64,000 bases of DNA from sequence record MZ475891.1; one strand, 5' to 3'. Under the pieces are notes generated by a model. That model was not told where the DNA came from. It made no database searches and saw nothing but the letters and a program-made list of their open reading frames with translations. This document shows positions 1 through 64,000 of the stretch, in pieces. The position numbers were made by a program, and so were the translations under genes. Numbering within the stretch: position 1 is the stretch's first letter; the number at the start of each line of letters is the position of its first letter.

Positions 1-70
1 GAAGGCGAAAGCTGTTGCTTCTGATGACATTGGCGGGACCGTAGTAGAACTGTTTAGTCTGGGTAGCTAC

Positions 71-2470
71 ATGGACGACGTCCTCGATGCTATCGAAAAG
101 AAGACGAAAGTTAGTTCCGCTGATGCTGCCCGACATGCTCCTCGTATCTCGACCGGTGTGCTTGCTCTCGACATGTATCTGGATGGTGGTATCGTGCCTG
201 GCGGCTGGTACACGTTCAGCGGCGGTGAGCAATCATGTAAGTCAACCATGACCATGAGTATCATGGCCTCTCTTATTCGTCTCAAGTACAGCGGCATTAG
301 CGTTGTGTTTGACTACGAAGGTTCTACCGATGCCGACTACGTTGCTGGTCAGCTCAAAACATTCGGCGTTAAAGTCGATCCGAAAACTATCTTCGGTGTG
401 CGTGATGAAGAAGGCGGCTGGATCATCAAGCCTACCATTCGCTACTACGCGCCTGACAACGGTGAGCGCTTCTTCGATTATATGTCGATGCTGCGTCGTC
501 GCCTGCCTGACAAGATCGTTGAGAAAGACGGTTCAGCTTACTACCTCTTCGAGAACACCAAAGAGAACTCGAAGAAGCTGGCAGGCAAGTACGATAAGAA
601 GTGGTTCAGTCGTAACAACCAGTTCAAAGTTCCTGCGCCAGATGGCCACATGCAGGCTGCTGTTATCGTTGACTCATATCCGGCAATGCTGCCTGATCAG
701 GTCGATGACGACGACGGTTCAAAAGCAATGGCTCTGCAAGCGCGTATGTTCTCCGATGGCATCAAACGTTTCCGTGGCGGTATGCGCCGTAAGATGATGA
801 CTATCGTGGGCGTTAACCAGTTGCGCCAGAAGCCTGCTGTAATGTTCGGTAGCCCTGAATATGAGCCAGGCGGGGACGCTCTCAAGTTCTATTGCTTCGC
901 TGATGACACGCGCATTCGTACCGACCACGGTGTGTTGACTGCGCCTCAGATTAAAGCGTTGCTGGACGAAGGCAAAGAAGTTTGTGTTGAATCGTTCGAA
1001 GGCTTCCAGAAGATTAACGGCGCGTGGAAAGTTGAAGACGCTCCTTATCCGATCGAAGTCAATGCTGGTGGCCATGTGTACATCGGCAGTGCTGAGCATC
1101 GTCAGTTCACCTTCATGCATGACACAACCGCAGAAGGTATGCGTGTACTTCGCCCTGAGTGGAACACGCTTAGCCAACTGGCTCAGTACCCTTCTGCGGA
1201 AGGTCAGTACGCTGCGATTCGTCTTGCGTCCGTCGAAGAACTCAAGCAGAACACGCCTGATCAATTCGATGCCTCCAGCAAGAACATCGAGCTGGTGCTT
1301 TCTAACTGCGGTCCTGAGAAGCGTGATATTAATATCCTCTCTCATGACGGCACAACGTACACAATGCCTGCTGTGCTGATCGACGCCGTTGGTCCTTACG
1401 ATCACGTTGAAGACTTCGCGCATTACATTCAGGACTTCCTGAACATCGGTATCTATGCGTATGCAGACAACTCCGGTATCTGGATTCCTGGTCTGGTTGA
1501 AGCTGACCTGCACAATGCTGTTGCACGCGATGCAGACTCTGGTTATCAGGGCGTTGACTTCTACGCTACCTCACGTCAGATCAGCTATCAGATGATGGCA
1601 GTTATCTCTGATGTGTTCCCAGAGCTGACCCGCTTCGTTCTGGACTTCAACGCTAATCACGCGGAAGAACAGGAAGAGCAAGTTTATCTGGCGCCTGGCT
1701 TTGACATTGCCGAAGCGATGGATGGCATTCTGCACAAAGAGATCAGCGGCTACGACGACCAATACGATCTGCTGATGCAGCAACTGGCCTACGTTGAAGA
1801 CTGGTTCAGTGTTGATGATCGTCTGCTGCCTGTACCGTTTACGCTGCGTGCGCTTGACAAGCAAGTTGAGTTCTGGGATGTTAACGTCGATGAAACTTCC
1901 GTCGTTATCACCAACAACTTCGTTAGTCATAACAGTGACGTTCGCGTTCGTCTGGCTTCTCGTGCTGTGCCTGAAGGCTGGCCGAAACTTAAAGACGCGC
2001 CTGGCGTTGTCGGTGAGAAGTCTGTTTCTGTTGAAGGCGGTACTGACCGCTATCGCTTCATTGCAGCCAAGACCATCAAGAACAAGATGGGCGGTATCCC
2101 GAACCAGCAGACGTGGTTACGCCTGTGGGAAGCTGACGGTAATGGTGAAGCACGCGGCTTTGACCCAGTGTTCGATACATGGCACTACGTCAAAACTCTC
2201 GGCCTCGTCAACGGCACGCGCAAGTCGTTCAAACTGAAAGCGCCATGCCCTGTAGCATCCGAAGTTAAGATGGATTGGGATGACTTCCGTACGCTGATCA
2301 ACGGTAACAAAGAACAGATTGTTAGCGTGTGCAAAAAGCTGAAAGTCAAACCTGTATCTCTGCGTCTGTGGGCGTTCAAGTTCGTGCAGTCCCAGAAAGG
2401 CAAAGATATGTTGAAAGCGTCGATCAGTAAGTCCGTCAAGAACGTTAACGACGACGAAGACGACGATTAA
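71..2470 (+). CDS. uvsX: RecA/UvsX-like recombinase, intein-containing (probably 5'-partial: the frame is open from position 2)
   Basis: RISTGVLALD, P-loop variant GGEQSCKST, Walker B VIVDS, MALQARMFS, NQLRQKP..MFGSPE..PGGDALKFY, KTIKNK. No stop codon in frame between 2 and 71. Confidence 0.93.
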   Translation: MDDVLDAIEKKTKVSSADAARHAPRISTGVLALDMYLDGGIVPGGWYTFSGGEQSCKSTMTMSIMASLIRLKYSGISVVFDYEGSTDADYVAGQLKTFGVKVDPKTIFGVRDEEGGWIIKPTIRYYAPDNGERFFDYMSMLRRRLPDKIVEKDGSAYYLFENTKENSKKLAGKYDKKWFSRNNQFKVPAPDGHMQAAVIVDSYPAMLPDQVDDDDGSKAMALQARMFSDGIKRFRGGMRRKMMTIVGVNQLRQKPAVMFGSPEYEPGGDALKFYCFADDTRIRTDHGVLTAPQIKALLDEGKEVCVESFEGFQKINGAWKVEDAPYPIEVNAGGHVYIGSAEHRQFTFMHDTTAEGMRVLRPEWNTLSQLAQYPSAEGQYAAIRLASVEELKQNTPDQFDASSKNIELVLSNCGPEKRDINILSHDGTTYTMPAVLIDAVGPYDHVEDFAHYIQDFLNIGIYAYADNSGIWIPGLVEADLHNAVARDADSGYQGVDFYATSRQISYQMMAVISDVFPELTRFVLDFNANHAEEQEEQVYLAPGFDIAEAMDGILHKEISGYDDQYDLLMQQLAYVEDWFSVDDRLLPVPFTLRALDKQVEFWDVNVDETSVVITNNFVSHNSDVRVRLASRAVPEGWPKLKDAPGVVGEKSVSVEGGTDRYRFIAAKTIKNKMGGIPNQQTWLRLWEADGNGEARGFDPVFDTWHYVKTLGLVNGTRKSFKLKAPCPVASEVKMDWDDFRTLINGNKEQIVSVCKKLKVKPVSLRLWAFKFVQSQKGKDMLKASISKSVKNVNDDEDDD
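893..1933 (+). mobile_element. Intein (347 aa) within RecA/UvsX, with a degenerate LAGLIDADG-like core
   Basis: Starts CFADDT right after ALKFY. Block B-like SAEH, block F-like FWDVNV, ends VSHN followed by Ser(+1). Removing it restores ALKFY|SDVR. The internal IPGLVEAD...FYATSRQI resembles a LAGLIDADG block. Confidence 0.9.
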
Positions 2471-2477
2471 TTAACTC

Positions 2478-2495
2478 GCGGTCCTTCGGGGCCGC
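2478..2495 (+). terminator. GC-rich hairpin with UUCG tetraloop (no U-tract)
   Basis: GCGGTCC-TTCG-GGGCCGC just after the uvsX stop; an identical 18-mer is at 50331. Confidence 0.55.
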
Positions 2496-2514
2496 CCACT
2501 ATCTGGAGAAAGAG

Positions 2515-2898
2515 ATGCGTACTCTGATTCATACCGCAGACGTAACCAATCTGTCTGTGCTGGAACTGGAAGAAGGCTCGGTAGCAAAGCCTGTTACTCC
2601 AAGCCTGATTTCTGATCTCAAGGAGTTGCTGTCGCGCGAAGACCTGAGTCAGAACATTCGCCACGTTGTGTTCATCTCTGCTGATCAGGTCGGTGTGTTT
2701 ACCGAAGCTGAGATGATCAACTACTTCGATCCAATCGAGCAGGTGTCTGAAATCAACGCAGGCAATATCGGTACTGTGCTGGCGATGCAGGTTATTCGTG
2801 TCGATGACAAGACTAATCTGATCGCAGTGGCTGCTGTCACTGATGTGGAAGAAGGCGTTACTATCAACGAGTTCAACGCATCACCTGTAAATCTGTAA
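2515..2898 (+). CDS. hypothetical protein (127 aa)
   Basis: GGAG RBS, fits gene packing. Confidence 0.75.
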   Translation: MRTLIHTADVTNLSVLELEEGSVAKPVTPSLISDLKELLSREDLSQNIRHVVFISADQVGVFTEAEMINYFDPIEQVSEINAGNIGTVLAMQVIRVDDKTNLIAVAAVTDVEEGVTINEFNASPVNL

Positions 2899-2968
2899 AT
2901 AAAACAAGTGAGGACACGATTGCCCTCACTTAACTCACTCTGATAGGGCATTGACCCAGGAGATAAAC

Positions 2969-3691
2969 ATGACAATCAAATTTGTCGAAGTACCGAACGT
3001 TAGTATGTTCGAGGGTCTGGTGCATGGCGCCAACCGACACGCACAAAACGCCAACATCGGCGGCAAGGCTCGTTACGCATTCTACGTGGATGTGACAGAA
3101 GCTGCGGCAGAAGCTGCACTGTATTCAATGTTGCGCAAGAAGGCACACGCAGATGTTAGAGCTGTGGGCTACTCTGTTTCTCATACTGTGCGCGGTATGA
3201 CTCAACCCAAAGAGATTCCTGTTTTCTTGTCAGACAACTTGTCGCACATATCATTGGATTCTTTGAAACAAAATTTAGGTGAGTTGCTTCGTGCGCTATG
3301 CCGTTCGGCAGCCAGCTCTGATAGCAACATCATTCTGTATTACCAGAAGGACATGGCTTTCATCAAAAGCAAAATGTTCGATTGGGTTCTTGAAAGCAAA
3401 CTGAGCAGACCTTCAAAAGTAGACTGCGAACTGTATGTTCGTTCCTCAAATATCGATCTTAACGTCCTACTTAATATCGTTAGAGATCACGATTACATTG
3501 GTCACTTTGCATCTAACATACCACAAGAGATTACAATAGGCTCTGATGCGAGTGCCATAGATGCGGTCAAGTTATACGACACGGCCGACTTACTGGCTGC
3601 TCAAGGTCGCAAAGTGCATCTGTGCAATGACATTTACCGCAAAGCGTTGTCTATCTCCTTTGCCGACGGTATTCCGCGTAATCAACTGTAA
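2969..3691 (+). CDS. hypothetical protein
   Basis: AGGAG RBS upstream of the ATG at 2969. Confidence 0.75.
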   Translation: MTIKFVEVPNVSMFEGLVHGANRHAQNANIGGKARYAFYVDVTEAAAEAALYSMLRKKAHADVRAVGYSVSHTVRGMTQPKEIPVFLSDNLSHISLDSLKQNLGELLRALCRSAASSDSNIILYYQKDMAFIKSKMFDWVLESKLSRPSKVDCELYVRSSNIDLNVLLNIVRDHDYIGHFASNIPQEITIGSDASAIDAVKLYDTADLLAAQGRKVHLCNDIYRKALSISFADGIPRNQL

Positions 3692-3779
3692 ACCAAACAC
3701 ATTGCTGTGTGTAGTCTTTGGCCAAACTTAGGCTCGGGAGTCCAGGACGGGCTCCCATTTTTATTTCGGAGACAGAACA

Positions 3780-4844
3780 GTGACTGACATTAGAAGCAAA
3801 ACAGCCTACGAATATCTGCACGACACCTATCTTGAAAACAATTTCTTTGTTGGTGTTCCTCGATCTAAACTCACTGCAAAGTTTCAAGAGTACCTGAAGA
3901 CAACTAACGGTAGGCTGCATCGTCACGGTCTTCCTCTCGCTGACTTTATGACGTGGGCCAACATGCGTCCTGAGATCAAAAAGGGCGAACAGCAATTTGA
4001 TGCCGTCATGAGACTGCACAAACTTTCTTTTGATGCAGCTGCGGTGTACACACAATTTGTATGGTCGTTTACCAAAGGTGTGTTCAAGATTGATCAAGAG
4101 ATATGGAAGCATCTTGCAGAAGGTGAGCCACCAAAGATACTGCCCTCAGATACGCTCAAGAGATTGCCTAACTGGTCCCAGTGGTTAGATACGTCATTGA
4201 GAATGGTTCGCCACGATAGCGCCAGTGACACGCTGTTTGCTTTGACCACTGAAGGCTTCTGGTCAACTTACCTGTGCTATGATCATCAAAACAGAACGCA
4301 CATGTTCCTCGTAGCGCCTACCGTTATGCAAATAGGCAAAGAGAGTTTCATCGCAACCACTCTGGTTATGTTTGACATAACAAAAGACCATGAGATGGAA
4401 GACAACATGGATTGGCAAATCACTGCCACATCAACTGACGGTCAAACTTCCGTACGCTTTACGAAAGAGCATGAAATATACGGCAAGATACTTGACGGTT
4501 TGGTTAGTGCTTGGATTGATTCTGCTGTCAATGCGTTGTTGTTCGTCGCTTCATCCGTTGATAACGTTTATAAAGGAGGTGTAAAGGGAATCGTCCCACG
4601 CAAACAAGGTAAGACGTTCAAAGTCCTACCGATACGTGACGTGCGTGTATGGCATGTAGGTTCAGAGTTGCTTAACGAGATACGCCAGTATGAATCTGAT
4701 GTAGCCTCAGAGAGTTCTCAGAATCGCCGTGCTCACATTCGTCGTGGTCATTATCATAACTACTGGTATGGCCCACGTGATGGTGAACGTGTACTAAAGG
4801 CCAAATGGCTTCCACCGTGTGTCGTTCGAGGCACCGCAGAGTAA
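3780..4844 (+). CDS. hypothetical protein with C-terminal HxRRGHxHxYW motif
   Basis: 354-aa ORF, GGAG upstream of GTG, C-terminal RAHIRRGHYHNYWYGP...KWLPP. Confidence 0.75.
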   Translation: MTDIRSKTAYEYLHDTYLENNFFVGVPRSKLTAKFQEYLKTTNGRLHRHGLPLADFMTWANMRPEIKKGEQQFDAVMRLHKLSFDAAAVYTQFVWSFTKGVFKIDQEIWKHLAEGEPPKILPSDTLKRLPNWSQWLDTSLRMVRHDSASDTLFALTTEGFWSTYLCYDHQNRTHMFLVAPTVMQIGKESFIATTLVMFDITKDHEMEDNMDWQITATSTDGQTSVRFTKEHEIYGKILDGLVSAWIDSAVNALLFVASSVDNVYKGGVKGIVPRKQGKTFKVLPIRDVRVWHVGSELLNEIRQYESDVASESSQNRRAHIRRGHYHNYWYGPRDGERVLKAKWLPPCVVRGTAE

Positions 4845-4893
4845 TCACAATCAACCGTATCTTCCATAAAGGCGTTTAGCCTAGGAGAATCTT

Positions 4894-5652
4894 ATGTCAA
4901 GAGTACAAACGTTGTTCATCCCTGAAGTTGAACGTTTTGAAGCGTATGTTAAGTCGTTGCTGCACATGGCACGCACGCTAGATAACAGCGGTCGTCAATA
5001 TAACCGCACGAAACATGTAGTCGTCGTCGGCTCAACAACCCGCACAGTCGAAGCCTACGTCAAAACAACAATCGGCTCTAACACAGTTCCAGATGGCGTT
5101 TTCTGCCTCGGACTGAACCAAGCGCCTGACCTTTATAAGAAATATGACTTCGGCTCGGCTCATGTTGTACTGATGTTCGATCTGATGTATACGTCGGAGA
5201 GTGCAATCCAATCACTCGCCCACAGACTGTTTGATATTATCCTGACACTCAAGCAGCGCCCAGAAGACAGAGAACTGAAAAACCTTCCGATACATATCGT
5301 CGGCCAGAACTGGAAGGTGTGGGACGCTATGATGGAGTCCGGCGCAGGCAACGCAGCAAACTACGAATGCTATTCTAAGGGATTGCAGTTTGCGCCCAAT
5401 CAAACTTTCGAAACAGCCTCATGCATCACGTTTGATCAGCTACTCACGCAGGACCCGAACACTTACGCCAAGCACGACATTTCGATTGGCCGAGAGTTCA
5501 CCGTGATTGATCATGCTACGCTGATTCAAAAACTCCATAACATCAAATGGGTGTTGCAGTCAGGCCAGACACAACACAAACTCATCCTCGACCACGCGTT
5601 TCAGCGCATTTTGTTCGAGCAATATCTCTGCTATGAGTTTCAGGGTCTTTAA
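4894..5652 (+). CDS. hypothetical protein (252 aa)
   Basis: AGGAG RBS, long ORF. Confidence 0.75.
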   Translation: MSRVQTLFIPEVERFEAYVKSLLHMARTLDNSGRQYNRTKHVVVVGSTTRTVEAYVKTTIGSNTVPDGVFCLGLNQAPDLYKKYDFGSAHVVLMFDLMYTSESAIQSLAHRLFDIILTLKQRPEDRELKNLPIHIVGQNWKVWDAMMESGAGNAANYECYSKGLQFAPNQTFETASCITFDQLLTQDPNTYAKHDISIGREFTVIDHATLIQKLHNIKWVLQSGQTQHKLILDHAFQRILFEQYLCYEFQGL

Positions 5653-6054
5653 GAATAATCTTAGTCCGCTAACTAATTTAAAAACGTTGGCAAGTAGTGC
5701 TGACGTCTAGTTATCGGAGACATAACGTGTACGAACGTAGCCTCGTGCGATTGAAGTACCACGCCAGAGCACACCTCTGGTACAATAATACAGAACACGC
5801 TTGCAGTGAGCGGAAGGCTACTAATGTGCAATGTGAACAATTCTTGGAAGCAACCAAGAACTGTCGCTCTGTGCAGGAGTCGCCTAGTGTTGTTTCTTTC
5901 TACTCAGGAGCCGAGCTTGTTGGTCAAGCAATATGGCAGCATGATGCAGACAGTGACAGCACACTTCAATTCCGGCTTCTACTTGCGTAACATCCTAAAG
6001 GGCTTTCAGATACCTCTGGCGGCCCTTTATCATTTCAATACACGGAGAAAGCCA

Positions 6055-6321
6055 ATGTCTGTTCAGATTCAACTGTCCGAGAAAAACCTCGACGATATTA
6101 TGCAGCACTCCACCAGCCGCATCAGCCTGTCTGAGTTGAATGCGCGTCTGGCGCAAGATGAAATCATCATGCAGAACGTGCTGGTGGAACGTCCTGTAGG
6201 CGCTGGTGTGCCTATCACTGTCGTGCGTGATATTGTTGACCGCTATCTGGAGCTGATTCGCAATCCAGGTCCGATTGACGGTCAATGGCAGCCGCAAGAA
6301 TACGCTATCGTGCAATACTGA
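6055..6321 (+). CDS. hypothetical protein (88 aa)
   Basis: GGAG RBS before the ATG at 6055, followed by a hairpin. Confidence 0.7.
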   Translation: MSVQIQLSEKNLDDIMQHSTSRISLSELNARLAQDEIIMQNVLVERPVGAGVPITVVRDIVDRYLELIRNPGPIDGQWQPQEYAIVQY

Positions 6322-6325
6322 TCTC

Positions 6326-6347
6326 ATGGGTGCCTTAGGGCGCCCAT
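6326..6347 (+). terminator. putative terminator hairpin
   Basis: ATGGGTGCC-TTAG-GGCGCCCAT. Confidence 0.55.
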
Positions 6348-6395
6348 ATTCGTTTATATGCTAATTTCTACCTACATTCAACTAGGAGAGACAGC

Positions 6396-7055
6396 ATGAA
6401 AATATTCGTTTCGCTGTCGGCCCCACAAAAACAAAAAGAACCGCCGATTGTAACTGAATCTGATCAAAAGAATCCTCGCGTAAACGATAACAGCAAACTC
6501 GGTCAAGTGTTTGATGTGTTCGTGCTCCAGCAAATGTCCTATCTCGATATGAAAGAGATTCGTGGCTCTGCTGGTCCAAAGTACGCGCAGGTTATTGCTG
6601 ACTGGCTCAACAGCCAACGCAGTATCGACAATAAGTTCCGTGTGTCTAAGCGCAGTAAGATCTCTATTGCTGTCAAGAACACTCAACAGCTTGCCGCTCG
6701 CTATACGGACATTTACCTGTTGAGTCCTGAGAGCAATAAAGAGCGTTCGTGGTTGCTTAAAGGCGAAGGCCCACAAGGCAACAACAAGACGATTGAGATT
6801 GGTCGTAATCTCTTATTAGACGTCCTATATGCTTCTGCTCTGACGTTGCTTGGTGCACACCTCGTAACAGAAGAATGGCCAGGCAACAGCACGTATGATC
6901 AAGTGTTGTTTGAAATGGACAAGCGAAGTAAACGTGGTAAAAGGATTGGTAGGCGCTACCCACGCATTGCCAAAGAAAATGAAAACACACTAATCACGAT
7001 GATGCAGGACGGGTTGTCTATTGCAGAAATCACCGATTGGGTTCTGAAACAGTAA
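6396..7055 (+). CDS. hypothetical protein (219 aa)
   Basis: AGGAG RBS. Confidence 0.75.
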   Translation: MKIFVSLSAPQKQKEPPIVTESDQKNPRVNDNSKLGQVFDVFVLQQMSYLDMKEIRGSAGPKYAQVIADWLNSQRSIDNKFRVSKRSKISIAVKNTQQLAARYTDIYLLSPESNKERSWLLKGEGPQGNNKTIEIGRNLLLDVLYASALTLLGAHLVTEEWPGNSTYDQVLFEMDKRSKRGKRIGRRYPRIAKENENTLITMMQDGLSIAEITDWVLKQ

Positions 7056-7064
7056 GAGGAATCT

Positions 7065-7877
7065 ATGTCACTCGTAAAACTTCAAGGCGTCCCGTCCTTG
7101 TCCGCGCCTACCAAGGCCCAGAAAGATGCAGCTATCTATATGTTTGGTTCTAAAGGCCATTCTATCGTTGCTGTGTTGGATAAATTCAGTCGTGCCAAAG
7201 AAGTGCGTGCACCGCATCTCGATGGTCTGTTGAAGCTGATGAAGGAAGGCGAAGATGATGAGATCATCAAATTCGTTTCATCTGCTGCTGGTAAGAAAGC
7301 TCTGGCTAACGCGAAAGCATTCGCCGTTGCAAAGACACTGACCGCAAGCATTAAAGCGCTTAAACTGATTCGCGTTCCGATGGAGTGGATCGACGGTCAC
7401 TCGGATGTTGCTGCTGCACGCAACGAAGAAACCAAAGAGATTCGCGCACGCAAGACGGCAGGCAATCGTCCTGAGAAGCCTATCAAGCTCGATAACCCGC
7501 AAGCGCCTGCGCCTGTTACTCCTAAGGCCAAGCCTGTTCACATCCCTTCTGGTAAGTCTGCTGACACGCTGGTTGATGAGATGGGGGAAATCGCTGCGCG
7601 TAAGATCTCAGGCAAGAGCCTGCAACAGCGTGAAGAGTATATGAATGCTCTCGGCTTTGTTATCCAGCGTAATATCCCGCGTGCAAAAGTCAACGTCTCG
7701 GCTGATAGTGTTATGGTAACTAAAGGCTCCAAGATTTATACCATTGCATTGACCCCACAAGCGTGGACGCTGCAAGAAGGTGTGACTAAGAAACCTAAGC
7801 GCATCGGCACAACGTTCGACATTGTTGACCTGCTGTCTGCGATTGATTCTTCGTTCGCTCCTGTACTGATGAAGTAA
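7065..7877 (+). CDS. hypothetical Lys/Ala-rich protein (270 aa)
   Basis: GAGG RBS, followed by a terminator. Confidence 0.75.
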   Translation: MSLVKLQGVPSLSAPTKAQKDAAIYMFGSKGHSIVAVLDKFSRAKEVRAPHLDGLLKLMKEGEDDEIIKFVSSAAGKKALANAKAFAVAKTLTASIKALKLIRVPMEWIDGHSDVAAARNEETKEIRARKTAGNRPEKPIKLDNPQAPAPVTPKAKPVHIPSGKSADTLVDEMGEIAARKISGKSLQQREEYMNALGFVIQRNIPRAKVNVSADSVMVTKGSKIYTIALTPQAWTLQEGVTKKPKRIGTTFDIVDLLSAIDSSFAPVLMK

Positions 7878-7881
7878 CAAC

Positions 7882-7910
7882 AAAAGGGTGGCCTAAGGGT
7901 CGCCCTTTTT
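7882..7910 (+). terminator. intrinsic terminator, possibly bidirectional
   Basis: AAAAGGGTGGCC-TAAG-GGTCGCCCTTTTT. Confidence 0.8.
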
Positions 7911-8132
7911 CGATCTATTTGCGTGCCAATCGTAAATAACCTTTCCTCTGCGTTGCCTCTCCTACTCCTGCCTCGACGTTCACCAGCTGCATACTCATTC
8001 CATTTGTCTCTACTAACTCTGGCTCTAACTCAAAACCTGCCTCAGTTTCCTGCTCACCTGATCGCTAATTCCTATCTGCAAGCCAAGTTCTTGCATACGC
8101 AAATTTGCTATTAGGTTAAGAGGAATATTCCC

Positions 8133-9971
8133 ATGATTGAAGTAAACTGTTTCGCAGATTTACGCACTACCGCTCCAGCAAAGGCTGGCGACATGGCGTT
8201 ACTGAAACGTTACTATGACAAAGACAGTTCGTTTCGTGGGGGCGGCTACTTCATCGGCTTTCCGCAGACAAAAGATCTGCCCGCAGATGATGGTGGTATC
8301 ACGGCAGTAGATGCAAACAAAAGTTTCTTCTGGAAGCGTGTCGTAAATGACCCAGAAGAGATTAATCTGTTCCACTTTGGTGGTCGCTGCGACGGTAAGA
8401 CAGATGACAGTGACGCGTTCCTGCGTAACTTCATGTGGACGTGTAAGTCTTCTGATGGCAACGACACTATTGGTGTGCGCTTCCCGACAGGCACAACGCT
8501 GATCAACCCTATCGATCTTACTCACTTGGGTGAGATACCTGTGTTCGCTATCTATGGTGACACACGTTCTGATAAGGGCTGGCGTCCTCGTGTCAAGCTG
8601 ATCAGTAACCAAGGCGAAGCTACTGTATTCAAGTTCAATGCACGCCGCACTATTGTTCGTGGTCTGAACTGGAATGGTCAGTGCTATCCTGTGAAGGACG
8701 GCAAGAAGGTAGACGTGTCCACGATCGTGGGTGCTGTCATGCCTGAGCAGCGTTCAAACAATCAGATCTTCCTTGAGAACATCTGTACGATGGGTCAGTA
8801 CATTGGCGTACAGTGCTTCCGTGCTGAGAGCAACGGCGGATCTGCATTGAAGTTCCAAGACACCATCGATACTTCTATCACAGAGATCTATGGCAGTAAA
8901 AGCTACGGTGCTGTGATTGAGGCCAAGTGGTCGAACACAGTGCAGGCAGGTTGGAACCATTCGACTGCTGTGCGCTTAGAGAACGGTAACTTCCAGTACG
9001 GCTACGGCCCCGCTGTGTTAGACATGCCGCGTATGACTCAGGCGTTCATGAAGAACGTCTGGATTGAACACACGCGCTTCCCAGGTAATATGAACGATGG
9101 TCAATGGGTGCTTGAAGGTAACTCGATTGAGAGTTCTGACAACCCACTCAATCTGGCTAACACTCGTTGCGTGATCAACGGCTACTACTTCCAAGGCGTT
9201 GGTACAATGAACTTGGAACGTGCGTCAAGCCCTGACAACTGGCTGAGTGGCTACGAGCGCGGCAACATTCGTACTGAGACGTACGGTATCATCATGACCG
9301 ATTCCTGCTTCCGCGCAGGATATTACACGGGCTATAAGATTACCAACAATACAGATCAGGACAAATGGTTCTATCTGGGTAGCTATTCATTCCCGAAAGT
9401 GAATCAAGTGTGGCAGATTGAGCTGCTGGGTACTGCACCAAACGTTGTACCGAACACGAAGCTGCAACAGCCTACGCAGATGGACGGCATGGGTCGTCGT
9501 GTTATCACAATGCAACGCTGCATCTCACCGCAGAAGAAAGTGTATGCCGATATGCACATGGAAGGAACGGACGCAATCGCCGATGTTGTGTACCAGCGCC
9601 TGTGGGAAGACTACGGCAAGGTGTGGGTTAAGCTGAGAGCCAACAGTGGCGATACTATCTTCAACCTGACCACCACTGGTCCAACTCGTTTCGAAGCAGG
9701 TGTTTGTACATTGTTCAGCGACGGTCCAATTGAATGCGTGGATCCCGTTCTGACCGAGATGACCACCAGTGTCGAAAAGAATCAGAAGGACTATGCGCGA
9801 CCTCAGGCTCGTTTCAGTTTGCACAATGGCCTTGCAGGTGTAGGCGCAAACGAGCAGGGTCTCATCACTATTCAAACCAAAGACGCTACAGCACCGAAAG
9901 ATACCACTAAGCCTGCTGGCTATGTGAGTGTCAATATCAACGGTGTTGATCGTCTCTTGCCTTACTACTAA
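8133..9971 (+). CDS. amsF: AmsF/WceF-like exopolysaccharide-associated beta-helix protein, putative EPS depolymerase
   Basis: N-terminal ADLRTTAP...LLKRYYDKDSSFRGGG and FHFGGRCDGKTDDSDAF (tailspike/pectate-lyase-type start); C-terminal PAGYVSVNINGVDRLLPYY. Resembles Erwinia AmsF as recalled; not searched. Confidence 0.6.
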   Translation: MIEVNCFADLRTTAPAKAGDMALLKRYYDKDSSFRGGGYFIGFPQTKDLPADDGGITAVDANKSFFWKRVVNDPEEINLFHFGGRCDGKTDDSDAFLRNFMWTCKSSDGNDTIGVRFPTGTTLINPIDLTHLGEIPVFAIYGDTRSDKGWRPRVKLISNQGEATVFKFNARRTIVRGLNWNGQCYPVKDGKKVDVSTIVGAVMPEQRSNNQIFLENICTMGQYIGVQCFRAESNGGSALKFQDTIDTSITEIYGSKSYGAVIEAKWSNTVQAGWNHSTAVRLENGNFQYGYGPAVLDMPRMTQAFMKNVWIEHTRFPGNMNDGQWVLEGNSIESSDNPLNLANTRCVINGYYFQGVGTMNLERASSPDNWLSGYERGNIRTETYGIIMTDSCFRAGYYTGYKITNNTDQDKWFYLGSYSFPKVNQVWQIELLGTAPNVVPNTKLQQPTQMDGMGRRVITMQRCISPQKKVYADMHMEGTDAIADVVYQRLWEDYGKVWVKLRANSGDTIFNLTTTGPTRFEAGVCTLFSDGPIECVDPVLTEMTTSVEKNQKDYARPQARFSLHNGLAGVGANEQGLITIQTKDATAPKDTTKPAGYVSVNINGVDRLLPYY

Positions 9972-9976
9972 CAGAC

Positions 9977-9995
9977 GAGGGGCGCAATGCCCCTC
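9977..9995 (+). terminator. hairpin after the amsF-like gene
   Basis: GAGGGGC-GCAAT-GCCCCTC, no U-tract. Confidence 0.45.
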
Positions 9996-10065
9996 AACTA
10001 AGTCAAATCTCTGTACTCTCCCTAACTCAAATAAGATACGCCGCACAGCGTACTATGCACTAATA

Positions 10066-10109
10066 AGGTCAAAATGACCATTCTCTGTGATATGCGCCTA
10101 TGCTATAAT
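10066..10109 (+). promoter_or_regulatory. phage promoter, upstream-box class
   Basis: AGGTCAAAAT at 10066; CCTATGC-TATAAT with the -10 at 10104 (38 nt offset). Confidence 0.75.
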
Positions 10110-10137
10110 AGTTGCGAGCGCATTGCTCAATACAATC

Positions 10138-10151
10138 ATGCTGAGGAGCAT
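10138..10151 (+). promoter_or_regulatory. SD-in-tetraloop RBS hairpin
   Basis: ATGCT-GAGG-AGCAT before the ATG at 10156. Confidence 0.6.
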
Positions 10152-10155
10152 AACA

Positions 10156-10497
10156 ATGAACGCATCTACTTTCGATTTCTCTATCATCTGCACCGAGAGC
10201 TTCAACATTAATGAGCTGAACAAAATCGCCGTTGAGCTGAACAAGCTGATCACTAACTCGCAGATCAAAATTGAAGCCGCAGAGATTGACGATGAAGGCA
10301 CCGAGTGTATTCTTCTGGCTGTCGGTCTTGATGAAGACGGCGAAGAGACTGGCGACAACGGCTACTCGCTGCATCTGGACAACGGCGACTATCAGATCGT
10401 ATATCTCGGCGTGCCGCATCCTGACTTCGATAAGCACGAACTTGCGACCAGCGACTTTGAGTTGTTCATCAAATCAGTGAACGGCCTTGAGTTCTAA
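10156..10497 (+). CDS. small acidic hypothetical protein (113 aa)
   Basis: GAGGAG RBS, D/E-rich, first gene after a promoter. Confidence 0.8.
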   Translation: MNASTFDFSIICTESFNINELNKIAVELNKLITNSQIKIEAAEIDDEGTECILLAVGLDEDGEETGDNGYSLHLDNGDYQIVYLGVPHPDFDKHELATSDFELFIKSVNGLEF

Positions 10498-10506
10498 TCA
10501 CTAATC

Positions 10507-10550
10507 TGGCAGAAATCGCCGTTGTGTTTAGACGCTCAACGGCATACTAT
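10507..10550 (+). promoter_or_regulatory. phage promoter, upstream-box class
   Basis: TGGCAGAAAT at 10507; TACTAT at 10545 (38 nt offset); TTGTGT as -35 with a 17-nt spacer. Confidence 0.6.
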
Positions 10551-10599
10551 TATGTCTCTAGCGCAATGACGCGCTACAACAACGAAAGAGAGAAACAAC

Positions 10600-10854
10600 A
10601 TGAGCGAAGACGTTAAAGTAACAATCGATTTAGTAGCTGACTTTGTATCACGCACCGAAGTTGTGTTTGAAGACGGTCAATCATCTAATGACTGGCTCGC
10701 GCCGTATGATCTGCGCCTGAACGTAACTGAGCCTCAAGGGCCGAACGGCTACCCCGAAGTTGAAATCGTCGGCCAGCGCGATAACGTCTTGCGCTTCTTT
10801 GATGAGCAGATGCCTGACAGCGACATTACAGAAGACTCGCTTGAATCTGCATAA
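10600..10854 (+). CDS. small acidic hypothetical protein (84 aa)
   Basis: 20 D/E versus 5 K/R; sits between a promoter and a terminator. Confidence 0.8.
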   Translation: MSEDVKVTIDLVADFVSRTEVVFEDGQSSNDWLAPYDLRLNVTEPQGPNGYPEVEIVGQRDNVLRFFDEQMPDSDITEDSLESA

Positions 10855-10869
10855 GCAACAAACAACACT

Positions 10870-10891
10870 GTGGCGTTACGGCGCCACTTTT
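10870..10891 (+). terminator. intrinsic terminator
   Basis: GTGGCGT-TACG-GCGCCAC followed by TTTT. Confidence 0.75.
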
Positions 10892-10913
10892 CTATTTCTG
10901 ATCTGAGGTCAAT

Positions 10914-11453
10914 ATGAAACAAAAATTCTTATTCTTGCGCATGAGCCGACACGAGCTGAATCAGCATTTGTTTTTACTTCGTGGCATGAGCCGTGAGCGT
11001 CTTGAATCATTTACTGGCATTATCGCCGTTGTCAAAGACGATACGACGATGGCGAACATCGATGATACTGACCTGTATTATTTCAGCGAAGTAACAGCCG
11101 AAGAGACAACATCAGAGACGCAACAAACCTGGTGGAACCTGATTCATTACTACGACAATCAGATTGCTATCGGCTCACTCCCACGTATAGAGCCGCTTCT
11201 GCCTGACGATTTAGTTGAGCGCATCAAAACAACTCGCAGCAATCGCTTCTACTACGAGTTCGATACGCAAATGCCAGAAGTGTTGGCCACTGTTGATCTT
11301 GACCTACACTTCTTACCGTCTGCCGCTCAGCCTCGTGTGAAGAAGCCTAAAGAAGAACAGCCAGAAGTTAATCCCCTGGCCGCATACACAGTCGAACAAC
11401 TGTGTGCCGAACTGCGTACTCGCCTGAGTGCAAAAATCACTATCGAATTTTAA
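10914..11453 (+). CDS. hypothetical protein (179 aa)
   Basis: GAGG RBS; C-terminal LAAYTVEQLCAELRTR helix. Confidence 0.75.
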   Translation: MKQKFLFLRMSRHELNQHLFLLRGMSRERLESFTGIIAVVKDDTTMANIDDTDLYYFSEVTAEETTSETQQTWWNLIHYYDNQIAIGSLPRIEPLLPDDLVERIKTTRSNRFYYEFDTQMPEVLATVDLDLHFLPSAAQPRVKKPKEEQPEVNPLAAYTVEQLCAELRTRLSAKITIEF

Positions 11454-11470
11454 TCAACTAGCACAGGGAC

Positions 11471-12100
11471 GTGCCTCTAACTGAGATCAAAACTATGTTC
11501 ACCAAAGCATTCTTCTTCAAAACTAACTACTCTGTATTGGCCGAAGGTGAGTTCGCTCTGCCTGTTGACTCACTGACCTCTCTTGTCAATTCGCGCATTT
11601 TTATCTGCATCACAGAAGACAACCTGCGCTTCGCACTGACCAACATCACTGTGCAGCCGATTCGCAATGGCTTCTTGCGCGTCGGCTTCGAGCCGAAGAC
11701 TGACGTGAATGCAATCACTACTCCAATCATCACGCCTAAAACTATGTGGAGCGAATATGATTTTGATGCGTGCAGTGTCGAAAACATTCCGTCATTCAAT
11801 ATCAGTACGCATGAAGACAAGAACAACGAACAACTGATTGCGCTGTCTTATGACCTGCGTATGGCTCTCATGCATTATCGTGAAGGCATGTACTGCGTGA
11901 CCGACATCGTTTTGCGTCTGCATGAACACGGCATTTTCGTTGTAGATATTGATCAGAATCTCAAGGTTGCTCTCTCGCCTATCGCCGTGCTTAGCGAACG
12001 ACCTACACATGCGATTAGTCTGAGCAAAGACAACGGTGTGCTGTCTCGCATTGATGACTTCGAACTGCCTGATCTCGCCAAACTGATCGTCCTACTGTAA
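11471..12100 (+). CDS. hypothetical protein
   Basis: long ORF filling the gap; exact start uncertain (GTG at 11471 or a downstream ATG). Confidence 0.7.
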   Translation: MPLTEIKTMFTKAFFFKTNYSVLAEGEFALPVDSLTSLVNSRIFICITEDNLRFALTNITVQPIRNGFLRVGFEPKTDVNAITTPIITPKTMWSEYDFDACSVENIPSFNISTHEDKNNEQLIALSYDLRMALMHYREGMYCVTDIVLRLHEHGIFVVDIDQNLKVALSPIAVLSERPTHAISLSKDNGVLSRIDDFELPDLAKLIVLL

Positions 12101-12112
12101 ACAAACAACTCT

Positions 12113-12136
12113 AGCCTCGCATCGTGCGGGGCTTTC
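12113..12136 (+). terminator. putative terminator
   Basis: AGCCTCGCA-TCG-TGCGGGGCT followed by TTC. Confidence 0.6.
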
Positions 12137-12152
12137 TGCTTTGGAGAACACC

Positions 12153-12413
12153 ATGTATCAATATGACCGCGATGAATTGAATGACCTGCCGCTTGACGTG
12201 CTGCATAGCGAAGCTGAAAAGCGTGGCTTGCTCGCTGACCTGGACGACGATGATGATTGTCCTGACCGTGCAGTGCTGGTGGGCATGATTATTGATGACC
12301 AGAACGAACGCAACGCCGAAGATGAAGAGGAAGGGCAGCGCCGTCAGATGCAAGACGAAGCTGACGATCATCGTCGCATGTTAGACGAACGCGACGGCTC
12401 AGACGACTGCTAA
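12153..12413 (+). CDS. small acidic protein with HeH/Rho-N-like motif (86 aa)
   Basis: GGAG RBS; LNDLPLDVLHSEAEKRGL...DRAVLVGMII. Confidence 0.75.
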   Translation: MYQYDRDELNDLPLDVLHSEAEKRGLLADLDDDDDCPDRAVLVGMIIDDQNERNAEDEEEGQRRQMQDEADDHRRMLDERDGSDDC

Positions 12414-12414
12414 C

Positions 12415-12753
12415 ATGCTATACTCTGGGCAGCAATACGATACACTCAGTCCTGACCAGTTGAATGAGTGTTTCAATCTGATTGAAAGTTGCATGGTGGC
12501 CTCTGGCTGTCGTGGCTTTCAAATAGTGTTATCACCATCTGGTCATGGCGATTGTCGTAGCGTCGTCCACATTCAGCACCCACAGTATGCAGGTCACATT
12601 GAGTTCCCCTCAGTTGACCGTGATACTTTTCGTGTGACTCTCGTCGCAACACGCGGTTGCTATGACAGCCGCACAGTGTTCGTACCAAATTCAGATACAG
12701 CCTATTCAGTGATAGGTCTGTATCTCTCAAACTTTATAGGGGCTACAAAATGA
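12415..12753 (+). CDS. hypothetical protein (112 aa)
   Basis: tight packing with neighbours. Confidence 0.7.
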   Translation: MLYSGQQYDTLSPDQLNECFNLIESCMVASGCRGFQIVLSPSGHGDCRSVVHIQHPQYAGHIEFPSVDRDTFRVTLVATRGCYDSRTVFVPNSDTAYSVIGLYLSNFIGATK

Positions 12754-13094
12754 AACGCCGCGTTATTCGTATCGATCAGTCAGAGTTCAACGGTGAAGCG
12801 CTTGTCTTCCCACCATCATTCAACATCACCGGCATTGACGTTGTGGTGCTTGTGACCGTGACGCACGAAGATTTCGGTGGCTTGAAGTTTCAAGATACCT
12901 ATCGTGTGAACGAACTACGTGTAAGCGAACATACAAATCCCCTGCGTCAGGAGATTGAGATCGTAGAGTACAGCAAACTGCCGAACGATGAAGCAATCTT
13001 CACACGACTACTCGACGTTGATTACTTCGACGACGACATTGCAGAGCGTGACCTGCGTCTGTACGATGCACCGACCACAATCGTCACTGCGTAA
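12750..13094 (+). CDS. hypothetical acidic protein (114 aa)
   Basis: ATGA overlap with the previous gene. Confidence 0.75.
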   Translation: MKRRVIRIDQSEFNGEALVFPPSFNITGIDVVVLVTVTHEDFGGLKFQDTYRVNELRVSEHTNPLRQEIEIVEYSKLPNDEAIFTRLLDVDYFDDDIAERDLRLYDAPTTIVTA

Positions 13095-13177
13095 TAATCT
13101 TTAGGGCTGCCATCTTGGTGGCCCTTTTTGTTTTCTGTAAACTACACGCACAATCCCAACAATGCGAGAACGCACAG

Positions 13178-13552
13178 ATGCCAAAGCGCCGCTTTTATTT
13201 GATGTTCTTTATCAGTCAGGCAGAACTCGACGCCAAGACTTTCTATCAACACAACATGCGCATCCTGACAACGATACGCCGCACACGCTGCATCTTTCTT
13301 GTGGTGCGAGAGACTGGTGAAGTCTATGTCCCAGGCAGCGCCGTGTATCAGTCTGCAATCGAAGAAGATCTAACGCAGATGGTCTTTGATGATCTGCACA
13401 AGGTCACCGAGTCTGTGAATGCCGTTGAGTCATTCGCTCAGGCTATCGCAGTAAACAAAAACGATAAGACAGTTCGCTACTGTGGTCGCAATCCAGAAGT
13501 GAGTGTCGTCTTCTTTGATCGCATGTTCACGAAAGTGGAGGTTCATCTATGA
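13178..13552 (+). CDS. hypothetical protein
   Basis: ORF overlapping the next gene by ATGA; start uncertain. Confidence 0.65.
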   Translation: MPKRRFYLMFFISQAELDAKTFYQHNMRILTTIRRTRCIFLVVRETGEVYVPGSAVYQSAIEEDLTQMVFDDLHKVTESVNAVESFAQAIAVNKNDKTVRYCGRNPEVSVVFFDRMFTKVEVHL

Positions 13553-13824
13553 GTTACGATCCACCAAAGCCAACTACGTCTCTTGGCGCTTCCCTTGCTT
13601 CACGTTGTGCGCACTCCACCCGAGAGAAAGCAAACAAGACGCGCAAGAAATACCCCGCGACAAAGACTGTGGTTGCTACACTGACCGCACCTATGCACGC
13701 CGCTGTGCAACGTCTGGCCAACAAACGCAATGTGTCTATTCAGCGTTGCTTAGTCAACATGCTCGAAACTGAGTTGGCGAAAGAGGGTATCACTTACGCT
13801 AAAGAACAGGACGAAGACGAATGA
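13549..13824 (+). CDS. ribbon-helix-helix-like DNA-binding protein
   Basis: GGAGG RBS; TVVATLTAPMHAAVQRLANKRNVSIQRCLVNML fits a strand-helix-helix pattern. Confidence 0.55.
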   Translation: MSYDPPKPTTSLGASLASRCAHSTREKANKTRKKYPATKTVVATLTAPMHAAVQRLANKRNVSIQRCLVNMLETELAKEGITYAKEQDEDE

Positions 13825-14456
13825 AACGTTTAGGTACAGTCATGGCGTTAGGTCTAAAAGACAAAGCGCCAAAGAATACTGACCTCGACATTACGCCTGT
13901 ATCGAAAGATGAAGAATGGGGCTCTTTGAGTCCCTTTCACTTAGGTCCGTGTCGAAGCGCAGATGGTATTATGTTCTACAACTTCGAAAACCTCTGGCAG
14001 TATAGCAAAGTCTACGAAGAACATTTGGAGAACACAAACCTCATCCTCTCAGGCGAGATAAGCGCTGATTGGTATCAGTGGCATCTTAAAGGTGCAAGAT
14101 CAAAACAGGCGCATCGCTATCCTATGGGAAAAGGCCAGAAGGCTTTATTCTCCAAATGGGGCGACTTGCGCCTTTCGTACATTCCCGCACGTAAACAGAT
14201 TTATGTTCCAGGCTACGCCGAGCTACTTCTGCCTCAAAAGAAATTCAAACAACTCCTCAAGCAATACAAGGCCGGCGCCAACATAATCGTCAGGGACTAC
14301 GACACCTACGATCTGCTGAAAGCCTATCCCAATTCTAATCGCATGTGGCTTGATGCTCTTAACAACCCAAACGCCAAGTTCGGTCACAGTTTCGTGATCG
14401 CTCTTGCTCTCATACTGCACGACAGGCCTCTATGGTACAATCAATGGGTGATATAA
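13821..14456 (+). CDS. NADAR-like protein (putative ADP-ribosyl hydrolase)
   Basis: LSPFHLGP...DGIMFYNFENLWQYSK resembles the NADAR LSNF...dG..f...E..yQ..K motif; also YIPARKQIY and GHSFVI. Confidence 0.5.
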   Translation: MKRLGTVMALGLKDKAPKNTDLDITPVSKDEEWGSLSPFHLGPCRSADGIMFYNFENLWQYSKVYEEHLENTNLILSGEISADWYQWHLKGARSKQAHRYPMGKGQKALFSKWGDLRLSYIPARKQIYVPGYAELLLPQKKFKQLLKQYKAGANIIVRDYDTYDLLKAYPNSNRMWLDALNNPNAKFGHSFVIALALILHDRPLWYNQWVI

Positions 14457-14755
14457 TCTACGAATGGGTCCACGACCTTGGAGGTAACGAAAGTCAGAAT
14501 CTGCCTATCTTGCCTCCAGACATTTATGCGTATGTGCGTGATTCCGTCACTGGCGCACGTACCCCAATCAACTTTGAAGGCCGCACCGAGTTACAGCGTC
14601 AAGACAAGAAAGTCATAGGCGTTGTCTACTGGTCTAATCGAGCTAATCTGATTTCATGGACGGGTGTAGAGCGCTTTCGTTTTACGCTGTATGTATTACG
14701 CGCCGCACGTAAGTCAAATGAACAACACGAGGAAGCTCAAGTCTGCACTAATTAG
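14432..14755 (+). CDS. hypothetical protein
   Basis: fills the gap up to the next promoter; start uncertain. Confidence 0.6.
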   Translation: MVQSMGDIIYEWVHDLGGNESQNLPILPPDIYAYVRDSVTGARTPINFEGRTELQRQDKKVIGVVYWSNRANLISWTGVERFRFTLYVLRAARKSNEQHEEAQVCTN

Positions 14756-14797
14756 GCTGAAATAGTCATCGCGCATAGTACGCTCCTGTGCTATACT
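14754..14797 (+). promoter_or_regulatory. phage promoter, upstream-box class
   Basis: AGGCTGAAAT at 14754; CCTGTGC-TATACT with the -10 at 14792 (38 nt offset). Confidence 0.65.
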
Positions 14798-14825
14798 TAT
14801 AGACGAAGCAACACATAATCTATTC

Positions 14826-14839
14826 ACGCTAAGGAGCGT
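14826..14839 (+). promoter_or_regulatory. SD-in-tetraloop RBS hairpin
   Basis: ACGCT-AAGG-AGCGT before the ATG at 14843. Confidence 0.6.
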
Positions 14840-14842
14840 ACT

Positions 14843-15274
14843 ATGACTATCAACAAGTTTGACTTTCAAACACTGACTACTCCAGAACAATGGTCTTCCG
14901 CTGCTTGGGGTTTCTATCGTGACTTCGCAGATCGTTTACGCGATGTTATCGGCCGCGATGATCTTTTCTTCGACATTGAAGTTGACGGTGGCAGCGATAG
15001 TGACCAAGTTGCCGAAGAGATGGTCGATGATGGTGTGATTCATTTACTCATCTCGTATAAAAACGAAGATGAAGATTTCATTAACGCCAAAGGCGTCTGG
15101 CTGTTCCAAGTCACTTACCCGACAGAAAGTGATATTGACGGTGAGTGGTCTAACCGCTTCGTGGTCGATGTGCAGACCGTTGATATGGAAATTTTAGAGC
15201 TGGTGGATTTTGATAACGGCCATCCACGTTTGCTTGAAGATATTGCAGCGCGTGTTAATCACTGGTTAGTGTAA
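14843..15274 (+). CDS. acidic hypothetical protein (143 aa)
   Basis: AAGGAG RBS, D/E-rich, first gene after a promoter. Confidence 0.8.
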   Translation: MTINKFDFQTLTTPEQWSSAAWGFYRDFADRLRDVIGRDDLFFDIEVDGGSDSDQVAEEMVDDGVIHLLISYKNEDEDFINAKGVWLFQVTYPTESDIDGEWSNRFVVDVQTVDMEILELVDFDNGHPRLLEDIAARVNHWLV

Positions 15275-15322
15275 TTGCTTGCGGGTCTTTTACGAAGGGC
15301 CCGTCGTCAACAACACAAACCC

Positions 15323-15336
15323 GTTCTGAGGAGAAC
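15323..15336 (+). promoter_or_regulatory. SD-in-tetraloop RBS hairpin
   Basis: GTTCT-GAGG-AGAAC before the ATG at 15340. Confidence 0.6.
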
Positions 15337-15339
15337 AAC

Positions 15340-15609
15340 ATGAGTAAATTTTCAGAAGCATCACCTGAAGTACAGAAAGCACTATTGGCGACTGCCATTA
15401 TCTCTGTAATGCCTGATGCATGTAAAGGCATGAGCATGAAAAAGAAGCAGCGCTACGCCGCTTTCGTTTTTGACCAGATTGGGATGACTGAAGAAGATCT
15501 AGGCAACCTAATCGACCAGAGCCTTAACCCTGCTGCTATTGAGGCTGCGGCTATTGTTGATGCCCAAGAAGCTGCTTTGCATACTTCTCAAAATAAATTT
15601 GACGCATAA
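15340..15609 (+). CDS. hypothetical protein (89 aa)
   Basis: GAGGAG RBS. Confidence 0.75.
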   Translation: MSKFSEASPEVQKALLATAIISVMPDACKGMSMKKKQRYAAFVFDQIGMTEEDLGNLIDQSLNPAAIEAAAIVDAQEAALHTSQNKFDA

Positions 15610-15619
15610 GGGGCTTAAC

Positions 15620-15937
15620 ATGTCATCATCTACTGAACTGCAATTCATCTTCCCAGAGTCAACCACTCTTATCGTTACTGTGGGCAACGGCATCGTCCCA
15701 GAGTATATGGGCATCCCTGCTAATCAAGAAACCCAGATGACGGGTGAGACTGCATTCAACTTTATGCAGAACTCTAACATCGTGGGCGTTATGAATCGTT
15801 TTGATCAGTCGCTCCTCAACCTGCTTATTGATCGCCATGAGCAGAACGAAGAAGATGAGAGTGCGCTGCGTCAAGCACACATGCAGAAACACACAAAGAA
15901 CTCTGGTGTGTATCTGATCATCAAACATCACCGCTAA
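15620..15937 (+). CDS. hypothetical protein (105 aa)
   Basis: ATG 10 nt after the previous stop, with AGGGG RBS. Confidence 0.7.
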   Translation: MSSSTELQFIFPESTTLIVTVGNGIVPEYMGIPANQETQMTGETAFNFMQNSNIVGVMNRFDQSLLNLLIDRHEQNEEDESALRQAHMQKHTKNSGVYLIIKHHR

Positions 15938-15983
15938 GATTTGTGAAGGGCATTCGTATGAGTGCTCTTTGAAAATCAACCCT

Positions 15984-15997
15984 GTTCTGAGGAGAAC
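15984..15997 (+). promoter_or_regulatory. SD-in-tetraloop RBS hairpin
   Basis: GTTCT-GAGG-AGAAC before the ATG at 16001; near-duplicate of 15318-15342. Confidence 0.6.
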
Positions 15998-16000
15998 AAT

Positions 16001-16411
16001 ATGAAACATGCACAACCCGGCTCTGTATACACCCTGCGTGAAATGCTGACTGAACTGAGTCTGCGCGACACGCCGAATCTTGGCTTCACTCCTGTTTCTG
16101 TGCGTTATCCAGAAACGAAGGAGATTCGCCAGCAGACGGTTCAGGATTCGCATCTGACCGAAGAAGAAATGCTCGCTCTTCCAGGCTGGGCAGAAACAAA
16201 GTGGCGCTACATTCGTGAAACCCACGAGTGGATCCCTGTGTTCGTCGCTGTTGGCAGTGCAGAGATTGAAGCGCTGTGTGTTATTGAACCCTACACGGAC
16301 CGCTACTTCCGTAATGAGGGTATCATGCACGTTTACCCTAAGGGCACTGAGCGCTCGCAGCATAAAGCGTATGACCCAGAAACGCACGGCACACTGGTTA
16401 AAGTGGCCTAA
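16001..16411 (+). CDS. hypothetical protein (136 aa)
   Basis: GAGGAG RBS. Confidence 0.75.
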   Translation: MKHAQPGSVYTLREMLTELSLRDTPNLGFTPVSVRYPETKEIRQQTVQDSHLTEEEMLALPGWAETKWRYIRETHEWIPVFVAVGSAEIEALCVIEPYTDRYFRNEGIMHVYPKGTERSQHKAYDPETHGTLVKVA

Positions 16412-16425
16412 GCACAAACTACCTC

Positions 16426-16449
16426 AAGCGGCTTACGGGCCGCTTTTCT
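16426..16449 (+). terminator. intrinsic terminator
   Basis: AAGCGGCT-TACG-GGCCGCTT followed by TTCTT. Confidence 0.75.
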
Positions 16450-16468
16450 TAAACATCAGGAGTCTATC

Positions 16469-16990
16469 ATGAAAACCACCGACGTAGTTCATATCGCTCA
16501 TCACCTCATGACCCATCTCGCATCGGCTCGTCTCATCAGTGCATTGACTTTCATCGGTCAGGACGCTGTGCGTTTCAAAGTTGGTTCGCAGACGTTTGAC
16601 GTTCGTGGGCGCCACCCAAGCTTCATCGTCCATCAAGTTGAAGGTGGCTGCTTGTGTGCAGACGCAGACTCTGCGGAAATTGAAGCGCAGTTGAACGGTG
16701 ACCCAATATCGAGTATGCGTGATCAACTGCCGCATCCTGAGAACGTGCAATCTGCTATCATCGATCACGTCAACTCCATGCCAGACAAAGACGTGCAGAA
16801 CTTTAGTGAACATCAGGGCGGCCCAGACATGGACACGATGTTTGAGCAGCGTCTGTGGTTGAAGAACTGGTTGATTAGTCGTTCAATCGTACTCGCCGAC
16901 ATGCTCGACATTGTTGCGTTTCTTGAAGGCACTGAGCGCCGTAACTCACTGGCTATGGCAATTGAACTCAACAAAGGGAAACGCGCATGA
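16469..16990 (+). CDS. hypothetical protein (173 aa)
   Basis: AGGAG RBS. Confidence 0.75.
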   Translation: MKTTDVVHIAHHLMTHLASARLISALTFIGQDAVRFKVGSQTFDVRGRHPSFIVHQVEGGCLCADADSAEIEAQLNGDPISSMRDQLPHPENVQSAIIDHVNSMPDKDVQNFSEHQGGPDMDTMFEQRLWLKNWLISRSIVLADMLDIVAFLEGTERRNSLAMAIELNKGKRA

Positions 16991-17487
16991 ACTTTGTACG
17001 CAGACTTAAAGCAATCGACCAGTTGCCGTTAATCACTGGTCAGTATTACAATGCGCAAGCTATGGCAGAACAATCAGCATTTGGTTCGTGTGCGTTTCAC
17101 ATAACTGATCGTGTGGAGCTTGATGGCATCTCGATGTACATTCGTTTCCGCGCCAATCAGCAACGTCTGTGGATGCATCCTGTTTTGATACTCGCATCAA
17201 TCGACATTGAACATCAGGGCTGCGGTATCTTCACTGAGCTTCTCGCAGAAGCCCAACGCGTATGTCGTGAGAACAAGTGGGTGCTGCAAATTGAGAACGT
17301 GCTTGAACAACGCTTCCGCCGTTTCCTGTTTGATCGTTCGTTCGAAACTATCGGCGTCGATAAAGATTGTGCGCACGGTAGCATGTTCTGGTTCTTTGAT
17401 GAGAAGATCAAAGAAAACGCAACGCAGTTCCAAGCGATGGAAGAAAACATCCGAGAACGCGCCGCTGCACAGAAGGCAACAACATGA
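16987..17487 (+). CDS. GNAT-fold acetyltransferase-like protein
   Basis: LILASIDIEHQGCGIFTELLAEAQ matches acetyl-CoA-binding motif A (Q/RxxGxG/A-like); later LQIENV...FE. Confidence 0.5.
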   Translation: MNFVRRLKAIDQLPLITGQYYNAQAMAEQSAFGSCAFHITDRVELDGISMYIRFRANQQRLWMHPVLILASIDIEHQGCGIFTELLAEAQRVCRENKWVLQIENVLEQRFRRFLFDRSFETIGVDKDCAHGSMFWFFDEKIKENATQFQAMEENIRERAAAQKATT

Positions 17488-17951
17488 ACATTCCATGGTA
17501 CATGATGTTTGCCATTGGCTGTGTGCCTCTTTTCTTCTGCTATGTAACTATGCCGTGGTTTCGCGCTGCTGTCAAAAGACGGTTGCTGTTTAAACCTCGT
17601 GACTACGATTCGGTGCAGGAGATCTTAGACACAGGCATCCCACCTGAGATCTCTATCGAATGCTTGCAGGCTAGCTATCGCAGCAACATGCCTGTCAAGT
17701 ACGCGCAACACATCGACTTCTATCCGCACAAGGAAGGCATCGTGTGTTGTCGCATGAAGTACGACGAGCAATTCCCAATCGCTCGTATATTTAATGGTGT
17801 ACTCGTCGCCAACATCGGACTGCTTGCTCTGCCTAGCAAAAAGATGCCGCGCATCACCATTAACTATTCCACTTATCAAGTCACGGACTTTGATAGTGAT
17901 AATGAGTACCTGCACATTTATCTTCAACATAAGGAAGGCAAGCATGAATAA
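17484..17951 (+). CDS. hypothetical protein with N-terminal hydrophobic segment
   Basis: ATGA overlap; IPWYMMFAIGCVPLFFCYV. Confidence 0.7.
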   Translation: MNIPWYMMFAIGCVPLFFCYVTMPWFRAAVKRRLLFKPRDYDSVQEILDTGIPPEISIECLQASYRSNMPVKYAQHIDFYPHKEGIVCCRMKYDEQFPIARIFNGVLVANIGLLALPSKKMPRITINYSTYQVTDFDSDNEYLHIYLQHKEGKHE

Positions 17952-18996
17952 CGAATCTGCAATGATCGACGAAGACGTTCTCGAATGGCTCGAAGACCTG
18001 ACCCGTCATAAGTTGCTGGACGTGATTGGCTTAATCAACAATCTGATTTTCGTCCATCGTCCTGTTCTCGATCTGCCGACACTCGGTACAGACGAAGATG
18101 TAGCAGCACTGTCGCACGCTGACCTGACAACGTTGTTCCGTCTGGTTGCACCAGAATGCTCTGTTGATACGAACACGCTGAGCAATCTACAACTGCTTGG
18201 GCTTATGCTCAATCAGAAAGGCGTTGTTGTGTTCTCGCTGCCAAACAACAACAGCCCGATTCTAACTGCCCGTACATTCAACGTACCTAATAAGCCGCAA
18301 CGTTTGAGCCCAGCTTCATCTAAGGGTGAGATTGCTACTGCTGTTAGCGCGTGGCTATTCGGTTTGTTCCCGCTTGAATTACGCTCTGACCAAAACGACA
18401 TGCCGCGTGAGAACGGCCTGTACCTTGCCAAAGACGAGCACGAACAAATTCGTTTCGGGCGTTTGTTCCGTAACGGCGCAGAAGGTGATGGCTGGACTTT
18501 CTGCGAAAGCTATTCTGATGCTACAGCTACTTACTGGCATCACAGCGATTCTCCTGTGGACGACGAACTGCCTATGAGTTTGCTGCATAGCTGGCTGCAA
18601 GTCTCTGCAACCACTTCACCAAACGAAGTGCATAACGAAAACGTCAGTGTGCTGGTAACTGACTCGCAGCGCATCTTTGCTTTCCTGCGCAGCCTGAGCC
18701 AACACGTTAAAGCTGAGCTGGTGGCCAACTTTGATGGCGTGCTTAACTCGACACATACCAGTGTTGAATCTATCGGGCGTCTGACGCGTGCTGACTGGAC
18801 AGCCGCTGCCGTAGCAGTAGCAGATGATAAAGACATGAAGGACGGACTTGGCTCATGGGAAGAGCACAGCGCGTGGGATTGTTTCGTGGCTACGCTACAA
18901 AGTCTACGCTTCAATTTTGATACACGGGAATTCGACCCGATGTATGACTATGGGAAACACGACAATGAGACCGATATTGATCGAGGAGACGAATAA
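17944..18996 (+). CDS. hypothetical protein (350 aa)
   Basis: AAGG RBS, overlaps the previous stop. Confidence 0.75.
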   Translation: MNNESAMIDEDVLEWLEDLTRHKLLDVIGLINNLIFVHRPVLDLPTLGTDEDVAALSHADLTTLFRLVAPECSVDTNTLSNLQLLGLMLNQKGVVVFSLPNNNSPILTARTFNVPNKPQRLSPASSKGEIATAVSAWLFGLFPLELRSDQNDMPRENGLYLAKDEHEQIRFGRLFRNGAEGDGWTFCESYSDATATYWHHSDSPVDDELPMSLLHSWLQVSATTSPNEVHNENVSVLVTDSQRIFAFLRSLSQHVKAELVANFDGVLNSTHTSVESIGRLTRADWTAAAVAVADDKDMKDGLGSWEEHSAWDCFVATLQSLRFNFDTREFDPMYDYGKHDNETDIDRGDE

Positions 18997-19003
18997 ACTA
19001 AGG

Positions 19004-19183
19004 ATGGCCTACGCACTGACTGCAATATTTCTATCTTGGCTTGAGCTGAGCATTGCAGTTCGGTATCTCGACTATACACAGATTTTTGATGCGCTGATCA
19101 TTCTGGTTAGCGGTGTGAATCTGGTGATTGCTTTTATCTCGTCACTTGATGAGGTAGACCATATCTTTTCGTGGGAAGATTAA
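19004..19183 (+). CDS. small membrane protein (59 aa)
   Basis: AAGG RBS, two hydrophobic stretches. Confidence 0.6.
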   Translation: MAYALTAIFLSWLELSIAVRYLDYTQIFDALIILVSGVNLVIAFISSLDEVDHIFSWED

Positions 19184-19184
19184 A

Positions 19185-19391
19185 ATGAAAGACATTGTGC
19201 TACACACAGCCCTTTTATTGCCCATGATCGTTGTTAGCTTTTTGACTCTCCATTACATTCGCTTCCTGAGTCTGGGCTACTATATGCTGATCACTATGAC
19301 AGCATTCGTACTGGCCGTGTATGCGTGCAAGCGTCTCGCATCTGCTGTCACTAAAAATCGTTTTAACAAAGTGAGAATCAATCGTGGCTAA
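19185..19391 (+). CDS. small membrane protein (68 aa)
   Basis: two hydrophobic stretches, tight packing. Confidence 0.65.
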   Translation: MKDIVLHTALLLPMIVVSFLTLHYIRFLSLGYYMLITMTAFVLAVYACKRLASAVTKNRFNKVRINRG

Positions 19392-19929
19392 ATCTTTCGG
19401 TGTGTATCTGACGTTCATTCTGCGCCATCGACCGCAAGACATTGGCATTGCAATGGACACCCAAGGCTGGGTATCAGTTCCTGACTTGCTCGAACGTGCT
19501 CAATACAAGAAGCAGCCAATCACGTTAGAGATGTTGCGTGAAGAAGTTGCTACTGACGGTAAAGGCCGCTTCCAGTTTAACGCTGCCCACTCGCGCATTC
19601 GTTGTGTGCAGGGACATTCAGTTGAGCATGTGATTCTTAACCTCAAGCCGTACACGAATCACAATGACCCGCTGTATCACGGAACAGCCAGCAAGAACGT
19701 TGCGTCTATTCTTGCGCAGGGAATTCTTCGCGGTAAGCGTAAACATGTCCACATCGCGACCAACACCGCTACTGCTAAGCAAGTTGGTCAGCGTCACGGT
19801 GAACCTGTTGTGTTTGAGATCGACACGTATGCCATGATTACTCACGGCTATAAGTTCGAACGAGCCGAGAACGGTGTAATTCTTATCGAGCACGTCCCAT
19901 CCCGATATCTAAGGTTGGTAGAGTTATGA
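19384..19929 (+). CDS. kptA: NAD-dependent RNA 2'-phosphotransferase (KptA/Tpt1)
   Basis: ILRH, GWVSV, KGRF, IRCVQGHS, LYHGT, RKHVHIA, VGQRHG, NGVIL. Confidence 0.93.
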   Translation: MAKSFGVYLTFILRHRPQDIGIAMDTQGWVSVPDLLERAQYKKQPITLEMLREEVATDGKGRFQFNAAHSRIRCVQGHSVEHVILNLKPYTNHNDPLYHGTASKNVASILAQGILRGKRKHVHIATNTATAKQVGQRHGEPVVFEIDTYAMITHGYKFERAENGVILIEHVPSRYLRLVEL

Positions 19930-20333
19930 CTGAACAACGAATGAGTTATTGCGGTTCACGTTACATCCGTACATCCTCCGGCAGGTGGTATTTGCTTTTC
20001 GAACGAGCCGCCTGCTTGTGCATCAATCGTCATGGTACCCAGTACTGGCGAGCAGGTACGCAAGTGTGGAAGGATGTGTCTCTCTCAACTCGCGCCACTT
20101 TGGAGAACGAGTTTATCAGTCGTACCCGCAAAGATTTCAGGGAGTCGAAGTCTGCGTACAACAGATGGGGCAAGGTGATTCGTACACTCATTCTAGGTGC
20201 AGGCACTAACGAGCATCTCCACGATTTAGCGTCGATTCTTGAGTCGCTGAGACAGACGCATATAGGACGCAAGCAACAGCAACTGCGCACTACATTGGAT
20301 GAAATAGCTATTCAGTCGAGAACTACCCTGTGA
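19926..20333 (+). CDS. hypothetical protein (135 aa)
   Basis: ATGA overlap with kptA. Confidence 0.65.
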   Translation: MTEQRMSYCGSRYIRTSSGRWYLLFERAACLCINRHGTQYWRAGTQVWKDVSLSTRATLENEFISRTRKDFRESKSAYNRWGKVIRTLILGAGTNEHLHDLASILESLRQTHIGRKQQQLRTTLDEIAIQSRTTL

Positions 20334-20339
20334 TATAAT
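20296..20339 (+). promoter_or_regulatory. phage promoter, upstream-box class
   Basis: TGGATGAAAT at 20296; CCTGTGA-TATAAT with the -10 at 20334 (38 nt offset). Confidence 0.75.
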
Positions 20340-20390
20340 AGCAGCGAACGCTAAACAGTCTCGTTTAGCTACTTACATGAGGATATGTAT

Positions 20391-20492
20391 ATGATTAACA
20401 ACTACTGCCCGTTTCGCGCTGTGATGTACCACGCTTCAATCATCCTTCTCGCCATTTGCTCTGGCGTTGTTTTAGCCCACGCACATTTCTGA
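20391..20492 (+). CDS. 33-aa hydrophobic peptide (below the ORF-track cutoff)
   Basis: GAGGA RBS; MINNYCPFRAVMYHASIILLAICSGVVLAHAHF; its stop overlaps the RBS hairpin of the rSAM gene. Confidence 0.5.
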   Translation: MINNYCPFRAVMYHASIILLAICSGVVLAHAHF

Positions 20493-20498
20493 GGAGAA
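20487..20498 (+). promoter_or_regulatory. SD-in-tetraloop RBS hairpin (4 bp)
   Basis: TTCT-GAGG-AGAA before the ATG at 20506. Confidence 0.45.
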
Positions 20499-20505
20499 TA
20501 TTAAT

Positions 20506-21645
20506 ATGATGCGTAACTTCACGGCAATCCTGCCAGTAACCTGTAATGCCGATTGTTCATTCTGCCCTGAGAAAGAAATGGAGCAGAAAGCTACGAACCG
20601 CCAGTGGCTGACTAACCTCATCTCGCAGATTAATGATCATGCTGGTGAGTTCGACCACGTTTCAATCTCTGGCGGTGAGCCTACGCTCAAGCCAAAGTTC
20701 CTGTTTGAAGTGATCGATGCGATTCGCAATCAAACGGATATCGATAAAGTTGGACTCACGTCTAACGGTCGCTTCCTGAATAAGCAAGACAGCATTTTTC
20801 AGTTTCTTGATCTGAACACAGACGACATGCTGGAAAGCAAGCTGTCCCATCTGAATATCAGCCGTCATTCATTCGATGATGCCAAGAACAACGAGATCAT
20901 GAAAGTGCGTTACACGTACACGCTCGATGATCTTGTGAAGTTTAGACGTCAACTCGGCACGAAGCTGAGCTTCCACATTAACTTCGTTATCAACGAGCAC
21001 AACATCGATAACATTGAGTGGGAGTTTGCACAGGCTAATCGATTCATGATGGAGAATCCGTGGATCGATGTAGTGTTCCGCGTTGACTATGCAAACGAAA
21101 AGCTGAATCGTCGTCTGCGTCGTTACGGCCTGTCTGTGCAAGCGTGGCGTGATGCAACTCGCGGCTCTATTCGTGATGAACGCATAGCGCGTGAGAAGCT
21201 GAAAAAGAAACCCAAACTCGTTCAGTTGTTTGATGGAGTGTTTAGCGGTACAACACAGGACAATGACGGTACATTTACCGATGCGTGTCCAAGCTGTTTC
21301 GTACATCGCAGCCAGAAGATTCATAACAACCACGCGTGGCTAAAAGCGTCCTCGTACGAACCGAACGTAGACGAAGAGGAATACACTGAGTATGTGTTCC
21401 ACATGGACGGCGAACTTTACTACGACTGGTCGCGTGCTGAGCCTGTGCCTGCCGTAGAGAAGAAGCCGCGCAAACACAAAGCCATTCGCATTATCCAGAG
21501 AGAAGTGGAAGAAGATGATATGGATGAAGACATGCCTGCATCTTCTCGTATGGGTTGTCAGTATAGAACTGTCGGATGTTCTTACGGTGAATCAGAATCT
21601 GCTGGTGGCTGTTCATTTAGATCTCCTGGCAGCTGTAGCTTTTAA
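20506..21645 (+). CDS. radical SAM protein with Cys-repeat C-terminal tail
   Basis: CNADCSFC (CxxxCxxC), ISGGEPTL, LTSNG, LNISRH; tail GCQY/GCSY/GCSF/SCSF. Confidence 0.9.
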   Translation: MMRNFTAILPVTCNADCSFCPEKEMEQKATNRQWLTNLISQINDHAGEFDHVSISGGEPTLKPKFLFEVIDAIRNQTDIDKVGLTSNGRFLNKQDSIFQFLDLNTDDMLESKLSHLNISRHSFDDAKNNEIMKVRYTYTLDDLVKFRRQLGTKLSFHINFVINEHNIDNIEWEFAQANRFMMENPWIDVVFRVDYANEKLNRRLRRYGLSVQAWRDATRGSIRDERIAREKLKKKPKLVQLFDGVFSGTTQDNDGTFTDACPSCFVHRSQKIHNNHAWLKASSYEPNVDEEEYTEYVFHMDGELYYDWSRAEPVPAVEKKPRKHKAIRIIQREVEEDDMDEDMPASSRMGCQYRTVGCSYGESESAGGCSFRSPGSCSF

Positions 21646-21658
21646 TTAAGGAAAGATT

Positions 21659-21895
21659 ATGTCAGACCCAAAACCAAAACCAGAAGTAACAAAAGCTGAT
21701 CTCCAACATCTGCTGCACGTAGCAGGTGCGTATGAAGGCAACGACCGCCATCGCTGGTACGCAATGTTCGTCGTGCTCAAACTGAAACGTCAGATGGACG
21801 GTCAGAACCTGCCGCGCTCTTGTGCCAACATTACGCATGAGAGCCAAGACTACGAGATCGAAGAGGCTTGCTACAAGCTGGGGTATTTATCATGA
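21659..21895 (+). CDS. hypothetical protein (78 aa)
   Basis: AAGGA RBS. Confidence 0.7.
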   Translation: MSDPKPKPEVTKADLQHLLHVAGAYEGNDRHRWYAMFVVLKLKRQMDGQNLPRSCANITHESQDYEIEEACYKLGYLS

Positions 21896-22257
21896 AAGAG
21901 CGCCGTAACTATTACTGGGATAGCCCGTTCTATTACGGGCTGATACTCTGGCGTAAGCGTATGCGCAATGTCGTGCTGTTTCTGATTGCTATCTTAATCT
22001 ATCATGGCACGCACGCACCCGTAGTTGAGAACATGTGGATGTGGACAGGCACTATCTTCGGCATTCTCTTTCTCGTCTGCTATATCAAGATGTGGGAATA
22101 CGAGCGCATGATTCTCGAAGCTATGGGGCCGCTGAATAATAACTGCGTTATCGGTGCTCTTAACTTTGAGAGTCTTGAGCGCCGCCATGCTGTTTGGTAT
22201 CGGAAGAAATTTAAATCCGAACCACCTAAGACTAACACGTATTCGAGGGAAAACTAA
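21892..22257 (+). CDS. membrane protein
   Basis: ATGA overlap; hydrophobic segments. Confidence 0.7.
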   Translation: MKERRNYYWDSPFYYGLILWRKRMRNVVLFLIAILIYHGTHAPVVENMWMWTGTIFGILFLVCYIKMWEYERMILEAMGPLNNNCVIGALNFESLERRHAVWYRKKFKSEPPKTNTYSREN

Positions 22258-22619
22258 TGCCACGTATGTTCACACAGACTCATCGCAACAAATATAAACT
22301 GACCGAAGCTGATGCAGACTATCACGGTGATGCCTGCGAAGCTGTCTATCTTGAAGGTATGGAGTTGCTCAAAGAGCTTCACTATCTGAAAGGGCTTCTG
22401 CATGATCGTCACATTGCAGAAAAGCCGATGCCCATTCCTCCTGAGTCTAAGCGTTGGTCAAAGTGGATGGCTTGCACGAAAATGTCCCAGCTTGATGTGC
22501 GATCCACTGACCGTCTGCGCAAGCGCTATCGTCGTGTCATGGAAGAACTCAAGATTGCCCGCGTGTCTTATACGTTGCTTCACACAGCGCGACATGCACC
22601 GGCGGTTGAGGCTAAGTAA
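22257..22619 (+). CDS. hypothetical protein (120 aa)
   Basis: TAATG coupling. Confidence 0.7.
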   Translation: MPRMFTQTHRNKYKLTEADADYHGDACEAVYLEGMELLKELHYLKGLLHDRHIAEKPMPIPPESKRWSKWMACTKMSQLDVRSTDRLRKRYRRVMEELKIARVSYTLLHTARHAPAVEAK

Positions 22620-22900
22620 TGCAGTTTACTTCAAAAGAAGAAATAGACGAAACGTATGCAATGGTTGTTCATGCCATGCTGGCCGCCCTTGTGCCTGACG
22701 ATACTCGCACAAAAGACCAACGCGTTCTCGACTACGTGGCGAAGCACTTAGCGCCCAATAACATTTTTGACAGGGATCTGTTTAGCATTACATTTGAACA
22801 TCGGTTCAAGTTTCAAACAACACACAGGATGATGCGCAATGCTAAAGTAAGCGGCGCACCTTTTCTATATCTAAAGCAGGCTCATAGCCTAAAGAATTGA
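22619..22900 (+). CDS. hypothetical protein (93 aa)
   Basis: TAATG coupling. Confidence 0.7.
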   Translation: MQFTSKEEIDETYAMVVHAMLAALVPDDTRTKDQRVLDYVAKHLAPNNIFDRDLFSITFEHRFKFQTTHRMMRNAKVSGAPFLYLKQAHSLKN

Positions 22901-22910
22901 GGTTAGTATC

Positions 22911-23174
22911 ATGGCAGTAGGTTTCGCCAAAGATGATGACGTGTCCAACACCGTCGAAACAAACGTGCTGAATGAAATCGACCGCGCTCGTTCTGAGTTG
23001 CGTGGCGCTGGTAGTTCGCACTGTATCAACCCTGACTGTGGTGCAGAGATTCCACTCATGCGCCGCGTAGCAATGCCGAACGCTCGCTACTGCGTTAGCT
23101 GTCAAGCACACCATGACGGTACGCCTGCTGTTGGCTACAATCGTCGTGGCTCTAAAGATTCTCAACTGAGGTAG
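22911..23174 (+). CDS. ybiI: DksA/TraR C4 zinc-finger protein, YbiI-like
   Basis: CINPDCGAEIP..RR.A.P.ARYCVSCQ; ends YNRRGSKDSQLR like enterobacterial YbiI as recalled. Confidence 0.85.
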   Translation: MAVGFAKDDDVSNTVETNVLNEIDRARSELRGAGSSHCINPDCGAEIPLMRRVAMPNARYCVSCQAHHDGTPAVGYNRRGSKDSQLR

Positions 23175-23176
23175 TT

Positions 23177-23308
23177 ATGTGCAACGATACCGAAGTACCT
23201 TGTGTGCGATGCACCAAGCCCGCACCTGTTGTTGACTTGGGTGGGCCTTACGGTGATCTGTGTGATGACTGCGTAACGCTGATGCGCGAAGAACAGGAGG
23301 AAGAATGA
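23177..23308 (+). CDS. 43-aa putative zinc-binding protein (below the ORF-track cutoff)
   Basis: MCNDTEVPCVRCTKPAPVVDLGGPYGDLCDDCVTLMREEQEEE; GAGG RBS; ATGA overlap with the next gene. Confidence 0.65.
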   Translation: MCNDTEVPCVRCTKPAPVVDLGGPYGDLCDDCVTLMREEQEEE

Positions 23309-23487
23309 AACTGTCCGAATCTGAATTAGAGTCTTTGCGTTTTCGTATGCGTCTGCGTGAGCAACCCAAGCCGATGCCTGACACGCACAAAATGCCAGAC
23401 AAAAAGTTTGACAGTCATAAGCTGGACAAGTCCACTGATATGACGCTCGGCGATGTTCGCCACCACTTCCCTCCAAAAGGAAATTGA
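23305..23487 (+). CDS. hypothetical protein (60 aa)
   Basis: GGAGG RBS, coupled to the previous gene. Confidence 0.65.
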   Translation: MKLSESELESLRFRMRLREQPKPMPDTHKMPDKKFDSHKLDKSTDMTLGDVRHHFPPKGN

Positions 23488-23488
23488 A

Positions 23489-23821
23489 ATGGAAGAGATT
23501 CTTGATGTTGACAGCAAGATGTATGCTGTCTATGACGGTCACGTTGTTACCAACTATCATCATGAAGGTAGCGGCGTGATGTACATCGAAGACAGCTTCT
23601 GGTTGAGTTTGAATCTGCGCGACGATCTTTTCCCTGCGCCGCCAACTCGTTTGGCGCATTACAAAAATGTACACACGCGTTCTATTGATCGCGTTCGTGT
23701 TAGCACCATTCAAGATATACGCGAATCTTTGTATAAGGTTCGTCACTATATTCGTTGGTTCGAGTATATCTCCGAAGATAAGCTGCAAGGTTTGCAGCAC
23801 CTGTTACGCGAACCTGATTAA
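23489..23821 (+). CDS. hypothetical protein (110 aa)
   Basis: AAGGA RBS. Confidence 0.7.
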   Translation: MEEILDVDSKMYAVYDGHVVTNYHHEGSGVMYIEDSFWLSLNLRDDLFPAPPTRLAHYKNVHTRSIDRVRVSTIQDIRESLYKVRHYIRWFEYISEDKLQGLQHLLREPD

Positions 23822-23918
23822 AGGTAACGCTCATGTGTCTGCTAGTCAATTTCCTCAAGGACGAGGGTACGATGCGTATCTGTAAACGTTTACAACAACC
23901 CAACTAAAGGTAGCGATC

Positions 23919-24284
23919 ATGATTTCTCGAATCAGTAATCTCCTCTTTGCCGAATCAATGTCCGTTGAGCAGTTAGCGCAGGCATTGCGTATTCAAAACT
24001 TCAACGCGACTGTTCGTGGTGAGTTCAAGTTGGTTGCTGGCACTAACTCCAGTGGCTATATCACTTCTGCACTGTCAAGTCCTGTCGAAGTGCTGCGCGA
24101 CCTGAAAGGCGTTCAGACTTTGAAAGATGCAGGCTTCTCTGACCCTGACATTGCACTCGCTCTCGGCATCGACCGTTTGCGTCTCAAGAAAGTTTATAAC
24201 GAGGCACGCAAGAGCAAAAAGAAGCCTGTTGAGCCGGCTCCAGTGCAGCGTACCTCTAAAGCAATTTCACTCGACGATCTGTAA
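23919..24284 (+). CDS. putative helix-turn-helix protein (121 aa)
   Basis: LKDAGFSDPDIALALGI and MSVEQLAQAL. Confidence 0.55.
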   Translation: MISRISNLLFAESMSVEQLAQALRIQNFNATVRGEFKLVAGTNSSGYITSALSSPVEVLRDLKGVQTLKDAGFSDPDIALALGIDRLRLKKVYNEARKSKKKPVEPAPVQRTSKAISLDDL

Positions 24285-24294
24285 GGAAACAATC

Positions 24295-24999
24295 ATGACA
24301 AGTAAATTTGAAAAGTCAGATGCATCTACTCGCCGCGCCGAACTGCTGGTGCTGATGTGTGAGATCTACACTTCGCTGCGTGACCAGTCGTTGTCTGAGT
24401 CAGAGACAAAAGCCTTTGCGTTGTTCAAAGACATTATGGATTTGGCTGACGTGCGTACCGTCGATGCCGTGTTCTCTGAAATCGAGCACGAACTGGACCC
24501 TAAAGTTGAAGGTCTGCTGAATTATGTCCACAGAACGTTTATGATGCATGACACTTTGTGCAAAACTGAGGCAGAAGCCGCAGCAAAGCTCAAAGCCGAG
24601 GAAGCGCGTGAGCATGTACGCAAACACACGTACAAACCGCCTGTGGAAAAGCTCATTAGTAAAGAGCAGATTACCGAACTGTGTGCAGGCTTGACTTCAT
24701 ACGTTGAGCGCGAAGACGTTCGACCCAAAGTCAACGTCGATCTTATCGATGATATCCTCGAATCATTGGATAAGAACTACACGTTCATCGACACGCTCGA
24801 TCTGTCCAATCATCTTGAAGGTGAAGATCTGAAAACTGCCGTCAAGCTGATTGAAGACGCAGTGACTGAAAGCCATCAACCACTGAAAGAAGTCATGGAC
24901 ACTATCTGGTGCCACATGGCTAAACGCGATTTGCCTGCCGTTGACTTCTTTGACCAATACGGCAATGCCGAAGATGAGAACTATGCACTTGCACCTTAA
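24295..24999 (+). CDS. hypothetical protein (234 aa)
   Basis: AAGGA RBS. Confidence 0.75.
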   Translation: MTSKFEKSDASTRRAELLVLMCEIYTSLRDQSLSESETKAFALFKDIMDLADVRTVDAVFSEIEHELDPKVEGLLNYVHRTFMMHDTLCKTEAEAAAKLKAEEAREHVRKHTYKPPVEKLISKEQITELCAGLTSYVEREDVRPKVNVDLIDDILESLDKNYTFIDTLDLSNHLEGEDLKTAVKLIEDAVTESHQPLKEVMDTIWCHMAKRDLPAVDFFDQYGNAEDENYALAP

Positions 25000-25180
25000 A
25001 CGTTATTGGCGGGCACTCATTGTGTTGCTCGTCGTTTTCATCATTAGTTGTTTGCTGCCCATTCTTGAAGTGCGCAACCCAACACTGACTCTTATCGTGG
25101 TCGTGATTGTTGCCTGCTACTTCATTGCAGTCTGGGCATACAAACCTGTTAAAGCAATTAAGGAAGAGTTGGATGACTAG
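24983..25180 (+). CDS. small membrane protein (65 aa)
   Basis: two hydrophobic segments. Confidence 0.6.
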   Translation: MHLHLKRYWRALIVLLVVFIISCLLPILEVRNPTLTLIVVVIVACYFIAVWAYKPVKAIKEELDD

Positions 25181-25730
25181 TCGTAAGAACGAAGTCAAGT
25201 TGACTGACGCTGAGGTAGCAGCAGGCGCACGGCAGATACTTGAGATGCTGGTGAGTATGCGTCTTAGTGCTCATCACCAAGATGTCGGATATGAAACGCT
25301 GTATACCGATTCTCTTGGTGAGACGCAAGGCGGTTGGTACGTTGCATTCGACAGCTTGAGCCGTACTCGACTCAAAGAATCCAAAGCTGTGTCGTGGCGC
25401 AACGTCGGCATGGTCTCGGGTGATTCGCTCGAAGATGTTCTCACAACGCTGCGAACGCTCCGCCGCGATATGTCCAATCGCGTACATGCGCCCACACCAG
25501 AAGAGCGTGAGCGTGTACTCAACTTGCGTGATAGCAACATACGCAACGCACTGACTAAGTTCCACAAGGGTGAGTCGCTGTCTGATGGTGAACTCAACCT
25601 GAGCATTAAGCATTTTCAGTCGTTAGAGAATGCGCTTCGCGTAGATGAGTTGTTGCAACTTGCAGCACCCTACATTACTCAGAATCTCAACGTGCTCTTA
25701 GGATATAAAGAAGCACGCCGTCGCAAATAA
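25173..25730 (+). CDS. hypothetical protein (185 aa)
   Basis: overlaps the previous stop; ends before a terminator. Confidence 0.7.
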   Translation: MTSRKNEVKLTDAEVAAGARQILEMLVSMRLSAHHQDVGYETLYTDSLGETQGGWYVAFDSLSRTRLKESKAVSWRNVGMVSGDSLEDVLTTLRTLRRDMSNRVHAPTPEERERVLNLRDSNIRNALTKFHKGESLSDGELNLSIKHFQSLENALRVDELLQLAAPYITQNLNVLLGYKEARRRK

Positions 25731-25735
25731 CAATC

Positions 25736-25766
25736 GGGAGATCCCTAACAAGGGGTTTCCCTTTTT
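25736..25766 (+). terminator. intrinsic terminator
   Basis: GGGAGATCCCT-AACA-AGGGGTTTCCC followed by TTTTT. Confidence 0.8.
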
Positions 25767-25786
25767 GCATTTCTGGAGCAAATTTT

Positions 25787-26767
25787 ATGCGTTTTGGTTT
25801 CGCCTGTAAACTGCTGGATGACAACGGTAAGCAACCGTACACGAACAAGAGCCTGAGCTATGCTCACTTCTCCAAGCTGTCTCAGACAGAGCAGCAAGAA
25901 AAGCTGGTGCTCGTCGTCACACACAATCTGACCTCGTTGCTTGAGATGATCAGACACGTTGGTCGTCTGCGTACCGACTTGCGTATGTTTCGAATCACAA
26001 GCGAACTACTTCCGCTGTTCACGCACCCGATGGTCACACGCATGTATCTCCAAACACACATGACCAAACTGACAGACACGATGTTGGCAACGTGTGGTGC
26101 AGCGGCTAGACGTCTCGGTGTGCGACTGTCATTCCACCCAGGTCAGTTTACCGTGCTTGCGTCTGACCGACCCGACGTTATGCTCAACTCGATTAACGAA
26201 ATGGAGTATCACGCCTACTGTGCGCAGGCTATGGGCTACGGTCGTAAGTTCCAAGATTTCAAAATCAACATTCACCTGAGCGGTCGTCGTGGTGCCGCAG
26301 GTTTCAGAGACGCCTACTCTCGTCTAAGCGATCATTGCCGCAAGATGATCACGGTAGAGAATGACGAGTACACTTCCTCGATCGAGGATTGTCTTGAGCT
26401 TGCCGACATTTGTCCTGTTGTTCTCGACATTCACCATCACTGGGTAATGACTAACGAATACATTCAGCCGACAGATGATCGTGTTCAACGTGTCATTGAC
26501 TCGTGGCGAGGCGTTCGTCCTGTTGCGCATTACTCTGTGTCACGCCCAGAGTTCATACCGTCTACGGGTCTGCCTGATCAGAACAAGCTAGAAGCAAAGT
26601 CTGCCTCGCTGCGTGCTCATTCCGACTACTACCACAACGACAGCGTAAACGAGTGGGCCCTCAGCTTCGAGCAATTCGACCTGATGTGCGAGTCTAAAGC
26701 GAAGAATCTAGCACGCACGAAACTAGCCCTTTTTAAGGGCAACTCTGCACAAATATGGTCAAAATAA
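25787..26767 (+). CDS. uvsE: UV-damage endonuclease UvsE/UVDE
   Basis: FGFACK, MFRITSELLP, RLSFHPGQFTVLAS, ITVENDE, LDIHHHW, RPVAHYS, LRAHSDY. Confidence 0.93.
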   Translation: MRFGFACKLLDDNGKQPYTNKSLSYAHFSKLSQTEQQEKLVLVVTHNLTSLLEMIRHVGRLRTDLRMFRITSELLPLFTHPMVTRMYLQTHMTKLTDTMLATCGAAARRLGVRLSFHPGQFTVLASDRPDVMLNSINEMEYHAYCAQAMGYGRKFQDFKINIHLSGRRGAAGFRDAYSRLSDHCRKMITVENDEYTSSIEDCLELADICPVVLDIHHHWVMTNEYIQPTDDRVQRVIDSWRGVRPVAHYSVSRPEFIPSTGLPDQNKLEAKSASLRAHSDYYHNDSVNEWALSFEQFDLMCESKAKNLARTKLALFKGNSAQIWSK

Positions 26768-26800
26768 GGCTTGTTTTAGAAGGTGCCCCTATGATACACT
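26756..26800 (+). promoter_or_regulatory. phage promoter, upstream-box class
   Basis: TGGTCAAAAT at 26756; CCTATGA-TACACT with the -10 at 26795 (39 nt offset). Confidence 0.7.
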
Positions 26801-26851
26801 GATTACGAGCACTGTATGCTCGTTTCTACTGATTCAAGAGGATAAGACAAT

Positions 26852-27148
26852 ATGTTCATTACAACTCTAAACGCAAACACTGCGAAACCTGCACCGAAAG
26901 CAATCAACCACATGAACCTCGACCTTGCACCTTCTGGTCGCATTTCTTGTGTCTGGCCGGGCGCACTCGATGTTCCTGCGAACATTAAACGTTTCTGCCG
27001 TGCTTGTGAAATCATTACCGACCTCGATCCATGTATGCGTCTTCGTTTCAAAGGTCGTCGCTCTGACGTTCTGGCGCTCATCACCAAGATCGCTCCTGAC
27101 AACCCTGACCTCGCAGCGCGAATTGCGGGCACTATCACTGAGGCTTAA
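26852..27148 (+). CDS. hypothetical protein (98 aa)
   Basis: GAGGA RBS after a promoter. Confidence 0.75.
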   Translation: MFITTLNANTAKPAPKAINHMNLDLAPSGRISCVWPGALDVPANIKRFCRACEIITDLDPCMRLRFKGRRSDVLALITKIAPDNPDLAARIAGTITEA

Positions 27149-27149
27149 A

Positions 27150-27413
27150 ATGAAAATCCCCTGTCTGAATGCTGTGTATGGTATTACGAACACCAATACT
27201 CCACTCGTGGATAAACGCGGCTTTCGTTGTGTTGAATCGAAATACGTTGACGGAACGGAGGTTAGATTACAACGACAAGCCCATGACATTCATGAACGTG
27301 TGGTAGTGGCCTATGACCAGTATGGTCGTGCAGTGTATGGAACACTGACTCCGCCCACATCGTTCGAAGTGCGTGACAGCAAGGAAAGCGACCAATATAA
27401 CAAGGCGCCCTAG
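27150..27413 (+). CDS. hypothetical protein (87 aa)
   Basis: GAGG RBS, 1 nt after the previous stop. Confidence 0.65.
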   Translation: MKIPCLNAVYGITNTNTPLVDKRGFRCVESKYVDGTEVRLQRQAHDIHERVVVAYDQYGRAVYGTLTPPTSFEVRDSKESDQYNKAP

Positions 27414-27491
27414 CAAGCTCACAACGAAGCCATAGAATGAATACTAAGAAGTCTAACAATTCATGCGCTGACCTAATCGTGGGGTGTCAAA

Positions 27492-27869
27492 ATGATCGTA
27501 GTATGTAACTCTTCAAAGGAATTTTCTGTTGAACGTTTGAAACACGGGGACGCATTTGTATTCGGCAAGACGCGAATGCTTCTGCGAGCGGACTATCTGA
27601 TACTAACAGATAAGCACAATGCTTTTTACGTGGTTCGCAAATCTGATGTTGTTTGGGCTCCCGAATTAACTGGCGCTACGCACATGATTAAGATCAGGGC
27701 GTATGCCCAGATTAAGCCGTTCGAACTCCATGCAGCATGTCCACAGTTCAATGGTCGTGTTTACGGAACAATCGCTTTCCGTAACCCACACTTTGAACAT
27801 AGAATGAATATACTTCGTTATAGTGAGACAATCTTTGGAGGTCAACATGGCACGGTATCATGTGTTTAG
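27492..27869 (+). CDS. hypothetical protein (125 aa)
   Basis: GGGG RBS. Confidence 0.6.
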   Translation: MIVVCNSSKEFSVERLKHGDAFVFGKTRMLLRADYLILTDKHNAFYVVRKSDVVWAPELTGATHMIKIRAYAQIKPFELHAACPQFNGRVYGTIAFRNPHFEHRMNILRYSETIFGGQHGTVSCV

Positions 27870-28095
27870 TGCAGAAAGCAAATACTACGGCGAAGCATAC
27901 GAGGGGACGCACTTAAAAGCGATTGACCTCGGGTACCCAGTTACCCACGCCGAGTTTAAAAATTTCGAGAGTGCTAAGGAATGCGCAGATAAGTTACATG
28001 AGGTTTGCGATATGGGCTGGATTGTATACAACGCTTTTTCAGAAGTATCTGTATACGACAGCCGCACTATTGAAGGTGAGTCTGTAAATAACTAA
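27847..28095 (+). CDS. hypothetical protein (82 aa)
   Basis: GGAGG RBS. Confidence 0.7.
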   Translation: MARYHVFSAESKYYGEAYEGTHLKAIDLGYPVTHAEFKNFESAKECADKLHEVCDMGWIVYNAFSEVSVYDSRTIEGESVNN

Positions 28096-28166
28096 CAGAC
28101 GACCTTGCATCTTCCGTGTGATGCTTACGGGCGTCACGCACATTCACTGTGATAATGAGGTTCAAA

Positions 28167-28682
28167 ATGAAATACGCTTCAATCGTTCTTGCTACTCTGC
28201 TTGCCACTTCTTTCGCTGCGTCTGCCGCTAACTACAAAGCACCAGCGCCTGTTAAGGGTATGCAGTCTAGCGGTATGCACATCGATGATCAACTGGACGA
28301 TAGCTGCCAGACCAAACTGTCTCAAGCCATCGACTTGCGCGACTCTGTTGTTGACTTCACTGTTAGTCGCAATCAGATTGATACTGTGGCCGCTTGGCCG
28401 CTTGTGTGTTCCCCAACAGTCGAAGCAAAGACTGTTAGTGTTGAGCGTATGGGTTCTGACCTGACGATCACTTACGTTAACAACGACGACACCCTGCACC
28501 CGCTGACTCTGACCTTGCAGCGTGTTGAATCTGAATCCGAAGATGACGCACCTGCGTATCAGATCGTCCAAGTAGGCGACATGAGCGCAATGGGTTATCA
28601 GGAGCAGGCTGACGTTAAAGACTGGCTGCTGGACTGTTACGCTGCTACGTTGCAGACTGGCATTCCACTGAGCATGAACTAA
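28167..28682 (+). CDS. exported/periplasmic protein with Sec signal peptide (171 aa)
   Basis: MKYASIVLATLLATSFAASA-A signal peptide; GAGG RBS. Confidence 0.75.
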   Translation: MKYASIVLATLLATSFAASAANYKAPAPVKGMQSSGMHIDDQLDDSCQTKLSQAIDLRDSVVDFTVSRNQIDTVAAWPLVCSPTVEAKTVSVERMGSDLTITYVNNDDTLHPLTLTLQRVESESEDDAPAYQIVQVGDMSAMGYQEQADVKDWLLDCYAATLQTGIPLSMN

Positions 28683-28960
28683 TGCAGCACCGTCGTAAAG
28701 TAAAGGCCGAGTCAAAGCAACGTTCAATACCCGAAGACTGGCCTGTATTCAAAGACATGTTGCTGACGTTGCGCATCGCTGTACTCACGGACGAGAAGCC
28801 TCACGCTAAACTGCGTGCGCTTGCTCTCCAATGGTATACAGATGGGAAGTATCGTAACCCTGTCTGTGATTCTGTTCTGCTTAGGTTGACCGCTGAGAAA
28901 CGACCTAAGCAAACTCTTGATCAATTGATCACTCTCTATAACTTTCTTGAGGAAGAATAA
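28682..28960 (+). CDS. hypothetical protein (92 aa)
   Basis: TAATG coupling. Confidence 0.7.
   Translation: MQHRRKVKAESKQRSIPEDWPVFKDMLLTLRIAVLTDEKPHAKLRALALQWYTDGKYRNPVCDSVLLRLTAEKRPKQTLDQLITLYNFLEEE
28944..28957 (+). promoter_or_regulatory. SD-in-tetraloop RBS hairpin
   Basis: TTCTT-GAGG-AAGAA before the ATG at 28963. Confidence 0.55.
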
Positions 28961-28962
28961 AA

Positions 28963-30183
28963 ATGGCTATCATTTCCGCAGAAGAACAAGCGCGTCTGGA
29001 TTCACTTGCTGCTATCGTAGCTAAGATGTGGGATCAAGGCGGCCCTGCTGTGCGTGATGCTCTGCGCTACGTTGCTAACCAAATGCTGAGCGACGAGCAT
29101 TCATTCCTGTACGAAGAAGTGCCTGGTGTAACGCCTGACATTGAATCAGTCTACCACCACCTGAGCGATCTTCCACTGACGGGTATGACCCGCATCGTGC
29201 GCAATCCTGACTTGATCAGCTCGCTTGAAGATCTGATGAACAAAAATGAGCGTGAGATCTTCGGCTCTGCCGTGCGTAACAGCGCATACACTATGTTCAA
29301 ACTTTTACCGCAGAATGAAACCTCGGTGTTCTGCCATCCAGGTAAAGGTGCTACCTCTCGCACCCAGCCTCGTCAAGTCGCTGAAAGACTGCATCGTGGT
29401 TTAAGCTACATGTTGTCCGTGCACGGTCTGGACGCGTATATCAAAAAGGCTGACAATCAAATTCGCTCTTACGGGCATACTCGCCTAGCCTCTCTGGTAA
29501 TCGCAGTCGCAGTCAAAGGCGAACGCAGTGTTGCTACTCGCATCGTACCTCTGTGGTGTATGGACAATCACACCACAGAGGTGGGCACGATTGAACTTGA
29601 TCAGGATATCCCGAACGATAAGCCTTCAACCTCAGTTGAGGTAGAAACTGATATCCAAGTTTGGCCGAAGTTTGAAGCAAAACAACTTAGAGATATCCTG
29701 CTCAAGCATGGGAATTATATCGAGTCTAAGCTGCGCGGCATGGACCGCGAAGAATTAGATGATACCTATGAAGCCTTCGTTGATGCATACCTTAACAATA
29801 CTCACGACGAGGGTGATGAAGACGAAGATGATGAGTGGGACGAAGAAGAGGATGAAGACGAAGAAGATGCCTTCTGTCCTGAAATCCCTTCGCGCCTAGC
29901 TCTACCTGTCGAACTGCCTATTGTTAATCTCGAACGTCCGAAGTTAGACATTCGCCCAGGCATGCGTTTGAAGACCAAAAAGCCTAGACAGTCTCATATT
30001 CAGAATATTCTGATTGATCCAGTTTGGCACGCAGTTGACCCACAAGACGAGAACAATATTCATTATTTCAGTGTGTCTATTGTTGCCCGTGATACTGTCG
30101 GTCATAAGGCTATTTCAGCTTCGCCGCTTGAAGCACTGACTATCTCCAACGTGCTGATGCAGATCGCTGAAACTAACACTTAA
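28963..30183 (+). CDS. hypothetical protein with acidic tract (406 aa)
   Basis: long ORF; DEGDEDEDDEWDEEEDEDEED. Confidence 0.8.
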   Translation: MAIISAEEQARLDSLAAIVAKMWDQGGPAVRDALRYVANQMLSDEHSFLYEEVPGVTPDIESVYHHLSDLPLTGMTRIVRNPDLISSLEDLMNKNEREIFGSAVRNSAYTMFKLLPQNETSVFCHPGKGATSRTQPRQVAERLHRGLSYMLSVHGLDAYIKKADNQIRSYGHTRLASLVIAVAVKGERSVATRIVPLWCMDNHTTEVGTIELDQDIPNDKPSTSVEVETDIQVWPKFEAKQLRDILLKHGNYIESKLRGMDREELDDTYEAFVDAYLNNTHDEGDEDEDDEWDEEEDEDEEDAFCPEIPSRLALPVELPIVNLERPKLDIRPGMRLKTKKPRQSHIQNILIDPVWHAVDPQDENNIHYFSVSIVARDTVGHKAISASPLEALTISNVLMQIAETNT

Positions 30184-30184
30184 C

Positions 30185-30228
30185 TGGACAAAACAGCGCT
30201 TCTTAACGAGGCGCTTTTCTGCTATAAT
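30185..30228 (+). promoter_or_regulatory. phage promoter, upstream-box class, overlapping a terminator-like hairpin
   Basis: TGGACAAAAC at 30185; TGC-TATAAT with the -10 at 30223 (38 nt offset); AGCGCTTC...GAGGCGCT+TTT in the spacer. Confidence 0.75.
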
Positions 30229-30294
30229 AGCAGCTAGAGCACAAGCTCTCACGTTTGCATTTACTATACGTTAAATACGGGAACCTCACATATT

Positions 30295-30597
30295 ATGGCA
30301 CGTAACATTTCACGCAAGAAAGCGCTCGACCTGATGGCAAAAACTTACAACGAAAAACATCCAGAGTATTTGCCGCGCCTCATGAAAGAGGACATGAATG
30401 CGAAAGACCTGTTCGAATTCCGTGAAGATGTTGTAGCTCAAATTCAGGCAGGTTTGAATCCTGCGAAAGTTGTTGATGATATGATCGACAACGCAATACG
30501 CGTCACCACGATGCGCCGCCGTATGAGCAATGATTATAATCCGAAAATCTCCGACGTTCTTACCGATGAACTGCGTGAGGAACTTCGTAAACTCTAA
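30295..30597 (+). CDS. hypothetical protein (100 aa)
   Basis: first ORF after a promoter. Confidence 0.75.
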   Translation: MARNISRKKALDLMAKTYNEKHPEYLPRLMKEDMNAKDLFEFREDVVAQIQAGLNPAKVVDDMIDNAIRVTTMRRRMSNDYNPKISDVLTDELREELRKL

Positions 30598-30606
30598 GGA
30601 ATAAAA

Positions 30607-31167
30607 ATGAAAAACTACGGTTACTTCTTTATCCTGAATCACATCGCACTCGCCGTAGATAGCGCCAGCAAGGAAGCTGGCTTTAAAGATTTGGTTGAGC
30701 TGGACATGTTCAACCGCGCTTCTGTTTTAGTTGTAGCTGACGCCGAGCCAAGGGGACGTCAGATTGCAAACGATTTGACCGCTGCACTTTATCCACGAGC
30801 GGCTGATTGTGTGCCAACAGTTGAGCAACGCATGATGTTAGTGCAAGCTCTGCATGATGCCGAAATCGAAAAGATTCTTGGCAACATCCGCTTCTTCGTA
30901 CCGCACGCTCACACGCGAGAAAATTTGATTTCGCGTTTCGGCTTTTACGTGGAGAACGATCAGCCTGCGCTGTTTATGCCGTACTACATGCGAAAGCATA
31001 TTCTTAGTGACACCGCTGTGTTCTGCGAGGGGCGTCTGACTTCATTCAGAGACGCTTGCTCTAACGGAACTGTCACTGAGAACATCCGCGACTACGGCCT
31101 ATTGACTGCGCAAGCGTACGGAAAAGACAACGTGCCTGAAATGTATCAGGACCTGCCTTTGTTTTAA
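30607..31167 (+). CDS. hypothetical protein (186 aa)
   Basis: AAGGA RBS. Confidence 0.75.
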   Translation: MKNYGYFFILNHIALAVDSASKEAGFKDLVELDMFNRASVLVVADAEPRGRQIANDLTAALYPRAADCVPTVEQRMMLVQALHDAEIEKILGNIRFFVPHAHTRENLISRFGFYVENDQPALFMPYYMRKHILSDTAVFCEGRLTSFRDACSNGTVTENIRDYGLLTAQAYGKDNVPEMYQDLPLF

Positions 31168-31178
31168 GGAGACACCTA

Positions 31179-31646
31179 ATGGGTGTAGTTAACGGTATCA
31201 GTTCAACTAAGTTCCCGCGTCGAGGGCGGGACGAAGGTCTGACAGTCATTCTTCGTCGTCGCTGGGGATTGTTCCCAGCTGTTATCGTTCGTCAAGATCA
31301 CGGCGAACCCAATAACACGATCTACCGCATTGAAGCTAAGGCCTTGCCTAAACGTTTCTTCGACGGTAGTCATGAACTCTATGTTGCTGAGTATTATCAA
31401 ACGAACTTTCCTAAAGACACTCCTATGTGTGCTGCCGGTGCAGTTGAAGGTCTGTTCGTTGAGATTGTATTCGACCATGACGTTCACAACAAATGCGAAG
31501 GCATCTGTGTGACCGATCGCGGTATGCAGAAAATCTTTTTGATCACGACAGGTCAACACGAAGGTCGTTACGTCACTGAGGCCGAGTGTGATTACAAAGT
31601 CAAACCTAAACTTGTAAAGGATAATAGAGATGACAGTAACATCTGA
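31179..31646 (+). CDS. hypothetical protein (155 aa)
   Basis: AAGGAG RBS. Confidence 0.75.
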   Translation: MGVVNGISSTKFPRRGRDEGLTVILRRRWGLFPAVIVRQDHGEPNNTIYRIEAKALPKRFFDGSHELYVAEYYQTNFPKDTPMCAAGAVEGLFVEIVFDHDVHNKCEGICVTDRGMQKIFLITTGQHEGRYVTEAECDYKVKPKLVKDNRDDSNI

Positions 31647-31935
31647 ACACTCAACAACATCTAGCTGCAAGCGTGCGACTACAGGTCTGGGTCGTTTGAC
31701 TAGCGGTGATCAGTTCTTCCTGTCGCTGGCAATCACTGGCTCTAAGACAGGCGAAGATGCGGGCTTCATTGATTCCGTTCGTGATCTGCACAAGCACATC
31801 GCTGCGTTTGCAGCAAAGCATGAGGTTACGCAAGTGACCGCGTTTCTTGGACATAACGTTATGTCCGACGCCGAGTACACGTTAGAGTTCAACGTGTCTC
31901 AAGTATTCACACTCAAAAAAGAAAGGACGTATTAA
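31630..31935 (+). CDS. hypothetical protein (101 aa)
   Basis: overlaps both neighbours, TAATG coupling to dut. Confidence 0.65.
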   Translation: MTVTSEHSTTSSCKRATTGLGRLTSGDQFFLSLAITGSKTGEDAGFIDSVRDLHKHIAAFAAKHEVTQVTAFLGHNVMSDAEYTLEFNVSQVFTLKKERTY

Positions 31936-32480
31936 TGGAATTTCAAATTAAGCCAGACTTGCAGACCTACCCAAATTTCATTCTGCCTAAGCGTGGCTCT
32001 GCTCAGGCGGCGGGCCTCGATCTGTTCGCGCAGGAAGATATGATCTTCACTGAAACTACTGAGCTGTTTAATCTTGGCTTCCGCGCTGCTGTACCTGAAG
32101 GCTACGTTGCCTTAATCGTACCGCGCTCTGGCTTGGGTGCTAAGTTCAACATGCAACTGTCAAACACGATGGGCGTTATTGATAGTGACTATCGTGGTGA
32201 TTGGATGGCAGCGTTCCATCTGGGCGGTAAAGGCACGCAAGCTGATACACTGCCGCCATACGGTCAGTATCAGAAAGAGTTCTATCATCACGGCAGTGAG
32301 CTGTGGGAAAAAGCGAATCAAAACGAAGCGCCTATGCTCCTAGTTCCTAAAGGTGATGCGTTTGCACAGGTGCTGTTCTTTGAAGTACCGTTGATGCAAG
32401 TGACTCTGGTCGACGAGCTGCCTGAAACAGAGCGTGGTGAAGGTGGCTTCGGTTCTACCACGAAGTCGCAAAGTGCCTGA
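31935..32480 (+). CDS. dut: trimeric dUTPase with an insertion between motifs III and IV
   Basis: AAGLDL, PRSGLG, GVIDSDYRG, AQVL, RGEGGFGST. Confidence 0.95.
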   Translation: MEFQIKPDLQTYPNFILPKRGSAQAAGLDLFAQEDMIFTETTELFNLGFRAAVPEGYVALIVPRSGLGAKFNMQLSNTMGVIDSDYRGDWMAAFHLGGKGTQADTLPPYGQYQKEFYHHGSELWEKANQNEAPMLLVPKGDAFAQVLFFEVPLMQVTLVDELPETERGEGGFGSTTKSQSA

Positions 32481-32688
32481 TTACCTTATCTTCATCTTGA
32501 TCGCCTACTACATTGTAGGCTTCATGCAGTTTATGCGTGAAGTGTTCAGTTCTAAACTGAGTGAGAGCGAACGCTTGGCTGTCATTAAAGAAGATGAGGA
32601 CACTCCAACGTCCGTAGTTTGGGCGCAGGCATTTAAGCTGATGTTATACGTTCTGTTCATTCACATACCGATGTGGATATTCAGATAA
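32473..32688 (+). CDS. small membrane protein
   Basis: GTG start overlapping the dut stop; hydrophobic segments. Confidence 0.55.
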   Translation: MPDYLIFILIAYYIVGFMQFMREVFSSKLSESERLAVIKEDEDTPTSVVWAQAFKLMLYVLFIHIPMWIFR

Positions 32689-32698
32689 CGTCAATCGT

Positions 32699-32722
32699 TA
32701 GGTCCTTGCGGGGACCTATTTT
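32699..32722 (+). terminator. putative terminator
   Basis: TAGGTCC-TTGCGG-GGACCTA followed by TTTT. Confidence 0.65.
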
Positions 32723-32739
32723 ATCGTAATATAAACACT

Positions 32740-33060
32740 ATGAGCAAAAAGAAACCGCAGTACATTCTGCCTCGTGAGCGTCCTACGCGCTTGCCAAATC
32801 TGCGTGCTTATCTGATGCATCTGGCACGCAACCCAAACAAACATCGTGCCGTCCTTGAGATGCATTGCAATGCAGCGCTGGCCCAGCTGCGTAAAGATCG
32901 TTTATTTCTTGGCAGACTGTTTGCTCATAAGGTGTATACGAAGTCGAGCAAGGTCGCATACACAATAGTATGGATTGACCCGTACAACTACGATTGCCTT
33001 GTTCTAAATCATATAAAAAGGAGAGTAGAGTTTAAAAACCTTTACGGCCTGATTCTTTGA
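32740..33060 (+). CDS. basic hypothetical protein (106 aa)
   Basis: ORF fills the gap; weak RBS. Confidence 0.6.
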   Translation: MSKKKPQYILPRERPTRLPNLRAYLMHLARNPNKHRAVLEMHCNAALAQLRKDRLFLGRLFAHKVYTKSSKVAYTIVWIDPYNYDCLVLNHIKRRVEFKNLYGLIL

Positions 33061-33093
33061 TTAGGTCCTAGCGCCTTCACACTAGGAGACACA

Positions 33094-33774
33094 ATGACTA
33101 TTCTTATTTCTAACCGCACCGACGAGGTGATTCGCCAACTCAACGTAGCTATCTGGTCAAGCGTTTTATTCGGACTCATTGTACTTGCATCAATTCTGGT
33201 GCAGCCGAATGCAACAGCCAGCGTCTCTACGGGCCCTGATAACGTTATCGATATGTCTTCAACAACTTCACTCGATCCCTCCAATCGTGTGGCAAGAGAA
33301 TACAAGGAGATTGCAAAGACGCTAGTTGTGCAAGACGAGCGAAGGCCCTCGCGTTCTGTTACGAGAGAGCGCCTCCGACAATTGTACTCGCATCTACCGC
33401 ACCCCAATGATTTAGGCAGGCAGATTGATTTGGCCGCTGCAAAGTATGCAGTGGACGCAAAGCTGATTCTTTCCATTTGCGTTTCCGAGTCGCATCTTCG
33501 TGCTAAAGTCAGAAACAAGTCTGGTGCAACAGGCATCTGCCAAGTAATGGCTAAGATGCATGGGCATTCAGCAAAAGACCTCCTCGATTATCGTATCAAT
33601 ATTGATGCGGCAACGAAGATAATTGCAGATCTTAATAAACAGTGTCGTGGTCGTACTGCTTGTGTTATTCAAGCGTACAACACAGGCTGGGGAGCATATT
33701 CGAAGGGTGCCCGTGCACCGCAATACTTGGCTAAAGTTAGATCAGAGATGCGCAAGCACCCATCATCATCCTAA
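33094..33774 (+). CDS. SLT-family lytic transglycosylase with N-terminal membrane anchor
   Basis: ILSICVSES (catalytic Glu), GATGICQVM, NIDAATKII, AYNTG; hydrophobic IWSSVLFGLIVLASILV. Confidence 0.88.
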   Translation: MTILISNRTDEVIRQLNVAIWSSVLFGLIVLASILVQPNATASVSTGPDNVIDMSSTTSLDPSNRVAREYKEIAKTLVVQDERRPSRSVTRERLRQLYSHLPHPNDLGRQIDLAAAKYAVDAKLILSICVSESHLRAKVRNKSGATGICQVMAKMHGHSAKDLLDYRINIDAATKIIADLNKQCRGRTACVIQAYNTGWGAYSKGARAPQYLAKVRSEMRKHPSSS

Positions 33775-33787
33775 AGAGGACATAATA

Positions 33788-34441
33788 ATGAGCACCGCCA
33801 ACATCGCAGACTTGTACAAAATGCAGTTCCAGATTCTCAAACCACTTTCGCCACGCCAAGAGTACGCACTGATTGTGCTACATGCTTCCGCGACCGAAGA
33901 TGACGTTCGTGGTCTGGCCGAAGTTGTTGTTCGTGATTACCCGCACGTTGCGCGTCTGTATGATGCGTTTGCTGCTGCGACTGAGTACGGTGATAACTCT
34001 GTACCGTTCATCATTCCAGTATCAAATAGTGAGCACGTCACCGAAGAGATTTACGCTATCGTTGATCACTCACTCGTCGTTGCGCCAAGTCTGCGCCAAC
34101 TTTTGGAGCAAGCCCTTGAGCGTGTTCAATACATGCCAGAGACTGCTGACGAAAGACGTTTCGTAATTGAACGCGAACCCCTGACTATGGGCTGGTTCAT
34201 TGATTGTGTCCTTGACGCGTACAACTGTGGTCAACTGCCTATGGCTGTTCGTCCATCGAAAGCGCAACAACAAATGCGTAACGAAAACCTGCTGTCGTTC
34301 AATCAGCTCCGTGATGCTGATATGTTCAGCGGCGAGATCGACTACACGCAAGCCTTACAGCCAAGTATGCAAGCGCGTCACATTGCAGCTAAGCTGATCG
34401 CACGTCTGCAAAACAGCAAGCGTGCCGTAACTGTTAACTAA
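33788..34441 (+). CDS. hypothetical protein (217 aa)
   Basis: GAGGA RBS. Confidence 0.75.
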   Translation: MSTANIADLYKMQFQILKPLSPRQEYALIVLHASATEDDVRGLAEVVVRDYPHVARLYDAFAAATEYGDNSVPFIIPVSNSEHVTEEIYAIVDHSLVVAPSLRQLLEQALERVQYMPETADERRFVIEREPLTMGWFIDCVLDAYNCGQLPMAVRPSKAQQQMRNENLLSFNQLRDADMFSGEIDYTQALQPSMQARHIAAKLIARLQNSKRAVTVN

Positions 34442-34446
34442 CAACT

Positions 34447-34474
34447 CGGGAGACCTTAACTGGTTTCCCGTTTT
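34447..34474 (+). terminator. intrinsic terminator
   Basis: CGGGAGACC-TTAACT-GGTTTCCCG followed by TTTT. Confidence 0.75.
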
Positions 34475-34505
34475 ACTTTCTCGCTGAATTTTTAAGGAAA
34501 TTCCA

Positions 34506-35651
34506 ATGACTAATTCATCTCTGCCTTTCGTTTCTTGGTTCGAACGTGACAACTACTTTGATGACATGCTTGAGCGCCTCGATCTCAAACGTCTCTGGGG
34601 CTATGTTGAAAAGAACAACGTGGTCAACAAGACTAAATACAATCTGCCTAACCTCACTGCTTACCACACTACCGAGCACATGAAAGAAGTTGCGTGCATC
34701 GCGTCCTCTCTACTGCACCGCGAGTCGAACCACGACTGGCAGATTCGTCTGATGGAATATCCGTTAGTCGTCGCGTGCCTTTTCCACGATATGAATCACA
34801 GTCTGGGTAAATATACTGATGACGTGAACATCAACCATGCGCTCGTTGCGTTTAATGACTATCTTAATAGCAAAGATGAGAATCAGGGCAACGACAAGCT
34901 GCTGTTTGAATATCGCGATCAGATCTGTGCGCTGATTCGTTGCACCCAATTCCCGTTCCATGACTCACGCAAGCCAACTAACCTGATGGAGCGCTGCATT
35001 CGTGATGCGGATATTCTATACGGCCTGCAGGATGACGCAATGCCTGCTGTTGTGATTGGTCTACTGGATGAAGTGAACGTTCGTTTGGCCCCAGAAAGCA
35101 AATACTCCACCGCACAGTGGGTGGCAGGTCGCATTGAGTTCCTGTTGTCCTGTGAGATGTTCACCGAAACTGCTAACAAAATCTTCTGTGATGCTCTCAG
35201 CACCAACAGTCCAAACTATCACGGAAATGTGCTGCAATCTTTCCTTGAGATGAAAGTGCGGCTGATCGATGTTCGTGCAGGTAAGTTACGTGGTGGCGAT
35301 GTTATCTGGACAGACACAGAGAACGACTCAACCTATCGTCCACGCCAGATCAGAAACATCGGCAATGAAGCGCTGCCAGACGTTAACGTGTATTTCACTG
35401 ACGGTCAGGCTTGTGGTTATCGTAGCGGTGAGACCGTTCAGTTGCTGCCTAATACAGAGATGGTAAAGCTCGAAGACATTGTAGTTGGCGACATTATTCT
35501 TGAGCCTGCACAGGGTGAAGTGAAGCGCGATCTACATCGCATCGTAAACATCGCTAACGCCGGCCTGCACGAGAGCGTGCTTTATCTCGAAAATGGCGGT
35601 GTGTTTACGTCAGCGCCCAAAGGCCGCGTCTGTCGTGTAGTCAGCAAATAA
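34506..35651 (+). CDS. HD-domain phosphohydrolase with tandem C-terminal beta-repeats
   Basis: YHTTEH, ACLFHDMNH, IRDADIL; C-terminal AGKLRGGDVI and LEDIVVGDII repeats. Confidence 0.8.
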   Translation: MTNSSLPFVSWFERDNYFDDMLERLDLKRLWGYVEKNNVVNKTKYNLPNLTAYHTTEHMKEVACIASSLLHRESNHDWQIRLMEYPLVVACLFHDMNHSLGKYTDDVNINHALVAFNDYLNSKDENQGNDKLLFEYRDQICALIRCTQFPFHDSRKPTNLMERCIRDADILYGLQDDAMPAVVIGLLDEVNVRLAPESKYSTAQWVAGRIEFLLSCEMFTETANKIFCDALSTNSPNYHGNVLQSFLEMKVRLIDVRAGKLRGGDVIWTDTENDSTYRPRQIRNIGNEALPDVNVYFTDGQACGYRSGETVQLLPNTEMVKLEDIVVGDIILEPAQGEVKRDLHRIVNIANAGLHESVLYLENGGVFTSAPKGRVCRVVSK

Positions 35652-35652
35652 C

Positions 35653-35696
35653 TGGACGAAATAAGGCTACTCTGCTTAGGCTGCTTATGCTATAAT
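35653..35696 (+). promoter_or_regulatory. phage promoter, upstream-box class
   Basis: TGGACGAAAT at 35653; CTTATGC-TATAAT with the -10 at 35691 (38 nt offset). Confidence 0.75.
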
Positions 35697-35720
35697 ATGC
35701 GTGAGCAGTCTTTTAACTTA

Positions 35721-35734
35721 TTCTCAAGGGAGAA
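35721..35734 (+). promoter_or_regulatory. SD-in-tetraloop RBS hairpin
   Basis: TTCTC-AAGG-GAGAA before the ATG at 35739. Confidence 0.55.
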
Positions 35735-35738
35735 ACGT

Positions 35739-36413
35739 ATGTTTAGAACATTCAATCCAGATATGACAGGCAAGTTTTTCGTAATCGAACACAGCTTTAA
35801 AATTCAAAACATCTTTTGGATGGGCTTCAAAACGATTGATGGCAGAGAAATCATTTTGCCTATTCCTGCACGTGACGCACAGAGTGGTTATCGTGTTGGC
35901 CGAGAAGCGGCCTTCCCTGTAATTCGCTCCAACATTAATACGAACGCTGACCCAGATTCAGACGTCTTGTTCGAACATACGGTAGGCATCTTGCATATGC
36001 GAGCACGCCGTTTCGAAACTCAGATCATGACGCGCACTGCCGTCTCTTATACTGGCTTGCTGCCTGACGTCCGTATGGCAAAAGAGGGCGAGCGCTATGT
36101 TACGCCTCTTAATTCGTTTGAAGGTCCTCTTATTCCTGCACTGAGTCGTCGTCTTACTCATTTCTGCGAAGAAACGCCGATGCTGCACAGTTCTTTCCTT
36201 GAGACGTTCTCTGACGAAGAGTGGTCGAAACTGAAAGCCGCACCTGTATCAATCAATGATTGGCATAGTGTTTCTAACTCTATTCGTGAGGGTAAGCTAA
36301 AGCCTACAGTTAATATCCCAGACTTCTATCTGTCTACCCGTAAAGAAGATACGACAATACCGTCAGACGTTATCGAATATTACGCCGAAGCTAACGCACG
36401 AGGTGATAGTTAA
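35739..36413 (+). CDS. hypothetical protein (224 aa)
   Basis: RBS and promoter upstream. Confidence 0.75.
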   Translation: MFRTFNPDMTGKFFVIEHSFKIQNIFWMGFKTIDGREIILPIPARDAQSGYRVGREAAFPVIRSNINTNADPDSDVLFEHTVGILHMRARRFETQIMTRTAVSYTGLLPDVRMAKEGERYVTPLNSFEGPLIPALSRRLTHFCEETPMLHSSFLETFSDEEWSKLKAAPVSINDWHSVSNSIREGKLKPTVNIPDFYLSTRKEDTTIPSDVIEYYAEANARGDS

Positions 36414-36646
36414 TGAGCAACGTCATTCATCAAACGTCCGAGACTGTCTTCTACGTTCTCGGTGCTGTAACCCTTTTAGCTCACCTTGTGGGCTTCGTTA
36501 AGAACTGGCTCAAGATTCATGAGATGCGCCAGAAGCGCCGCGATAAACTCGCAAAAGCTAAAACTCCGCACGAAAAGATGCAACGCCGTCTGGGCAAAGC
36601 TCGGCGCGATGCTCTGCTTTATAAACCCCGCAAAGTAAGGAATTGA
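36413..36646 (+). CDS. small protein with one hydrophobic segment and a basic tail (77 aa)
   Basis: TAATG coupling. Confidence 0.7.
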   Translation: MSNVIHQTSETVFYVLGAVTLLAHLVGFVKNWLKIHEMRQKRRDKLAKAKTPHEKMQRRLGKARRDALLYKPRKVRN

Positions 36647-36648
36647 TT

Positions 36649-36951
36649 ATGTCTTCTGATTTACGCCGCAAGCTCATGGCTGTGCTTGACAAGATGTTTG
36701 AGCACAAGTCTGAAAACAATCTCGCAGACGACACGGCCTACTCCGTACCTCGTTCTGAGTTCTCTATGATTGCACCTGAGAGTGCTGCTGAGAAATGCGC
36801 GGTCATTACAGAGATTCTGCGTGATGGCCACATCATCAATCTGTACGGTCCGTATGCGGTTACTGTTAGTCGTGACAGTGAAGGCCAACAGGTGTTTGTG
36901 TTCGTCCGCGTCCCAGACTATCAAGACATTGTTGCTGTGGAGAAACTGTGA
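36649..36951 (+). CDS. hypothetical protein (100 aa)
   Basis: AAGGA RBS. Confidence 0.7.
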   Translation: MSSDLRRKLMAVLDKMFEHKSENNLADDTAYSVPRSEFSMIAPESAAEKCAVITEILRDGHIINLYGPYAVTVSRDSEGQQVFVFVRVPDYQDIVAVEKL

Positions 36952-37499
36952 TGGAACAGATCGACATGTTCTACCAAGATCAGCCTCAGCAAACAACAAC
37001 GCGTGCTGAATACTATAACCCGCACATCTCAGAAGAAGATCGTCTTCGCCAGTGGCGCTATGTGCAAGCTGCATTCGGCGGCGGGCCTGCAGGTAGTCCT
37101 ATTCGTGTTGAGAAGATGCCGAAAGACATTACCAACATTCATGAGTTCATCATTGTGCCTAACGAGAAACAGCGTAAGGAAATGAATGAACTCATGGGTG
37201 ATCCCGAAGACCCGTCCGACCAGAAGTATCTGACGATGCTGTACACATACACGACAAAAGTCGGTATGATGGTACGCTCGTTCCAAGAGCTGGCTGAACG
37301 TGGTGGCCCTATGGGTTGTCTCAACGTGTTCACTACAACGAACATCTATGAGTCTCGCCTGCTTGTGTTCTGGAATAAGAACCCTCTCGAAGATCAAGAG
37401 GAGTACACACAGTGGCTTGACCACATTCGCGGTAACTTCAACAAGAAGTCCCGACGCTTCTATGAGATTTCCTCAGAGCGTGAACTTTACTCAGCATAA
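36948..37499 (+). CDS. hypothetical protein (183 aa)
   Basis: GGAG RBS, overlap with the previous stop. Confidence 0.75.
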   Translation: MMEQIDMFYQDQPQQTTTRAEYYNPHISEEDRLRQWRYVQAAFGGGPAGSPIRVEKMPKDITNIHEFIIVPNEKQRKEMNELMGDPEDPSDQKYLTMLYTYTTKVGMMVRSFQELAERGGPMGCLNVFTTTNIYESRLLVFWNKNPLEDQEEYTQWLDHIRGNFNKKSRRFYEISSERELYSA

Positions 37500-37536
37500 T
37501 TCATTTTGGCCTTGCGGGGCCAATTAGGAGAACATC

Positions 37537-38928
37537 ATGATTTTCGATCTGCGCAAAAGTTTGGCCATGGTTCGTACCGTAATCGATGACCAAGTAATCT
37601 ATAACTTCTACAACATGATTGGCCGCGAGATGCAACTGTCTGGTACTACTCTCAAAGAGATTATCGACGTGCAGCGTAAGGGCGAACTGTGCACCAACAT
37701 CATGTGGGGTACTCAGAAGATGGAGTATCGCACACTCAGATTCGATGAGCGTGGTGATCTTCTCTTAGACGTGACCGTTGGTCCGCATTGCTACGCACGG
37801 CTCTCTTACGATCAGATTGAACATTACGGGCGCAAAGAGTTTAAGATTATTAACTGCATTGAGATTGATGGCTACCTAGCCCGTGATATTAAAGCGCATC
37901 TTCGCGCAGTGGGTCAGACTGAGCCTAAGCTCGAATGGTACGACAACGTGTCGGATGATGAACTGAAGGACGCTCTACTTTCAGTTGGCCACATGGGACC
38001 TCTGGCTTATGAAGGTAAATCTCGTAACCAGTTAGAGGACATGTTTGAGAAATTCCAGCGCAAGCACGATGGTGAATACAAATATACGCACTCGGCTATT
38101 GGCTTAGACCCAAATGAAAAGCTGCCTGCTGATTTGTATGAAGATGAGGCATGCTCAATCACTCGTCGTTCGTTTGCTCCTCAGAAGACTGTCGATATGA
38201 TGATCACTGAGATCTCAAACGTGATGCGCATGTTCGATATCTGGGACTCAGCGCCAACCTCTGAGACGCATGAGTGGTCAATGCAGGAAGCATACATGGC
38301 CTTCTATAATAGCTTAGTGATTGATAGCGATGGCAGCCGTCTGCGTGAACTGAAAGATAACCCACAGTTCGCTATCAACTTCATCTACGGTATGGCGGCT
38401 GACCTGAACTGGATTCACATCAACGAGATGACCGAAGACTATCGTGGCTCGGTTGTGAATCGCATCCTTCAGGAGATTGCTGTTGAGATCAGCACCTCTG
38501 ATGATTACTGCACGACGGAGCACGGCATTGCTCTTATTCAGAAAGAAACAGAAGAAACAGAAGAAGAGGAGGATGCTTCTGAGCCAGTCTCCATCGAAAA
38601 GAAAAAGAAGAAAGGCTTCCCGGATATTCGTTCAGTAGAAGAGGTGAACTATGACGCACTGCATATCATCGAGATTACATACAAACTGCCTAAGCAGCCT
38701 AAGCTGCGCACTAAGCTAGACGTACTGCAATCTCGTGAGTGCTATCTTGAGCACTTCTTCGGTTGTTTGAAAGAAAATGATTGGCATAGATTAGACAATA
38801 TCACTAATCTTGATCTGCGCCGTATTGTTGGTGCTATTACTAAATCTAATGGTGGTAGATTCAGCCACAACGCCCTGTTAAACATAATTAAACGTGCAGC
38901 TAAGAAACTGGCTGCCACTGAGTTCTAA
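37537..38928 (+). CDS. hypothetical protein (463 aa) with possible HeH-like motif
   Basis: AGGAG RBS; NVSDDELKDALLSVG...KSRNQLEDMF. Confidence 0.8.
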   Translation: MIFDLRKSLAMVRTVIDDQVIYNFYNMIGREMQLSGTTLKEIIDVQRKGELCTNIMWGTQKMEYRTLRFDERGDLLLDVTVGPHCYARLSYDQIEHYGRKEFKIINCIEIDGYLARDIKAHLRAVGQTEPKLEWYDNVSDDELKDALLSVGHMGPLAYEGKSRNQLEDMFEKFQRKHDGEYKYTHSAIGLDPNEKLPADLYEDEACSITRRSFAPQKTVDMMITEISNVMRMFDIWDSAPTSETHEWSMQEAYMAFYNSLVIDSDGSRLRELKDNPQFAINFIYGMAADLNWIHINEMTEDYRGSVVNRILQEIAVEISTSDDYCTTEHGIALIQKETEETEEEEDASEPVSIEKKKKKGFPDIRSVEEVNYDALHIIEITYKLPKQPKLRTKLDVLQSRECYLEHFFGCLKENDWHRLDNITNLDLRRIVGAITKSNGGRFSHNALLNIIKRAAKKLAATEF

Positions 38929-38962
38929 TCCACTATTATACCTAACATTGTAGGGAACCAAA

Positions 38963-39385
38963 ATGAATTTCAATCCAAACATCATTGTTGTTGATCGTGT
39001 TGTCGTCATGGCCACCAAAGAGACCACAGACAAGTGGGCTGTTGCTGCAAAGCAAGATCGTGACAACGCACAGTTCGGTATGGCTTTATTGCACGCGGAG
39101 CTTCAACGTAAAATCAGTAGCACGCTGCGCAACGCCAACCCTGAATCGATGTTCCGTCCAGAGATATTCTGGGCAGACTACGGCCCGCTCACCGTTAGCG
39201 GCTTCATGTATATTGAGAGCAGTGCGGACGAAGAAGTGTTGAATCAGGCAGATGACCGTGATTACCTGTGTCATCTCGAAGCGATCAAAAACATCGCCGC
39301 ATCTATGGGACACACCGTTGTTATTCAGCGTGTGAAAGCCCAGTTCCCTATTGTCGATACTCGCATACCTGTTGCTTATGCCTGA
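38963..39385 (+). CDS. hypothetical protein (140 aa)
   Basis: AGGGA RBS. Confidence 0.7.
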   Translation: MNFNPNIIVVDRVVVMATKETTDKWAVAAKQDRDNAQFGMALLHAELQRKISSTLRNANPESMFRPEIFWADYGPLTVSGFMYIESSADEEVLNQADDRDYLCHLEAIKNIAASMGHTVVIQRVKAQFPIVDTRIPVAYA

Positions 39386-39395
39386 GAGGTGACCT

Positions 39396-39692
39396 ATGTC
39401 TGAACAAACTCAATTGCCTGGCCAAGTCGTTATCGTTTGTGTTATGCAGGAATCTGATTCTTTCATGGGTCAGAAGTTTGATGGCTATGTGTACTTGCTC
39501 AATCCAGAACACAAAGAGATGTTTGAACGTCACCTGCAGGCGCACAAAAGCCGTGAGAACTATTCACACATTATCAGCCACGCTAATCACTATATAACTA
39601 GCACGGGCTTCGATGCGCTTCATGCTGCTATACGCAAAGACGCAAACAGACCCTGGCTGTGGTCAGATACTGATTACACGATAACTGCATAA
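39396..39692 (+). CDS. hypothetical protein (98 aa)
   Basis: GAGGT RBS. Confidence 0.7.
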   Translation: MSEQTQLPGQVVIVCVMQESDSFMGQKFDGYVYLLNPEHKEMFERHLQAHKSRENYSHIISHANHYITSTGFDALHAAIRKDANRPWLWSDTDYTITA

Positions 39693-39695
39693 ATC

Positions 39696-39739
39696 TGGAC
39701 AAAATAGAGGTAGCTAGAAAAAGCTGCCCCTGATATACT
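39696..39739 (+). promoter_or_regulatory. phage promoter, upstream-box class
   Basis: TGGACAAAAT at 39696; TGA-TATACT with the -10 at 39734 (38 nt offset). Confidence 0.8.
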
Positions 39740-39767
39740 AAAAGCGTAGCTTGTGCTGCGCTTTTTT
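39740..39767 (+). terminator. terminator-like hairpin directly after the promoter
   Basis: AAAGCGTAGC-TTGT-GCTGCGCTTT followed by TTT. Confidence 0.5.
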
Positions 39768-39773
39768 ACTTTC

Positions 39774-39787
39774 TGTCTGAGGAGACA
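39774..39787 (+). promoter_or_regulatory. SD-in-tetraloop RBS hairpin
   Basis: TGTCT-GAGG-AGACA before the ATG at 39793. Confidence 0.6.
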
Positions 39788-39792
39788 ACTAA

Positions 39793-40257
39793 ATGAAACC
39801 AATCAAAGCAACTGAGGCTGACAAAGCGCTTCAAAACGAATGTATGGATGCTGTTGCTCAGTGCATTATCCTGAACACACCCGACTGGCGCGATGTGGCG
39901 ATTGCAGGTTTGCGCCTGTATCTGGTTGCATCGAGTATGAGCGGCGCGGAACTTCCGTGTATGCAATTCGAGCACAACGGCAAGCCTTGTCGTTTGTCGT
40001 TTAAGATGAACGTTGTCGATGAAGGCGAAGACTTCACTCCAAACGAAGTCAACCAAGCGCACCAACAAGAAATGGTCGAATGCATCCTCGCTAAGACCGA
40101 AGCTCTTGGCGGTTACAGTTACTTTGATTTGTTCATTTGTGCAGGACGCCTGTTTATGATTGGCTTCGACGGTATGGCCGACACCGTTCCTGCTCTGATG
40201 TTCCGCTCGGACAAAAAGAACTACCGTGTTAACTTGATTACAACGGATAATTCGTGA
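39793..40257 (+). CDS. hypothetical protein (154 aa)
   Basis: GAGGAG RBS. Confidence 0.75.
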   Translation: MKPIKATEADKALQNECMDAVAQCIILNTPDWRDVAIAGLRLYLVASSMSGAELPCMQFEHNGKPCRLSFKMNVVDEGEDFTPNEVNQAHQQEMVECILAKTEALGGYSYFDLFICAGRLFMIGFDGMADTVPALMFRSDKKNYRVNLITTDNS

Positions 40258-40436
40258 AGACCACCAACGACCTGATTAAAGAATTAAAGCAACATCGTGT
40301 TATCATCATTGAAGAACACGACAAGCACATTCTGCCTGACCTGACATTCGCCCTGAGTTGCTTATGCATCGATCATACGAAACGTGTGGTCGAAACAAAG
40401 CGTAGTGCTCAGGCAACCAAAATCAAACTCGCATGA
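40254..40436 (+). CDS. hypothetical protein (60 aa)
   Basis: GTGA overlap. Confidence 0.55.
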   Translation: MKTTNDLIKELKQHRVIIIEEHDKHILPDLTFALSCLCIDHTKRVVETKRSAQATKIKLA

Positions 40437-40443
40437 GGTTACT

Positions 40444-40881
40444 ATGAAATTTGATCAAGCCCCAACGAAAGCACAGCTCGTACTGCTGGCACTCGCTCTC
40501 GAATCCGTTCTCCTCTCTATGGAGAAAACGTTTATCAACCGTAACCTGCTGGAGCAGTTACTTGCGAAGTACGGCATCTCGTTTAACGACCTGAAAGAGT
40601 TGCGCGAGTACGGTGAAAAGCATTCCGCCATCGGCACCAGCGTTGCTCAAGTTATGGAGATAGCTGCATTGAATGTGGCTCATCTGAAAACAGAGCCGAA
40701 GCCTGAATACAGTCAAGACGACCTTGATCTAATTCGCGTAGAATACGAGCCAATCGATACGTCTGTCCTGCGTCAGGGCGCTGTGAATGATGGTGTTATC
40801 ACAGTGCAGCAAGCAGCCACTTTTGAGCGTGATCAGATACTGACTGCTATTCTTGAGTACCGACTGCGCTCAGAAGCATAA
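40444..40881 (+). CDS. hypothetical protein (145 aa)
   Basis: GAGG RBS. Confidence 0.7.
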   Translation: MKFDQAPTKAQLVLLALALESVLLSMEKTFINRNLLEQLLAKYGISFNDLKELREYGEKHSAIGTSVAQVMEIAALNVAHLKTEPKPEYSQDDLDLIRVEYEPIDTSVLRQGAVNDGVITVQQAATFERDQILTAILEYRLRSEA

Positions 40882-40884
40882 ATC

Positions 40885-40928
40885 TGGACAAAATCGTGGT
40901 TGTAGCAAAAACCGTCCTATGTTATAAT
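40885..40928 (+). promoter_or_regulatory. phage promoter, upstream-box class
   Basis: TGGACAAAAT at 40885; CCTATGT-TATAAT with the -10 at 40923 (38 nt offset). Confidence 0.8.
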
Positions 40929-40985
40929 AGAGATGTAGCGTAGACGTGAGGTATGCGCTATAAATTGAATGACGCGTTTTTGCTT

Positions 40986-41078
40986 GACTGTAAGGTAGCG
41001 GTATCTTACAGTCCTTTTTCAAGTGGCTTCGAAGTTTGAGGCTTCTTGCGAAAGGGTTCGATACCCTTTAAGCGCTTT
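40986..41078 (+). ncRNA. structured leader RNA (copy 1) with a tRNA T-loop-like hairpin
   Basis: 12-bp hairpin GACTGTAAGGTA/TATCTTACAGTC, then CTTTTT, a AAGTG...CGCTT stem and AAAGGG-TTCGATA-CCCTTT. Confidence 0.4.
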
Positions 41079-41136
41079 CGGATTTACGCGGTTTTCACCG
41101 ACTGTGCTTTCATATTAAATCGCAAAGGAAATTGTT

Positions 41137-41958
41137 ATGCCAGAAGCACGCAAACCTCGCCCAGCTGATCGTTTCGCTAAAGCCCGTGCAGAGAAAAACT
41201 CACCGGAGCGTCAAGATGCGGCAGCCCAGCGCACGTATAAAGACACTCCGCCTAAATCTGTTCAGGTGAAACTTGATGCTGTGGCAGCTTCTAAGAAGAA
41301 AGTTTCACGCGGCCCCAAGGCATCTCGTCCGCGTCAGTCGCCTGTTGTTGACGCAGCACCAAAGCCTCGCATTCGTGATGAGGAACGTGTGTACAATCTC
41401 GTACACATGATTCTCTCTGCGTGGAAAGCCGATGCAGAAAACGCGGCGGTAAGTGTGGGAATCATTAAAGTGTCTCGCCGTAAGATCGAGGGTGCGTTAC
41501 GCGATCTCAAGAATACGCGCTTCACTAAAATCCCAGGCTTAATCAATGACGTGCTTGTCTACAATGAACTGGTAGCTGAGTTCGGACAGTGGGTGTACGT
41601 CGAGCACGACAGTCCTGATTGGATTTTTGTGCGCCTGCCTGAAAACAGCACGCCTGTGATTCGCGCTGACATTAGTTACGCCAAGACGGGTGAAACTTCC
41701 ACGTCTGTTTCGACTTCTAGTGAAGTTCTGCTGAAAGATCTTAGCGAAGACGAAGAAGATGAGATCCCCGATAATGTCGAGTACGACGATGCGGACGAGA
41801 CTGACGAAGACGAAGCTGAGCCGTATGACTACAGCGCTTGGTCGCTGAGTGACCTGCAGGCTTATGCAAAGCGTTATGACTTCCTGCAGCCCGACACTGA
41901 GGGGTTCGATGATCGCGAGAAGTTGATAGCAGCCATCGAGCTGGGGGAACAGCACTAA
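41137..41958 (+). CDS. hypothetical protein: basic N-terminus, acidic linker, C-terminal HeH-like motif (273 aa)
   Basis: AAGGA RBS; SAWSLSDLQAYAKRY...DREKLIAAIE. Confidence 0.8.
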   Translation: MPEARKPRPADRFAKARAEKNSPERQDAAAQRTYKDTPPKSVQVKLDAVAASKKKVSRGPKASRPRQSPVVDAAPKPRIRDEERVYNLVHMILSAWKADAENAAVSVGIIKVSRRKIEGALRDLKNTRFTKIPGLINDVLVYNELVAEFGQWVYVEHDSPDWIFVRLPENSTPVIRADISYAKTGETSTSVSTSSEVLLKDLSEDEEDEIPDNVEYDDADETDEDEAEPYDYSAWSLSDLQAYAKRYDFLQPDTEGFDDREKLIAAIELGEQH

Positions 41959-41967
41959 GCACAAATA

Positions 41968-42012
41968 TGGACAAAATAGTGGTAGTATCTAAAGCATGAC
42001 CTGTGCTACACT
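41968..42012 (+). promoter_or_regulatory. phage promoter, upstream-box class
   Basis: TGGACAAAAT at 41968; CCTGTGC-TACACT with the -10 at 42007 (39 nt offset). Confidence 0.75.
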
Positions 42013-42015
42013 ATA

Positions 42016-42135
42016 GATCGAATGCCTTGTAGTTTTTTGACTGTGAGTTACTTTCCGGCTCACAGTCCTTTTTAAAGTGCTCTCACAAGAACGCTTTAAA
42101 AAGCACAGACTGCCTGCGCTTTTGATAGACAGCAT
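42016..42135 (+). ncRNA. putative ~120-nt small RNA (copy 2 of the structured element)
   Basis: ORF-free interval between two promoters; hairpins GACTGTGAG/CTCACAGTC (42039-42067) and CTTTTTAAAGTG/CGCTTTAAAAAG (42068-42103). Confidence 0.45.
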
Positions 42136-42140
42136 AAATC

Positions 42141-42184
42141 TGGACAAAATCATGGTTGTATCAGAATGCTGCCTGTCATACACT
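42141..42184 (+). promoter_or_regulatory. phage promoter, upstream-box class
   Basis: TGGACAAAAT at 42141; CCTGTCA-TACACT with the -10 at 42179 (38 nt offset); TTGTAT as -35. Confidence 0.75.
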
Positions 42185-42226
42185 TTAATGAGTCGAGCAA
42201 TAGTGCTCGCAACAAACTAAATCCCA

Positions 42227-42240
42227 ATACTGAGGAGTAT
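42227..42240 (+). promoter_or_regulatory. SD-in-tetraloop RBS hairpin
   Basis: ATACT-GAGG-AGTAT before the ATG at 42246. Confidence 0.6.
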
Positions 42241-42245
42241 TACAC

Positions 42246-43838
<1,593 letters not shown>

Positions 43839-43860
43839 GTAACCTGTAGTTCTGAATACA

Positions 43861-43880
43861 TGCGGCTCGAAAGGGCCGCA
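43861..43880 (+). terminator. GC hairpin with GAAA tetraloop
   Basis: TGCGGCTC-GAAA-GGGCCGCA, no U-tract. Confidence 0.5.
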
Positions 43881-43895
43881 CACTGACAACAAAGT

Positions 43896-43909
43896 TGATT
43901 GAGGAATCA
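43896..43909 (+). promoter_or_regulatory. SD-in-tetraloop RBS hairpin
   Basis: TGATT-GAGG-AATCA before the ATG at 43914. Confidence 0.55.
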
Positions 43910-43913
43910 CATT

Positions 43914-45176
43914 ATGTCAAACGCAAATAAAACTCTGCTTAACGCTCGTGTACGTCTGTCCACTGGCACAACTACTTTCATCAACAAGATTAACGCGAAC
44001 GGCTACGGCATCGATGCTAAGGGCCCACAGATTTCTGTGAAGCGTCTTGTTATTGCAGGCAAAATGCTCAAAGAGCTGGCTGAGCCGCTGCCGCAAGGTG
44101 AATACGTTGTGCTGAACGGCGTCACTGTGAAACTGAACAAGCGCCAGCAACGTGAGCTTGCAGAGAAAACGCTCGACACTAAAGCGCTGCTGCCTGATTT
44201 AAGCAAGCTGACCTACGTTGACCCGCAGACAGGCAAAGTCACTGATTCAAAAGTGAAGGCGCCTAAAGCTGGCGCGAAAGCAAGTCTGAAAGCAACGCGT
44301 GAGCACAACAAAGAGCCGAAGCGTAGTCGCAAACAGCACAAAGCTGAAACGAACGATCTCAAAGACAGTCTGGACATTATCGACGAACGCAAATCACCGA
44401 AAGCGTCTCTGATTGAACGTCTGGATGCAGCAATCGCCGAAGCGAAAACGAAAGCACGCCGTAAGCTGTTAGCCGAAACGTTCGACATGGACTGGGCTGA
44501 TATTAAAAAGCATGGCGGTGCAGGTATCGTTAAGCAGCATGGCCGCAAGAACGCCCAGAAGTTTATTGATCGTCAGACAGTGCAGGTCGATAGCACAACG
44601 TTCATCAAACAAATGCCAGCGCCGCTCAAGCGTCTTATTCAGGACACTGAGTTGCGTCTCAATCAAAAGCAGATTGAGCAAGTGCTTGGTGCGCTGGGGC
44701 TTGATACGCAATTCTACGCAGTCGCCGTGCAAGAGCTGCTGGGCAAACTCAAACTGTCCATAGGCGGCCGCGTGATCGAAGGCGAAGTTGTTCGAAAGGA
44801 GAACACGCCGAAGCCAAAAAGGTTCGTACACGCTGAGGCGCAATACGCAGATAAGAAAGAAGCGAAACGCCGCGTAAGCAAAATGAAATACGCGCTGCTG
44901 ATTCCGCCTACGAAAGGTCTGCCTGCGTTACGCATTCATCAGGCAGAGGCAAAGCAGTCACTCGCCGTTATGCTGCACCTGAAGCCTGGGAACATCAAGC
45001 GTGGTCTGCTTGCGTATGACAACAAAGGCCGTGAGTATATGTATGTCGCTTGCGATATGACGGGCCCTGTGTTCATCGATAAAGATAGCAACGAGCTGGC
45101 GTTCACGTATGCCAATCTGATCGATAACTTCAAACTCAAAGCGCAGCCTGTGTCTGAACTGGACGTGGCCGTATGA
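43914..45176 (+). CDS. Lys-rich protein, apparent paralog of the 42246 gene (420 aa)
   Basis: similar N-terminal beta domain and similar L.pG....Y...G....D domain. Confidence 0.8.
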   Translation: MSNANKTLLNARVRLSTGTTTFINKINANGYGIDAKGPQISVKRLVIAGKMLKELAEPLPQGEYVVLNGVTVKLNKRQQRELAEKTLDTKALLPDLSKLTYVDPQTGKVTDSKVKAPKAGAKASLKATREHNKEPKRSRKQHKAETNDLKDSLDIIDERKSPKASLIERLDAAIAEAKTKARRKLLAETFDMDWADIKKHGGAGIVKQHGRKNAQKFIDRQTVQVDSTTFIKQMPAPLKRLIQDTELRLNQKQIEQVLGALGLDTQFYAVAVQELLGKLKLSIGGRVIEGEVVRKENTPKPKRFVHAEAQYADKKEAKRRVSKMKYALLIPPTKGLPALRIHQAEAKQSLAVMLHLKPGNIKRGLLAYDNKGREYMYVACDMTGPVFIDKDSNELAFTYANLIDNFKLKAQPVSELDVAV

Positions 45177-45559
45177 GAACTGAAATCATCGTAGCGGGAG
45201 TTCTCTCTCAACTTTACACGCGGCTGATTACGGCCGCTATAATGAAAGCGCATGTGTATTACTCAGACCTTGCGCCGGTGGTGTTCGGTGTGCAGCTTAC
45301 CAAAGTCGGTAAGTCGCAGTATCAAGCGCTGTGGGATTTAGTAGCGCTGACGATGCAGATGGACCACGCACACGGCCGACCGCCTGTTGCTGCTCTGTAT
45401 GTGTCTCGCGCTAATGCATCAAAACGACCGCCGCAAGCATTCTTCGCTGAATACGAGCGGCTAACTGGTAAGCGACTCAATGACGACGACTGGGAAGAGT
45501 TAGTCGATGAAGTATGGGCAGCTTACTCTCCACCAGAAATCTGTCAGGAGCCGACATGA
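45173..45559 (+). CDS. hypothetical protein, possible winged-helix domain (128 aa)
   Basis: ATGA overlap; GRPPVAALYVSR...P.QAFF. Confidence 0.7.
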   Translation: MRTEIIVAGVLSQLYTRLITAAIMKAHVYYSDLAPVVFGVQLTKVGKSQYQALWDLVALTMQMDHAHGRPPVAALYVSRANASKRPPQAFFAEYERLTGKRLNDDDWEELVDEVWAAYSPPEICQEPT

Positions 45560-46014
45560 AGAAGTTGAAAGCCGTAAAGGTTAAAATTAGCCGCGGTGGT
45601 TATAAGCCTTCTTCTAAGGAAGAGGCAAAGAAGCTGGTGGCAGAGTTTCTGCTCGGTACCATCGGCATTAGCCCAACGCAAGTCAGTCAACAACTGCTGT
45701 TGAATATCACGAACTACAACTATCTGACCTCTGTTGCGTATTCTGGACGTTCTACAGATTACAGCCAAGCGGCAGCGCACAAAACTGTAAAAGAACTAAA
45801 TGAATTTTGTCGAAAGCATAAAATTCAACTGGGCTTGCTAATTATGCCCCACACGTCGGCGTCTGAATATGATGGTGACGTAATTGTTGCAATCCCGTGG
45901 GAGCATGTTAAGAACAATCCGCAAATCCAGTCTGCCGTTAATTCTCTGTTTGAATCGGTTGAAGCAGACGGCTACCCACAGTATGTGACTGATGCTAAAA
46001 CAGTAGAGGGATAA
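45556..46014 (+). CDS. hypothetical protein (152 aa)
   Basis: AGGAG RBS, ATGA overlap. Confidence 0.75.
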   Translation: MKKLKAVKVKISRGGYKPSSKEEAKKLVAEFLLGTIGISPTQVSQQLLLNITNYNYLTSVAYSGRSTDYSQAAAHKTVKELNEFCRKHKIQLGLLIMPHTSASEYDGDVIVAIPWEHVKNNPQIQSAVNSLFESVEADGYPQYVTDAKTVEG

Positions 46015-46015
46015 G

Positions 46016-47296
46016 ATGTTCTACGACTATGTATTCAACTTCGACGAGCGCCAGACGCTACTGTCGTTAGCGGAATCCAAGTATCTTCTTAAACGGGACA
46101 TTCCCGAGTATCTTAAAAAGTCCAAACACGCAATTGAGATTCGTCACACTGTGACCAATCGTGGACGCGAGCGCCGCTCAGGAACAATAACAACTCCTAT
46201 CGTGCCGCGTATTCACACCCGTGATGTTATGCGCTTGCTTGATGATATTCGTGACAACGCGACTTACAGCTCCTGCCAAAGTCTCGCTGAACTGTTTGAA
46301 TTGGGCTTGGGCGTTCCGCGCCAGAAAGATATTGCTACTTACCTTCATGCTTATTCGCGTGAGCACGACAAGAAAGGTATCGGTATCAAGTATATCCGCA
46401 AGCTGGTGGTTGATTATCATCGTAAGCACCGTCGTAGTATGGCGGGCAGTCGCTGGTTAATGCCTGCTGCTTACACGGCCAATCTGCTGAACATGCAGAA
46501 CTTCATTCATCTGAAAGAAGACGGCTACAAGGGTAAAGTCAAAACGCCAGACGGCATCCCTGTAGTCTTGATTTACCAGAGCACTGAATACGCGACTGGC
46601 GAGTTTACTCTGTGTGACGCATTCATGATTAGTCCGATGGGATATCCAATGCCGTTCGCTCAGATTGCGCTGCGTCCCGAGTTCAAGGCTGTGCCTAAAA
46701 CGTTTTGCTCCCAAGCTCTGCGTGGCAAAGGCATGTACTCAATGGTTCTCGGTATGATTTACTGGGAGAAAGGTGATTCAGTCGAATTGACACGCGAAGT
46801 CATGGAGATTGATGACAACCAGTATCTCACGTTGCTCGATGATGAACGTTATGCTGACCGCCGCTCTGATGAATATTCAGCGATGCTGGTCAAGCGTGAA
46901 GAGTTCCGTCGCAATCGTGACAAGTGGCAGTCAGTGATTGATAAGTACGGCCAGACAGTTCGAACCCTCAAGCCTGAGATTAGCGCTCGTCTTGATCGTG
47001 CTCGTCAGTTCTTCTACGACCGCTCCGAGTTCCTGAAAGAGTTCGAGTCTCAGGAGAAGCGTGAGAACACCCGCGCATCAAAACGTTTTGCTGTAGCGTC
47101 TGCGATGTTTGCTGCGATTGACTGTGGGACAATTGCTGATCGTCAGACCTACCTTGCAGTGAGCACAAAGATTGATAAAGTGCATGACATTCTCGGTAAG
47201 TGGGGATTCAACACTGTAAAATCTGTTAATGCTAGTTTGAAGAAGTCTCTTTTAACCTATGACGAATCAGGCGTATCTCGCGTCTGGTCACTATAA
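46016..47296 (+). CDS. hypothetical protein (426 aa)
   Basis: long ORF, tight packing. Confidence 0.8.
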   Translation: MFYDYVFNFDERQTLLSLAESKYLLKRDIPEYLKKSKHAIEIRHTVTNRGRERRSGTITTPIVPRIHTRDVMRLLDDIRDNATYSSCQSLAELFELGLGVPRQKDIATYLHAYSREHDKKGIGIKYIRKLVVDYHRKHRRSMAGSRWLMPAAYTANLLNMQNFIHLKEDGYKGKVKTPDGIPVVLIYQSTEYATGEFTLCDAFMISPMGYPMPFAQIALRPEFKAVPKTFCSQALRGKGMYSMVLGMIYWEKGDSVELTREVMEIDDNQYLTLLDDERYADRRSDEYSAMLVKREEFRRNRDKWQSVIDKYGQTVRTLKPEISARLDRARQFFYDRSEFLKEFESQEKRENTRASKRFAVASAMFAAIDCGTIADRQTYLAVSTKIDKVHDILGKWGFNTVKSVNASLKKSLLTYDESGVSRVWSL

Positions 47297-47299
47297 CCC

Positions 47300-47315
47300 T
47301 TATCTGAGGAGATAA
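47300..47315 (+). promoter_or_regulatory. SD-in-tetraloop RBS hairpin (6 bp)
   Basis: TTATCT-GAGG-AGATAA before the ATG at 47318. Confidence 0.6.
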
Positions 47316-47317
47316 AC

Positions 47318-50300
47318 ATGTCCGAGAACAATCAAAGCGGAGCTACTCGCTTCGGCACAGAAGTGCAGGCCGGCATCGCAGAAGCGCAACGCCGTGCTAA
47401 CTCTGCTGAGAGTGGCAGGCTGAACAAATGCACGATCATCGTGCTGACTTCGATTGACGCCAACCAGCGTTACTCTTATCTGTCCGCAGACGAACAACTG
47501 CGCGAAGAACTGGTGCGCGGTAAAGTAATCAACCGTCTGCCTGACCTGTTAGAGCGTGCTGGTGGTAATACCGCTGCTGACAATAACAGCGCGTTCCACG
47601 TCCTGCACCCAAACAACGGCGTGCCTACCTCGATCGATGCTCGCATCAAAGTGGGCGAAGGTAATGCGGTCATTCTGTCATATACTGTAAACAAAGCAGT
47701 GACAGAGATGCACGGTAGCTTATCGCTTGCTCTGTTTGCATCTGGCGCCGAAGACTTAAATGATCTGGCCGCTGATTTCGGTATTCACGCAATTGCGATT
47801 GTTGAAGAATCGAAAGCCGCTGAGTTCATCAAAGGACTTGAAGCTCAGGTGGAAGCGTTGAATATTGTAAATCTCACTAGCATTGATGATTCTAACGATT
47901 CGTTAGACCTGCCAGTGATTGACTTCGCTGCATTAGCGGGCAATCCTACAACAGTGCTTACGGGCGCTGTGCGTACCTTCATCATGCAATCAATCAGCGG
48001 CGAAGTCTTCGCTGCAATCCCTAATAACGGAGAACTGAACGTGAAAAACGATAACGTGGCTCAGCCTGCTGACCTGGAAGAAGACTTCGACAACAATGAT
48101 GAGATTGTTGATCAGAACGGCGGTGAAGGCGAAGTTACTGGCGAAGAGCTGCTGGGCTACAAAGCAGAAAATCTTTCGCTCGACCAAATGCGTAGTGCGC
48201 TTGAAGCGATCAACTACGACCTGTCTGAAATGACGGAAGAAGCAATCCGTGAAGCGTTCGAAACTGAACAGAACCTTTACCTGGGTGGCGGCGATGACGA
48301 ATCTTCCGAAGAAGAGGAAGATGAAGACGCCGCTGATGTTGACAGCGACGAAGAAGAAGAGGAAGAAGACGAGGAGTTCGATGCTCCTGCGTATCTGGCT
48401 CAAGCGCTCGCTGCTGAAAACTTTAGCCGTAGCGATCTGAAACTGCTGGTCAAGTCTCAAGACCTGAAAGTGATGAAGAACGACACTCCTGAAACTCTGG
48501 TGCAGAAGCTGCTGGACCTGGTGCAGGACGCATCGTCCGATGAAGTGTTCGAACTGATCACTGTGTTCGTTGAACTGCTGGACGAGCACGGCGTTGAATG
48601 TGACGCGCTGCGTGCTACCATCGCTGAGGACGAAAGCGATGAAGACGAAGAAGAGGACGGCGAAGACGAAGACGCCGATGAAGATGGCGACGACGAAGAA
48701 GAGGAAGATGAAGAGGAGTCTGATGAAGACGAATCTGAAACCGAATCTGATGACGAAACCGAAACGCTGTCTGTGGCTGACGTTACCGATCCTCTCGATT
48801 ACTTCCGCTTCAACGGTGGTGACCTGACTGCCGAGCAGCGTATTGCTGCTGTCGAATCGATGGGTACAAGCACTGTTGGTCTGAACATTGTTCAGGTCAT
48901 GAAAGCGTTCAACGAAATCCGCTCACAGTCTAACCTGATCGATATTGCCGCTGATGAAGCCGACTCTGCGCTGTACGATATGCTGACTGCTCTGCCGTAC
49001 GCAACGCTGCTGAGCTTCGCTCAAGAGATTGAGCTGGAAGTTGATGGCGAAGAGTCTGCCGAAGATCTCGTCACTCTGCTGATGGACGAATCTACTGCCG
49101 ACAGCGATACGCTGAAAGCGCTGGCGTATGTGTTCGAAACCTACGGTGGCCTGGGTGTTGAAGCAGATGATATCCTGCTGATGGACTGGCATGAAGCGCT
49201 GGCGCTGGTTATTCCTGTGTATGCATCGTCAGACGAAGTTGAGTCCGATGCAGAAGACGAAGACGAAGACGTTATCGCCGATGAAGATTCGTCTAACGCT
49301 AACCTGAAGTTCCTGAAATCTGTTGACGTCAACAACCCTGTCGGCCCGATGCTCGAAGTTGATATGGACCGCACTCTGGTTATCAACTACACCTTCACTG
49401 ACGGTAACACTTACCGCGATGTGCAAGATGAGCTGGCTGATATCGGTGGCGTTAACTACCGCTTCCCGTTCAATCTGGGCAAAGCAGGTAAAGCAAACAA
49501 GAGCAGTGCGCCTGGTAGCCTGATTGCTCCTGCTGAACATCTGATCGCAATGTTAGACCGCGCCGGTACTACTCGCTTCTTAGCTGACCCGAACACCTTC
49601 GATGTTGGTGTGTGGGCAGAATCTCTGGAGCGTATGCTGAACGCAGAAATCGCTAACAACCTGTATGCTGGTCGCATTGAAGACGGCGCTGACCCGCAGC
49701 AAGCTGGCATCGTAGTCGGTGACTTCATCGATGAAGACGAGCAAGCAGAAGTTGCTGACCTCGGTCTGCTGGATGAAGATGAGCTGGAAGCGTACACTGG
49801 TGACCATCTGCCGATTGCAAGCCTGTACAATGCGCAAGCCCGCGTTCGTCCAGTCAACGTCGATAGCTCTTACGTTGCACTGAGCACTGTAGTGCTGAAC
49901 GTTGCAGTCCCTGGCTTCTGGTGTGACTCTGATGTTGGTCGTCTGGTGCAAGCGTGTGTTAATCGCGTAATCAGCCTGGCGGAAAGCGTTGAAGGCATCA
50001 AAGTGTATGCAGGCTTCACTCTGGAATCTGCTGCGCTGCTGAACAACGGTCGCCTGTACGAAGTTGTTGGTGCGCTGCGTGAGATGGACGGTGTGCAGTC
50101 TTACTCTGCCGCTGACGCTGCTAACTTCTCAGAAGCGGAAGACATTATCGAAGTAGCGTCTTCTATCGATGATCGTGACCTGCCGTTCACTGTACTGGCA
50201 AGCGGCCTGTCTGGCGCAACGTTTGAAAACGGCGGTGACCTGACCGTGCTGGTTCCGTGCTCTGTCTTCGACGAAGAGGAAGATGAGTCCGAAGAGGACG

Positions 50301-50323
50301 AGTCAGAAGAAGACGAAGAGTAA
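47318..50323 (+). CDS. very large acidic protein with repeated HeH-like modules (1001 aa)
   Basis: several D/E tracts separating helical modules (ENLSLDQMRSAL, ENFSRSDLKLLV, ALPYATLLSFAQ). Confidence 0.85.
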   Translation: MSENNQSGATRFGTEVQAGIAEAQRRANSAESGRLNKCTIIVLTSIDANQRYSYLSADEQLREELVRGKVINRLPDLLERAGGNTAADNNSAFHVLHPNNGVPTSIDARIKVGEGNAVILSYTVNKAVTEMHGSLSLALFASGAEDLNDLAADFGIHAIAIVEESKAAEFIKGLEAQVEALNIVNLTSIDDSNDSLDLPVIDFAALAGNPTTVLTGAVRTFIMQSISGEVFAAIPNNGELNVKNDNVAQPADLEEDFDNNDEIVDQNGGEGEVTGEELLGYKAENLSLDQMRSALEAINYDLSEMTEEAIREAFETEQNLYLGGGDDESSEEEEDEDAADVDSDEEEEEEDEEFDAPAYLAQALAAENFSRSDLKLLVKSQDLKVMKNDTPETLVQKLLDLVQDASSDEVFELITVFVELLDEHGVECDALRATIAEDESDEDEEEDGEDEDADEDGDDEEEEDEEESDEDESETESDDETETLSVADVTDPLDYFRFNGGDLTAEQRIAAVESMGTSTVGLNIVQVMKAFNEIRSQSNLIDIAADEADSALYDMLTALPYATLLSFAQEIELEVDGEESAEDLVTLLMDESTADSDTLKALAYVFETYGGLGVEADDILLMDWHEALALVIPVYASSDEVESDAEDEDEDVIADEDSSNANLKFLKSVDVNNPVGPMLEVDMDRTLVINYTFTDGNTYRDVQDELADIGGVNYRFPFNLGKAGKANKSSAPGSLIAPAEHLIAMLDRAGTTRFLADPNTFDVGVWAESLERMLNAEIANNLYAGRIEDGADPQQAGIVVGDFIDEDEQAEVADLGLLDEDELEAYTGDHLPIASLYNAQARVRPVNVDSSYVALSTVVLNVAVPGFWCDSDVGRLVQACVNRVISLAESVEGIKVYAGFTLESAALLNNGRLYEVVGALREMDGVQSYSAADAANFSEAEDIIEVASSIDDRDLPFTVLASGLSGATFENGGDLTVLVPCSVFDEEEDESEEDESEEDEE

Positions 50324-50329
50324 TTGACA

Positions 50330-50349
50330 TGCGGTCCTTCGGGGCCGCA
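50330..50349 (+). terminator. GC hairpin with UUCG tetraloop, identical core to 2478
   Basis: TGCGGTCC-TTCG-GGGCCGCA followed by ATCTTTCT. Confidence 0.6.
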
Positions 50350-50374
50350 ATCTTTCTCAACAGGAACTGTCTAA

Positions 50375-51196
50375 ATGTCAGAACAAGTTGACCACGCAAC
50401 TAACATCATTAAGATGGTTAGTGACCGTGATGCAAAGATTAGCGAGCTGTCCGTTACGGCAAACGAGCTGCAAGGTCAGGTGAATGACTATGCTGCCGAA
50501 CTCGCCGCATCTGCTGTGCGTGAAACTGCATTGCGTTTGAAGCTACGTTCTCAAGAGCGCCAGACGAATACTGATTTAGTTCGTCTGGAAACTCGCACGA
50601 AAGAGCTGGTGGATATTTCAAACACTCAGATGGCCGAAAGCAACGAGCTTAAAGCACGCGTTGAAGAAATGAACGCTAAGCTGGCGCAAGTTGACCCGAT
50701 GCCGTTCGTGCTGCATCTGGTTGCTGTGCAAGCTGCATCTGTGTTCTCGTACATGGTGCAGTCGTTTGCTCATGCTCATGTTAACCAGCGTACCAACGAT
50801 ACCACACGCACACTCAGTGCTCTGATGGTAGGCGAAACAGCGCGGCGTTATCAGTCTTTCGAAAAGACCATCGCTCGTTACTGCAACTCGATTGGCGCTG
50901 AACGTCCGAAAGCAAATGATGTGCGTAACGCTTTCCCTGACTTCATGCGTAATGAAGCTGATTTATTCTGTAAAGACCCGAAGTACAGTCACGATTGCAT
51001 GGCATTAGCTGCTATGCTTAATCTGCCTCGTACATCGTGGATGTATCGAAAGTCTCTGGACGCCGTAAACCACTTCGCGTGGATTGCAGCTTTCGAAGGC
51101 AGTCCTCAAGAGTTTGAGTCAGAATCAGATTACAACGAATTATACGTTAACTCGCTTATCGATATTGCAAGCGCGTTAATCGGGCAAAACTTTTAA
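50375..51196 (+). CDS. hypothetical protein with N-terminal coiled coil (273 aa)
   Basis: AGGA RBS, heptad-like N-terminal half. Confidence 0.8.
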   Translation: MSEQVDHATNIIKMVSDRDAKISELSVTANELQGQVNDYAAELAASAVRETALRLKLRSQERQTNTDLVRLETRTKELVDISNTQMAESNELKARVEEMNAKLAQVDPMPFVLHLVAVQAASVFSYMVQSFAHAHVNQRTNDTTRTLSALMVGETARRYQSFEKTIARYCNSIGAERPKANDVRNAFPDFMRNEADLFCKDPKYSHDCMALAAMLNLPRTSWMYRKSLDAVNHFAWIAAFEGSPQEFESESDYNELYVNSLIDIASALIGQNF

Positions 51197-51241
51197 TCTG
51201 TAAAACTTCCCTGTGATTTATTCTGTAAACACTAATTGAAG
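51195..51241 (+). promoter_or_regulatory. tandem TCTGTAAA boxes, candidate phage-specific promoter
   Basis: AATCTGTAAAA at 51195 and TCTGTAAACACTAATTGAAG at 51222. Confidence 0.5.
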
Positions 51242-51291
51242 TTCGCAACGGGCAAAAGCCCAAATCGAAAAATTAACGGAGTTCCACTACA

Positions 51292-51861
51292 ATGGCAAAA
51301 GCTACTAAGTCAACTAACCTGGTTCCTACCCTGGTTTCTCGCATCGCTAAAAAGTCTGGCTCTATCGGTACTTCGAAAGCAAAAGCAACTGACCTGCCGC
51401 ATGACATTCTGATCGAATCTCAGCACGTTGTCGAAATCATCGGTTATATCACTGACCGTTCTGCGAACCACGTTACTCTGCGTCACAAAAAAGGACACGG
51501 TTCTTCTTCTCAGATCGTTTCAACCTTCGGCCCTGGTCAACTGCTGACCGTTCTGGGTGAAGCTGGTTCACACGGTTCTGTGCGTGCGCTGATTACTGCT
51601 CCGGTCTGCGAACTGAAAGGCTTCACCATTAAGTATGACGGCGATACCATCATCGCTACTTCTATCGAAACTGGCGAAGTGATTCACGTTAACACCCAGC
51701 TGGCCGGTCACACCGTTCGCGCTACTGTGAACGAAACTGCCGCCGCTAAGAAATACGGCACGCCTGCTCCAGGCAAAGGCAAGAAAGATGCTAAGCCTGC
51801 TAAAGCAGACAAAGCAGCGAAAGGCGGTAAGAAAAAGAAAGGTAGCGACGAAGACTTTTAA
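51292..51861 (+). CDS. beta-rich protein with Lys/Ala-rich tail (189 aa)
   Basis: GGAG RBS; tail PAKADKAAKGGKKKKGSDEDF. Confidence 0.85.
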   Translation: MAKATKSTNLVPTLVSRIAKKSGSIGTSKAKATDLPHDILIESQHVVEIIGYITDRSANHVTLRHKKGHGSSSQIVSTFGPGQLLTVLGEAGSHGSVRALITAPVCELKGFTIKYDGDTIIATSIETGEVIHVNTQLAGHTVRATVNETAAAKKYGTPAPGKGKKDAKPAKADKAAKGGKKKKGSDEDF

Positions 51862-51874
51862 TCGCTGACCTGAA

Positions 51875-51954
51875 AATCTGTAAAAACTGATTATGCAGAG
51901 CAACAAAAATAAAGTTGCTCTGCCGTTAAACGAATCTGTAAACATTAATTGAAG
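51875..51954 (+). promoter_or_regulatory. tandem TCTGTAAA boxes, candidate phage-specific promoter
   Basis: AATCTGTAAAA at 51875 and TCTGTAAACATTAATTGAAG at 51935. Confidence 0.5.
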
Positions 51955-51990
51955 CAAGTCGCTTCTCATCCCATACAGGAAATAAAAACC

Positions 51991-52785
51991 ATGGCTAAAT
52001 CTGCTAAAGTAACCGTAACCGTCGCACAGAAAGTTCTGGCTCAGATGCTGGGTGTTGTTGTAGCGAACGCAAGCGAGAAAGAACTCGTTGCGATTCTGTC
52101 TGACCTGGGCCTGACTGTTGCTGCGAAAGGTAAAGGTGCTAAAGCTGAGAAAGCTGCGAAGGGCGGCAAGAAAGCTAAAGCCGCTACCGTTGCTCAGATC
52201 GTTAAGGCCGTTGAAGAAGAGGAAGCTATCTCCCTCGACGGCGTGAGTGAAGATGACCTGCGTGCAGCGGTCGTCAAAGCTAAGCTGGCTAAGGCCAACA
52301 AAGCTAAAGCGCTGGACGAAGAGGAGTTGACTGAACTCCTGACCGACGCAATGGGTGCCGAGTCTGATGAAGACGAGGAAGAGGACGAAGAAGAAGAGGA
52401 CGAAGACGAGGACGAAGACGACTCGGACGACGAAGACGAAGATGAAGACGACGAGGACTCAGATGATGAAGATGAGGACGAAGACGACGAAGATTCGGAC
52501 GACGAAGACGAGGACGAAGATGATGAGGAGGAAGACGAAGACGAGGATGAAGATGAGGACGAAGATGAAGATCTCGACCTTGACGGCCTCGACGAAGACG
52601 AACTCCGCGCCCTCGTGATCGACAACAAGCTGGCCACTAAGGCCAAAGCTAAAAAGATGGACGAAGACGAACTTCGTGAACTGTGTGAATCCCACTTCGG
52701 CGGCGACGATGAAGACGAAGACGAAGATGAGGACGAAGACGATGAAGACTTCGACGACGAAGACGAAGACGAAGACGACGAATAA
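51991..52785 (+). CDS. protein with two HeH-like modules separated by a ~70-residue D/E tract (264 aa)
   Basis: AGGA RBS; LDGVSEDDLRAAV... and LDGLDEDELRALV... repeats. Confidence 0.85.
   Translation: MAKSAKVTVTVAQKVLAQMLGVVVANASEKELVAILSDLGLTVAAKGKGAKAEKAAKGGKKAKAATVAQIVKAVEEEEAISLDGVSEDDLRAAVVKAKLAKANKAKALDEEELTELLTDAMGAESDEDEEEDEEEEDEDEDEDDSDDEDEDEDDEDSDDEDEDEDDEDSDDEDEDEDDEEEDEDEDEDEDEDEDLDLDGLDEDELRALVIDNKLATKAKAKKMDEDELRELCESHFGGDDEDEDEDEDEDDEDFDDEDEDEDDE
52360..52580 (+). repeat. coding low-complexity D/E tract with three DSDDEDEDEDDE units
   Basis: 36-nt units differing at synonymous positions. Confidence 0.8.
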
Positions 52786-52800
52786 GTCCTGATCTGCCGC

Positions 52801-52835
52801 TGCCCTGCAAGACTAATGAGTGTCTGCGCAGGGCA
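52801..52835 (+). terminator. hairpin after the acidic gene
   Basis: TGCCCTGC...GCAGGGCA. Confidence 0.5.
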
Positions 52836-52998
52836 AGAAATATTCGAAAAATAGTTCGAATTATTTCGCAAAAAGTTTGAAAAATTCCTGTCGTTGTTTA
52901 TTGCACATAGTAATATTCGACTACAGGAATTAAACCTGAAAAATTTTACTTTTATCCAACGCGACGAGTCGCACAAAATAAATTCACGGAGTTATGCC

Positions 52999-53511
52999 AT
53001 GACTAAGAAAATCATTTCCGGCCTGAACAAAAACCTGAAAGCTATCGCTAAATCAGAAGCTGCCCTGGCCAAAACTGTTGCTGCTACCAACAAAGAGATC
53101 GAAAACCTGGGTTCACAGCGTGCTGGTATCGAAGCGCAGATCGCTGAACTGTCTGGCGTTGCTGCTCCTGCCAAAGCTGATAAAAAAGCTAAAGGCGCGA
53201 AAGCTGAAAAAGCGGCCAAGCCTGCTAAAGCTGAAAAAGCAGCTAAAGCCGGTAAGAAAGAAAAAGCTGCAAAAGCTGAAAAGCCAGCCAAAGCTGATAA
53301 AAAAGCTAAAGGCGCCAAAGCTGAAAAAGCTGCTAAGCCTGCTAAAGCTGAAAAAGCTGGCAAGAAAGAAAAAGCTGCTACCAAGCCTGCTAAAGCTGAT
53401 AAAAAAGCGAAAGGCGCCAAGGCCGACAAAGCTGCTAAAGGCGGTAAAGCTGACAAAGCCGGTAAGAAAAAGAAAGCGCAGTCTGATGACTTCGAATTCG
53501 AAATGGAATAA
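52999..53511 (+). CDS. histone H1-like Lys/Ala repeat protein with N-terminal coiled coil (170 aa)
   Basis: GGAG RBS; three PAKADKKAKGAKA(E/D)KAAK repeats; ends DDFEFEME. Confidence 0.85.
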   Translation: MTKKIISGLNKNLKAIAKSEAALAKTVAATNKEIENLGSQRAGIEAQIAELSGVAAPAKADKKAKGAKAEKAAKPAKAEKAAKAGKKEKAAKAEKPAKADKKAKGAKAEKAAKPAKAEKAGKKEKAATKPAKADKKAKGAKADKAAKGGKADKAGKKKKAQSDDFEFEME

Positions 53512-53543
53512 GCAAGCGGTCGCATAGCGCGATAACTTGATCG

Positions 53544-53575
53544 AGAGGGCAGCGCTGACGGGCGTTTGCCCTCTT
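53544..53575 (+). terminator. putative terminator
   Basis: AGAGGGCAG-CGCT-GACG-GGCG-TTTGCCCTCT. Confidence 0.6.
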
Positions 53576-53609
53576 GTCGTATCTAACTCATTTTCGAGGC
53601 TCTTTAAAA

Positions 53610-54095
53610 ATGTCCAAACAAGAAGTATTCAACCGTCTTGATGACCTTCATGCAAAAGAGCGTGAGCGTATCAAACAAGCCAAGCAAGGCCCCTCCTATT
53701 TCGAACTGACGAACCTGCGTATTGAAGCAGCCGCTCGTCTCGCTCGTGCCCTACAAACTCTCAAAGCCGCAAACGTTGTTGGTAACGTTGAAGGTGTCTC
53801 TCTGCAGGAAGATGCGCTTGAAGTCGCTCAAGCCTACTGGTCTGCTATCTTAGAAGGCTTAACCCCTGTAGTAGTTGAAGGCTCGCCTATGCGCAAGCTG
53901 CTTGATGGTATGCCTGCATGTATCGAAGCGTTCCGTGTTATCGTAATGGAAAGCGCTATGCGTGAACGTCTAGTCGTTCAATGCAATGCGATTGCAGATG
54001 ACATTAAGGGTTTCCCGCAACTGACTGGTCATGTTCTGCCTACTATTCAACACACCTGCGAAGAGGGATGCAACTGTGGCTCAATCACTAAGTGA
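53610..54095 (+). CDS. hypothetical protein (161 aa)
   Basis: GAGG RBS. Confidence 0.75.
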   Translation: MSKQEVFNRLDDLHAKERERIKQAKQGPSYFELTNLRIEAAARLARALQTLKAANVVGNVEGVSLQEDALEVAQAYWSAILEGLTPVVVEGSPMRKLLDGMPACIEAFRVIVMESAMRERLVVQCNAIADDIKGFPQLTGHVLPTIQHTCEEGCNCGSITK

Positions 54096-54846
54096 GAAGA
54101 TTAACCGTTACTTCAATCTGATGGAGGACATCCGTGCTGAGATGTTCCGCGTGATTGATGTATCTGACCGTTACTTCGGTATCGTTAGTTTCAACACTAA
54201 CATGCAGGCACTGCAAACCACACTGGTGAGCAAATCCACCCTGATGGAAGTTAAGCTGCTTGAGGGTATCACTGGTGCGGAGCTGATTGCGTTTGGCAAT
54301 ATGGTTCACACTGTAGAGCAATGGGTTGCTGGTGGCATGAAAGGCGCTTTCCCTATCGAGCAGACCAAAGACGTGTATGCCAAATATCGCGCTGCTACCT
54401 CAGATGAACCACAGGCACAAAGTGAACCTAAGCCTGCTAATACCCCGCAGCCTGATGCTGATGAGTTAGACAGCCAGGAACTGGACAATATCAAAGTTCA
54501 ACTTCTGTCCTTCGATGACTCTGAACTGATCGACCATGCCGCTCAGTTTAAACTTGGGACGCGTACACGCCTGCGCAGAATGGGCCGAGATGATTTGTTG
54601 GACATGTTGTTTGATCATCATGGTATCTACGCAGAAAACGACCAGCGCCGCAATGAAAGTGTTGCAGACTGGTTAGAGCGTATACCTCTTGATGATGCTC
54701 TCCGCGAAGTCGACCGCATAGATGATAGCAGTGTACTCGATCACGTTGCGGACGCTATGAGCGTTATGTCGGGTGTCAATGACGCTGTGACGCGAGCGCG
54801 TATTAAGCAGGCTCTGAAAGAGCTACACACTAAGCCCGCGCAGTAA
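54076..54846 (+). CDS. hypothetical protein with HeH-like motif
   Basis: GTG start with GAGGG RBS (start uncertain); LLSFDDSELIDHAAQFKL...MGRDDLLDML. Confidence 0.75.
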   Translation: MAQSLSEKINRYFNLMEDIRAEMFRVIDVSDRYFGIVSFNTNMQALQTTLVSKSTLMEVKLLEGITGAELIAFGNMVHTVEQWVAGGMKGAFPIEQTKDVYAKYRAATSDEPQAQSEPKPANTPQPDADELDSQELDNIKVQLLSFDDSELIDHAAQFKLGTRTRLRRMGRDDLLDMLFDHHGIYAENDQRRNESVADWLERIPLDDALREVDRIDDSSVLDHVADAMSVMSGVNDAVTRARIKQALKELHTKPAQ

Positions 54847-54870
54847 GTCAAATTTGTCTCTACACTAAGC

Positions 54871-54915
54871 TGGACAGATCGTGGGTAGCGTCTGACGCTC
54901 TGCCTATGTTATAAT
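54871..54915 (+). promoter_or_regulatory. phage promoter, upstream-box class, driving the topoisomerase genes
   Basis: TGGACAGATC at 54871; CCTATGT-TATAAT with the -10 at 54910 (39 nt offset). Confidence 0.7.
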
Positions 54916-54986
54916 ACATATAGGACAAGTAGTGTCTGAATATGCTAATATCGAGTGGTCAACGCTACTCATTAGGAGAAACGAAA

Positions 54987-57014
54987 ATGGCGAAAACGCC
55001 TAAAGCCGCAAAAGTCAAAAAGGGTGACGGCTCCCAAGATGGCTTCACTATCGCAGAAGGCCTCGACGGGATTCGACTAAACCCTGGCATGTACATGGGT
55101 CAACAGGGTGCGGACATGGCGTATCGCGCTGTGAAAGAACCTGTGGACAATGACTACGATGAATACATCGCAGGTCGTAACAAGTTGATCGAAGTGGTCA
55201 TTGATTACGATAGCGACCTGAACATCGTAGCTGACCAAGCAGGCGGCATTCCTACCGACTTTAAGAAACTGAAAGACGGTACGAAAGAAACGATCATGAC
55301 CGCAGCGTTTAGCCGTGTTCATGCGGGTGGTAAATTCAACGATCAGGCATATAAGACCTCTGCTGGTACACACGGTGTAGGTGTAGCTGCACTGAACGCA
55401 ATCTCCAGTCAGTTGCGTGTGTGGTCAATGTACAAAGGCAGTTGCGCTTATCAGATGTGGCAGTGTGGCGAAGTCAAGTCGGGCAAAGACCCTAAGAAAG
55501 TCAAGACCATCGACAAAGACGTTATGAGCCTGCTGCGCGATAAGAAGCACAGCAAGTACGGTACTGTGGTAGCGTGGACGCTTGACCAGACTGTTGTGTC
55601 TGCTGATGCACAGCGTGGTAAGAAGCTGCCTAAGAACTATCGACACGCTGCTCCTAATCCAGCTCAGCTTGGTGAGTGGCTGCGTAACATGTCAATGCTC
55701 AACCCAGGCCTTGAGATTCGCCTGACGTTGATCAAAAAGGGCAAGCGCAAAGAGTTCACTTTCATCAACAAGAAAGACCTGAACTATGTTGTGAAGACTA
55801 TGTGTGAAGAACGCGAGCTGGGAACTGTAGGAAAGCCGTTCATCTTCAAGTCTGACAATATCACGGCTGCGCTTGCTTGGACAGATCATGCAGACACTGA
55901 CAACTTCCTCAGTTTCGTTAACACCAGCCCAACAGTTGATGGCGGGTGGCACGTAGTAGGTTTCCGTGATGCGCTGTTTGATGCAATCAAGCCGTTCATG
56001 AAAGAACCGAAAGGTAAGGGCAAGAAGAAGAAGCAGGGCTTCAAACAAGAAGACTTGTTGATTGGCCTGACCGGTATGTTCGACTGGCGTATGCACGGTG
56101 CTCAATACACCTCGCAGGTAAAAGACAAGCTGGCCAGCCGCGTCGAGAAAGACGTGTACGAAATGCTGAAAGATGCTTTCGTGAAATACTTCAAGGACAA
56201 TAAGAAGGTCGCTACGACAATCATCAAGCGTGCCGAAGCGATGAACAAGGGACGTGAAGAACTCAGCGCCGTCGTTAAGTCTATGGCTGATACGAAGAAG
56301 AAGCTGAAAGGTAACGCACTGCCTGCCGACCTCGTTGTCGCAAACAAGTGTAAGCCGCATGAGCGTGAGCTTGTCGTGGTGGAAGGGGATTCTGCTGGTG
56401 GTACTGCAAAAGATGCGCGTAACCCTGACTATCAGGAAGTTATGAAAGCTGGTGGTAAGCCGCTGAACGGTCTGAAAGCAAGTCTGGCTGACGTACTCAA
56501 GCACAAAGAAGTGCAGGGTATGCTGGTGAGTATCGGTGCTGACCTGAAATCGCTTGACCCGAAAGCAGAAGCACCAAAGTTGAGCACGAAGAATCTGCGT
56601 ATAGGCAACATCCTGTTTCTTGCTGATGCTGACCCAGATGGCTTCCACATCAACGTGCTGTTCCTCGGCGTTATCTATCGATTGCTGCCTGACTTGATGA
56701 AAGAAGGCCGTGTGTGGATTGTTGACGCACCGCTGTACAACGTTATCCATCAGGGCAAACACTACGGTGGTATGACGTTTGAAGAATGCCGTGCTAAAGC
56801 GCCGTCTGCTGTAAAAGACAAAGACATTGTACGCGCTAAAGGTTGGGGTGAAGTTGAGCCTGACGTGCTTGAAGCAATCGCGTTCAATCCGAAAACTCGT
56901 CGTCTCATTCGTGTTAACCCGTTTGAGAACGTTGAGCAGGAACGTTTCTTTAGAGGTGTAGTTGCAGAAGATGCAGTTCACCGTCGTCGCTTGCTCGGTC
57001 TGGAGGCAGCATGA
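54987..57014 (+). CDS. gyrB: type IIA DNA topoisomerase, ATPase/TOPRIM (GyrB/ParE-like) subunit
   Basis: IRLNPGMYMG, EPVDNDYDE, HAGGKF, SAGTHGVGVAALNA, VEGDSAGG, DADPDGFHI, RAKGWGEV; AGGAG RBS. Confidence 0.93.
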   Translation: MAKTPKAAKVKKGDGSQDGFTIAEGLDGIRLNPGMYMGQQGADMAYRAVKEPVDNDYDEYIAGRNKLIEVVIDYDSDLNIVADQAGGIPTDFKKLKDGTKETIMTAAFSRVHAGGKFNDQAYKTSAGTHGVGVAALNAISSQLRVWSMYKGSCAYQMWQCGEVKSGKDPKKVKTIDKDVMSLLRDKKHSKYGTVVAWTLDQTVVSADAQRGKKLPKNYRHAAPNPAQLGEWLRNMSMLNPGLEIRLTLIKKGKRKEFTFINKKDLNYVVKTMCEERELGTVGKPFIFKSDNITAALAWTDHADTDNFLSFVNTSPTVDGGWHVVGFRDALFDAIKPFMKEPKGKGKKKKQGFKQEDLLIGLTGMFDWRMHGAQYTSQVKDKLASRVEKDVYEMLKDAFVKYFKDNKKVATTIIKRAEAMNKGREELSAVVKSMADTKKKLKGNALPADLVVANKCKPHERELVVVEGDSAGGTAKDARNPDYQEVMKAGGKPLNGLKASLADVLKHKEVQGMLVSIGADLKSLDPKAEAPKLSTKNLRIGNILFLADADPDGFHINVLFLGVIYRLLPDLMKEGRVWIVDAPLYNVIHQGKHYGGMTFEECRAKAPSAVKDKDIVRAKGWGEVEPDVLEAIAFNPKTRRLIRVNPFENVEQERFFRGVVAEDAVHRRRLLGLEAA

Positions 57015-57268
57015 TGTTCAACAACGCAAAATGGTCTGACGGTACGATGCTACGTTTTCTCGATATGCCTGACGTCCAGCATCCGCCAATGACCGAAGAA
57101 CAACACAAGCAGTATGAGGCGTTAATGGCAAAAGGTCGTGAGTTGTCGAAAAACGTTACTGTATCTGCATTCAGTGTAGTTGACGGTAAGCCTGCTAAGC
57201 GTGTGCAGGTGCAGATGAGTCGCACAACTCTCGATAAGATTAATGCGATGCACTCAGGAGATCAGTAA
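57011..57268 (+). CDS. hypothetical protein (85 aa)
   Basis: GGAGG RBS, ATGA overlap with gyrB. Confidence 0.7.
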   Translation: MMFNNAKWSDGTMLRFLDMPDVQHPPMTEEQHKQYEALMAKGRELSKNVTVSAFSVVDGKPAKRVQVQMSRTTLDKINAMHSGDQ

Positions 57269-57507
57269 TGCTCAAGGGTAAGAAAGTCAATCAAGCACCA
57301 TCGTGTGTTGCACGAATCTTCCCTGTAGTTGCAGGTACTGAGGATTGGCCAATCCCGCTGTTCGATATGCCTGACTTTCATATCAGCATGAGCGAGGAGC
57401 AGAAAGCTCGTCTTGATTCTGCTATGGCTAACGTCAAGCAACACATTAAAGATAGCCCGTACAACGGGAAGCTATTCTTTACTATGCCTGGAGATGCCCA
57501 TGAATAA
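57268..57507 (+). CDS. hypothetical protein (79 aa)
   Basis: AGGAG RBS, TAATG coupling. Confidence 0.7.
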   Translation: MLKGKKVNQAPSCVARIFPVVAGTEDWPIPLFDMPDFHISMSEEQKARLDSAMANVKQHIKDSPYNGKLFFTMPGDAHE

Positions 57508-57739
57508 GTTCCAGCGTCACATTAAATCTCTGCCCGAATCTGGTGCCAGCTTTCAGCAAGCAGCACCGCTAGGCCGTACTGTCGTAACACGTTCAGCGGG
57601 TATCACACGCGGTGTAACTCGCATGGCTTATCCTCAGTTGCAGCAAATCCCACGCAACTTATCGGGCCTGAATGGTGTGAACGTTCGTCGCATCGATATT
57701 AACTTGGATGAAAACGTTTTCATCCAGACGCATTCGTAA
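57500..57739 (+). CDS. hypothetical protein (79 aa)
   Basis: GGAG RBS, overlaps the previous stop. Confidence 0.65.
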   Translation: MNKFQRHIKSLPESGASFQQAAPLGRTVVTRSAGITRGVTRMAYPQLQQIPRNLSGLNGVNVRRIDINLDENVFIQTHS

Positions 57740-57748
57740 GAGGCTGGC

Positions 57749-59410
57749 ATGCCAATCAAACCTAAGAAAGTCAAAGCGGCCAAAGCAGTTAAGCCTGCTA
57801 AAGCGACCGCTGTTGCAAAGCCACTTAAAGTCAAAGTGAAATCGAAAGCCGTTTCTGTCGATGACATTAAGACAAAGAAAAAGTCGAAAGAAGTCGCCGC
57901 AGTGCAGACAGGCGCATCGCTCTATCCGATGATTGGTCAAGACGAATCTAACATTCGTGACCAGGGCCTCGCAGATTACACACGCCACGCGCTGGGTGTG
58001 TACGGTTCTTACGTTGTTGAAGACCGAGCTATCGCTGACTATCGTGATGGCCTCAAGCCTGTGCACCGTGCGCTGTTGTGGTCGTTGTCTGATCTTAACT
58101 TGCGTCCTGGTGGTGCGTTCAAGAAATCTGCGCGTACTGTTGGTGACACGATCGGTAAGTATCACCCGCACGGCGATGCAGCCTGTTACGGCGCAATGGT
58201 AACGATTGCAAACACAGTGCCACCGGCTGTTGCTGGTTCTGGTAACTGGGGTAGCCCTGTTGACCCTGCTGCTGCTATGCGTTATACCGAAGCGAAGATG
58301 AGTAAGTTCACGGGTACGTTCTTGCTCGACTCTGATTACTTAGAAGTTGTACCTCGTGTGCCTAACTTCTCAAACGATCTTGAGCTACCGCTTTACTTGC
58401 CTGCTCTGCTGCCGTACATGTTGTTCAATGGCTCTGTGCCTGCACCAGCGTACGGCGTCAAGTGTGGTAACCCGTCATTCAGCTTCGCGTCCGTATCTAA
58501 AGTCGTGTGTGAGATGCTGAGCGGCAAAGAGTACACAGCGAAGACGCTTGCGAAGACGCTTGAGATTCGCCATGAGTTCGGCTGTATCGACGTTAGCTCT
58601 GACGAAGATATGTACCAGCTTATCTCAACAGGCCGTGGCAAAGTCACATACGAACCGCTGATTAAGATCGATGAGAAGTCGAAGACCATCACGATTCAAA
58701 CGTATGTGCCTGCTGGCATGTCCAATACTGCGGGTATCACTAAGAAGCTGGAGAAGATTTCTGAGTGGCCAGGCATTAGCTCCGCAGCAAACGCCAGTGG
58801 CAAGAAGAACAAGAACGCAGGTCCTTACGGTGCAGCGTTTGAGTTCCGCGTACGTGGTAGTGAAGACCAGTTGTACGAACTCGCCTCACGCATTCAGAAG
58901 GAAGTGACTGCTGGCGTCAACTACAATCTGGGCGTTACGATTCGTCGCGCCGATAAGCCGAACACCTTCAAGTATCTGAACTATCTGGATTACTTCAAGG
59001 CGTGGGTAGCGTATCGTATCAAACTCGAAACAGCCATGCTGAACAACAAGCTGGCCAAAGCAGAGAAAGCCCTGCACTTGCAGCAAGTTTATCTGTGGGC
59101 AGTTGACAACATGAAGCAACTGCTGGCTGCCTTGCCTAAAGTGTTAGTCGCAGAAGACCCAGACAAAGCGCTGGCCAAAGCGTGCAAGATTCCAGTTGAA
59201 GATGCGAAGATCATCCTCGACCGTCAAGTGCGTAAACTCGCCAAGCTGGAACGTGGTGGTCTGATTGCCAAAATCAAAGACATTAAGGAAGAGATTGCTG
59301 GTTATAAGGCAGGCTTGAAAGCGCCAGGCAAACATGCAGCACAGAGCACGGCTGCGAAAGTCAAAGCGTACATCAAATCACCTGATGATAAGCTGCCCGT
59401 AAGTCTTTGA
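57749..59410 (+). CDS. gyrA: type IIA DNA topoisomerase, breakage-reunion (GyrA/ParC-like) subunit without a C-terminal beta-pinwheel
   Basis: RAIADYRDGLKPVHR, KKSARTVGDTIGKYHPHGD, GNWGS, AAMRYTEAKM (catalytic Tyr); only 553 aa. Confidence 0.93.
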   Translation: MPIKPKKVKAAKAVKPAKATAVAKPLKVKVKSKAVSVDDIKTKKKSKEVAAVQTGASLYPMIGQDESNIRDQGLADYTRHALGVYGSYVVEDRAIADYRDGLKPVHRALLWSLSDLNLRPGGAFKKSARTVGDTIGKYHPHGDAACYGAMVTIANTVPPAVAGSGNWGSPVDPAAAMRYTEAKMSKFTGTFLLDSDYLEVVPRVPNFSNDLELPLYLPALLPYMLFNGSVPAPAYGVKCGNPSFSFASVSKVVCEMLSGKEYTAKTLAKTLEIRHEFGCIDVSSDEDMYQLISTGRGKVTYEPLIKIDEKSKTITIQTYVPAGMSNTAGITKKLEKISEWPGISSAANASGKKNKNAGPYGAAFEFRVRGSEDQLYELASRIQKEVTAGVNYNLGVTIRRADKPNTFKYLNYLDYFKAWVAYRIKLETAMLNNKLAKAEKALHLQQVYLWAVDNMKQLLAALPKVLVAEDPDKALAKACKIPVEDAKIILDRQVRKLAKLERGGLIAKIKDIKEEIAGYKAGLKAPGKHAAQSTAAKVKAYIKSPDDKLPVSL

Positions 59411-59448
59411 AAATCTGTAAATAGACTATGATAAACTCTGCACTAAGT

Positions 59449-59491
59449 TGGACAGAAGCCGCTTGAGATTATTCTTAGTCTATGATATACT
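59449..59491 (+). promoter_or_regulatory. phage promoter, upstream-box class
   Basis: TGGACAGAAG at 59449; TTGAGA as -35 at 59463; TGA-TATACT with the -10 at 59486. Confidence 0.65.
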
Positions 59492-59629
59492 GGTACTGTT
59501 GATTGCAGACATTCTGACGAGGGTTTTCTGCAATCATGCCAGAAAAAGGAGGGTAGCGTATATAAGCAAAAGACGTAGCATAAGTTGGGATGAAAATTCG
59601 AGCCGAAAAGGCCGGACGCTGTTTCAAGA

Positions 59630-59658
59630 TTGACCTCTGAAACGGCAAATATTATAAT
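59630..59658 (+). promoter_or_regulatory. canonical sigma70 promoter
   Basis: TTGACC-17 nt-TATAAT. Confidence 0.7.
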
Positions 59659-59764
59659 CGACCTACAGAATACTAATATGTAGTTGCAGCACATTAGTTT
59701 CGACGTGTCGCTAGGGCCAAGAGTACGGTCCTCAACTCTTTTATGAGAAGTTTGGAATCCGCAA

Positions 59765-61039
59765 ATGAAAAATCAGGTACACAACCTCAAAGCTGGTTTG
59801 AACGTAGTTGTCACCTCACTGACGGAACTGCGTTCAGGAAAAAACATGAAGCGCCAGCATGTTGTTGAAGTATTAGGTCAGCCGTCTTCCGTTTTGACTG
59901 ACCTCACAAAGGCATTGAAAAGTAATACCTTCAAGTCATATCCTGATGTACTCCAGTTGCGCGACTCAGTTCGTGCGACAAGCACTACCTGTCTTAACCT
60001 GTTAGAGCAAGTGGTATCTCGCCGTATCAAGCCACGCGATCTGATGGAAAAACTTGGTGAAGTTGTGAAGTCGTTTGAAGCCGACGTTAAGCTGGCTGAT
60101 TCGACCCTCGGGTATCTGCCTGAATCTCGTAAGACTCTCTCGCTCGATGACGTTGAGCGCGATGCTGATGGTAAGCTGAATCTCAAATCCTTGAATGCGG
60201 TCAGTGAAAAGATCTATGAGCAAGAGACGAACGATAAGGCGATACGCAGAGAGCAACGCGAAGACGCAGCGACAGTAAAGACCAGTCGTGTGCTCCAGCG
60301 TCTCAAAGATTCGTATGCTCACAAAGTCCCAAGAACGTTCAATAAAGCCATTCAAATAATCCAATTGCCTGTGATGGCACGATTCGGTACGCTCGCTATG
60401 AGTCCTGAGTCGCTGTCTAAGATGGGATTCAAAATTCAAACTGCTGGTCTGCACTCCACCCCGAGTTCTGACTTAGGTATTGTCTTTGAAAACCAGTTGC
60501 TGCTTTTCTTCCGTATGTCTGACGCTAAAGGCGTTGCAGAAGAAGCTGCAAAGAAACACAAGGACCTCGATGGAACTCTCGTAGAACGCAAACGCCTCCA
60601 GAAAGAAAGAAACGCAGAACGCCGCGACATTAAGAAGCTCAATCAGCTTTTGGCGGAAAACAAGTCACTCGTAGCCAAGCGCAAAATCCGTGAGCAAATT
60701 GCGGAAGCACAAGGCAACGTTGACGACATTACTGCGACTCTTGATGACATGGACCAAAAGGTGCGCTCATCGAACTCCAAAGAGCGTGTGTATCGTCAGA
60801 TGAAAACATCAAGCGATCACGCGATGCTGGATTACCTTAACCCTATCGTCGATATGCTCAACGAGAAAAGCAGTTCAACTCTCGGTCTGTTTACTACCAT
60901 GCCGTTACGCGGTGTCATGAAAGACGCTGACGTGCATTGCGCATGGCTCATGGAACAATCAGCTATTCGACTTCTGTTGCGCCATTGTGGCGGTGACGTG
61001 AAGTTGCAGAACTGGTTCTTGCCGTGGACTAATGGCTAA
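59765..61039 (+). CDS. hypothetical protein with coiled-coil segment (424 aa)
   Basis: long ORF downstream of the promoters. Confidence 0.8.
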   Translation: MKNQVHNLKAGLNVVVTSLTELRSGKNMKRQHVVEVLGQPSSVLTDLTKALKSNTFKSYPDVLQLRDSVRATSTTCLNLLEQVVSRRIKPRDLMEKLGEVVKSFEADVKLADSTLGYLPESRKTLSLDDVERDADGKLNLKSLNAVSEKIYEQETNDKAIRREQREDAATVKTSRVLQRLKDSYAHKVPRTFNKAIQIIQLPVMARFGTLAMSPESLSKMGFKIQTAGLHSTPSSDLGIVFENQLLLFFRMSDAKGVAEEAAKKHKDLDGTLVERKRLQKERNAERRDIKKLNQLLAENKSLVAKRKIREQIAEAQGNVDDITATLDDMDQKVRSSNSKERVYRQMKTSSDHAMLDYLNPIVDMLNEKSSSTLGLFTTMPLRGVMKDADVHCAWLMEQSAIRLLLRHCGGDVKLQNWFLPWTNG

Positions 61040-61571
61040 CGAAAATCGTTTACCAGCGGAAACAAAAGGTGCGTTAACACGGTGTATCATCTGCGGTCAG
61101 TTTAGCCGAGCGATTCACTACCACCATACTGTTCCCCGCTCACTGGGAGGCGAGCACTCGCTCCAAATCCCAATAGACGGTAACTGCCACACAACGCTCC
61201 ATGCGAAAGCAGAAGCTGTGGTAGCGCGTTTGGCCGGTAACCGTAAACAACCAATTGGTCAGTTCTGGGACGACCCAGATGCTGAACAACGAGCTGAAAT
61301 GTGGCTAACGATTCTGGTAGATGCAATGCTTAATCCTCCAGTGCAGCCCGGACAGAAAGAAGTCCTGTTGCCGATGATTAAGGTTGATTTAGAAACCAGA
61401 CATGCGTTAGAATTGTTGAAGCGTGACACACCAGGCATAACAAACATGGGCCAAGTGTTGCGCTACTGTATTGAGACAACGTTAAAGGTTAAGGGGTTAA
61501 AAAATGGCAAATCAGAAAATCCGCACTCTGGACATCAAAGCACTCGTAAAAAGCGAGATGACCTGTGGTGA
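61032..61571 (+). CDS. HNH-family protein with possible C-terminal ribbon-helix-helix
   Basis: CIICG...HYHHTVPRSLGG...NCHTTLH; C-terminal MIKVDLETRHALELLK...NMGQVLRYCI. Confidence 0.7.
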   Translation: MANENRLPAETKGALTRCIICGQFSRAIHYHHTVPRSLGGEHSLQIPIDGNCHTTLHAKAEAVVARLAGNRKQPIGQFWDDPDAEQRAEMWLTILVDAMLNPPVQPGQKEVLLPMIKVDLETRHALELLKRDTPGITNMGQVLRYCIETTLKVKGLKNGKSENPHSGHQSTRKKRDDLW

Positions 61572-62367
61572 TTGCAGAGGGTTGACGCGGGATGCGTTAT
61601 TACCTACAGCGGAAAAACCATGTGCTACTCAAGGGCAGTTGCCAGATGCTAAGATCTGCAAACACTATCGCCCTGACAGCGCATCACTGACTACCTTAAT
61701 GTCTGAGAATGGCGATTCATTGATCGCTATGTTCAACACAGTAAAAGACTTTAGCACCAAAGACCTGCACGTTGTTGCTGGTCTGTTGTTACGTGAAGCG
61801 AAGACACGTAGCTACGGTGTGCGCATAGGTCAAGCTGTGTTCGTGCGCTATCAAGGCCGCGAGACGCGTAACTATCTCAACAACTTTATGGCAGCGCGTG
61901 TGCTTGACGTTGACGACGAAACGATTCGCCTTATTTCCGAGAAGGGTGACATTGTTCTGACTTACGCCAACACAGGGTTCTCTGGACCGTCTGTCTATTC
62001 TAAACAGCAATTCACCAAACTGCGCAAGGAGATGAAAGCCAGTGGTAAGTTGATCGATCCTGAACGTCAGATCAAGACTACGAAACGCATGTTACCTATG
62101 GAAGACAATGTTAGCTTCTCCGCACCGAGTTCGCTCGATGGCTTCTCAATCCCGATGATGGATGAAGTTGTCAAAGGCCGTGGTGCTAAGCGTAAGGGCA
62201 AGAAGACCAACACGCTGGTGGACATTGTGAGCATGATCGATAACGGTTATGACATGGGTGCAGAGCAAGACGAGTCTGGTGTTATGTCGCTGGGCAGTAA
62301 CAGCTACAAGAACAAAGGCAAGCGCATTCAGAAAGGCGCTGTCGAACTGTCTGACCTCGAAGGTTAA
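61504..62367 (+). CDS. hypothetical protein with N-terminal Cys4 zinc-binding motif (287 aa)
   Basis: CGDC...C...C; AGGGG RBS. Confidence 0.75.
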   Translation: MANQKIRTLDIKALVKSEMTCGDCRGLTRDALLPTAEKPCATQGQLPDAKICKHYRPDSASLTTLMSENGDSLIAMFNTVKDFSTKDLHVVAGLLLREAKTRSYGVRIGQAVFVRYQGRETRNYLNNFMAARVLDVDDETIRLISEKGDIVLTYANTGFSGPSVYSKQQFTKLRKEMKASGKLIDPERQIKTTKRMLPMEDNVSFSAPSSLDGFSIPMMDEVVKGRGAKRKGKKTNTLVDIVSMIDNGYDMGAEQDESGVMSLGSNSYKNKGKRIQKGAVELSDLEG

Positions 62368-62409
62368 TCTGAACAACTCTTACCATAATATACGATTAGG
62401 ATCTCGGAA

Positions 62410-63549
62410 ATGATCACAGAAGAAATCACTCTTAATGCTTACCTCTCACAGCGTCTGAACCTCGAAGAAGATTCAGAGCAATTCCGCCGAGTATACGCAG
62501 CCACGATCAAATATATTGGCAGCGGTTATAAGTCTATCGCAGGTTATCATCGTGACCTGCAATCCGAAGTAGATTTTAAGCAATTTGAGTTCACAGCGCC
62601 AGATTTGCGTATTGATATTTCTTCCGTATGTCGTTTTACTCTCAAGCTGCGTTTCTTCGTGCTGGCTGTATGCTTGCACAAGGACCCAAAAGAGATTGTT
62701 CAAAAGTATGCAGCGTATGGTCTCTCCAAGCGTGAGGCAGTGCTTGCATGGAATACATTGTTGAAAGAAGTCGCAGCCCGCACACAGATTCGTCGTATGG
62801 CCAAACAGAAGTCCAAGACTAAGGGCGGCCTTGATGTTACGATGGTTAGTAGTCGTGAGCTTCGTCTTCGCCTTGACCAGACAGCCAGCCTGTTTGCAGA
62901 ATTGCATCGCAGTGCGAAGCGTCTGGTCAGAAAGAATCTTATGTGGGTGAGCAAGAGCGAGAACATCCCTCTGCCAGATCTGACCTGTGACATTATGTGC
63001 AAGGTGCTGTTGTCGTATTATCAGTCGCTGCCTAATCGTTTCTCAGAAGCCCACCAGCTCAACTACCTGCGTGCGTCTCTGAACAACCGCATCAACAACA
63101 TGAACAACTACTACAGTGCAGACTGCCGCAAGCGTATGCACAAAGTGGGCGAAGACAAGTATGAGATTCTTGTTATGTCTGACAATCAGATGTGGCATAA
63201 TCCGGAAGATGATTCGTCTGCCTCGTACGAGGACCTGTTGGCTTCTGATGCGCGTGTTCATACCGAAGAGATGGAAAACAATCTGACTATTAATCGCCTT
63301 CTTGAGGAAGCTGAAGGCACTAAGCGCCACAAGCTGTACAGTACGGTGTTAGGCCGAGACTGTGCCGAGTTCACTGAGTATCTCCGCGACAACGGTATGC
63401 TCAAACAGACAATGACGTGTGCGACTCAATGGTTCATGGCCAAGCCCTACAAGTTCATTCGTAAGCATCTTGCGCAATGGCTTGAAGTGGCAGTTGAGAC
63501 GGTTAACGCCGGTCTGGTAACATTACGTGGTTCTTTGCAGGCAGCATGA
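62410..63549 (+). CDS. hypothetical protein, possible divergent sigma-factor-like regulator (379 aa)
   Basis: LVRKNLMWVSKS...DLTCDIMCKVL...YL...L.N loosely resembles sigma70 region 2. Confidence 0.4.
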   Translation: MITEEITLNAYLSQRLNLEEDSEQFRRVYAATIKYIGSGYKSIAGYHRDLQSEVDFKQFEFTAPDLRIDISSVCRFTLKLRFFVLAVCLHKDPKEIVQKYAAYGLSKREAVLAWNTLLKEVAARTQIRRMAKQKSKTKGGLDVTMVSSRELRLRLDQTASLFAELHRSAKRLVRKNLMWVSKSENIPLPDLTCDIMCKVLLSYYQSLPNRFSEAHQLNYLRASLNNRINNMNNYYSADCRKRMHKVGEDKYEILVMSDNQMWHNPEDDSSASYEDLLASDARVHTEEMENNLTINRLLEEAEGTKRHKLYSTVLGRDCAEFTEYLRDNGMLKQTMTCATQWFMAKPYKFIRKHLAQWLEVAVETVNAGLVTLRGSLQAA

Positions 63550-63938
63550 GAGGTCACCAATTAGATATGCAGCAGTCAATCATCAACACTGATTTGGAGC
63601 GCTCAGCTTTCGCTCTGTTCAGCCGTTCTCAGTTAGCTGAGGACTATAAGCGTACCGTATTGTATCTCGTGTATAAGACTGTAAATCGTAATGGCATGAT
63701 GCAGGTTAATCGCCTCATCTATGAACTCGGTCAGAAGTATGAACTCAACCGCGAAGATGTTAAGTCCGCTATCGGTGCACTCAAAGCCCCGTTCGCGTTT
63801 AACGCGCTGTCTGTGTTCGTGCCTCGTGCCGACGTTAAAACAAATCGAGTGTGTCGTACTAGCTCTAACCCTGCGATTGATAATTGGTTAGCAGAAGTAG
63901 AGCACAATTTCCCACACATCAGTCGTATGTTGCAGTAG
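63546..63938 (+). CDS. hypothetical protein (130 aa)
   Basis: ATGA overlap with the previous gene. Confidence 0.7.
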   Translation: MRGHQLDMQQSIINTDLERSAFALFSRSQLAEDYKRTVLYLVYKTVNRNGMMQVNRLIYELGQKYELNREDVKSAIGALKAPFAFNALSVFVPRADVKTNRVCRTSSNPAIDNWLAEVEHNFPHISRMLQ

Positions 63939-64000
63939 GGGCGCAGATGGAAATGTTTTCGCTTGGCCTTGAGATCAGGGCCATCCGAACTATAACTAAT

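What the first reader, a model, noticed from the sequence alone, without database searches (positions are those of the whole stretch)
21500..21645. Radical SAM enzyme carrying a fused tail of four (G/S)C(S/Q)(Y/F) repeats
Seen: after the catalytic domain and an acidic linker (EEDDMDEDM), the protein ends MGCQYRTV-GCSYGESESAG-GCSFRSPG-SCSF. Known: RiPP radical SAM enzymes crosslink Cys or aromatic residues in short repeated cores (sacti-, ranthi- and cyclophane peptides), and some RiPP enzymes in other classes are fused to their own substrate. No SPASM-type Cys cluster is obvious. Inference: either a self-modifying enzyme-precursor fusion (a phage RiPP-like system) or an auxiliary Fe-S/metal-binding tail.
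Basis: partly seen in the sequence, partly recalled or inferred. Interest (0 to 1): 0.7.

Follow-up and report, generated by a model that had tools for sequence, protein, structure and literature searches.

The report
Phage radical SAM enzyme with tethered cysteine-repeat tail
A jumbo phage of Erwinia encodes a radical SAM enzyme whose floppy tail of four Cys-x-Tyr/Phe units belongs to a widespread, undescribed, apparently phage-only enzyme family in which this cysteine module is always present, either fused to the enzyme or encoded by the gene next door, so it is most likely the enzyme's own built-in substrate or co-substrate.

Summary
Window 20506-21645 (+) encodes a 379-aa radical SAM protein (Erwinia phage pEa_SNUABM_13, annotated 'hypothetical'). 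It ends in four [G/S]-C-x-[Y/F] units after a basic then acidic linker, which no shuffle reproduced (0 of 200,000). The tail is predicted disordered and has no DNA-level repeat.

It is not a local oddity. About 240 protein clusters (50% identity, E<1e-30), all in phage contexts, share the MoaA/viperin-like core, an invariant extra CxxC at a beta-hairpin turn, and a variable tether. The tether ends in Cys repeats, most often 2 or 4, with the last Cys 0-2 residues from the end. The Tyr/Phe flavour is specific to the Erwinia/Yersinia jumbo-phage clade; elsewhere the unit is G-C-G.

In all nine tailless homologues with usable DNA context, a small adjacent gene supplies the missing Cys module. No other neighbouring gene is conserved.

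The enzyme and Cys module therefore form a self-contained, separable two-part system. My best reading is enzyme-substrate fusion, that is self-modification at the Cys units (confidence 0.45). Rivals are an RNR-like dithiol arm and ligands that complete a metal or Fe-S site with the CxxC. A released RiPP is unlikely. The chemistry is untested.

The parts
20506..21645 (+). Radical SAM gene (379 aa plus stop), pEaSNUABM13_00280
   Evidence: ORF list; 100% match to MZ475891.1; Pfam PF04055 at 43.9 bits, above the cut-off
20542..20565 (+). CxxxCxxC motif (aa 13-20), site of the radical SAM [4Fe-4S] cluster
   Evidence: Coordinates; C13, C17 and C20 invariant in 53 homologues
20668..20682 (+). SGGEP (aa 55-59), the GGE-type SAM-binding motif
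   Evidence: S53, G56, G57 and E58 invariant; aligned to the same motif of MoaA and viperins
21286..21297 (+). Invariant CPSC pair (aa 261-264) at the turn of a predicted beta hairpin in the C-terminal subdomain
   Evidence: Invariant in A1, A3 and A4; strands 257-261 and 264-268 in the AF2 model
21472..21642 (+). Disordered tail (aa 323-379): tether plus Cys-repeat module
   Evidence: pLDDT below 50 for aa 323-379, while the core is mostly above 90
21460..21480 (+). Basic stretch of the tether (aa 319-325)
   Evidence: tethers of close homologues are 16.5% Lys
21508..21534 (+). Acidic linker (aa 335-343)
21556..21564 (+). Cys unit 1, C-Q-Y (aa 351-353)
   Evidence: C351 invariant in A1
21577..21585 (+). 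Cys unit 2, C-S-Y (aa 358-360)
21610..21618 (+). Cys unit 3, C-S-F (aa 369-371)
   Evidence: C369 nearly invariant in A1
21634..21642 (+). Cys unit 4, C-S-F (aa 377-379), the C-terminus
   Evidence: 38 of 68 close homologues end exactly in C-x-[YFW]

Best explanation
The gene encodes a member of a large, undescribed, apparently phage-restricted radical SAM family built from two parts. Part 1 is a MoaA/viperin-like radical SAM core, with a C-terminal beta subdomain that carries an invariant CxxC at a hairpin turn. Part 2 is a flexible tether, often basic and/or helical, that ends in Cys repeats at the extreme terminus. Shown: part 2 is obligatory and separable. It is fused to the enzyme in about 9 of 10 family clusters. 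Where the enzyme is tailless, an adjacent small gene encodes it. Nothing else is conserved around the gene. Inferred: the Cys module is the enzyme's own dedicated protein substrate, an enzyme-substrate fusion. [quoted passage not shown] The 5'-deoxyadenosyl radical made from SAM abstracts a hydrogen at or next to the Cys. The CxxC site, probably a metal or Fe-S half-site completed by the incoming thiolate(s), holds the thiol and takes up the electron. The result would be a thioether-type or other Cys-centred modification that stays on the protein rather than being released as a peptide. In this phage clade the unit is C-x-Tyr/Phe, and the aromatic residue is either the recognition element or the cross-link partner.
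For: The tail is non-random and disordered. It is conserved with a varying copy number of 2-5 in close homologues. The family holds 241 clusters at E<1e-30, and nearly all of the best 150 carry a (G/S)-C-G tail. Of those, 134 of 150 have tail Cys, and the last Cys lies 0-2 residues from the end in 113 of 134. Split cases: L010, L011, L015, L018, L021 (partner upstream), L038 and L095 have a small adjacent ORF ending in a Cys pair or repeats. L012 and L093 have a partner with the motif at its N-terminus. This makes 9 of 9 tailless loci with usable DNA context. The enrichment is 6 of 40 against 67 of 7197 ORFs, Fisher p = 2.5e-6. Only the radical SAM gene is shared among 40 diverse loci. Peptide-modifying relatives are among the best matches: HxsC in NCBIfam, and YydG/EpeE, SuiB and SkfB by sequence and fold. 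Precedents exist. Borosins occur both fused and split (PMC8429565; 10.1101/2021.12.24.474128). Radical SAM enzymes modify repeat or Cys-rich proteins in HxsA (PMC13128918) and CrpA (PMC13692751).
Against: No modification has been observed. An enzyme fused to its substrate turns over only a few times, and no use for the modified tail is evident. Known cross-linking radical SAM enzymes nearly all have full SPASM or twitch clusters; here only two extra Cys are conserved. In the wider family only the Cys and small neighbours are conserved, with no obvious acceptor residue. The dominance of even Cys numbers (97 even, 37 odd; 2 is the commonest) fits a dithiol or ligand pair better than serial cross-links. 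The top fold matches, MoaA, BlsE and viperins, act on nucleotides. AF2 does not dock the tail: pLDDT is 32-45 here and 52-70 in a short-tail homologue.
Confidence: 0.45

Rival explanations
1. Redox or hydrogen-donor arm. The enzyme acts on an external, so far unknown substrate, possibly a nucleotide-like molecule. The terminal Cys pair(s) on the flexible tail swing into the active site to donate hydrogen atoms or electrons, exchanging with the core CxxC. General thiol reductants then re-reduce them, as the C-terminal Cys pair of class Ia ribonucleotide reductase does. Extra pairs would be spare or relay copies.
For: The basic unit is a Cys pair: 2 is the commonest count, with 97 even against 37 odd. 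Spacing is mostly 5-9, and the last Cys lies 0-2 residues from the C-terminus. This matches the layout I recall for the RNR tail (own knowledge). An invariant CxxC exists in the core with no other conserved Cys. The closest fold is MoaA (TM 0.64 over 275 columns), then BlsE and viperins, all of which act on nucleotides. MoaA itself uses a disordered, basic C-terminal tail that inserts into its own active site and can be replaced in trans by a peptide (PMC12625886). The fusion ratio of one arm per enzyme fits a cofactor-like part.
Against: Partners with the motif at the N-terminus of a separate 76- or 217-aa protein (L012, L093) are odd for a catalytic arm. Few invariant basic residues exist that could hold a triphosphate. 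Odd Cys counts are not rare. No candidate external substrate or pathway gene is conserved nearby.
Confidence: 0.25
2. Auxiliary metal or Fe-S ligands. Two tail thiolates plus C261/C264 make a four-Cys site, either an auxiliary cluster like that of MoaA or twitch enzymes, or a Zn site. That site is part of the catalytic machinery or fold, and the tail is not chemically changed.
For: CxxC at a beta-hairpin turn is a typical metal 'knuckle'. It is invariant but has no further conserved Cys or His partner in the core, and the only other conserved Cys are in the tail. Pairs dominate. Whole-length fold similarity to MoaA, SkfB and EpeE, which carry auxiliary clusters in the same C-terminal region.
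Against: Ligands of a fixed site are normally at fixed spacing. Here the tether runs from a few to more than 100 residues and the Cys number from 2 to 10. The tail is predicted disordered. A ligand pair supplied by a separate gene, at either terminus of partners of different size, is unusual. Sequence could not align the CxxC with the MoaA auxiliary site.
Confidence: 0.15
3. Classical RiPP. The tail, or the split small protein, is a precursor whose modified core is cut off and released as a bioactive peptide.
For: A small Cys-repeat ORF lying next to a radical SAM gene is the classical RiPP signature. The repeat number varies.
Against: No protease, transporter or immunity gene is conserved in 40 loci. 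No known precursor family or leader motif matches. About 89% of members keep the module fused to a 30-40 kDa enzyme. The cores are G/S-rich low-complexity sequence.
Confidence: 0.05
4. Non-catalytic tail. The Cys module serves localisation, oligomerisation by disulfides, metal scavenging or incorporation into the particle, unrelated to the radical chemistry.
For: Some homologues lie inside structural gene modules, between prohead protease and scaffold or next to the tail sheath. Tethers are Lys-rich.
Against: The module co-occurs strictly with this one enzyme family, fused or adjacent, across otherwise unrelated phage genomes. A generic targeting signal would be expected on other proteins too. 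The background rate of such C-termini is 0.9% of small ORFs.
Confidence: 0.05

Closest known systems
MoaA (GTP 3',8-cyclase) and its C-terminal tail
   Same: MoaA is the best whole-length fold match for a compact family member (TM 0.64, 275 columns) and the best PDB profile hit (1.5e-15). It has a disordered, basic C-terminal tail whose last small residues insert into its own active site, and a free peptide can supply that tail in trans (PMC12625886).
   Different: NCBIfam MoaA scores are 46-54 bits against cut-offs of 231-325. Similarity by sequence stops at about residue 180. The terminal motif here is Cys-based and repeated, not Gly-Gly. Only two of the Cys needed for a MoaA-type auxiliary cluster are present.
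HXS anti-phage system (HxsB/HxsC radical SAM enzymes maturing the His-x-Ser repeat protein HxsA)
   Same: HxsC is the top NCBIfam hit. In HXS a radical SAM enzyme modifies short tripeptide repeats on a positively charged protein, not on a small released peptide (PMC13128918).
   Different: The score is 54 bits against a cut-off of 268. No HxsA, HxsB or HxsD partners are present. The repeats are Cys-x-Tyr/Phe or G-C-G, and they are fused to the enzyme. The gene is phage-encoded, not a bacterial defence locus. There is no signal peptide or peptidoglycan-binding part.
Borosins (OphMA type): enzyme fused to its own core peptide, with split relatives
   Same: The architecture logic is the same: the substrate sits at the C-terminus of the modifying enzyme in some members and in a separate adjacent gene in others (PMC8429565; 10.1101/2021.12.24.474128).
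   Different: Borosin enzymes are SAM-dependent N-methyltransferases, not radical SAM enzymes. Their product is cut out by a protease, and no protease is conserved here.
Sacti- and ranthipeptide maturases and CrpC/CrpA protein thioether cross-linking
   Same: These are radical SAM enzymes acting on Cys in short repeated contexts. CrpC modifies a Cys-rich protein (PMC13692751). SkfB and SuiB are among the fold matches.
   Different: Those enzymes carry SPASM or twitch domains with one or two full auxiliary clusters and usually an RRE. Here there is no SPASM hit and only a CxxC.
Viperin and prokaryotic viperins
   Same: Viperins are the best PDB sequence hits for the window protein (3e-5 alone, 3e-13 with a profile). 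PADLOC pVip scores 50 bits.
   Different: Matches cover only the N-terminal ~170-240 residues. NCBIfam viperin scores 52 bits against a cut-off of 180. The C-terminal subdomain and the tail are unrelated.
C-terminal Cys-pair tail of class Ia ribonucleotide reductase (own knowledge, not tested by a tool)
   Same: A flexible, disordered C-terminal tail with a Cys pair a few residues apart, very close to the C-terminus, that shuttles reducing equivalents to an active-site Cys pair.
   Different: The enzyme class is unrelated, and no homology was found or expected. Here the pairs are often multiplied and can sit on a separate protein.

Membership tests
Radical SAM superfamily | CxxxCxxC cluster motif and a Pfam PF04055 match above the gathering score | tested here: met
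   Motif at aa 13-20, invariant in homologues. PF04055 scores 43.9 bits against 29.5.
Radical SAM superfamily | Partial TIM-barrel fold with a GGE SAM-binding motif | tested here: met
   AF2 model has mean pLDDT 84.9. Foldseek to viperin, MoaA and others gives E of about 1e-9 to 1e-11. SGGEP at aa 55-59 is invariant.
SPASM/twitch radical SAM maturases (sacti-, ranthi-, cyclophane-forming) | C-terminal SPASM (seven-Cys) or twitch domain that binds one or two auxiliary [4Fe-4S] clusters | tested here: not met
   No SPASM family hit. Only two further invariant Cys, C261 and C264. NCBIfam maturase models score 15-26 bits against cut-offs of 300-650.
SPASM/twitch radical SAM maturases (sacti-, ranthi-, cyclophane-forming) | Cross-links demonstrated in the Cys/aromatic core | not testable with these tools
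   This needs mass spectrometry of the protein.
RiPP system (enzyme plus precursor) | Dedicated precursor with a repeated core, fused to or adjacent to the enzyme | tested here: met
   Fused in 134 of 150 representative clusters. An adjacent small ORF is present in 9 of 9 tailless loci with DNA, p = 2.5e-6.
RiPP system (enzyme plus precursor) | Leader removal and export functions (protease, transporter) in the locus | tested here: not met
   No gene family other than the enzyme is shared among 40 loci.
RiPP system (enzyme plus precursor) | Match to a known precursor family or an RRE domain | tested here: not met
   Pfam and NCBIfam scans of tails, split peptides and the N-terminal extension of relatives gave nothing significant.
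MoaA | Equivalog score; CxxC plus a third Cys for the auxiliary cluster; C-terminal Gly-Gly | tested here: not met
   46 bits against 231. Only a CxxC is present, with no third conserved core Cys. The protein ends in C-S-F.
MoaA | CxxC occupies the position of the MoaA auxiliary-cluster Cys | tested here: inconclusive
   Foldseek aligns the full length, but no coordinates are returned. Sequence alignments stop at about residue 180. A profile of the C-terminal subdomain found only chance-level hits.
Viperin / pVip | Curated score and the nucleotide-binding C-terminal half | tested here: not met
   51.7 bits against 180. Matches are limited to aa 12-169.
HXS system (HxsC) | Curated score and the partners HxsA, HxsB and HxsD | tested here: not met
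   53.9 bits against 267.9. No conserved neighbours.
Glycyl-radical enzyme activase with fused glycyl-radical motif | A Gly at the radical site within the repeated unit | tested here: not met
   The residue after each Cys in the window protein is Q, S, S, S. Across close homologues Gly is there in 113 of 244 units. Activase models score 16-28 bits, below their cut-offs.
RNR-like C-terminal redox tail (functional analogy only) | Cys pair within the last ~10 residues of a disordered tail | tested here: met
RNR-like C-terminal redox tail (functional analogy only) | Thiol-disulfide exchange with an active-site Cys pair and an external reductant | not testable with these tools
   An invariant CxxC exists, but neither its redox role nor its position relative to the active site could be determined.

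The most novel reading that the evidence does not exclude
A phage-wide class of self-modifying radical SAM proteins, which would be the first radical SAM counterpart of the borosin enzyme-substrate fusions. The enzyme would install Cys-centred cross-links or modifications in its own tethered (or neighbour-encoded) repeat module. That would create a protein-borne functional group used during infection, for example against host defence or competing phages, in analogy to the radical-SAM-matured repeat effector of the bacterial HXS system.
Probability: 0.3. Interest if true: 0.8.

Novelty: new variant of a known kind. Interest (0 to 1): 0.62.

Why it matters
Radical SAM enzymes are the largest enzyme superfamily, and most phage-encoded members have no known role. 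This finding defines a large family (about 240 clusters at 50% identity). It was found in phage contexts only, from ~35-kb phages to jumbo phages. Its obligatory partner is unusual: a terminal Cys-repeat module on a flexible tether, either fused or encoded next door.

Two outcomes would each be of interest:
- If the module is a substrate, this is a new architecture for radical SAM protein modification and a new type of phage-made modified protein.
- If it is a dithiol arm or a cluster-completing ligand pair, it is a new way of supplying reducing power or a metal site to a radical SAM enzyme. It would extend the recently described active-site-inserting tail of MoaA.

In both cases the fused/split comparison gives a clean, testable definition of the system and a rule for annotating hundreds of 'hypothetical' phage genes.

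Tried and rejected
1. Glycyl-radical idea (activase fused to its target motif). Rejected: the residue after Cys is not Gly in the window protein and is Gly in only about half of close homologues.
2. Tyr-specific chemistry (Cys-Tyr cofactor, or C-terminal Tyr decarboxylation as I recalled for mycofactocin). Rejected as a family mechanism: Tyr and Phe are interchangeable (75 against 76), and the aromatic residue is absent from the wider family.
3. Conserved partner genes. None was found in 5 and then 40 loci.
4. Remnant of the ~95-aa N-terminal extension seen in Alexandravirus homologues. None is present in the window, and the extension has no Pfam match.
5. Known families for the tail or the split peptides. 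Pfam and NCBIfam gave nothing significant.
6. Aligning the CxxC subdomain to solved structures by sequence. Only chance-level hits came back (E about 0.2, baculovirus sulfhydryl oxidases).
7. Docking of the tail by AF2. The tail is not confidently placed, either here or in a short-tail homologue. No coordinates are returned, so distances could not be measured.
8. Cellular homologues. The scan with A1 found only partial radical SAM core matches and no family member. The patterns used favour the Erwinia clade, so absence is not proven.
9. Literature. No paper in the library describes this family or gene. The phage M6 gp53 radical SAM isomerase is SPL-like and unrelated.
10. DNA-level repeats under the tail. 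None.

Full report
**What is there.** The window matches Erwinia phage pEa_SNUABM_13, a 264.7-kb jumbo phage of Erwinia amylovora. Window 20506-21645 is 100% identical to locus_tag pEaSNUABM13_00280, annotated 'hypothetical protein'. The ORF has 379 codons.
- It carries CxxxCxxC at aa 13-20 and an SGGEP motif at aa 55-59.
- It passes Pfam Radical_SAM with 43.9 bits against a cut-off of 29.5.
- Four C-x-aromatic units in the last 40 residues never arose in 200,000 shuffles of the whole protein, nor in 200,000 shuffles of the tail alone.
- There is no DNA-level repeat under the tail, so the units are maintained as protein sequence.

**Fold.** AF2 with 53 homologues gives a confident core (mean pLDDT 84.9; aa 1-322 mostly above 90) and a disordered tail (aa 323-379, pLDDT below 50).
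- The core matches viperins over about 200 columns and MoaA over the whole length, though loosely.
- A compact homologue (P0131, pLDDT 94) matches MoaA best (TM 0.64 over 275 columns), then BlsE, viperins, SuiB, SkfB, EpeE and DesII.
- Curated family models all fail. HxsC scores 54 bits against 268, prokaryotic viperin 52 against 180, MoaA 46 against 231, and RiPP maturases 15-26 against 300-650. PADLOC pVip matches aa 12-169 only.
- No SPASM domain is present.
No other conserved Cys or His partner exists in the core.

**The tail in relatives.** All 68 word-index homologues come from phage or phage-like contigs and are mostly jumbo phages of Erwinia and Yersinia. One 'Proteus mirabilis' assembly contig among them carries phage genes.
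- Nearly all have a variable Lys/Glu/Pro-rich tether followed by 2-5 C-x-[YF] units.
- 38 of them end exactly in C-x-aromatic, and Tyr and Phe are used equally.
- Copy number changes between close relatives: 4 units at 83% identity, 2 at 69%, and 3 plus a terminal Cys at about 60%.
- More distant members replace the unit by (G/S)-C-G repeats.

A profile search of 1.84 billion representatives found 241 clusters at E<1e-30. Among the best 150:
- 134 have tail Cys. A count of 2 is the commonest (60), followed by 4 (24) and 3 (20), giving 97 even against 37 odd.
- Cys-Cys spacing is mostly 5-9.
- The last Cys is 0-2 residues from the C-terminus in 113 of 134.
- The consensus unit is [GS]-[GS]-C-G-[GS].

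The Tyr/Phe flavour is therefore clade-specific, and the conserved element is a terminal Cys pair or repeat on a flexible tether.

**Fused or split.** About one in ten members stop right after the conserved D-W motif. I obtained DNA context for nine such tailless genes, and in every one an adjacent small ORF carries the missing module.
- Seven loci have a partner that ends in a Cys pair or repeats after a helical and/or basic N-part: L010, L011 (one gene in between), L015, L018, L038, L095 and L021 (partner upstream).
- Two loci have a partner with the Cys/Gly motif at its N-terminus: L012 (76 aa) and L093 (217 aa).
- A simple rule for 'Cys-pair C-terminus' is met by 6 of 40 small ORFs next to tailless genes, against 67 of 7197 elsewhere (Fisher p = 2.5e-6).
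- No other gene family is shared among 40 diverse loci.
- A pattern scan of 185,579 species-representative cellular genomes found no member. The scan patterns limit that conclusion.

The enzyme and the Cys module form a self-contained, separable two-part system, apparently confined to phages.

**How it most likely works.**
- Shown: the anatomy, the conservation, the disorder of the tail, and the fused/split relation.
- Inferred: everything chemical.

The module is the enzyme's own dedicated protein substrate. Its terminal Cys units are fed by the tether into the radical SAM active site and modified at or beside the Cys. The CxxC acts as a metal or redox half-site that engages the thiolate. The product remains on the protein.
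- The fused/split pattern mirrors borosins (PMC8429565; 10.1101/2021.12.24.474128).
- Radical SAM modification of repeats on proteins has precedents in HxsA (PMC13128918) and CrpA (PMC13692751).
- Partners of different size, with the motif at either terminus, fit a substrate better than a catalytic part.

A classical released RiPP is unlikely (0.05), because no protease or exporter is conserved and no known precursor family matches.

The main rival (0.25) is a dithiol or hydrogen-donor arm for chemistry on an external substrate.
- The pair as unit, its closeness to the C-terminus and the invariant core CxxC recall the C-terminal Cys pair of class Ia ribonucleotide reductase (my own knowledge, not tested by a tool).
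- The closest fold, MoaA, uses a disordered basic C-terminal tail that inserts into its own active site and can be supplied as a free peptide (PMC12625886).

A third reading (0.15) is that the tail pair and the CxxC together ligate an auxiliary cluster or Zn. The variable tether length and variable Cys number argue against a fixed site. A non-catalytic role (0.05) is suggested only by homologues lying in head or tail gene modules.

[quoted passage not shown] It does not qualify as a viperin, MoaA, HxsC or SPASM/twitch maturase, because in each case a defining feature was tested and not met. I found no paper describing the family. I rate it a new variant of a known kind: a radical SAM enzyme with a dedicated Cys-rich partner, in a new, mostly fused architecture, with a new phage-restricted distribution.

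**Limits.**
- No coordinates are returned by the structure tools, so I could not measure where C261/C264 lie relative to the SAM pocket or to the MoaA auxiliary site.
- Sequence alignment to MoaA stops at about residue 180, and a subdomain profile gave only chance hits.
- The 68 close homologues are not independent. The representative-level counts are the safer ones.

Noticed in passing
window 19384-19929 (+): Tpt1/KptA-family RNA 2'-phosphotransferase (Pfam 3.6e-44; PHROG 5.8e-63), two genes upstream of the radical SAM gene. It is syntenic in Alexandravirus relatives but not in distant family loci.
   Followed up: partly
window 25787-26767 (+) and 22911-23174 (+): A UvdE UV-damage endonuclease homologue (Pfam 9.7e-47) and a small DksA/TraR C4 zinc-finger protein (2.2e-10) lie in the same + strand gene block.
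   Followed up: no
window 71-2470 (+): A 799-aa ORF whose RecA match (3e-22) comes in two stretches, much longer than an ordinary RecA/UvsX. An inserted element is possible.
   Followed up: no
window 54942-57014 (+) and 57749-59410 (+): Type II topoisomerase subunits: GyrB-like with a Toprim domain, and GyrA/ParC-like.
   Followed up: no
L003 2718-4295, L004 2718-4238 (Alexandravirus homologues); L002 2796-3041: Many relatives carry a ~95-aa N-terminal extension before the radical SAM motif, with no Pfam match. The window protein lacks it, and no remnant lies upstream. In pEa_SNUABM_7 an 82-aa ORF is annotated there, overlapping the start.
   Followed up: partly
contig of P0190 (no DNA returned); L093 676-1488: Some tailless family members sit inside structural modules. 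One lies between a T4-type prohead protease (S77) and the scaffold protein, with 74-aa ORFs on both sides. Another lies directly upstream of tail sheath and tube genes.
   Followed up: no
L012 1095-1325; L093 21-674: Two split partners carry the Cys/Gly-rich motif at their N-terminus, followed by a Lys-rich helical region (76 and 217 aa). This is the reverse of the usual C-terminal arrangement.
   Followed up: partly
L013 3923-5203: One homologue (426 aa) has a different, Cys-containing ~155-aa C-terminal extension that does not end in Cys repeats. No partner ORF was found nearby.
   Followed up: no
window 21668-21682: A short CCAAAA tandem (2.5 copies) at the start of the next gene encodes a Pro-Lys run. 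It is probably trivial.
   Followed up: no

Follow-up and report, generated by a model that had tools for sequence, protein, structure and literature searches.

The terminal 64 kb of the 264,714-bp genome of the Erwinia jumbo phage pEa_SNUABM_13, which constitutes the window analyzed here, contains two copies of a structured RNA element. We interpret these copies as paralogous promoter-proximal leader cassettes in which a hairpin and its short U-tract (H1 and U5) serve as a terminator that is used as an attenuator, a reading that we judge to have about an even chance of being correct. Both copies present the same order of parts, namely H1 (9–12 bp), a C followed by five U residues (C+U5), a second hairpin (H2) in which the U-tract is paired with an A-tract further downstream, and a third hairpin. 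Judged from these features, the most likely role of both cassettes would be that of transcription-stop and leader-control signals.

A preliminary description of this DNA had reported the duplication together with a compensatory A-T to G-C swap in the first stem. The letters at both copies match that account, and the swap is found at stem pair 7. The similarity runs as described but also reaches further, in that the promoter, the AATGCCTTGT motif and the third hairpin can be aligned as well. ACAGTCCTTTTT is present exactly twice in the 64-kb window, and the pattern CTTTTT[AC]AAG located 3′ of a hairpin occurs only at these two sites in the whole 264,714-bp genome. A covariance model trained on homologues of copy 1 only, with copy 2 left out, recovered copy 2 with a score of 35.8 bits and an E-value of 1.9e-6 for the 311 kb searched, and found no further copy in the genome at E < 0.7. 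A genome-wide repeat or a general type of terminator is ruled out by the restriction of the motif to two sites and the lack of an additional covariance-model copy. The exact H2 pattern is also scarce, with 12 loci in 2.9 million viral contigs, eight of them from this clade. In terms of folding energy, both regions were superior to 200 of 200 shuffles (z of −3.5 and −5.0). Searches with Rfam 15 produced nothing relevant for the window or for six relatives, although hits up to E = 10 were admitted. The pair thus lacks an Rfam family and is a genuine structured element, consistent with its earlier designation as an undescribed structured RNA.

Copy 1 was correctly placed by the preliminary description in the approximately 200-nt leader of gene 41137 (41137–41958, 273 aa; this and all other features are on the plus strand unless noted). 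The leader would be transcribed from promoter P1 (40880–40928), a site read from the sequence that comprises the upstream box TGGACAAAAT (40885–40894), the −35 element TTGTAG (40900–40905), a 17-nt spacer, and a TGn motif with the −10 element TATAAT (40923–40928), with a predicted start near 40935. The upstream box is found at just four sites in the whole genome, and P1 is alignable with 11 other promoters of the clade. At the 5′ end of the leader, the minimum-free-energy fold contains a hairpin, P0 (40935–40961), and relatives carry a hairpin of other sequence (ACAGCGAGAC...TCTCTCTGT) at this site. The terminator- or attenuator-like H1 element (40986–41019) follows. Its hairpin (40986–41013, ΔG −15.0) is formed by GACTGTAAG (40986–40994) paired with CTTACAGTC (41005–41013), reaches 12 bp with a GCGG loop when extended, and is succeeded by C (41014), T5 (41015–41019) and CAAGTG.

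The remaining hairpins of copy 1 precede the ribosome-binding site. In H2 (41014–41054), the U-tract side CTTTTTCAAG is paired with CTTGCGAAAG, enclosing an inner hairpin at 41025–41043. H3 (41051–41069) is a 7-bp hairpin, AAAGGGT-TCGAT-ACCCTTT, followed by AAGCGCTTT, and its heptaloop TTCGATA (41057–41063) matches a tRNA T-loop. In H4 (41070–41109), AAGCGC is paired with GTGCTT around a conserved TTTACGCGGTTT core; this pairing is kept in 100% of 16 sequences, and the window's own G-to-A change is offset by a C-to-T change. The Shine–Dalgarno sequence AAAGGA (41124–41129) and the start codon of gene 41137 complete the leader (41124–41139), and CGCAAAGGAAAT is invariant or nearly invariant in all leaders. 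The GG of the Shine–Dalgarno sequence has predicted pairing partners in most leaders, namely CCUU or UUUUG motifs; this prediction lacks covariation support, and shuffles give similar complementarity. The possibility that the leader encodes a short peptide of its own was set aside, as the reading frame is shifted between relatives by H1-loop indels of 1–2 nt, there is no Shine–Dalgarno sequence for it, and the ATG is not conserved.

With respect to the gene served by this leader, its product has a conserved core between a basic N-terminus and an acidic tail, and its end is weakly HeH/Ish1-like, the match to Ish1/HeH being sub-threshold only. It has no PHROG assignment and no relative in the PDB, and domain and PDB searches revealed no recognizable RNA-binding domain. 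Its 57 homologues are all unnamed, and the AlphaFold model has a mean pLDDT of 67.7.

Conserved versions of the leader occur in phages of the Alexandra, Rivs and Yoloswag types as well as in metagenomes. The hosts of the motif are Erwinia and Dickeya jumbo phages, along with a jumbo-phage contig from a Salmonella sample. Among the leader homologues of copy 1, the structure proved to be strongly conserved across relatives. In the model-fitted alignment of 18 distinct leaders, the 37 pairs of the structure are 98.8% paired and 20 of the 37 show compensatory changes; none of 500 shuffles was as good, and slid controls were 33–54% paired. In H1, compensatory changes are seen at 11 of the 12 pairs. 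The letters of its stem differ wholly by lineage (GACTGT.., GACCGTG.., GGGCGTAC.., GCCAGG.., GACCACATG..), and despite this change the hairpin and its C+U5 persist. H2 displays A-U to C-G covariation, with CTTTTTAAAG/CTTTAAAAAG types set against CTTTTTCAAG/CTTGCGAAAG types. Between genera, the 3′ 91 nt of the leader are 77–88% identical, and the coding sequence of gene 41137 is 69–74% identical over aligned columns, with proteins at 52–58%.

This conserved fold bears directly on the GenBank record, in which copy 1 is annotated as a functional tRNA-Glu(UUC) gene, an assignment that we regard as exceedingly improbable. The annotation corresponds to a 95-nt ARAGORN call at 40981–41075, and a D-like loop (AGCGGTA) and the T-arm do resemble a tRNA. 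However, the Rfam tRNA model yielded nothing at gathering score in the 64-kb window and nothing at E up to 10 in 40850–42260, and ARAGORN reported nothing at the homologous site in nine relatives. ARAGORN found no other tRNA in the genome. The cloverleaf that it draws requires an anticodon stem of 6 bp with a C-U mismatch, a long extra arm, and an acceptor stem. Across 14 relatives, the first two are only 70% and 59% paired, respectively, and the acceptor stem is without covariation and has its pairs 1–2 broken in five of the 14. The H1 pairs that compete with this cloverleaf are instead 100% kept, four of the five with compensatory changes. Specifically, four anticodon-stem bases and acceptor bases 6–7 belong to H1, the "anticodon" falls in the conserved U-tract, and the 3′ strand of the supposed acceptor stem is taken up by H4, where pairing is 100% kept and includes a compensatory change. 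The eight nearest relatives, in addition, have a different T-loop. Together with the Rfam result and the relatives, a covariation pattern that backs H1 and H4 instead of the acceptor or anticodon stem leaves the tRNA-Glu annotation unsupported.

The preliminary description had recognized a T-arm-like hairpin without a full cloverleaf. The T-loop hairpin is indeed real and conserved, although ARAGORN does draw a full 95-nt cloverleaf around it. A T-arm with a UUCRANN loop is present (GGGTTCGATACCC at 41054–41066, with covarying closing pairs), and this hairpin is part of the four-hairpin leader and not of a tRNA. TruB and TrmA accept an isolated T stem-loop, and H3 could be imagined as a T-arm mimic recognized by these or another host tRNA-binding factor, such as RNase P, with folding, marking or processing of the leader as the outcome. 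GGGUUCGAUACCC obeys the T-arm rule (G53-C61 closing pair; U54, U55, C56, R57, A58), at least 20 distinct leaders retain the loop even as its closing pairs covary (GGG/CCC, GAG/CUC, GGA/UCC), the single loop variant (G57A) retains the purine, and the loop has decayed where the downstream gene was lost. We nonetheless find such mimicry quite unlikely. Eight close relatives carry an unrelated loop and retain the gene; the 3′ flank of H3 pairs in H4, so no acceptor-like helix is stacked on H3; and the H1 loop is unchanged when the T-loop has changed. H3 resembles a tRNA T-arm in its loop sequence and closing pair but differs in having a stem of 7 bp rather than 5 bp, in its location within an mRNA leader, and in the lack of an acceptor stem or cloverleaf. 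An "elbow" between the T-loop and the H1 loop was rejected separately, as the two loops do not co-change.

Copy 2 is found downstream of gene 41137. Its own promoter, proposed in the preliminary description, stands as a prediction: P2 (41965–42012) has the same architecture as the neighboring promoters, with the box TGGACAAAAT at 41968–41977, a poor −35-like element TAGTAT (41983–41988), an 18-nt spacer, and TGn with the −10 element TACACT (42007–42012). Its predicted start is near 42019. P2 is homologous to the P2 of Yoloswag. The H1′ element (42039–42073) contains a hairpin of 9–11 bp at 42039–42067 (ΔG −14.9), in which GACTGTGAG (42039–42047) is paired with CTCACAGTC (42059–42067), followed by C, T5 (42069–42073) and AAAGTG. 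In H2′ (42068–42103), CTTTTTAAAG is perfectly paired over 10 bp with CTTTAAAAAG (42094–42103), which is followed by GCGCTTTT. The third hairpin, t2 (42098–42123), resembles a weak terminator (ΔG −5.5 to −8.4), consists of A5, GCACAG/CTGCGC with one mismatch, and T4, and is alignable with H3 of copy 1. A predicted RNA beginning at P2 would measure approximately 55 nt if stopped at the U-tract of H1′ and approximately 105 nt if stopped at t2. Promoter P3 of gene 42246 (42138–42184; box 42141–42150, −35 TTGTAT 42156–42161, −10 TACACT 42179–42184), assigned from its sequence and the clade promoter alignment, lies immediately downstream. The interval of copy 2, described earlier as ORF-free, does lack an annotated gene, but it is overlapped by two mechanical ORFs (41989–42183 on the minus strand, 64 aa; 42077–42220 on the plus strand, 47 aa).

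In terms of origin, copy 2 is most likely an orphaned leader, a cassette left without its gene. This interpretation draws on three observations: copy 2 is alignable to the leader model through H1, U5, H2 and the position of H3; P2 has its homologue in Yoloswag; and in pEa_SNUABM_30 and phB78 the gene has been lost, with the result that P1, H1, H2 and a decayed H3 now abut P3. Copy 2 is confined to nine genomes of the pEa_SNUABM_13 group, and as these are near-identical, its own conservation carries no weight. None of the Alexandraviruses examined carries it, and neither do four other relatives recovered from public assemblies; all of these keep the leader.

With respect to mechanism, reading H1+U5 as an attenuator or terminator appears to be the best interpretation and is simpler than a decoy, as the module is as stable as the phage's own terminators and recurs after stop codons in relatives. 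Specifically, the ΔG of H1 is approximately −15 in both copies (−15.0 and −14.9, with 4–5 G-C pairs), as compared to −14 to −17 for the GC-rich terminators of the genome, and a simple terminator scan placed both H1 copies in its top three. Modules of H1 with a U-tract are located directly 3′ of stop codons in Yoloswag (L015:1067-1120) and an Alexandravirus (L007:1859-1931), and others lacking an H2 partner form the last element before the next promoter (Yoloswag L015:2783-2843, S5 L013:2669-2725, and L039). In these partnerless modules, a U6 is retained and the flanks vary. The H1 stems are nevertheless lower in GC than the usual terminators of the phage, and the U-tract is short and offset by one base, with five U residues after one C spacer and A-rich sequence thereafter. 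The role of a terminator also leaves the pairing of the U-tract with the A-tract and the conservation of the T-loop unexplained. A conserved antiterminator opposing H1 was considered and rejected: a TGTGCC/GGCACA pairing exists in some Alexandraviruses and is missing from others and from the window.

If H1+U5 acts as an attenuator, RNA synthesis would start at a sigma-70-type promoter bearing the clade-specific upstream box, and the nascent RNA would soon fold the stable H1 hairpin, followed by C+U5. The U-tract could then pair with the downstream A-tract to form H2, with the third hairpin next. Some polymerases would halt at H1+U5, giving short RNAs of approximately 85 nt from P1 and approximately 55 nt from P2, and the same element would also terminate transcripts entering from upstream genes. 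Read-through past H1 would yield the full leader. Copy 1, which continues with H3, H4 and the ribosome-binding site, would thereby form a cis-regulatory leader, 200 nt long, for a conserved early gene. This leader probably sets translation too, given the predicted pairing of the Shine–Dalgarno sequence with its CCUU(U)G or UUUUG motifs. Copy 2 would either give rise to a short RNA ended by termination or act as a second, attenuated promoter of gene 42246.

It is conceivable, at a modest probability well short of even, that these are passive signals. H1+U5 would then only end the upstream operons, the position of promoters 5′ of the terminators would be coincidental, copy 2 would be a decaying relic of a lost gene's leader, and the role of the elements would be limited to punctuation and protection of mRNA 3′ ends. 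The modules that follow stop codons in relatives, the natural orphan leader with its decaying T-loop in pEa_SNUABM_30 and phB78, and the absence of copy 2 from the Alexandraviruses are all consistent with this possibility, and the phage overlaps a canonical terminator with a promoter at 39740–39765 too. Against it, H2–H4 are under strong purifying selection with covariation, which punctuation does not explain, and P2, together with its start region, has been kept in two genera. Moreover, a terminator lying 80 nt downstream of a promoter must affect that promoter's own gene.

A different alternative, which follows the sRNA idea of the preliminary description and which we consider unlikely, is that copy 2 encodes a trans-acting sRNA. 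This RNA would either base-pair with a target or serve as the decoy of a protein, such as the gene 41137 product or Hfq, that also binds the copy 1 leader. Enterobacterial sRNAs are usually built from a promoter, a single-stranded 5′ end, a U-rich stretch, and a terminator with a U tail. Copy 2 would fit this plan, with its promoter-like site, single-stranded 20-nt 5′ end, U-rich stretch, and terminator hairpin with U tail. It also has H1 and H2 features in common with the leader, and gene-less units of an analogous kind are found at this position in Yoloswag and in phages of the Rivsvirus type. Its best target, however, is a 13-nt complement at record position 196835 that is conserved in four near-identical genomes and equaled by 9% of random 20-mers, and it was rejected as within chance expectation. 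The Yoloswag and Rivsvirus units do not preserve the 5′ end of copy 2, and kissing of the H1-loop UUUCC with the Shine–Dalgarno GGAAA was rejected, as the complementarity is no higher than in shuffles. The arms of H2 co-vary inside each copy and not between copies, a pattern that favors folding in cis over pairing of one copy with the other. Finally, the leader is kept without copy 2 in every Alexandravirus examined, and no observation suggests that copy 2 is a decoy or sponge. Combining both ideas, one could envisage a new class of phage cis-regulatory RNA in which H3, as a T-arm mimic, recruits a host protein that handles tRNAs, such as TruB, TrmA or RNase P, and thereby chooses between an H2-long/SD-closed and an H3/SD-open fold of an early mRNA, with copy 2 competing in trans for an H1/H2 factor; we view this scheme as very unlikely.

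The attenuator/terminator reading can be compared with several known systems. In lambda, the pR′ promoter is followed by the tR′ terminator, giving a 194-nt "6S" RNA unless Q mediates antitermination, and a short oop RNA is produced as well. The cassettes described here would share with the lambda late leader a strong constitutive promoter and an intrinsic terminator within approximately 50–200 nt, which gives a short RNA unless a modified polymerase reads on into the genes that follow. In the phage, however, we identified neither a Q- or N-like factor nor a QBE or nut site; the putative terminator is weaker (C+U5); and conserved hairpins and the gene's own ribosome-binding site follow. Enterobacterial intrinsic terminators and attenuators are matched by a hairpin with a ΔG of approximately −15, a U run close behind it, a free stem sequence, and a location after stop codons in relatives. 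The points of difference are the one-base C spacer, the presence of only five U residues, loops of 10–56 nt in relatives, the lack of a mutually exclusive antiterminator, and the conservation of the U-tract as an arm of H2.

The leader also shares features with translational operators (T4 gene 32, ribosomal-protein operons, thrS), in which the leader likewise outconserves the gene and several hairpins flank the Shine–Dalgarno sequence; a protein that regulates its own synthesis by binding to its mRNA would fit these two features. In contrast to these operators, the gene 41137 product has no recognizable RNA-binding domain, and occlusion of the Shine–Dalgarno sequence is a prediction here. The put RNAs of HK022 similarly consist of paired two-hairpin copies directly downstream of two early promoters, but they show no sequence or model match to the cassettes, and the first hairpin here bears a terminator-like U-tract, whereas the put hairpins are cis-acting antiterminators that suppress termination.

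Taken together, these results define a well-supported RNA motif without an Rfam family, with four hairpins and 20 covarying pairs, and they call for a database correction, given that the sole tRNA annotated in the 264-kb genome is very probably no tRNA. A T-loop conserved within an mRNA leader stands out as an unexplained but testable feature. If H1 works as an attenuator, an early gene cluster of these phages would be controlled by premature termination downstream of four special promoters. As these phages are used in fire-blight biocontrol cocktails (PMC9686651), knowledge of their early regulation would be of some practical value.

Overall, both copies of the element (copy 1, 40986-41078; copy 2, 42039-42103) have the arrangement given in the preliminary description, namely a hairpin GACTGT(A/G)AG/CT(T/C)ACAGTC followed by C plus T5 and then (C/A)AAGTG, and the A-T to G-C difference between them in this first stem (H1) is a true compensatory change. 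The likeness extends further. In each copy the U-tract segment forms a second stem, H2, with A-tract sequence downstream of it (copy 1, CTTTTTCAAG with CTTGCGAAAG; copy 2, CTTTTTAAAG with CTTTAAAAAG), beyond which comes a third hairpin, and the promoters ahead of the two copies also resemble each other. This match is not due to chance, as a 12-mer across the stem end and U-tract is present only at these two sites, the hairpin plus CTTTTTMAAG arrangement is likewise confined to them in the whole genome, and a covariance model built from copy-1 homologues alone recovers copy 2 at 35.8 bits with no other match in 264 kb.

Copy 1 forms the central part of an ~200-nt leader that runs to gene 41137 from a predicted promoter, P1 (box TGGACAAAAT, -35 TTGTAG, 17-nt spacer, -10 TATAAT). 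Across 40850-42250 the window matches Erwinia phage pEa_SNUABM_13 at 100% identity (window position 1 is record position 200,715 of the 264,714-bp MZ475891.1), eight other isolates reach 96-99%, and relatedness is more distant for Alexandravirus, Rivsvirus and Yoloswagvirus phages and Dickeya phage AD1. Leader homologues came from phages in GenBank, from IMG/VR, from two metagenome contigs and from four assemblies reached via the protein, and the consensus fold and covariance model use the 18 distinct sequences collected up to that stage. For these, RNAalifold predicted a 5'-terminal hairpin and then four hairpins, with compensatory change at 19 of 37 pairs. In the model-fitted alignment, which by its construction leans towards this structure but with which MAFFT-based counts agree, 98.8% of cells are paired and 20 pairs show double changes, values reached by none of 500 shuffles; sliding the partners by 1-3 columns lowers pairing to 33-54%. 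Moreover, the final 91 nt of the leader (the T-loop hairpin H3, the next hairpin H4 and the Shine-Dalgarno sequence) are 77-88% identical between genera, more than the coding sequence of gene 41137 (69-74% in aligned columns) or its proteins (52-58%), and the leader is therefore under selection as RNA. A 65-aa Yoloswag ORF, gp311 (locus positions 1428-1625), is annotated wholly inside this leader and is probably a spurious gene call. The same leader, with the T-loop retained and GAG/CTC in the H3 stem, also lies on a 266,303-bp jumbo-phage-sized contig of this clade in a Salmonella enterica serovar Infantis assembly (GCA_007314735.1), and the clade is therefore not limited to Erwinia and Dickeya samples.

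With respect to the resemblance of copy 1 to tRNA, ARAGORN calls a 95-nt tRNA-Glu(UUC) at 40981-41075, which the GenBank record carries and which would be the sole tRNA in the genome. We rejected this reading because the Rfam tRNA model gave no match even at E up to 10, ARAGORN found no tRNA at the homologous site in nine relatives, and the cloverleaf depends on an anticodon stem with a mismatch and on a long extra arm, which are only 70% and 59% paired, respectively, in 14 related leaders. The acceptor stem shows no covariation, and its pairs 1-2 are broken in five of these 14. Five H1 pairs are incompatible with the cloverleaf; all are kept throughout (100%), four with compensatory changes, and the acceptor 3' strand instead pairs downstream within H4, where a G-to-A in the window is matched by C-to-T. 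That copy 1 is a real tRNA is thus exceedingly improbable, and the tRNA likeness is restricted to a single T-arm-like hairpin.

This hairpin, H3 (AAAGGGT-TCGAT-ACCCTTT), carries a perfect T-loop (heptaloop TTCGATA) that occurs in every lineage but one, and its closing pairs co-vary (GGG/CCC, GAG/CTC, GGA/TCC); the sole loop variant is a G-to-A at a purine position. In pEa_SNUABM_30 and phB78, which have lost the gene 41137 homologue, both loop and stem are decaying. Taken together, these observations show that the T-arm-like hairpin is real and under selection, with a role apparently linked to the gene downstream. In the phage's eight nearest relatives the loop is replaced by TCAAATGTA, with a 6-bp stem and the gene retained. 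Specifically, 41056-41075 holds 11 differences over 20 nt after 174 identical bases, a patch that falls exactly over H3 and the start of H4 and looks like recombination rather than point mutation. It is unlikely that H3 mimics a T-arm for recognition by a tRNA enzyme, a role that could coexist with a leader or attenuator.

In terms of the shared module, the H1 stem sequence is wholly different between lineages, with the hairpin and C+U4-5 retained, and at -15 kcal/mol H1 is as stable as GC-rich hairpin plus T5 sites elsewhere in the genome. In relatives, the module is found directly after stop codons (Yoloswag and an intergenic region upstream in Alexandravirus), as tandem copies in a single leader (three upstream of the Yoloswag gene), and, lacking an H2 partner, as the final element ahead of the next promoter, with U6 kept and flanks varying. 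This distribution matches that of intrinsic terminators. At 80 nt (P1) or 50 nt (P2, the copy 2 promoter) from the promoter upstream, a signal of this kind would act as an attenuator, for which lambda pR'-tR' is the closest textbook parallel. Passive punctuation plus a relic is an unlikely account, if the likeliest of the rivals. Two features exceed what a plain terminator would need: H2 is backed by A-U to C-G covariation, and alternative folds can be drawn in which the H3 3' arm (CCUUUG) or a 5' CCUUUGU/UUUUUG motif pairs with the Shine-Dalgarno sequence (CAAAGG), pairings that are predictions without covariation support. The same design, a GC hairpin and then CCTTTTTAAAG pairing with downstream CTTTAAAAAG, follows a stop codon in an unrelated 25.6-kb viral contig (IMGVR_UViG_3300045789_000617, locus positions 1565-1645; covariance-model E 0.005).

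Copy 2 occupies a gene-less interval (41960-42135) comprising, in order, predicted promoter P2 (similar in build to the adjacent promoters, its -35 weak and its -10 extended), a 20-nt unstructured start, H1' plus U5, the perfect 10-bp pairing H2', and t2, a weak predicted terminator that aligns with H3. The unit is restricted to the pEa_SNUABM_13 group (nine genomes). In the examined Alexandraviruses and four further relatives its place is taken by a GC hairpin alone; in Yoloswag a homologous promoter stands there, followed by H2-like and H1-like hairpins in opposite order, and a comparable unit without a gene occurs in Rivsvirus-type phages. The interpretation in the preliminary description holds in part: the pair is a new structured leader with a paralogous gene-less unit, and the proposed decoy role is so far without support. 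A trans-acting sRNA or decoy is rather unlikely, as no target of copy 2 RNA rose above chance, loop-to-Shine-Dalgarno complementarity was not significant, conservation of the 5' end does not extend to the analogous units of relatives, and covariation of the H2 arms is within each copy, suggesting that each folds in cis. The gene 41137 protein (273 aa; model of moderate confidence) also has no recognisable domain. The products of the genes served by these promoters (41137-41958 and 42246-43838) combine basic lysine/alanine-rich stretches with long acidic runs (including poly-Glu in 42246, a PHROGs family of unknown function) and HeH/SAP-like C-terminal ends.

At several positions (AATGCCTTGT, loop TTTCCGG, CTTTTTAAAG) copy 2 is nearer the Alexandravirus leader than copy 1 is, which identifies it, by sequence, as an old paralogue. 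In pEa_SNUABM_30 and phB78 (1340-1710 in each locus), the promoter and leader (H1, H2 and the decaying T-loop hairpin) now stand directly upstream of the next promoter, natural orphan leaders showing how a unit like copy 2 can arise by gene loss. Copy 2 may now yield a functional small RNA, give gene 42246 a second, attenuated promoter, or be a relic.

The box TGGACAAAAT has just four exact matches in the 264-kb genome (39696, 40885, 41968 and 42141), each at a promoter-like site and all inside a 2.5-kb stretch, and could be an UP-element-like sequence or an unknown factor's site. At the first, P0, a canonical terminator (GCGTAGC-ttgt-GCTGCGC plus T6) begins right at the predicted +1; the -10 (TATACT) is at 39734-39739, and -10 and terminator together span 39734-39765. 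Transcripts that enter from upstream would hold the entire hairpin and P0-started RNA only part. This arrangement is conserved in Alexandraviruses, and Yoloswag P2 has a similar hairpin plus T5 within its spacer (2676-2697). Hairpin plus U-run signals lie downstream of three of the four box promoters, which are probably early. The two copies are best explained, with about an even chance of being so, as leader/attenuator cassettes, and we take the box promoters to be a small cluster of specially built promoters whose output would be gated by promoter-proximal terminators.

What the first reader, a model, noticed from the sequence alone, without database searches (positions are those of the whole stretch)
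41137..59410. Candidate phage chromatin/condensate module: histone-like polycations, poly-acidic partners and topoisomerase II
Seen: consecutive genes encode a basic-plus-acidic 273-aa protein, a 530-aa K/A-rich plus poly-E protein, its Lys-rich paralog, a 1001-aa acidic scaffold, a 189-aa protein with a KKKK tail, a 264-aa protein with a ~70-residue D/E tract and a 170-aa H1-like repeat protein, followed by both topoisomerase subunits, which themselves have K/A-rich N-tails. Shared short motifs recur (PAKADK; KKKK..SD(D/E)(D/F); DDFEF). Known: H1-like proteins (Chlamydia Hc1/Hc2, Pseudomonas AlgP) condense DNA, poly-acidic tracts act as histone chaperones, and oppositely charged disordered proteins phase-separate. 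Inference: a system that compacts or compartmentalises phage DNA (a replication factory or shield), distinct from the chimallin shell; no chimallin or tubulin gene is seen in this window. This is the best candidate for a new system here.
Basis: partly seen in the sequence, partly recalled or inferred. Interest (0 to 1): 0.85.

Follow-up and report, generated by a model that had tools for sequence, protein, structure and literature searches.

The report
Conserved oppositely charged protein module, jumbo phage
A family of giant plant-pathogen phages keeps a block of extremely basic and extremely acidic, largely disordered proteins of no known family next to its DNA-replication genes; it probably coats or organises DNA during infection, but its function has never been tested.

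Summary
The window is the right-hand 64 kb of Erwinia jumbo phage pEa_SNUABM_13.

The block is syntenic in seven phages of five genera and in a distant 251-kb contig. Net charges are held almost constant while the disordered sequence drifts: 1001-aa protein -174 to -193, 264-aa -90 to -105, 170-aa +26 to +30.

The interpretation needs correcting:
- The oldest unit is a trio in fixed order: a beta-domain basic protein (I), a hyper-acidic protein (J) and an H1-like protein (K). It also occurs in Pseudomonas phages Lu11 and PaBG.
- There the trio lies among polymerase, SSB and RecA genes, about 10 kb from topoisomerase. Topoisomerase II is a neighbour, not a demonstrated part.
- The first gene (273 aa) is lineage-specific.
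- Positive and negative charges do not balance (+81 against -346).
- No protein matches histone H1, Hc1 or any other Pfam, NCBIfam or PDB family. A 38-residue SAP/LEM-like module is shared by two proteins, but only below threshold.
- I and J carry tandem copies of the clade's "middle/late" promoter motif.

Best reading (about 0.4): a DNA-associated polycation/polyanion system of the replication phase. Condensate or shield formation is untested. Packaged virion proteins remain a live rival.

The parts
41137..41958 (+). A273: accessory gene with a basic N-terminus, a folded middle, an acidic tract and a C-terminal Ish1/HeH-like motif (about 41830-41934).
   Evidence: Ish1 25.1 bits, cut-off 26.6. 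Homologues only in Alexandra and AD1 (58% identity), with different C-termini.
42246..43838 (+). B530. Domains by residue: beta domain 1-78; basic disordered 79-134; alpha/beta 135-317; acidic 318-362; domain 363-460; acidic 461-487 ending in DDFEF (43686-43700); HeH-like module (43719-43832).
   Evidence: AF2 model. Family alignment A2 with near-invariant D482, F483, F485, D487. Charge per segment is conserved. phrog_33433.
43914..45176 (+). C420: basic (+29) paralogue of the N-terminal part of B530.
   Evidence: hhalign 92.6%. BLASTP E 8e-5. Net charge +27 to +31 in 7 phages.
45173..46014 (+). D128 and E166: two small conserved genes of unknown function. E166 probably starts at 45556.
   Evidence: (the PHROG match starts at residue 15).
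46016..47296 (+). F426: folded basic protein (+14) of a very small family.
   Evidence: Only 14 representatives among 1.84 billion. No Pfam or PDB match. Same 57 phage records as G1001.
47318..50323 (+). G1001: hyper-acidic protein (net -185) with folded ends, several D/E tracts and an acidic C-terminal tail.
   Evidence: (-174 to -193 in 7 phages). Its similarity to J264 is compositional.
50375..51196 (+). H273: N-terminal coiled coil plus a helical domain.
   Evidence: (only weak coiled-coil family hits).
51197..51241 (+). Tandem pair of P2 motifs (TCTGTAAA...TAATTGAA) 69-94 nt before I189.
   Evidence: The same motif is annotated 'putative middle/late promoter' in Lu11.
51292..51861 (+). 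I189: basic (+11). Disordered K-rich ends flank an all-beta core (about residues 35-155). Tail ends KKKKGSDEDF (51844-51858).
   Evidence: AF2 core pLDDT about 90. No PDB fold match. BFVD matches in PaBG and two unnamed entries (E 1e-12 to 1e-13). HMM 67 and 53 bits to PaBG and Lu11.
51877..51954 (+). Tandem pair of P2 motifs 55-113 nt before J264.
   Evidence: Conserved in all 7 relatives and in Lu11; a single copy in L012.
51991..52785 (+). J264: hyper-acidic (net -97). Two HeH-like modules (52234-52344 and 52576-52689), a D/E tract (about 52345-52572), and an invariant C-terminal ...EDFDDEDEDEDDE (F at 52744-52758).
52999..53511 (+). K170: N-terminal coiled coil, K/A/P/E repeats (53200-53477) and an acidic-aromatic tip DDFEFEME (53485-53499). 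Net +27.
   Evidence: (102-bp unit x1.9). No match in Pfam, NCBIfam or PDB.
53610..54846 (+). L161 (helical, Cys-rich C-terminus) and M271 (weak HeH-like segment, residues 163-193). Both are variable among relatives.
   Evidence: M271 6.3 bits.
54870..54915 (+). P1 motif (CTGGACAGA ... TGnTATAAT) before the topoisomerase B gene. Further copies at 40884-40928, 42140-42189 and 59448-59491.
   Evidence: Nearly confined to 231-262 kb in pEa_SNUABM_7.
54942..57014 (+). Topoisomerase II large (GyrB-like) subunit. Probable true start 54987. Neighbour of the module, not shown to be part of it.
   Evidence: Pfam DNA_gyraseB, Toprim and DNA_gyraseB_C. phrog_543. Start inferred from the alignment.
57749..59410 (+). 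Topoisomerase II A-like subunit with a conserved K-rich N-terminal extension of about 60 aa.
   Evidence: Pfam DNA_topoisoIV starts at residue 93 and phrog_551 at residue 65. The tail is conserved in 7 phages.

Best explanation
This is a phage-encoded set of DNA-associated polyelectrolyte proteins that acts inside the infected cell during the replication and packaging phase.

Proposed roles:
- The polycations are K170 (a coiled-coil dimeriser with an H1-like tail), I189 (a beta domain with K-rich tails) and C420. They bind and bridge nucleic acid.
- The polyanions are J264, B530 and G1001. The SAP/LEM-like modules of J264 and B530 tether them to the same DNA. They act as built-in counter-polymers, or chaperones, that keep the polycations soluble and exchangeable.
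- The conserved acidic-aromatic tips ((D/E)DF(D/E)F, EDFDD, SDEDF) are docking peptides for a common partner. Candidates are the small beta-barrel domains of B530, C420 and I189, or a replication or topoisomerase protein with a basic surface.

Shown: the anatomy, the conservation of charge and motifs, the gene neighbourhood and the promoter motifs.

Inferred: DNA binding, polycation-polyanion pairing, tip docking, and any condensate.
For: 1. Synteny in five genera and in a contig only 30% identical.
2. Net charge is held constant while disordered sequence diverges. The B530 basic segment has 30% pairwise identity but charge +10 to +14, sd 1.2.
3. The I-J-K trio keeps its order, charges and acidic-aromatic tips in Lu11 and PaBG.
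4. The motif F residues are near-invariant inside otherwise drifting D/E tracts.
5. Its only family hits are LEM, SAP and Ish1, below threshold. AF2 gives three short helices at pLDDT 85-94.
6. The neighbours are always DNA-metabolism genes: SSB, UvsX and topoisomerase II here; polymerase I, SSB, RecA and a sigma factor in Lu11 and PaBG. The structural module lies about 100 kb away on the other strand.
7. Tandem copies of the clade's 'middle/late' promoter motif sit before I and J in all 7 relatives examined; Lu11 has them before its J-like gene and L012 before its I-like gene.
8. None of PaBG gp123-131 is among the 14 virion bands identified in PMC7412058.
Against: - No protein has a significant match to any DNA-binding family or solved fold.
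- The HeH likeness is below Pfam cut-offs.
- Positive and negative charge are not balanced (+81 against -346), so the acids must also meet something else: cations, host basic proteins, or nothing specific.
- Conserved synteny inside a collinear phage clade is weak evidence of functional coupling.
- H1-like K/A tails in bacteria also bind polyphosphate (AlgP, PMC9239181) and RNA (PhaF, PMC12818456), so the ligand need not be DNA.
- There are no expression, localisation or sensitive virion-proteome data for this clade.
Confidence: 0.4

Rival explanations
1. Packaged internal head proteins. The basic proteins I and K travel with the DNA inside the large capsid. The acidic proteins serve as assembly chaperones, core or scaffold components, or ejected proteins.
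For: - I and J carry a promoter motif annotated 'middle/late'.
- Their MAK-type N-termini and tandem promoters suggest abundance.
- By established knowledge, T4 packages basic internal proteins together with an acidic core.
- The PaBG particle analysis was insensitive. It used Coomassie bands and tryptic MALDI, which would miss K-rich and D/E-only proteins.
Against: - The genes lie among replication and recombination genes, not in the head module, in three different genome arrangements.
- The P2 motif is absent upstream of the major head, sheath and tube genes of pEa_SNUABM_7.
- None of PaBG gp123-131 was found in virions.
Confidence: 0.2
2. Host take-over or anti-defence. The poly-acidic proteins are DNA-mimic decoys that soak up host nucleoid proteins or DNA-targeting defence proteins. 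The basic proteins compact or silence host DNA.
For: - There is a large excess of negative charge with no matching phage polycation.
- D/E tracts of 75-100 residues have a DNA-like charge density.
- By established knowledge, acidic DNA mimics such as T7 Ocr and T4 Arn exist.
- B530 to H273 are preceded by a sigma-70-like P1 promoter.
Against: - J, the most acidic and best-conserved member, carries the middle/late-type motif. That is late for a counter-defence that must act at DNA entry.
- Known mimics are folded. These tracts are predicted disordered.
- I did not scan against the PADLOC anti-defence library, and no family match of any kind was found.
Confidence: 0.15
3. Replisome or topoisomerase accessory factors. 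I189 and K170 are DNA-binding proteins whose acidic-aromatic tips recruit polymerase, recombinase or topoisomerase, as single-strand-binding proteins do. The large acidic proteins are electrostatic tethers for the K-rich tail of the topoisomerase A subunit.
For: - The architecture of a basic DNA-binding body, a linker and an acidic tip ending in Phe is seen.
- The topoisomerase A subunit has a conserved K-rich extension of about 60 aa.
- The neighbours are SSB, RecA or UvsX, and polymerase.
Against: - The I189 core is not recognisably an OB fold.
- The tip of I189 is present in only about half of the family.
- Charges of -97 to -185 far exceed what known tethers carry.
- Topoisomerase adjacency is not universal.
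Confidence: 0.15
4. No system. These are independent fast-evolving low-complexity genes that stay together only because the clade's genomes are collinear.
For: - Overall collinearity of these genomes is reported in PMC7412058 and PMC6143709.
- The clustering statistics within the window are only modest (p about 0.01-0.02).
Against: - The trio order, the charges, the tips and the tandem promoters survive in Lu11 and PaBG, where the surrounding genes differ.
- The same short motifs are shared between different proteins.
Confidence: 0.1

Closest known systems
Linker-histone-like bacterial proteins (Chlamydia Hc1/Hc2, Pseudomonas AlgP, PhaF C-terminal domain)
   Same: K170 has K/A/P-rich short repeats, a high positive charge and predicted disorder. 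Proteins of this kind bind DNA, polyphosphate (AlgP, PMC9239181) or RNA (PhaF, PMC12818456).
   Different: No sequence model matches K170. K170 adds a conserved N-terminal coiled coil and an acidic-aromatic C-terminal tip, and it is always encoded next to a hyper-acidic protein.
Polyanion/polycation pairs of eukaryotic chromatin (prothymosin-alpha with H1; nucleoplasmin and other acidic histone chaperones). Comparison from established knowledge.
   Same: Long D/E tracts are encoded beside H1-like polycations, and both are predicted disordered.
   Different: There is no homology. Binding is untested. The phage acids carry their own SAP/LEM-like modules and greatly outweigh the bases in charge.
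SAP / LEM / HeH / Ish1 helix-extension-helix DNA-binding modules
   Same: A 38-residue module in B530 (one copy) and J264 (two copies) has two main helices around a K-rich loop. Its only Pfam hits are to these families.
   Different: All scores are below the gathering thresholds: best SAP 18.8 against 23.9, and Ish1 25.1 against 26.6 in A273. No PDB sequence match was found.
Acidic C-terminal tails ending in an aromatic residue on single-strand-binding proteins (E. coli SSB, T7 gp2.5). Comparison from established knowledge.
   Same: A basic nucleic-acid-binding body is followed by a flexible linker and a short acidic tip with Phe.
   Different: The I189 core gave no OB-fold match. The tips are also found inside or at the end of hyper-acidic proteins.
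Chimallin phage nucleus, and T4 internal proteins / phiKZ inner body
   Same: These are phage devices that organise or protect phage DNA in large phages.
   Different: No chimallin, tubulin or inner-body homologue was found among the cluster proteins. The genes lie outside the head module.

Membership tests
Histone H1 / Hc1 / AlgP-type proteins | Match to a curated family model (linker histone globular domain, Pfam Hc1, or an NCBIfam model) | tested here: not met
   K170 has no Pfam family at E <= 0.1, no NCBIfam family and no PDB sequence.
Histone H1 / Hc1 / AlgP-type proteins | K/A/P-rich tandem repeats with high net positive charge | tested here: met
   K 28%, A 29%, net +27. 9-, 27- and 102-bp repeats. 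Net +22 to +31 in all relatives, including Lu11 and PaBG.
Histone H1 / Hc1 / AlgP-type proteins | DNA binding and compaction | not testable with these tools
   There is no assay, and no literature on this clade.
SAP/LEM/HeH clan | Score above the Pfam gathering threshold for a clan member | tested here: not met
   Of 22 modules, LEM hits 5, SAP 3 and Ish1 1, with best E about 1e-3, all below cut-off. A273 C-terminus scores Ish1 25.1 against 26.6.
SAP/LEM/HeH clan | Two helices joined by an extended loop, about 35-40 residues | tested here: inconclusive
   AF2 gives helices 498-507, 513-517 and 521-529 at pLDDT 85-94. Foldseek on the whole model returned no such hit.
Tudor/Agenet/PWWP/SH3-like barrels | Significant structural match of the small beta domains of B530 and I189 | tested here: not met
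   Best E is 0.23 for B530 and 0.05 for I189, with low TM scores. These folds merely top the non-significant lists.
OB-fold single-strand-binding proteins | OB-fold core | tested here: not met
   No significant PDB match for the I189 model and no Pfam SSB hit.
Type II topoisomerase (T4-like, two main subunits) | GyrB-type ATPase plus Toprim, and GyrA-type breakage-reunion domains | tested here: met
   DNA_gyraseB 2.8e-27, Toprim 1.2e-8, DNA_topoisoIV 5.7e-58. phrog_543 and phrog_551.
Chimallin-based phage nucleus | Chimallin shell protein and PhuZ tubulin | tested here: inconclusive
   None was found among the 20 proteins scanned or in the RefSeq product names for the homologous 43 kb. The rest of the genome was not scanned.
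Virion structural or internal proteins | Detection in purified particles | tested here: inconclusive
   PaBG Table 1 lists 14 gene products, none of gp123-131, but the method is insensitive. The Y3 and Lu11 records do not flag proteins found by mass spectrometry.

The most novel reading that the evidence does not exclude
The I-J-K trio, with B, C, F and G in the Erwinia/Dickeya lineage, is a self-contained phage 'chromatin'. An H1-like bridging polycation, a beta-domain polycation and DNA-tethered polyanions assemble replicating phage DNA into a protein-rich phase. That phase concentrates replication and topoisomerase enzymes and excludes host nucleases. It would be a membrane-less and shell-less alternative to the chimallin nucleus in a non-chimallin jumbo-phage lineage.
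Probability: 0.2. Interest if true: 0.9.

Novelty: new variant of a known kind. Interest (0 to 1): 0.62.

Why it matters
Jumbo phages outside the chimallin group have no known way of organising or protecting a genome of about 260 kb during replication.

This module offers a conserved, strongly expressed-looking set of orphan proteins with extreme and tightly held charges, shared docking-type peptides, and DNA-metabolism neighbours. That makes it a concrete, testable candidate.

If DNA association is confirmed, it would be the first phage-encoded pair of an H1-like protein and a polyanion. It would also be a compact natural example of selection on charge rather than on sequence.

If instead the proteins are packaged, they would define a new class of internal head proteins. 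Either way, seven or more orphan families would gain a context.

Tried and rejected
Searches that found nothing:
- Pfam, PHROGs and NCBIfam on all cluster proteins gave only function-unknown PHROGs.
- PDB sequence searches with F426, G1001, K170 and the HeH-module profile found nothing.
- Foldseek against PDB with the I189 and B530 models found nothing significant.
- The exhaustive search with F426 gave 14 representatives, none with a Pfam domain.
- The last word-indexed homologue search, on K170 residues 1-60, returned nothing. A 60-residue query cannot reach significance against 5.8 billion sequences, so the call was wasted.

Ideas I rejected:
- HeH modules that I thought I saw by eye in G1001, and in the proteins at 12153-12413, 28963-30183 and 37537-38928, got no profile or Pfam support.
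- The hhalign similarity of G1001 to J264 (94%) is driven by the acidic tracts.
- The 'hair' fibres of these 'hairy Myoviridae' are not explained by the module as defined by F426 and G1001. Hairy phages Lu11 and CBB (PMC6143709) gave no hit to F426 or G1001, although Lu11 does carry the I-J-K trio.

Sources I could not use:
- GenBank records of Y3 and Lu11 do not flag proteins found by mass spectrometry, so they say nothing about particle content.
- The Y3 and Lu11 papers are not held.
- Literature searches for histone-like or condensate proteins in jumbo phages found nothing on this clade.

These were the C-terminal tip of E. coli SSB, a ribosomal stalk-protein tail, a SAP-domain consensus and T4 promoter boxes.

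Full report
**Origin and context**

Window 41137-59410 is identical to Erwinia phage pEa_SNUABM_13 (MZ475891.1) 241851-260124. The window is therefore the last 64 kb of a 264.7-kb jumbo phage genome.

Close relatives are pEa_SNUABM_7, 14, 21, 25, 34, 45 and 46 (97-98% identity). More distant ones are Alexandra, AD1, Y3, Yoloswag, pEa_SNUABM_5, the Dickeya JA phages and one Yersinia phage. These belong to the Lu11/PaBG group of 'hairy' myoviruses (PMC7412058, PMC6143709).

In the 97%-identical, better annotated pEa_SNUABM_7, the structural module lies on the minus strand at about 46-135 kb. The region studied here is on the plus strand, among SSB, a UvsX-like recombinase, an endonuclease and topoisomerase II.

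**The observation**

I name them by length:

| Name | Coordinates | Net charge / note |
|---|---|---|
| A273 | 41137-41958 | basic N-terminus, acidic C-terminus |
| B530 | 42246-43838 | -64 |
| C420 | 43914-45176 | +29 |
| D128, E166 | 45173-46014 | small |
| F426 | 46016-47296 | +14 |
| G1001 | 47318-50323 | -185 |
| H273 | 50375-51196 | coiled coil |
| I189 | 51292-51861 | +11 |
| J264 | 51991-52785 | -97 |
| K170 | 52999-53511 | +27 |
| L161, M271 | 53610-54846 | variable |

Both topoisomerase II subunits follow (Pfam and PHROGs). Tandem Repeats Finder shows that the K170 repeats (a 102-bp unit built from 9- and 27-bp sub-repeats) and the GAA/GAC acidic tracts are real. Clustering of extreme-charge genes within the window is modestly significant, p about 0.01-0.02.

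**Conservation is the main evidence**

The whole block is syntenic in Alexandra, AD1, Y3, Yoloswag, pEa_SNUABM_5 and JA11. Protein identities fall as low as 32-55% (G1001), yet net charges barely move:

| Protein | Net charge across relatives |
|---|---|
| G1001 | -174 to -193 |
| J264 | -90 to -105 |
| K170 | +26 to +30 |
| B530 | -56 to -78 |
| C420 | +27 to +31 |
| I189 | +11 to +16 |

Within B530, the basic disordered segment has only 30% mean pairwise identity and a length of 39-57 residues, but its charge is +10 to +14 (sd 1.2). The two acidic segments vary in length and are always strongly negative.

Inside these drifting tracts a few residues are fixed:
- D482, F483, F485 and D487 of B530, across 20 homologues.
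- The (D/E)DF(D/E)F(D/E)ME end of K170.
- The invariant ...EDFDDEDEDEDDE end of J264.

This pattern indicates selection on charge, plus a short docking-type peptide. A273 is different: it has homologues only in Alexandra and AD1, and their C-termini differ.

**Deeper relatives redefine the unit**

A 251-kb contig (L012), whose B-like protein is only 30% identical, carries the same order. It has B-like (-103), F-like (+20), G-like (-128), I-like (+12), J-like (-49, ending in W) and K-like (+22, ending DEDFDFE) genes. Two small genes and then topoisomerase II follow.

A structure search with the I189 model against predicted viral structures found PaBG and two unnamed entries at E 1e-12 to 1e-13, and phage Motura at 1e-3. 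tblastn placed the homologous genes in the PaBG and Lu11 genomes.

In both, the I-like gene is followed by a hyper-acidic protein: 150-159 aa, 67% D/E, net -93 or -99. Next comes a coiled-coil K/A-rich protein of +25 or +31 whose acidic tail contains Phe. Profile scores support I (67, 53 and 36 bits) and K (44-62 bits, with high compositional bias). J is identified by position and design only. B, F and G are weak or absent there.

In Lu11 and PaBG the trio lies among polymerase I, a putative polyphosphate kinase (Lu11), a sigma factor, SSB and RecA. A topoisomerase subunit gene lies about 10 kb away. So the ancient core is I-J-K. B, C, F, G and H are an elaboration in the enterobacterial lineage. 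Topoisomerase II is a neighbour in a replication neighbourhood, not a constant partner.

**Domains**

*No known family.* No cluster protein other than the topoisomerases matches a named family in Pfam, PHROGs or NCBIfam, or a solved structure by sequence.

*I189.* AlphaFold2 gives a confident all-beta core (residues about 35-155, pLDDT about 90) between disordered K-rich ends. No PDB fold matches it significantly.

*B530.* The model resolves into a beta domain, a basic disordered segment, an alpha/beta region, an acidic segment, a further helix-plus-beta domain, a second acidic segment, and a terminal three-helix module at pLDDT 85-94. The PDB search gave nothing significant. Tudor, Agenet, PWWP and KOW barrels head the non-significant list for B530, and Agenet entries also appear for I189. 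I treat that only as a hint of SH3-like barrels.

*Shared 38-residue module.* A profile built from the terminal module of B530 finds two copies in J264 in every orthologue. It hits M271 weakly and G1001 not at all. On their own, these modules hit only LEM, SAP and Ish1 in Pfam, always below threshold. A SAP/LEM-type DNA-binding module is therefore plausible but not established.

*Paralogy.* B530 and C420 are paralogous over their N-terminal ~150-200 residues. The tails of I189 and K170 resemble each other (hhalign 73%). About half of the I189 family ends in an acidic tip with Phe.

**Regulatory motifs**

Two strand-specific intergenic motifs recur.

P1 is a conserved CTGGACA(A/G)A box followed by an extended -10-like TGnTATAAT. 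It precedes A273, B530, the topoisomerase B gene and the gene after topoisomerase A. In pEa_SNUABM_7 it is nearly confined to 231-262 kb.

P2 (TCTGTAAA...TAATTGAA) stands in tandem pairs 52-114 nt before I189 and J264. The same arrangement is seen in the seven relatives. In L012 two copies precede the I-like gene and one precedes the J-like gene. In Lu11 the GenBank record annotates two copies before the J-like gene as 'putative middle/late promoter'. P2 is not found before the major head, sheath or tube genes of pEa_SNUABM_7.

I infer strong expression of I and J in the middle phase. This rests on motif annotation, not on transcript data.

**Mechanism**

My best-supported reading (confidence about 0.4) is a DNA-associated polyelectrolyte system of the replication and packaging phase.
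- The polycations K, I and C bind and bridge nucleic acid.
- The polyanions J, B and G, with J and B tethered by SAP/LEM-like modules, act as counter-polymers or chaperones.
- The acidic-aromatic tips dock on a shared partner.

Whether this amounts to compaction, a condensate or a shield is untested. The charge budget (+81 against -346) argues against a simple balanced coacervate.

Rivals are packaged internal head proteins (0.2), host take-over or DNA-mimic decoys (0.15), replisome or topoisomerase tethers (0.15), and no system at all (0.1).

The particle question is open. PaBG's 14 identified virion bands include none of gp123-131 (PMC7412058), but that method would miss such proteins. The Y3 and Lu11 papers were not available.

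H1-like tails in bacteria can bind polyphosphate (PMC9239181) or RNA (PMC12818456), so DNA is not the only possible ligand. The putative polyphosphate kinase gene near the Lu11 trio is a lead I did not follow.

**Novelty**

The families are small and confined. G1001 and F426 each hit the same 57 phage records. IMG/VR yields 20 loci of the same clade. F426 has 14 representatives among 1.84 billion proteins. No paper in the library discusses these genes.

The kind of system, a polycation with a polyanionic partner on DNA, is known from eukaryotic chromatin. A phage version with these architectures is not, hence 'new variant of a known kind'.

Noticed in passing
window 30184, 39695, 40884, 42140, 54870, 59448 (+ strand): P1 motif: a conserved AAATCTGGACA(A/G)A box about 30 nt upstream of an extended -10-like TGnTATAAT. 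All copies are intergenic and on the + strand. In pEa_SNUABM_7 it is almost confined to the last 35 kb of the genome. It may be a promoter class with an activator or UP-type box.
   Followed up: partly
window 2892, 13134, 23879, 28081, 51197-51241, 51877-51954, 59414: P2 motif TCTGTAAA(N)TAATTGAA, always co-oriented with the genes. It is the same as the 'putative middle/late promoter' annotated in the Lu11 GenBank record. It stands in tandem before I189 and J264 in every relative examined.
   Followed up: yes
window 40986-41013 and 42039-42067: Two similar hairpins, GACTGT...ACAGTC followed by CTTTTT, flank A273, each just downstream of a P1-type site. They look like terminators, but their position between promoter and gene suggests attenuation or RNA processing.
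   Followed up: no
window 54942-54986: The topoisomerase B ORF as listed starts 15 codons upstream of the start used by all six relatives (MAK...). The true start is probably 54987.
   Followed up: partly
window 57011-57748: Between the two topoisomerase genes lie three small ORFs (85, 79 and 81 aa). The number of small genes at this spot varies from none (AD1, JA11) to three among relatives, so it is a variable insertion spot.
   Followed up: no
window 61032-62367: A weak HNH-endonuclease-like ORF (18.6 bits, below cut-off) overlaps the start of a 287-aa gene. Relatives annotate that gene as 'DNA topoisomerase (4 subunit A)', but here it has no Pfam match at all.
   Followed up: partly
window 12153-12413, 28963-30183, 37537-38928: Three further proteins outside the finding combine an acidic tract with a segment that looks helix-loop-helix by eye. 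Neither my module profile nor Pfam supports this.
   Followed up: partly
window 52992-53525 (-) and 55692-56981 (-): Long antisense ORFs (177 and 429 aa) lie opposite K170 and the topoisomerase B gene. They are most likely artefacts of biased composition, because the + strand readings are the conserved ones.
   Followed up: partly
L006 16707-17213; L035 12688-13140: Composition-driven misannotations in public records. The K170 orthologue of pEa_SNUABM_5 is called 'putative valyl-tRNA synthase'. The PaBG J-like protein is noted as similar to a eukaryotic ribosome assembly factor.
   Followed up: yes
L034 7736-8848 (Lu11_0155): A putative polyphosphate kinase gene lies four genes upstream of the Lu11 I-J-K trio. 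H1-like AlgP associates with polyphosphate granules (PMC9239181), so polyphosphate is a conceivable ligand.
   Followed up: no
alignment A1 (I189 family): The acidic tip ending in Phe is present in about half of the I189 family and replaced by a plain K-rich end in the rest, in a patchy pattern that suggests repeated gain or loss.
   Followed up: partly
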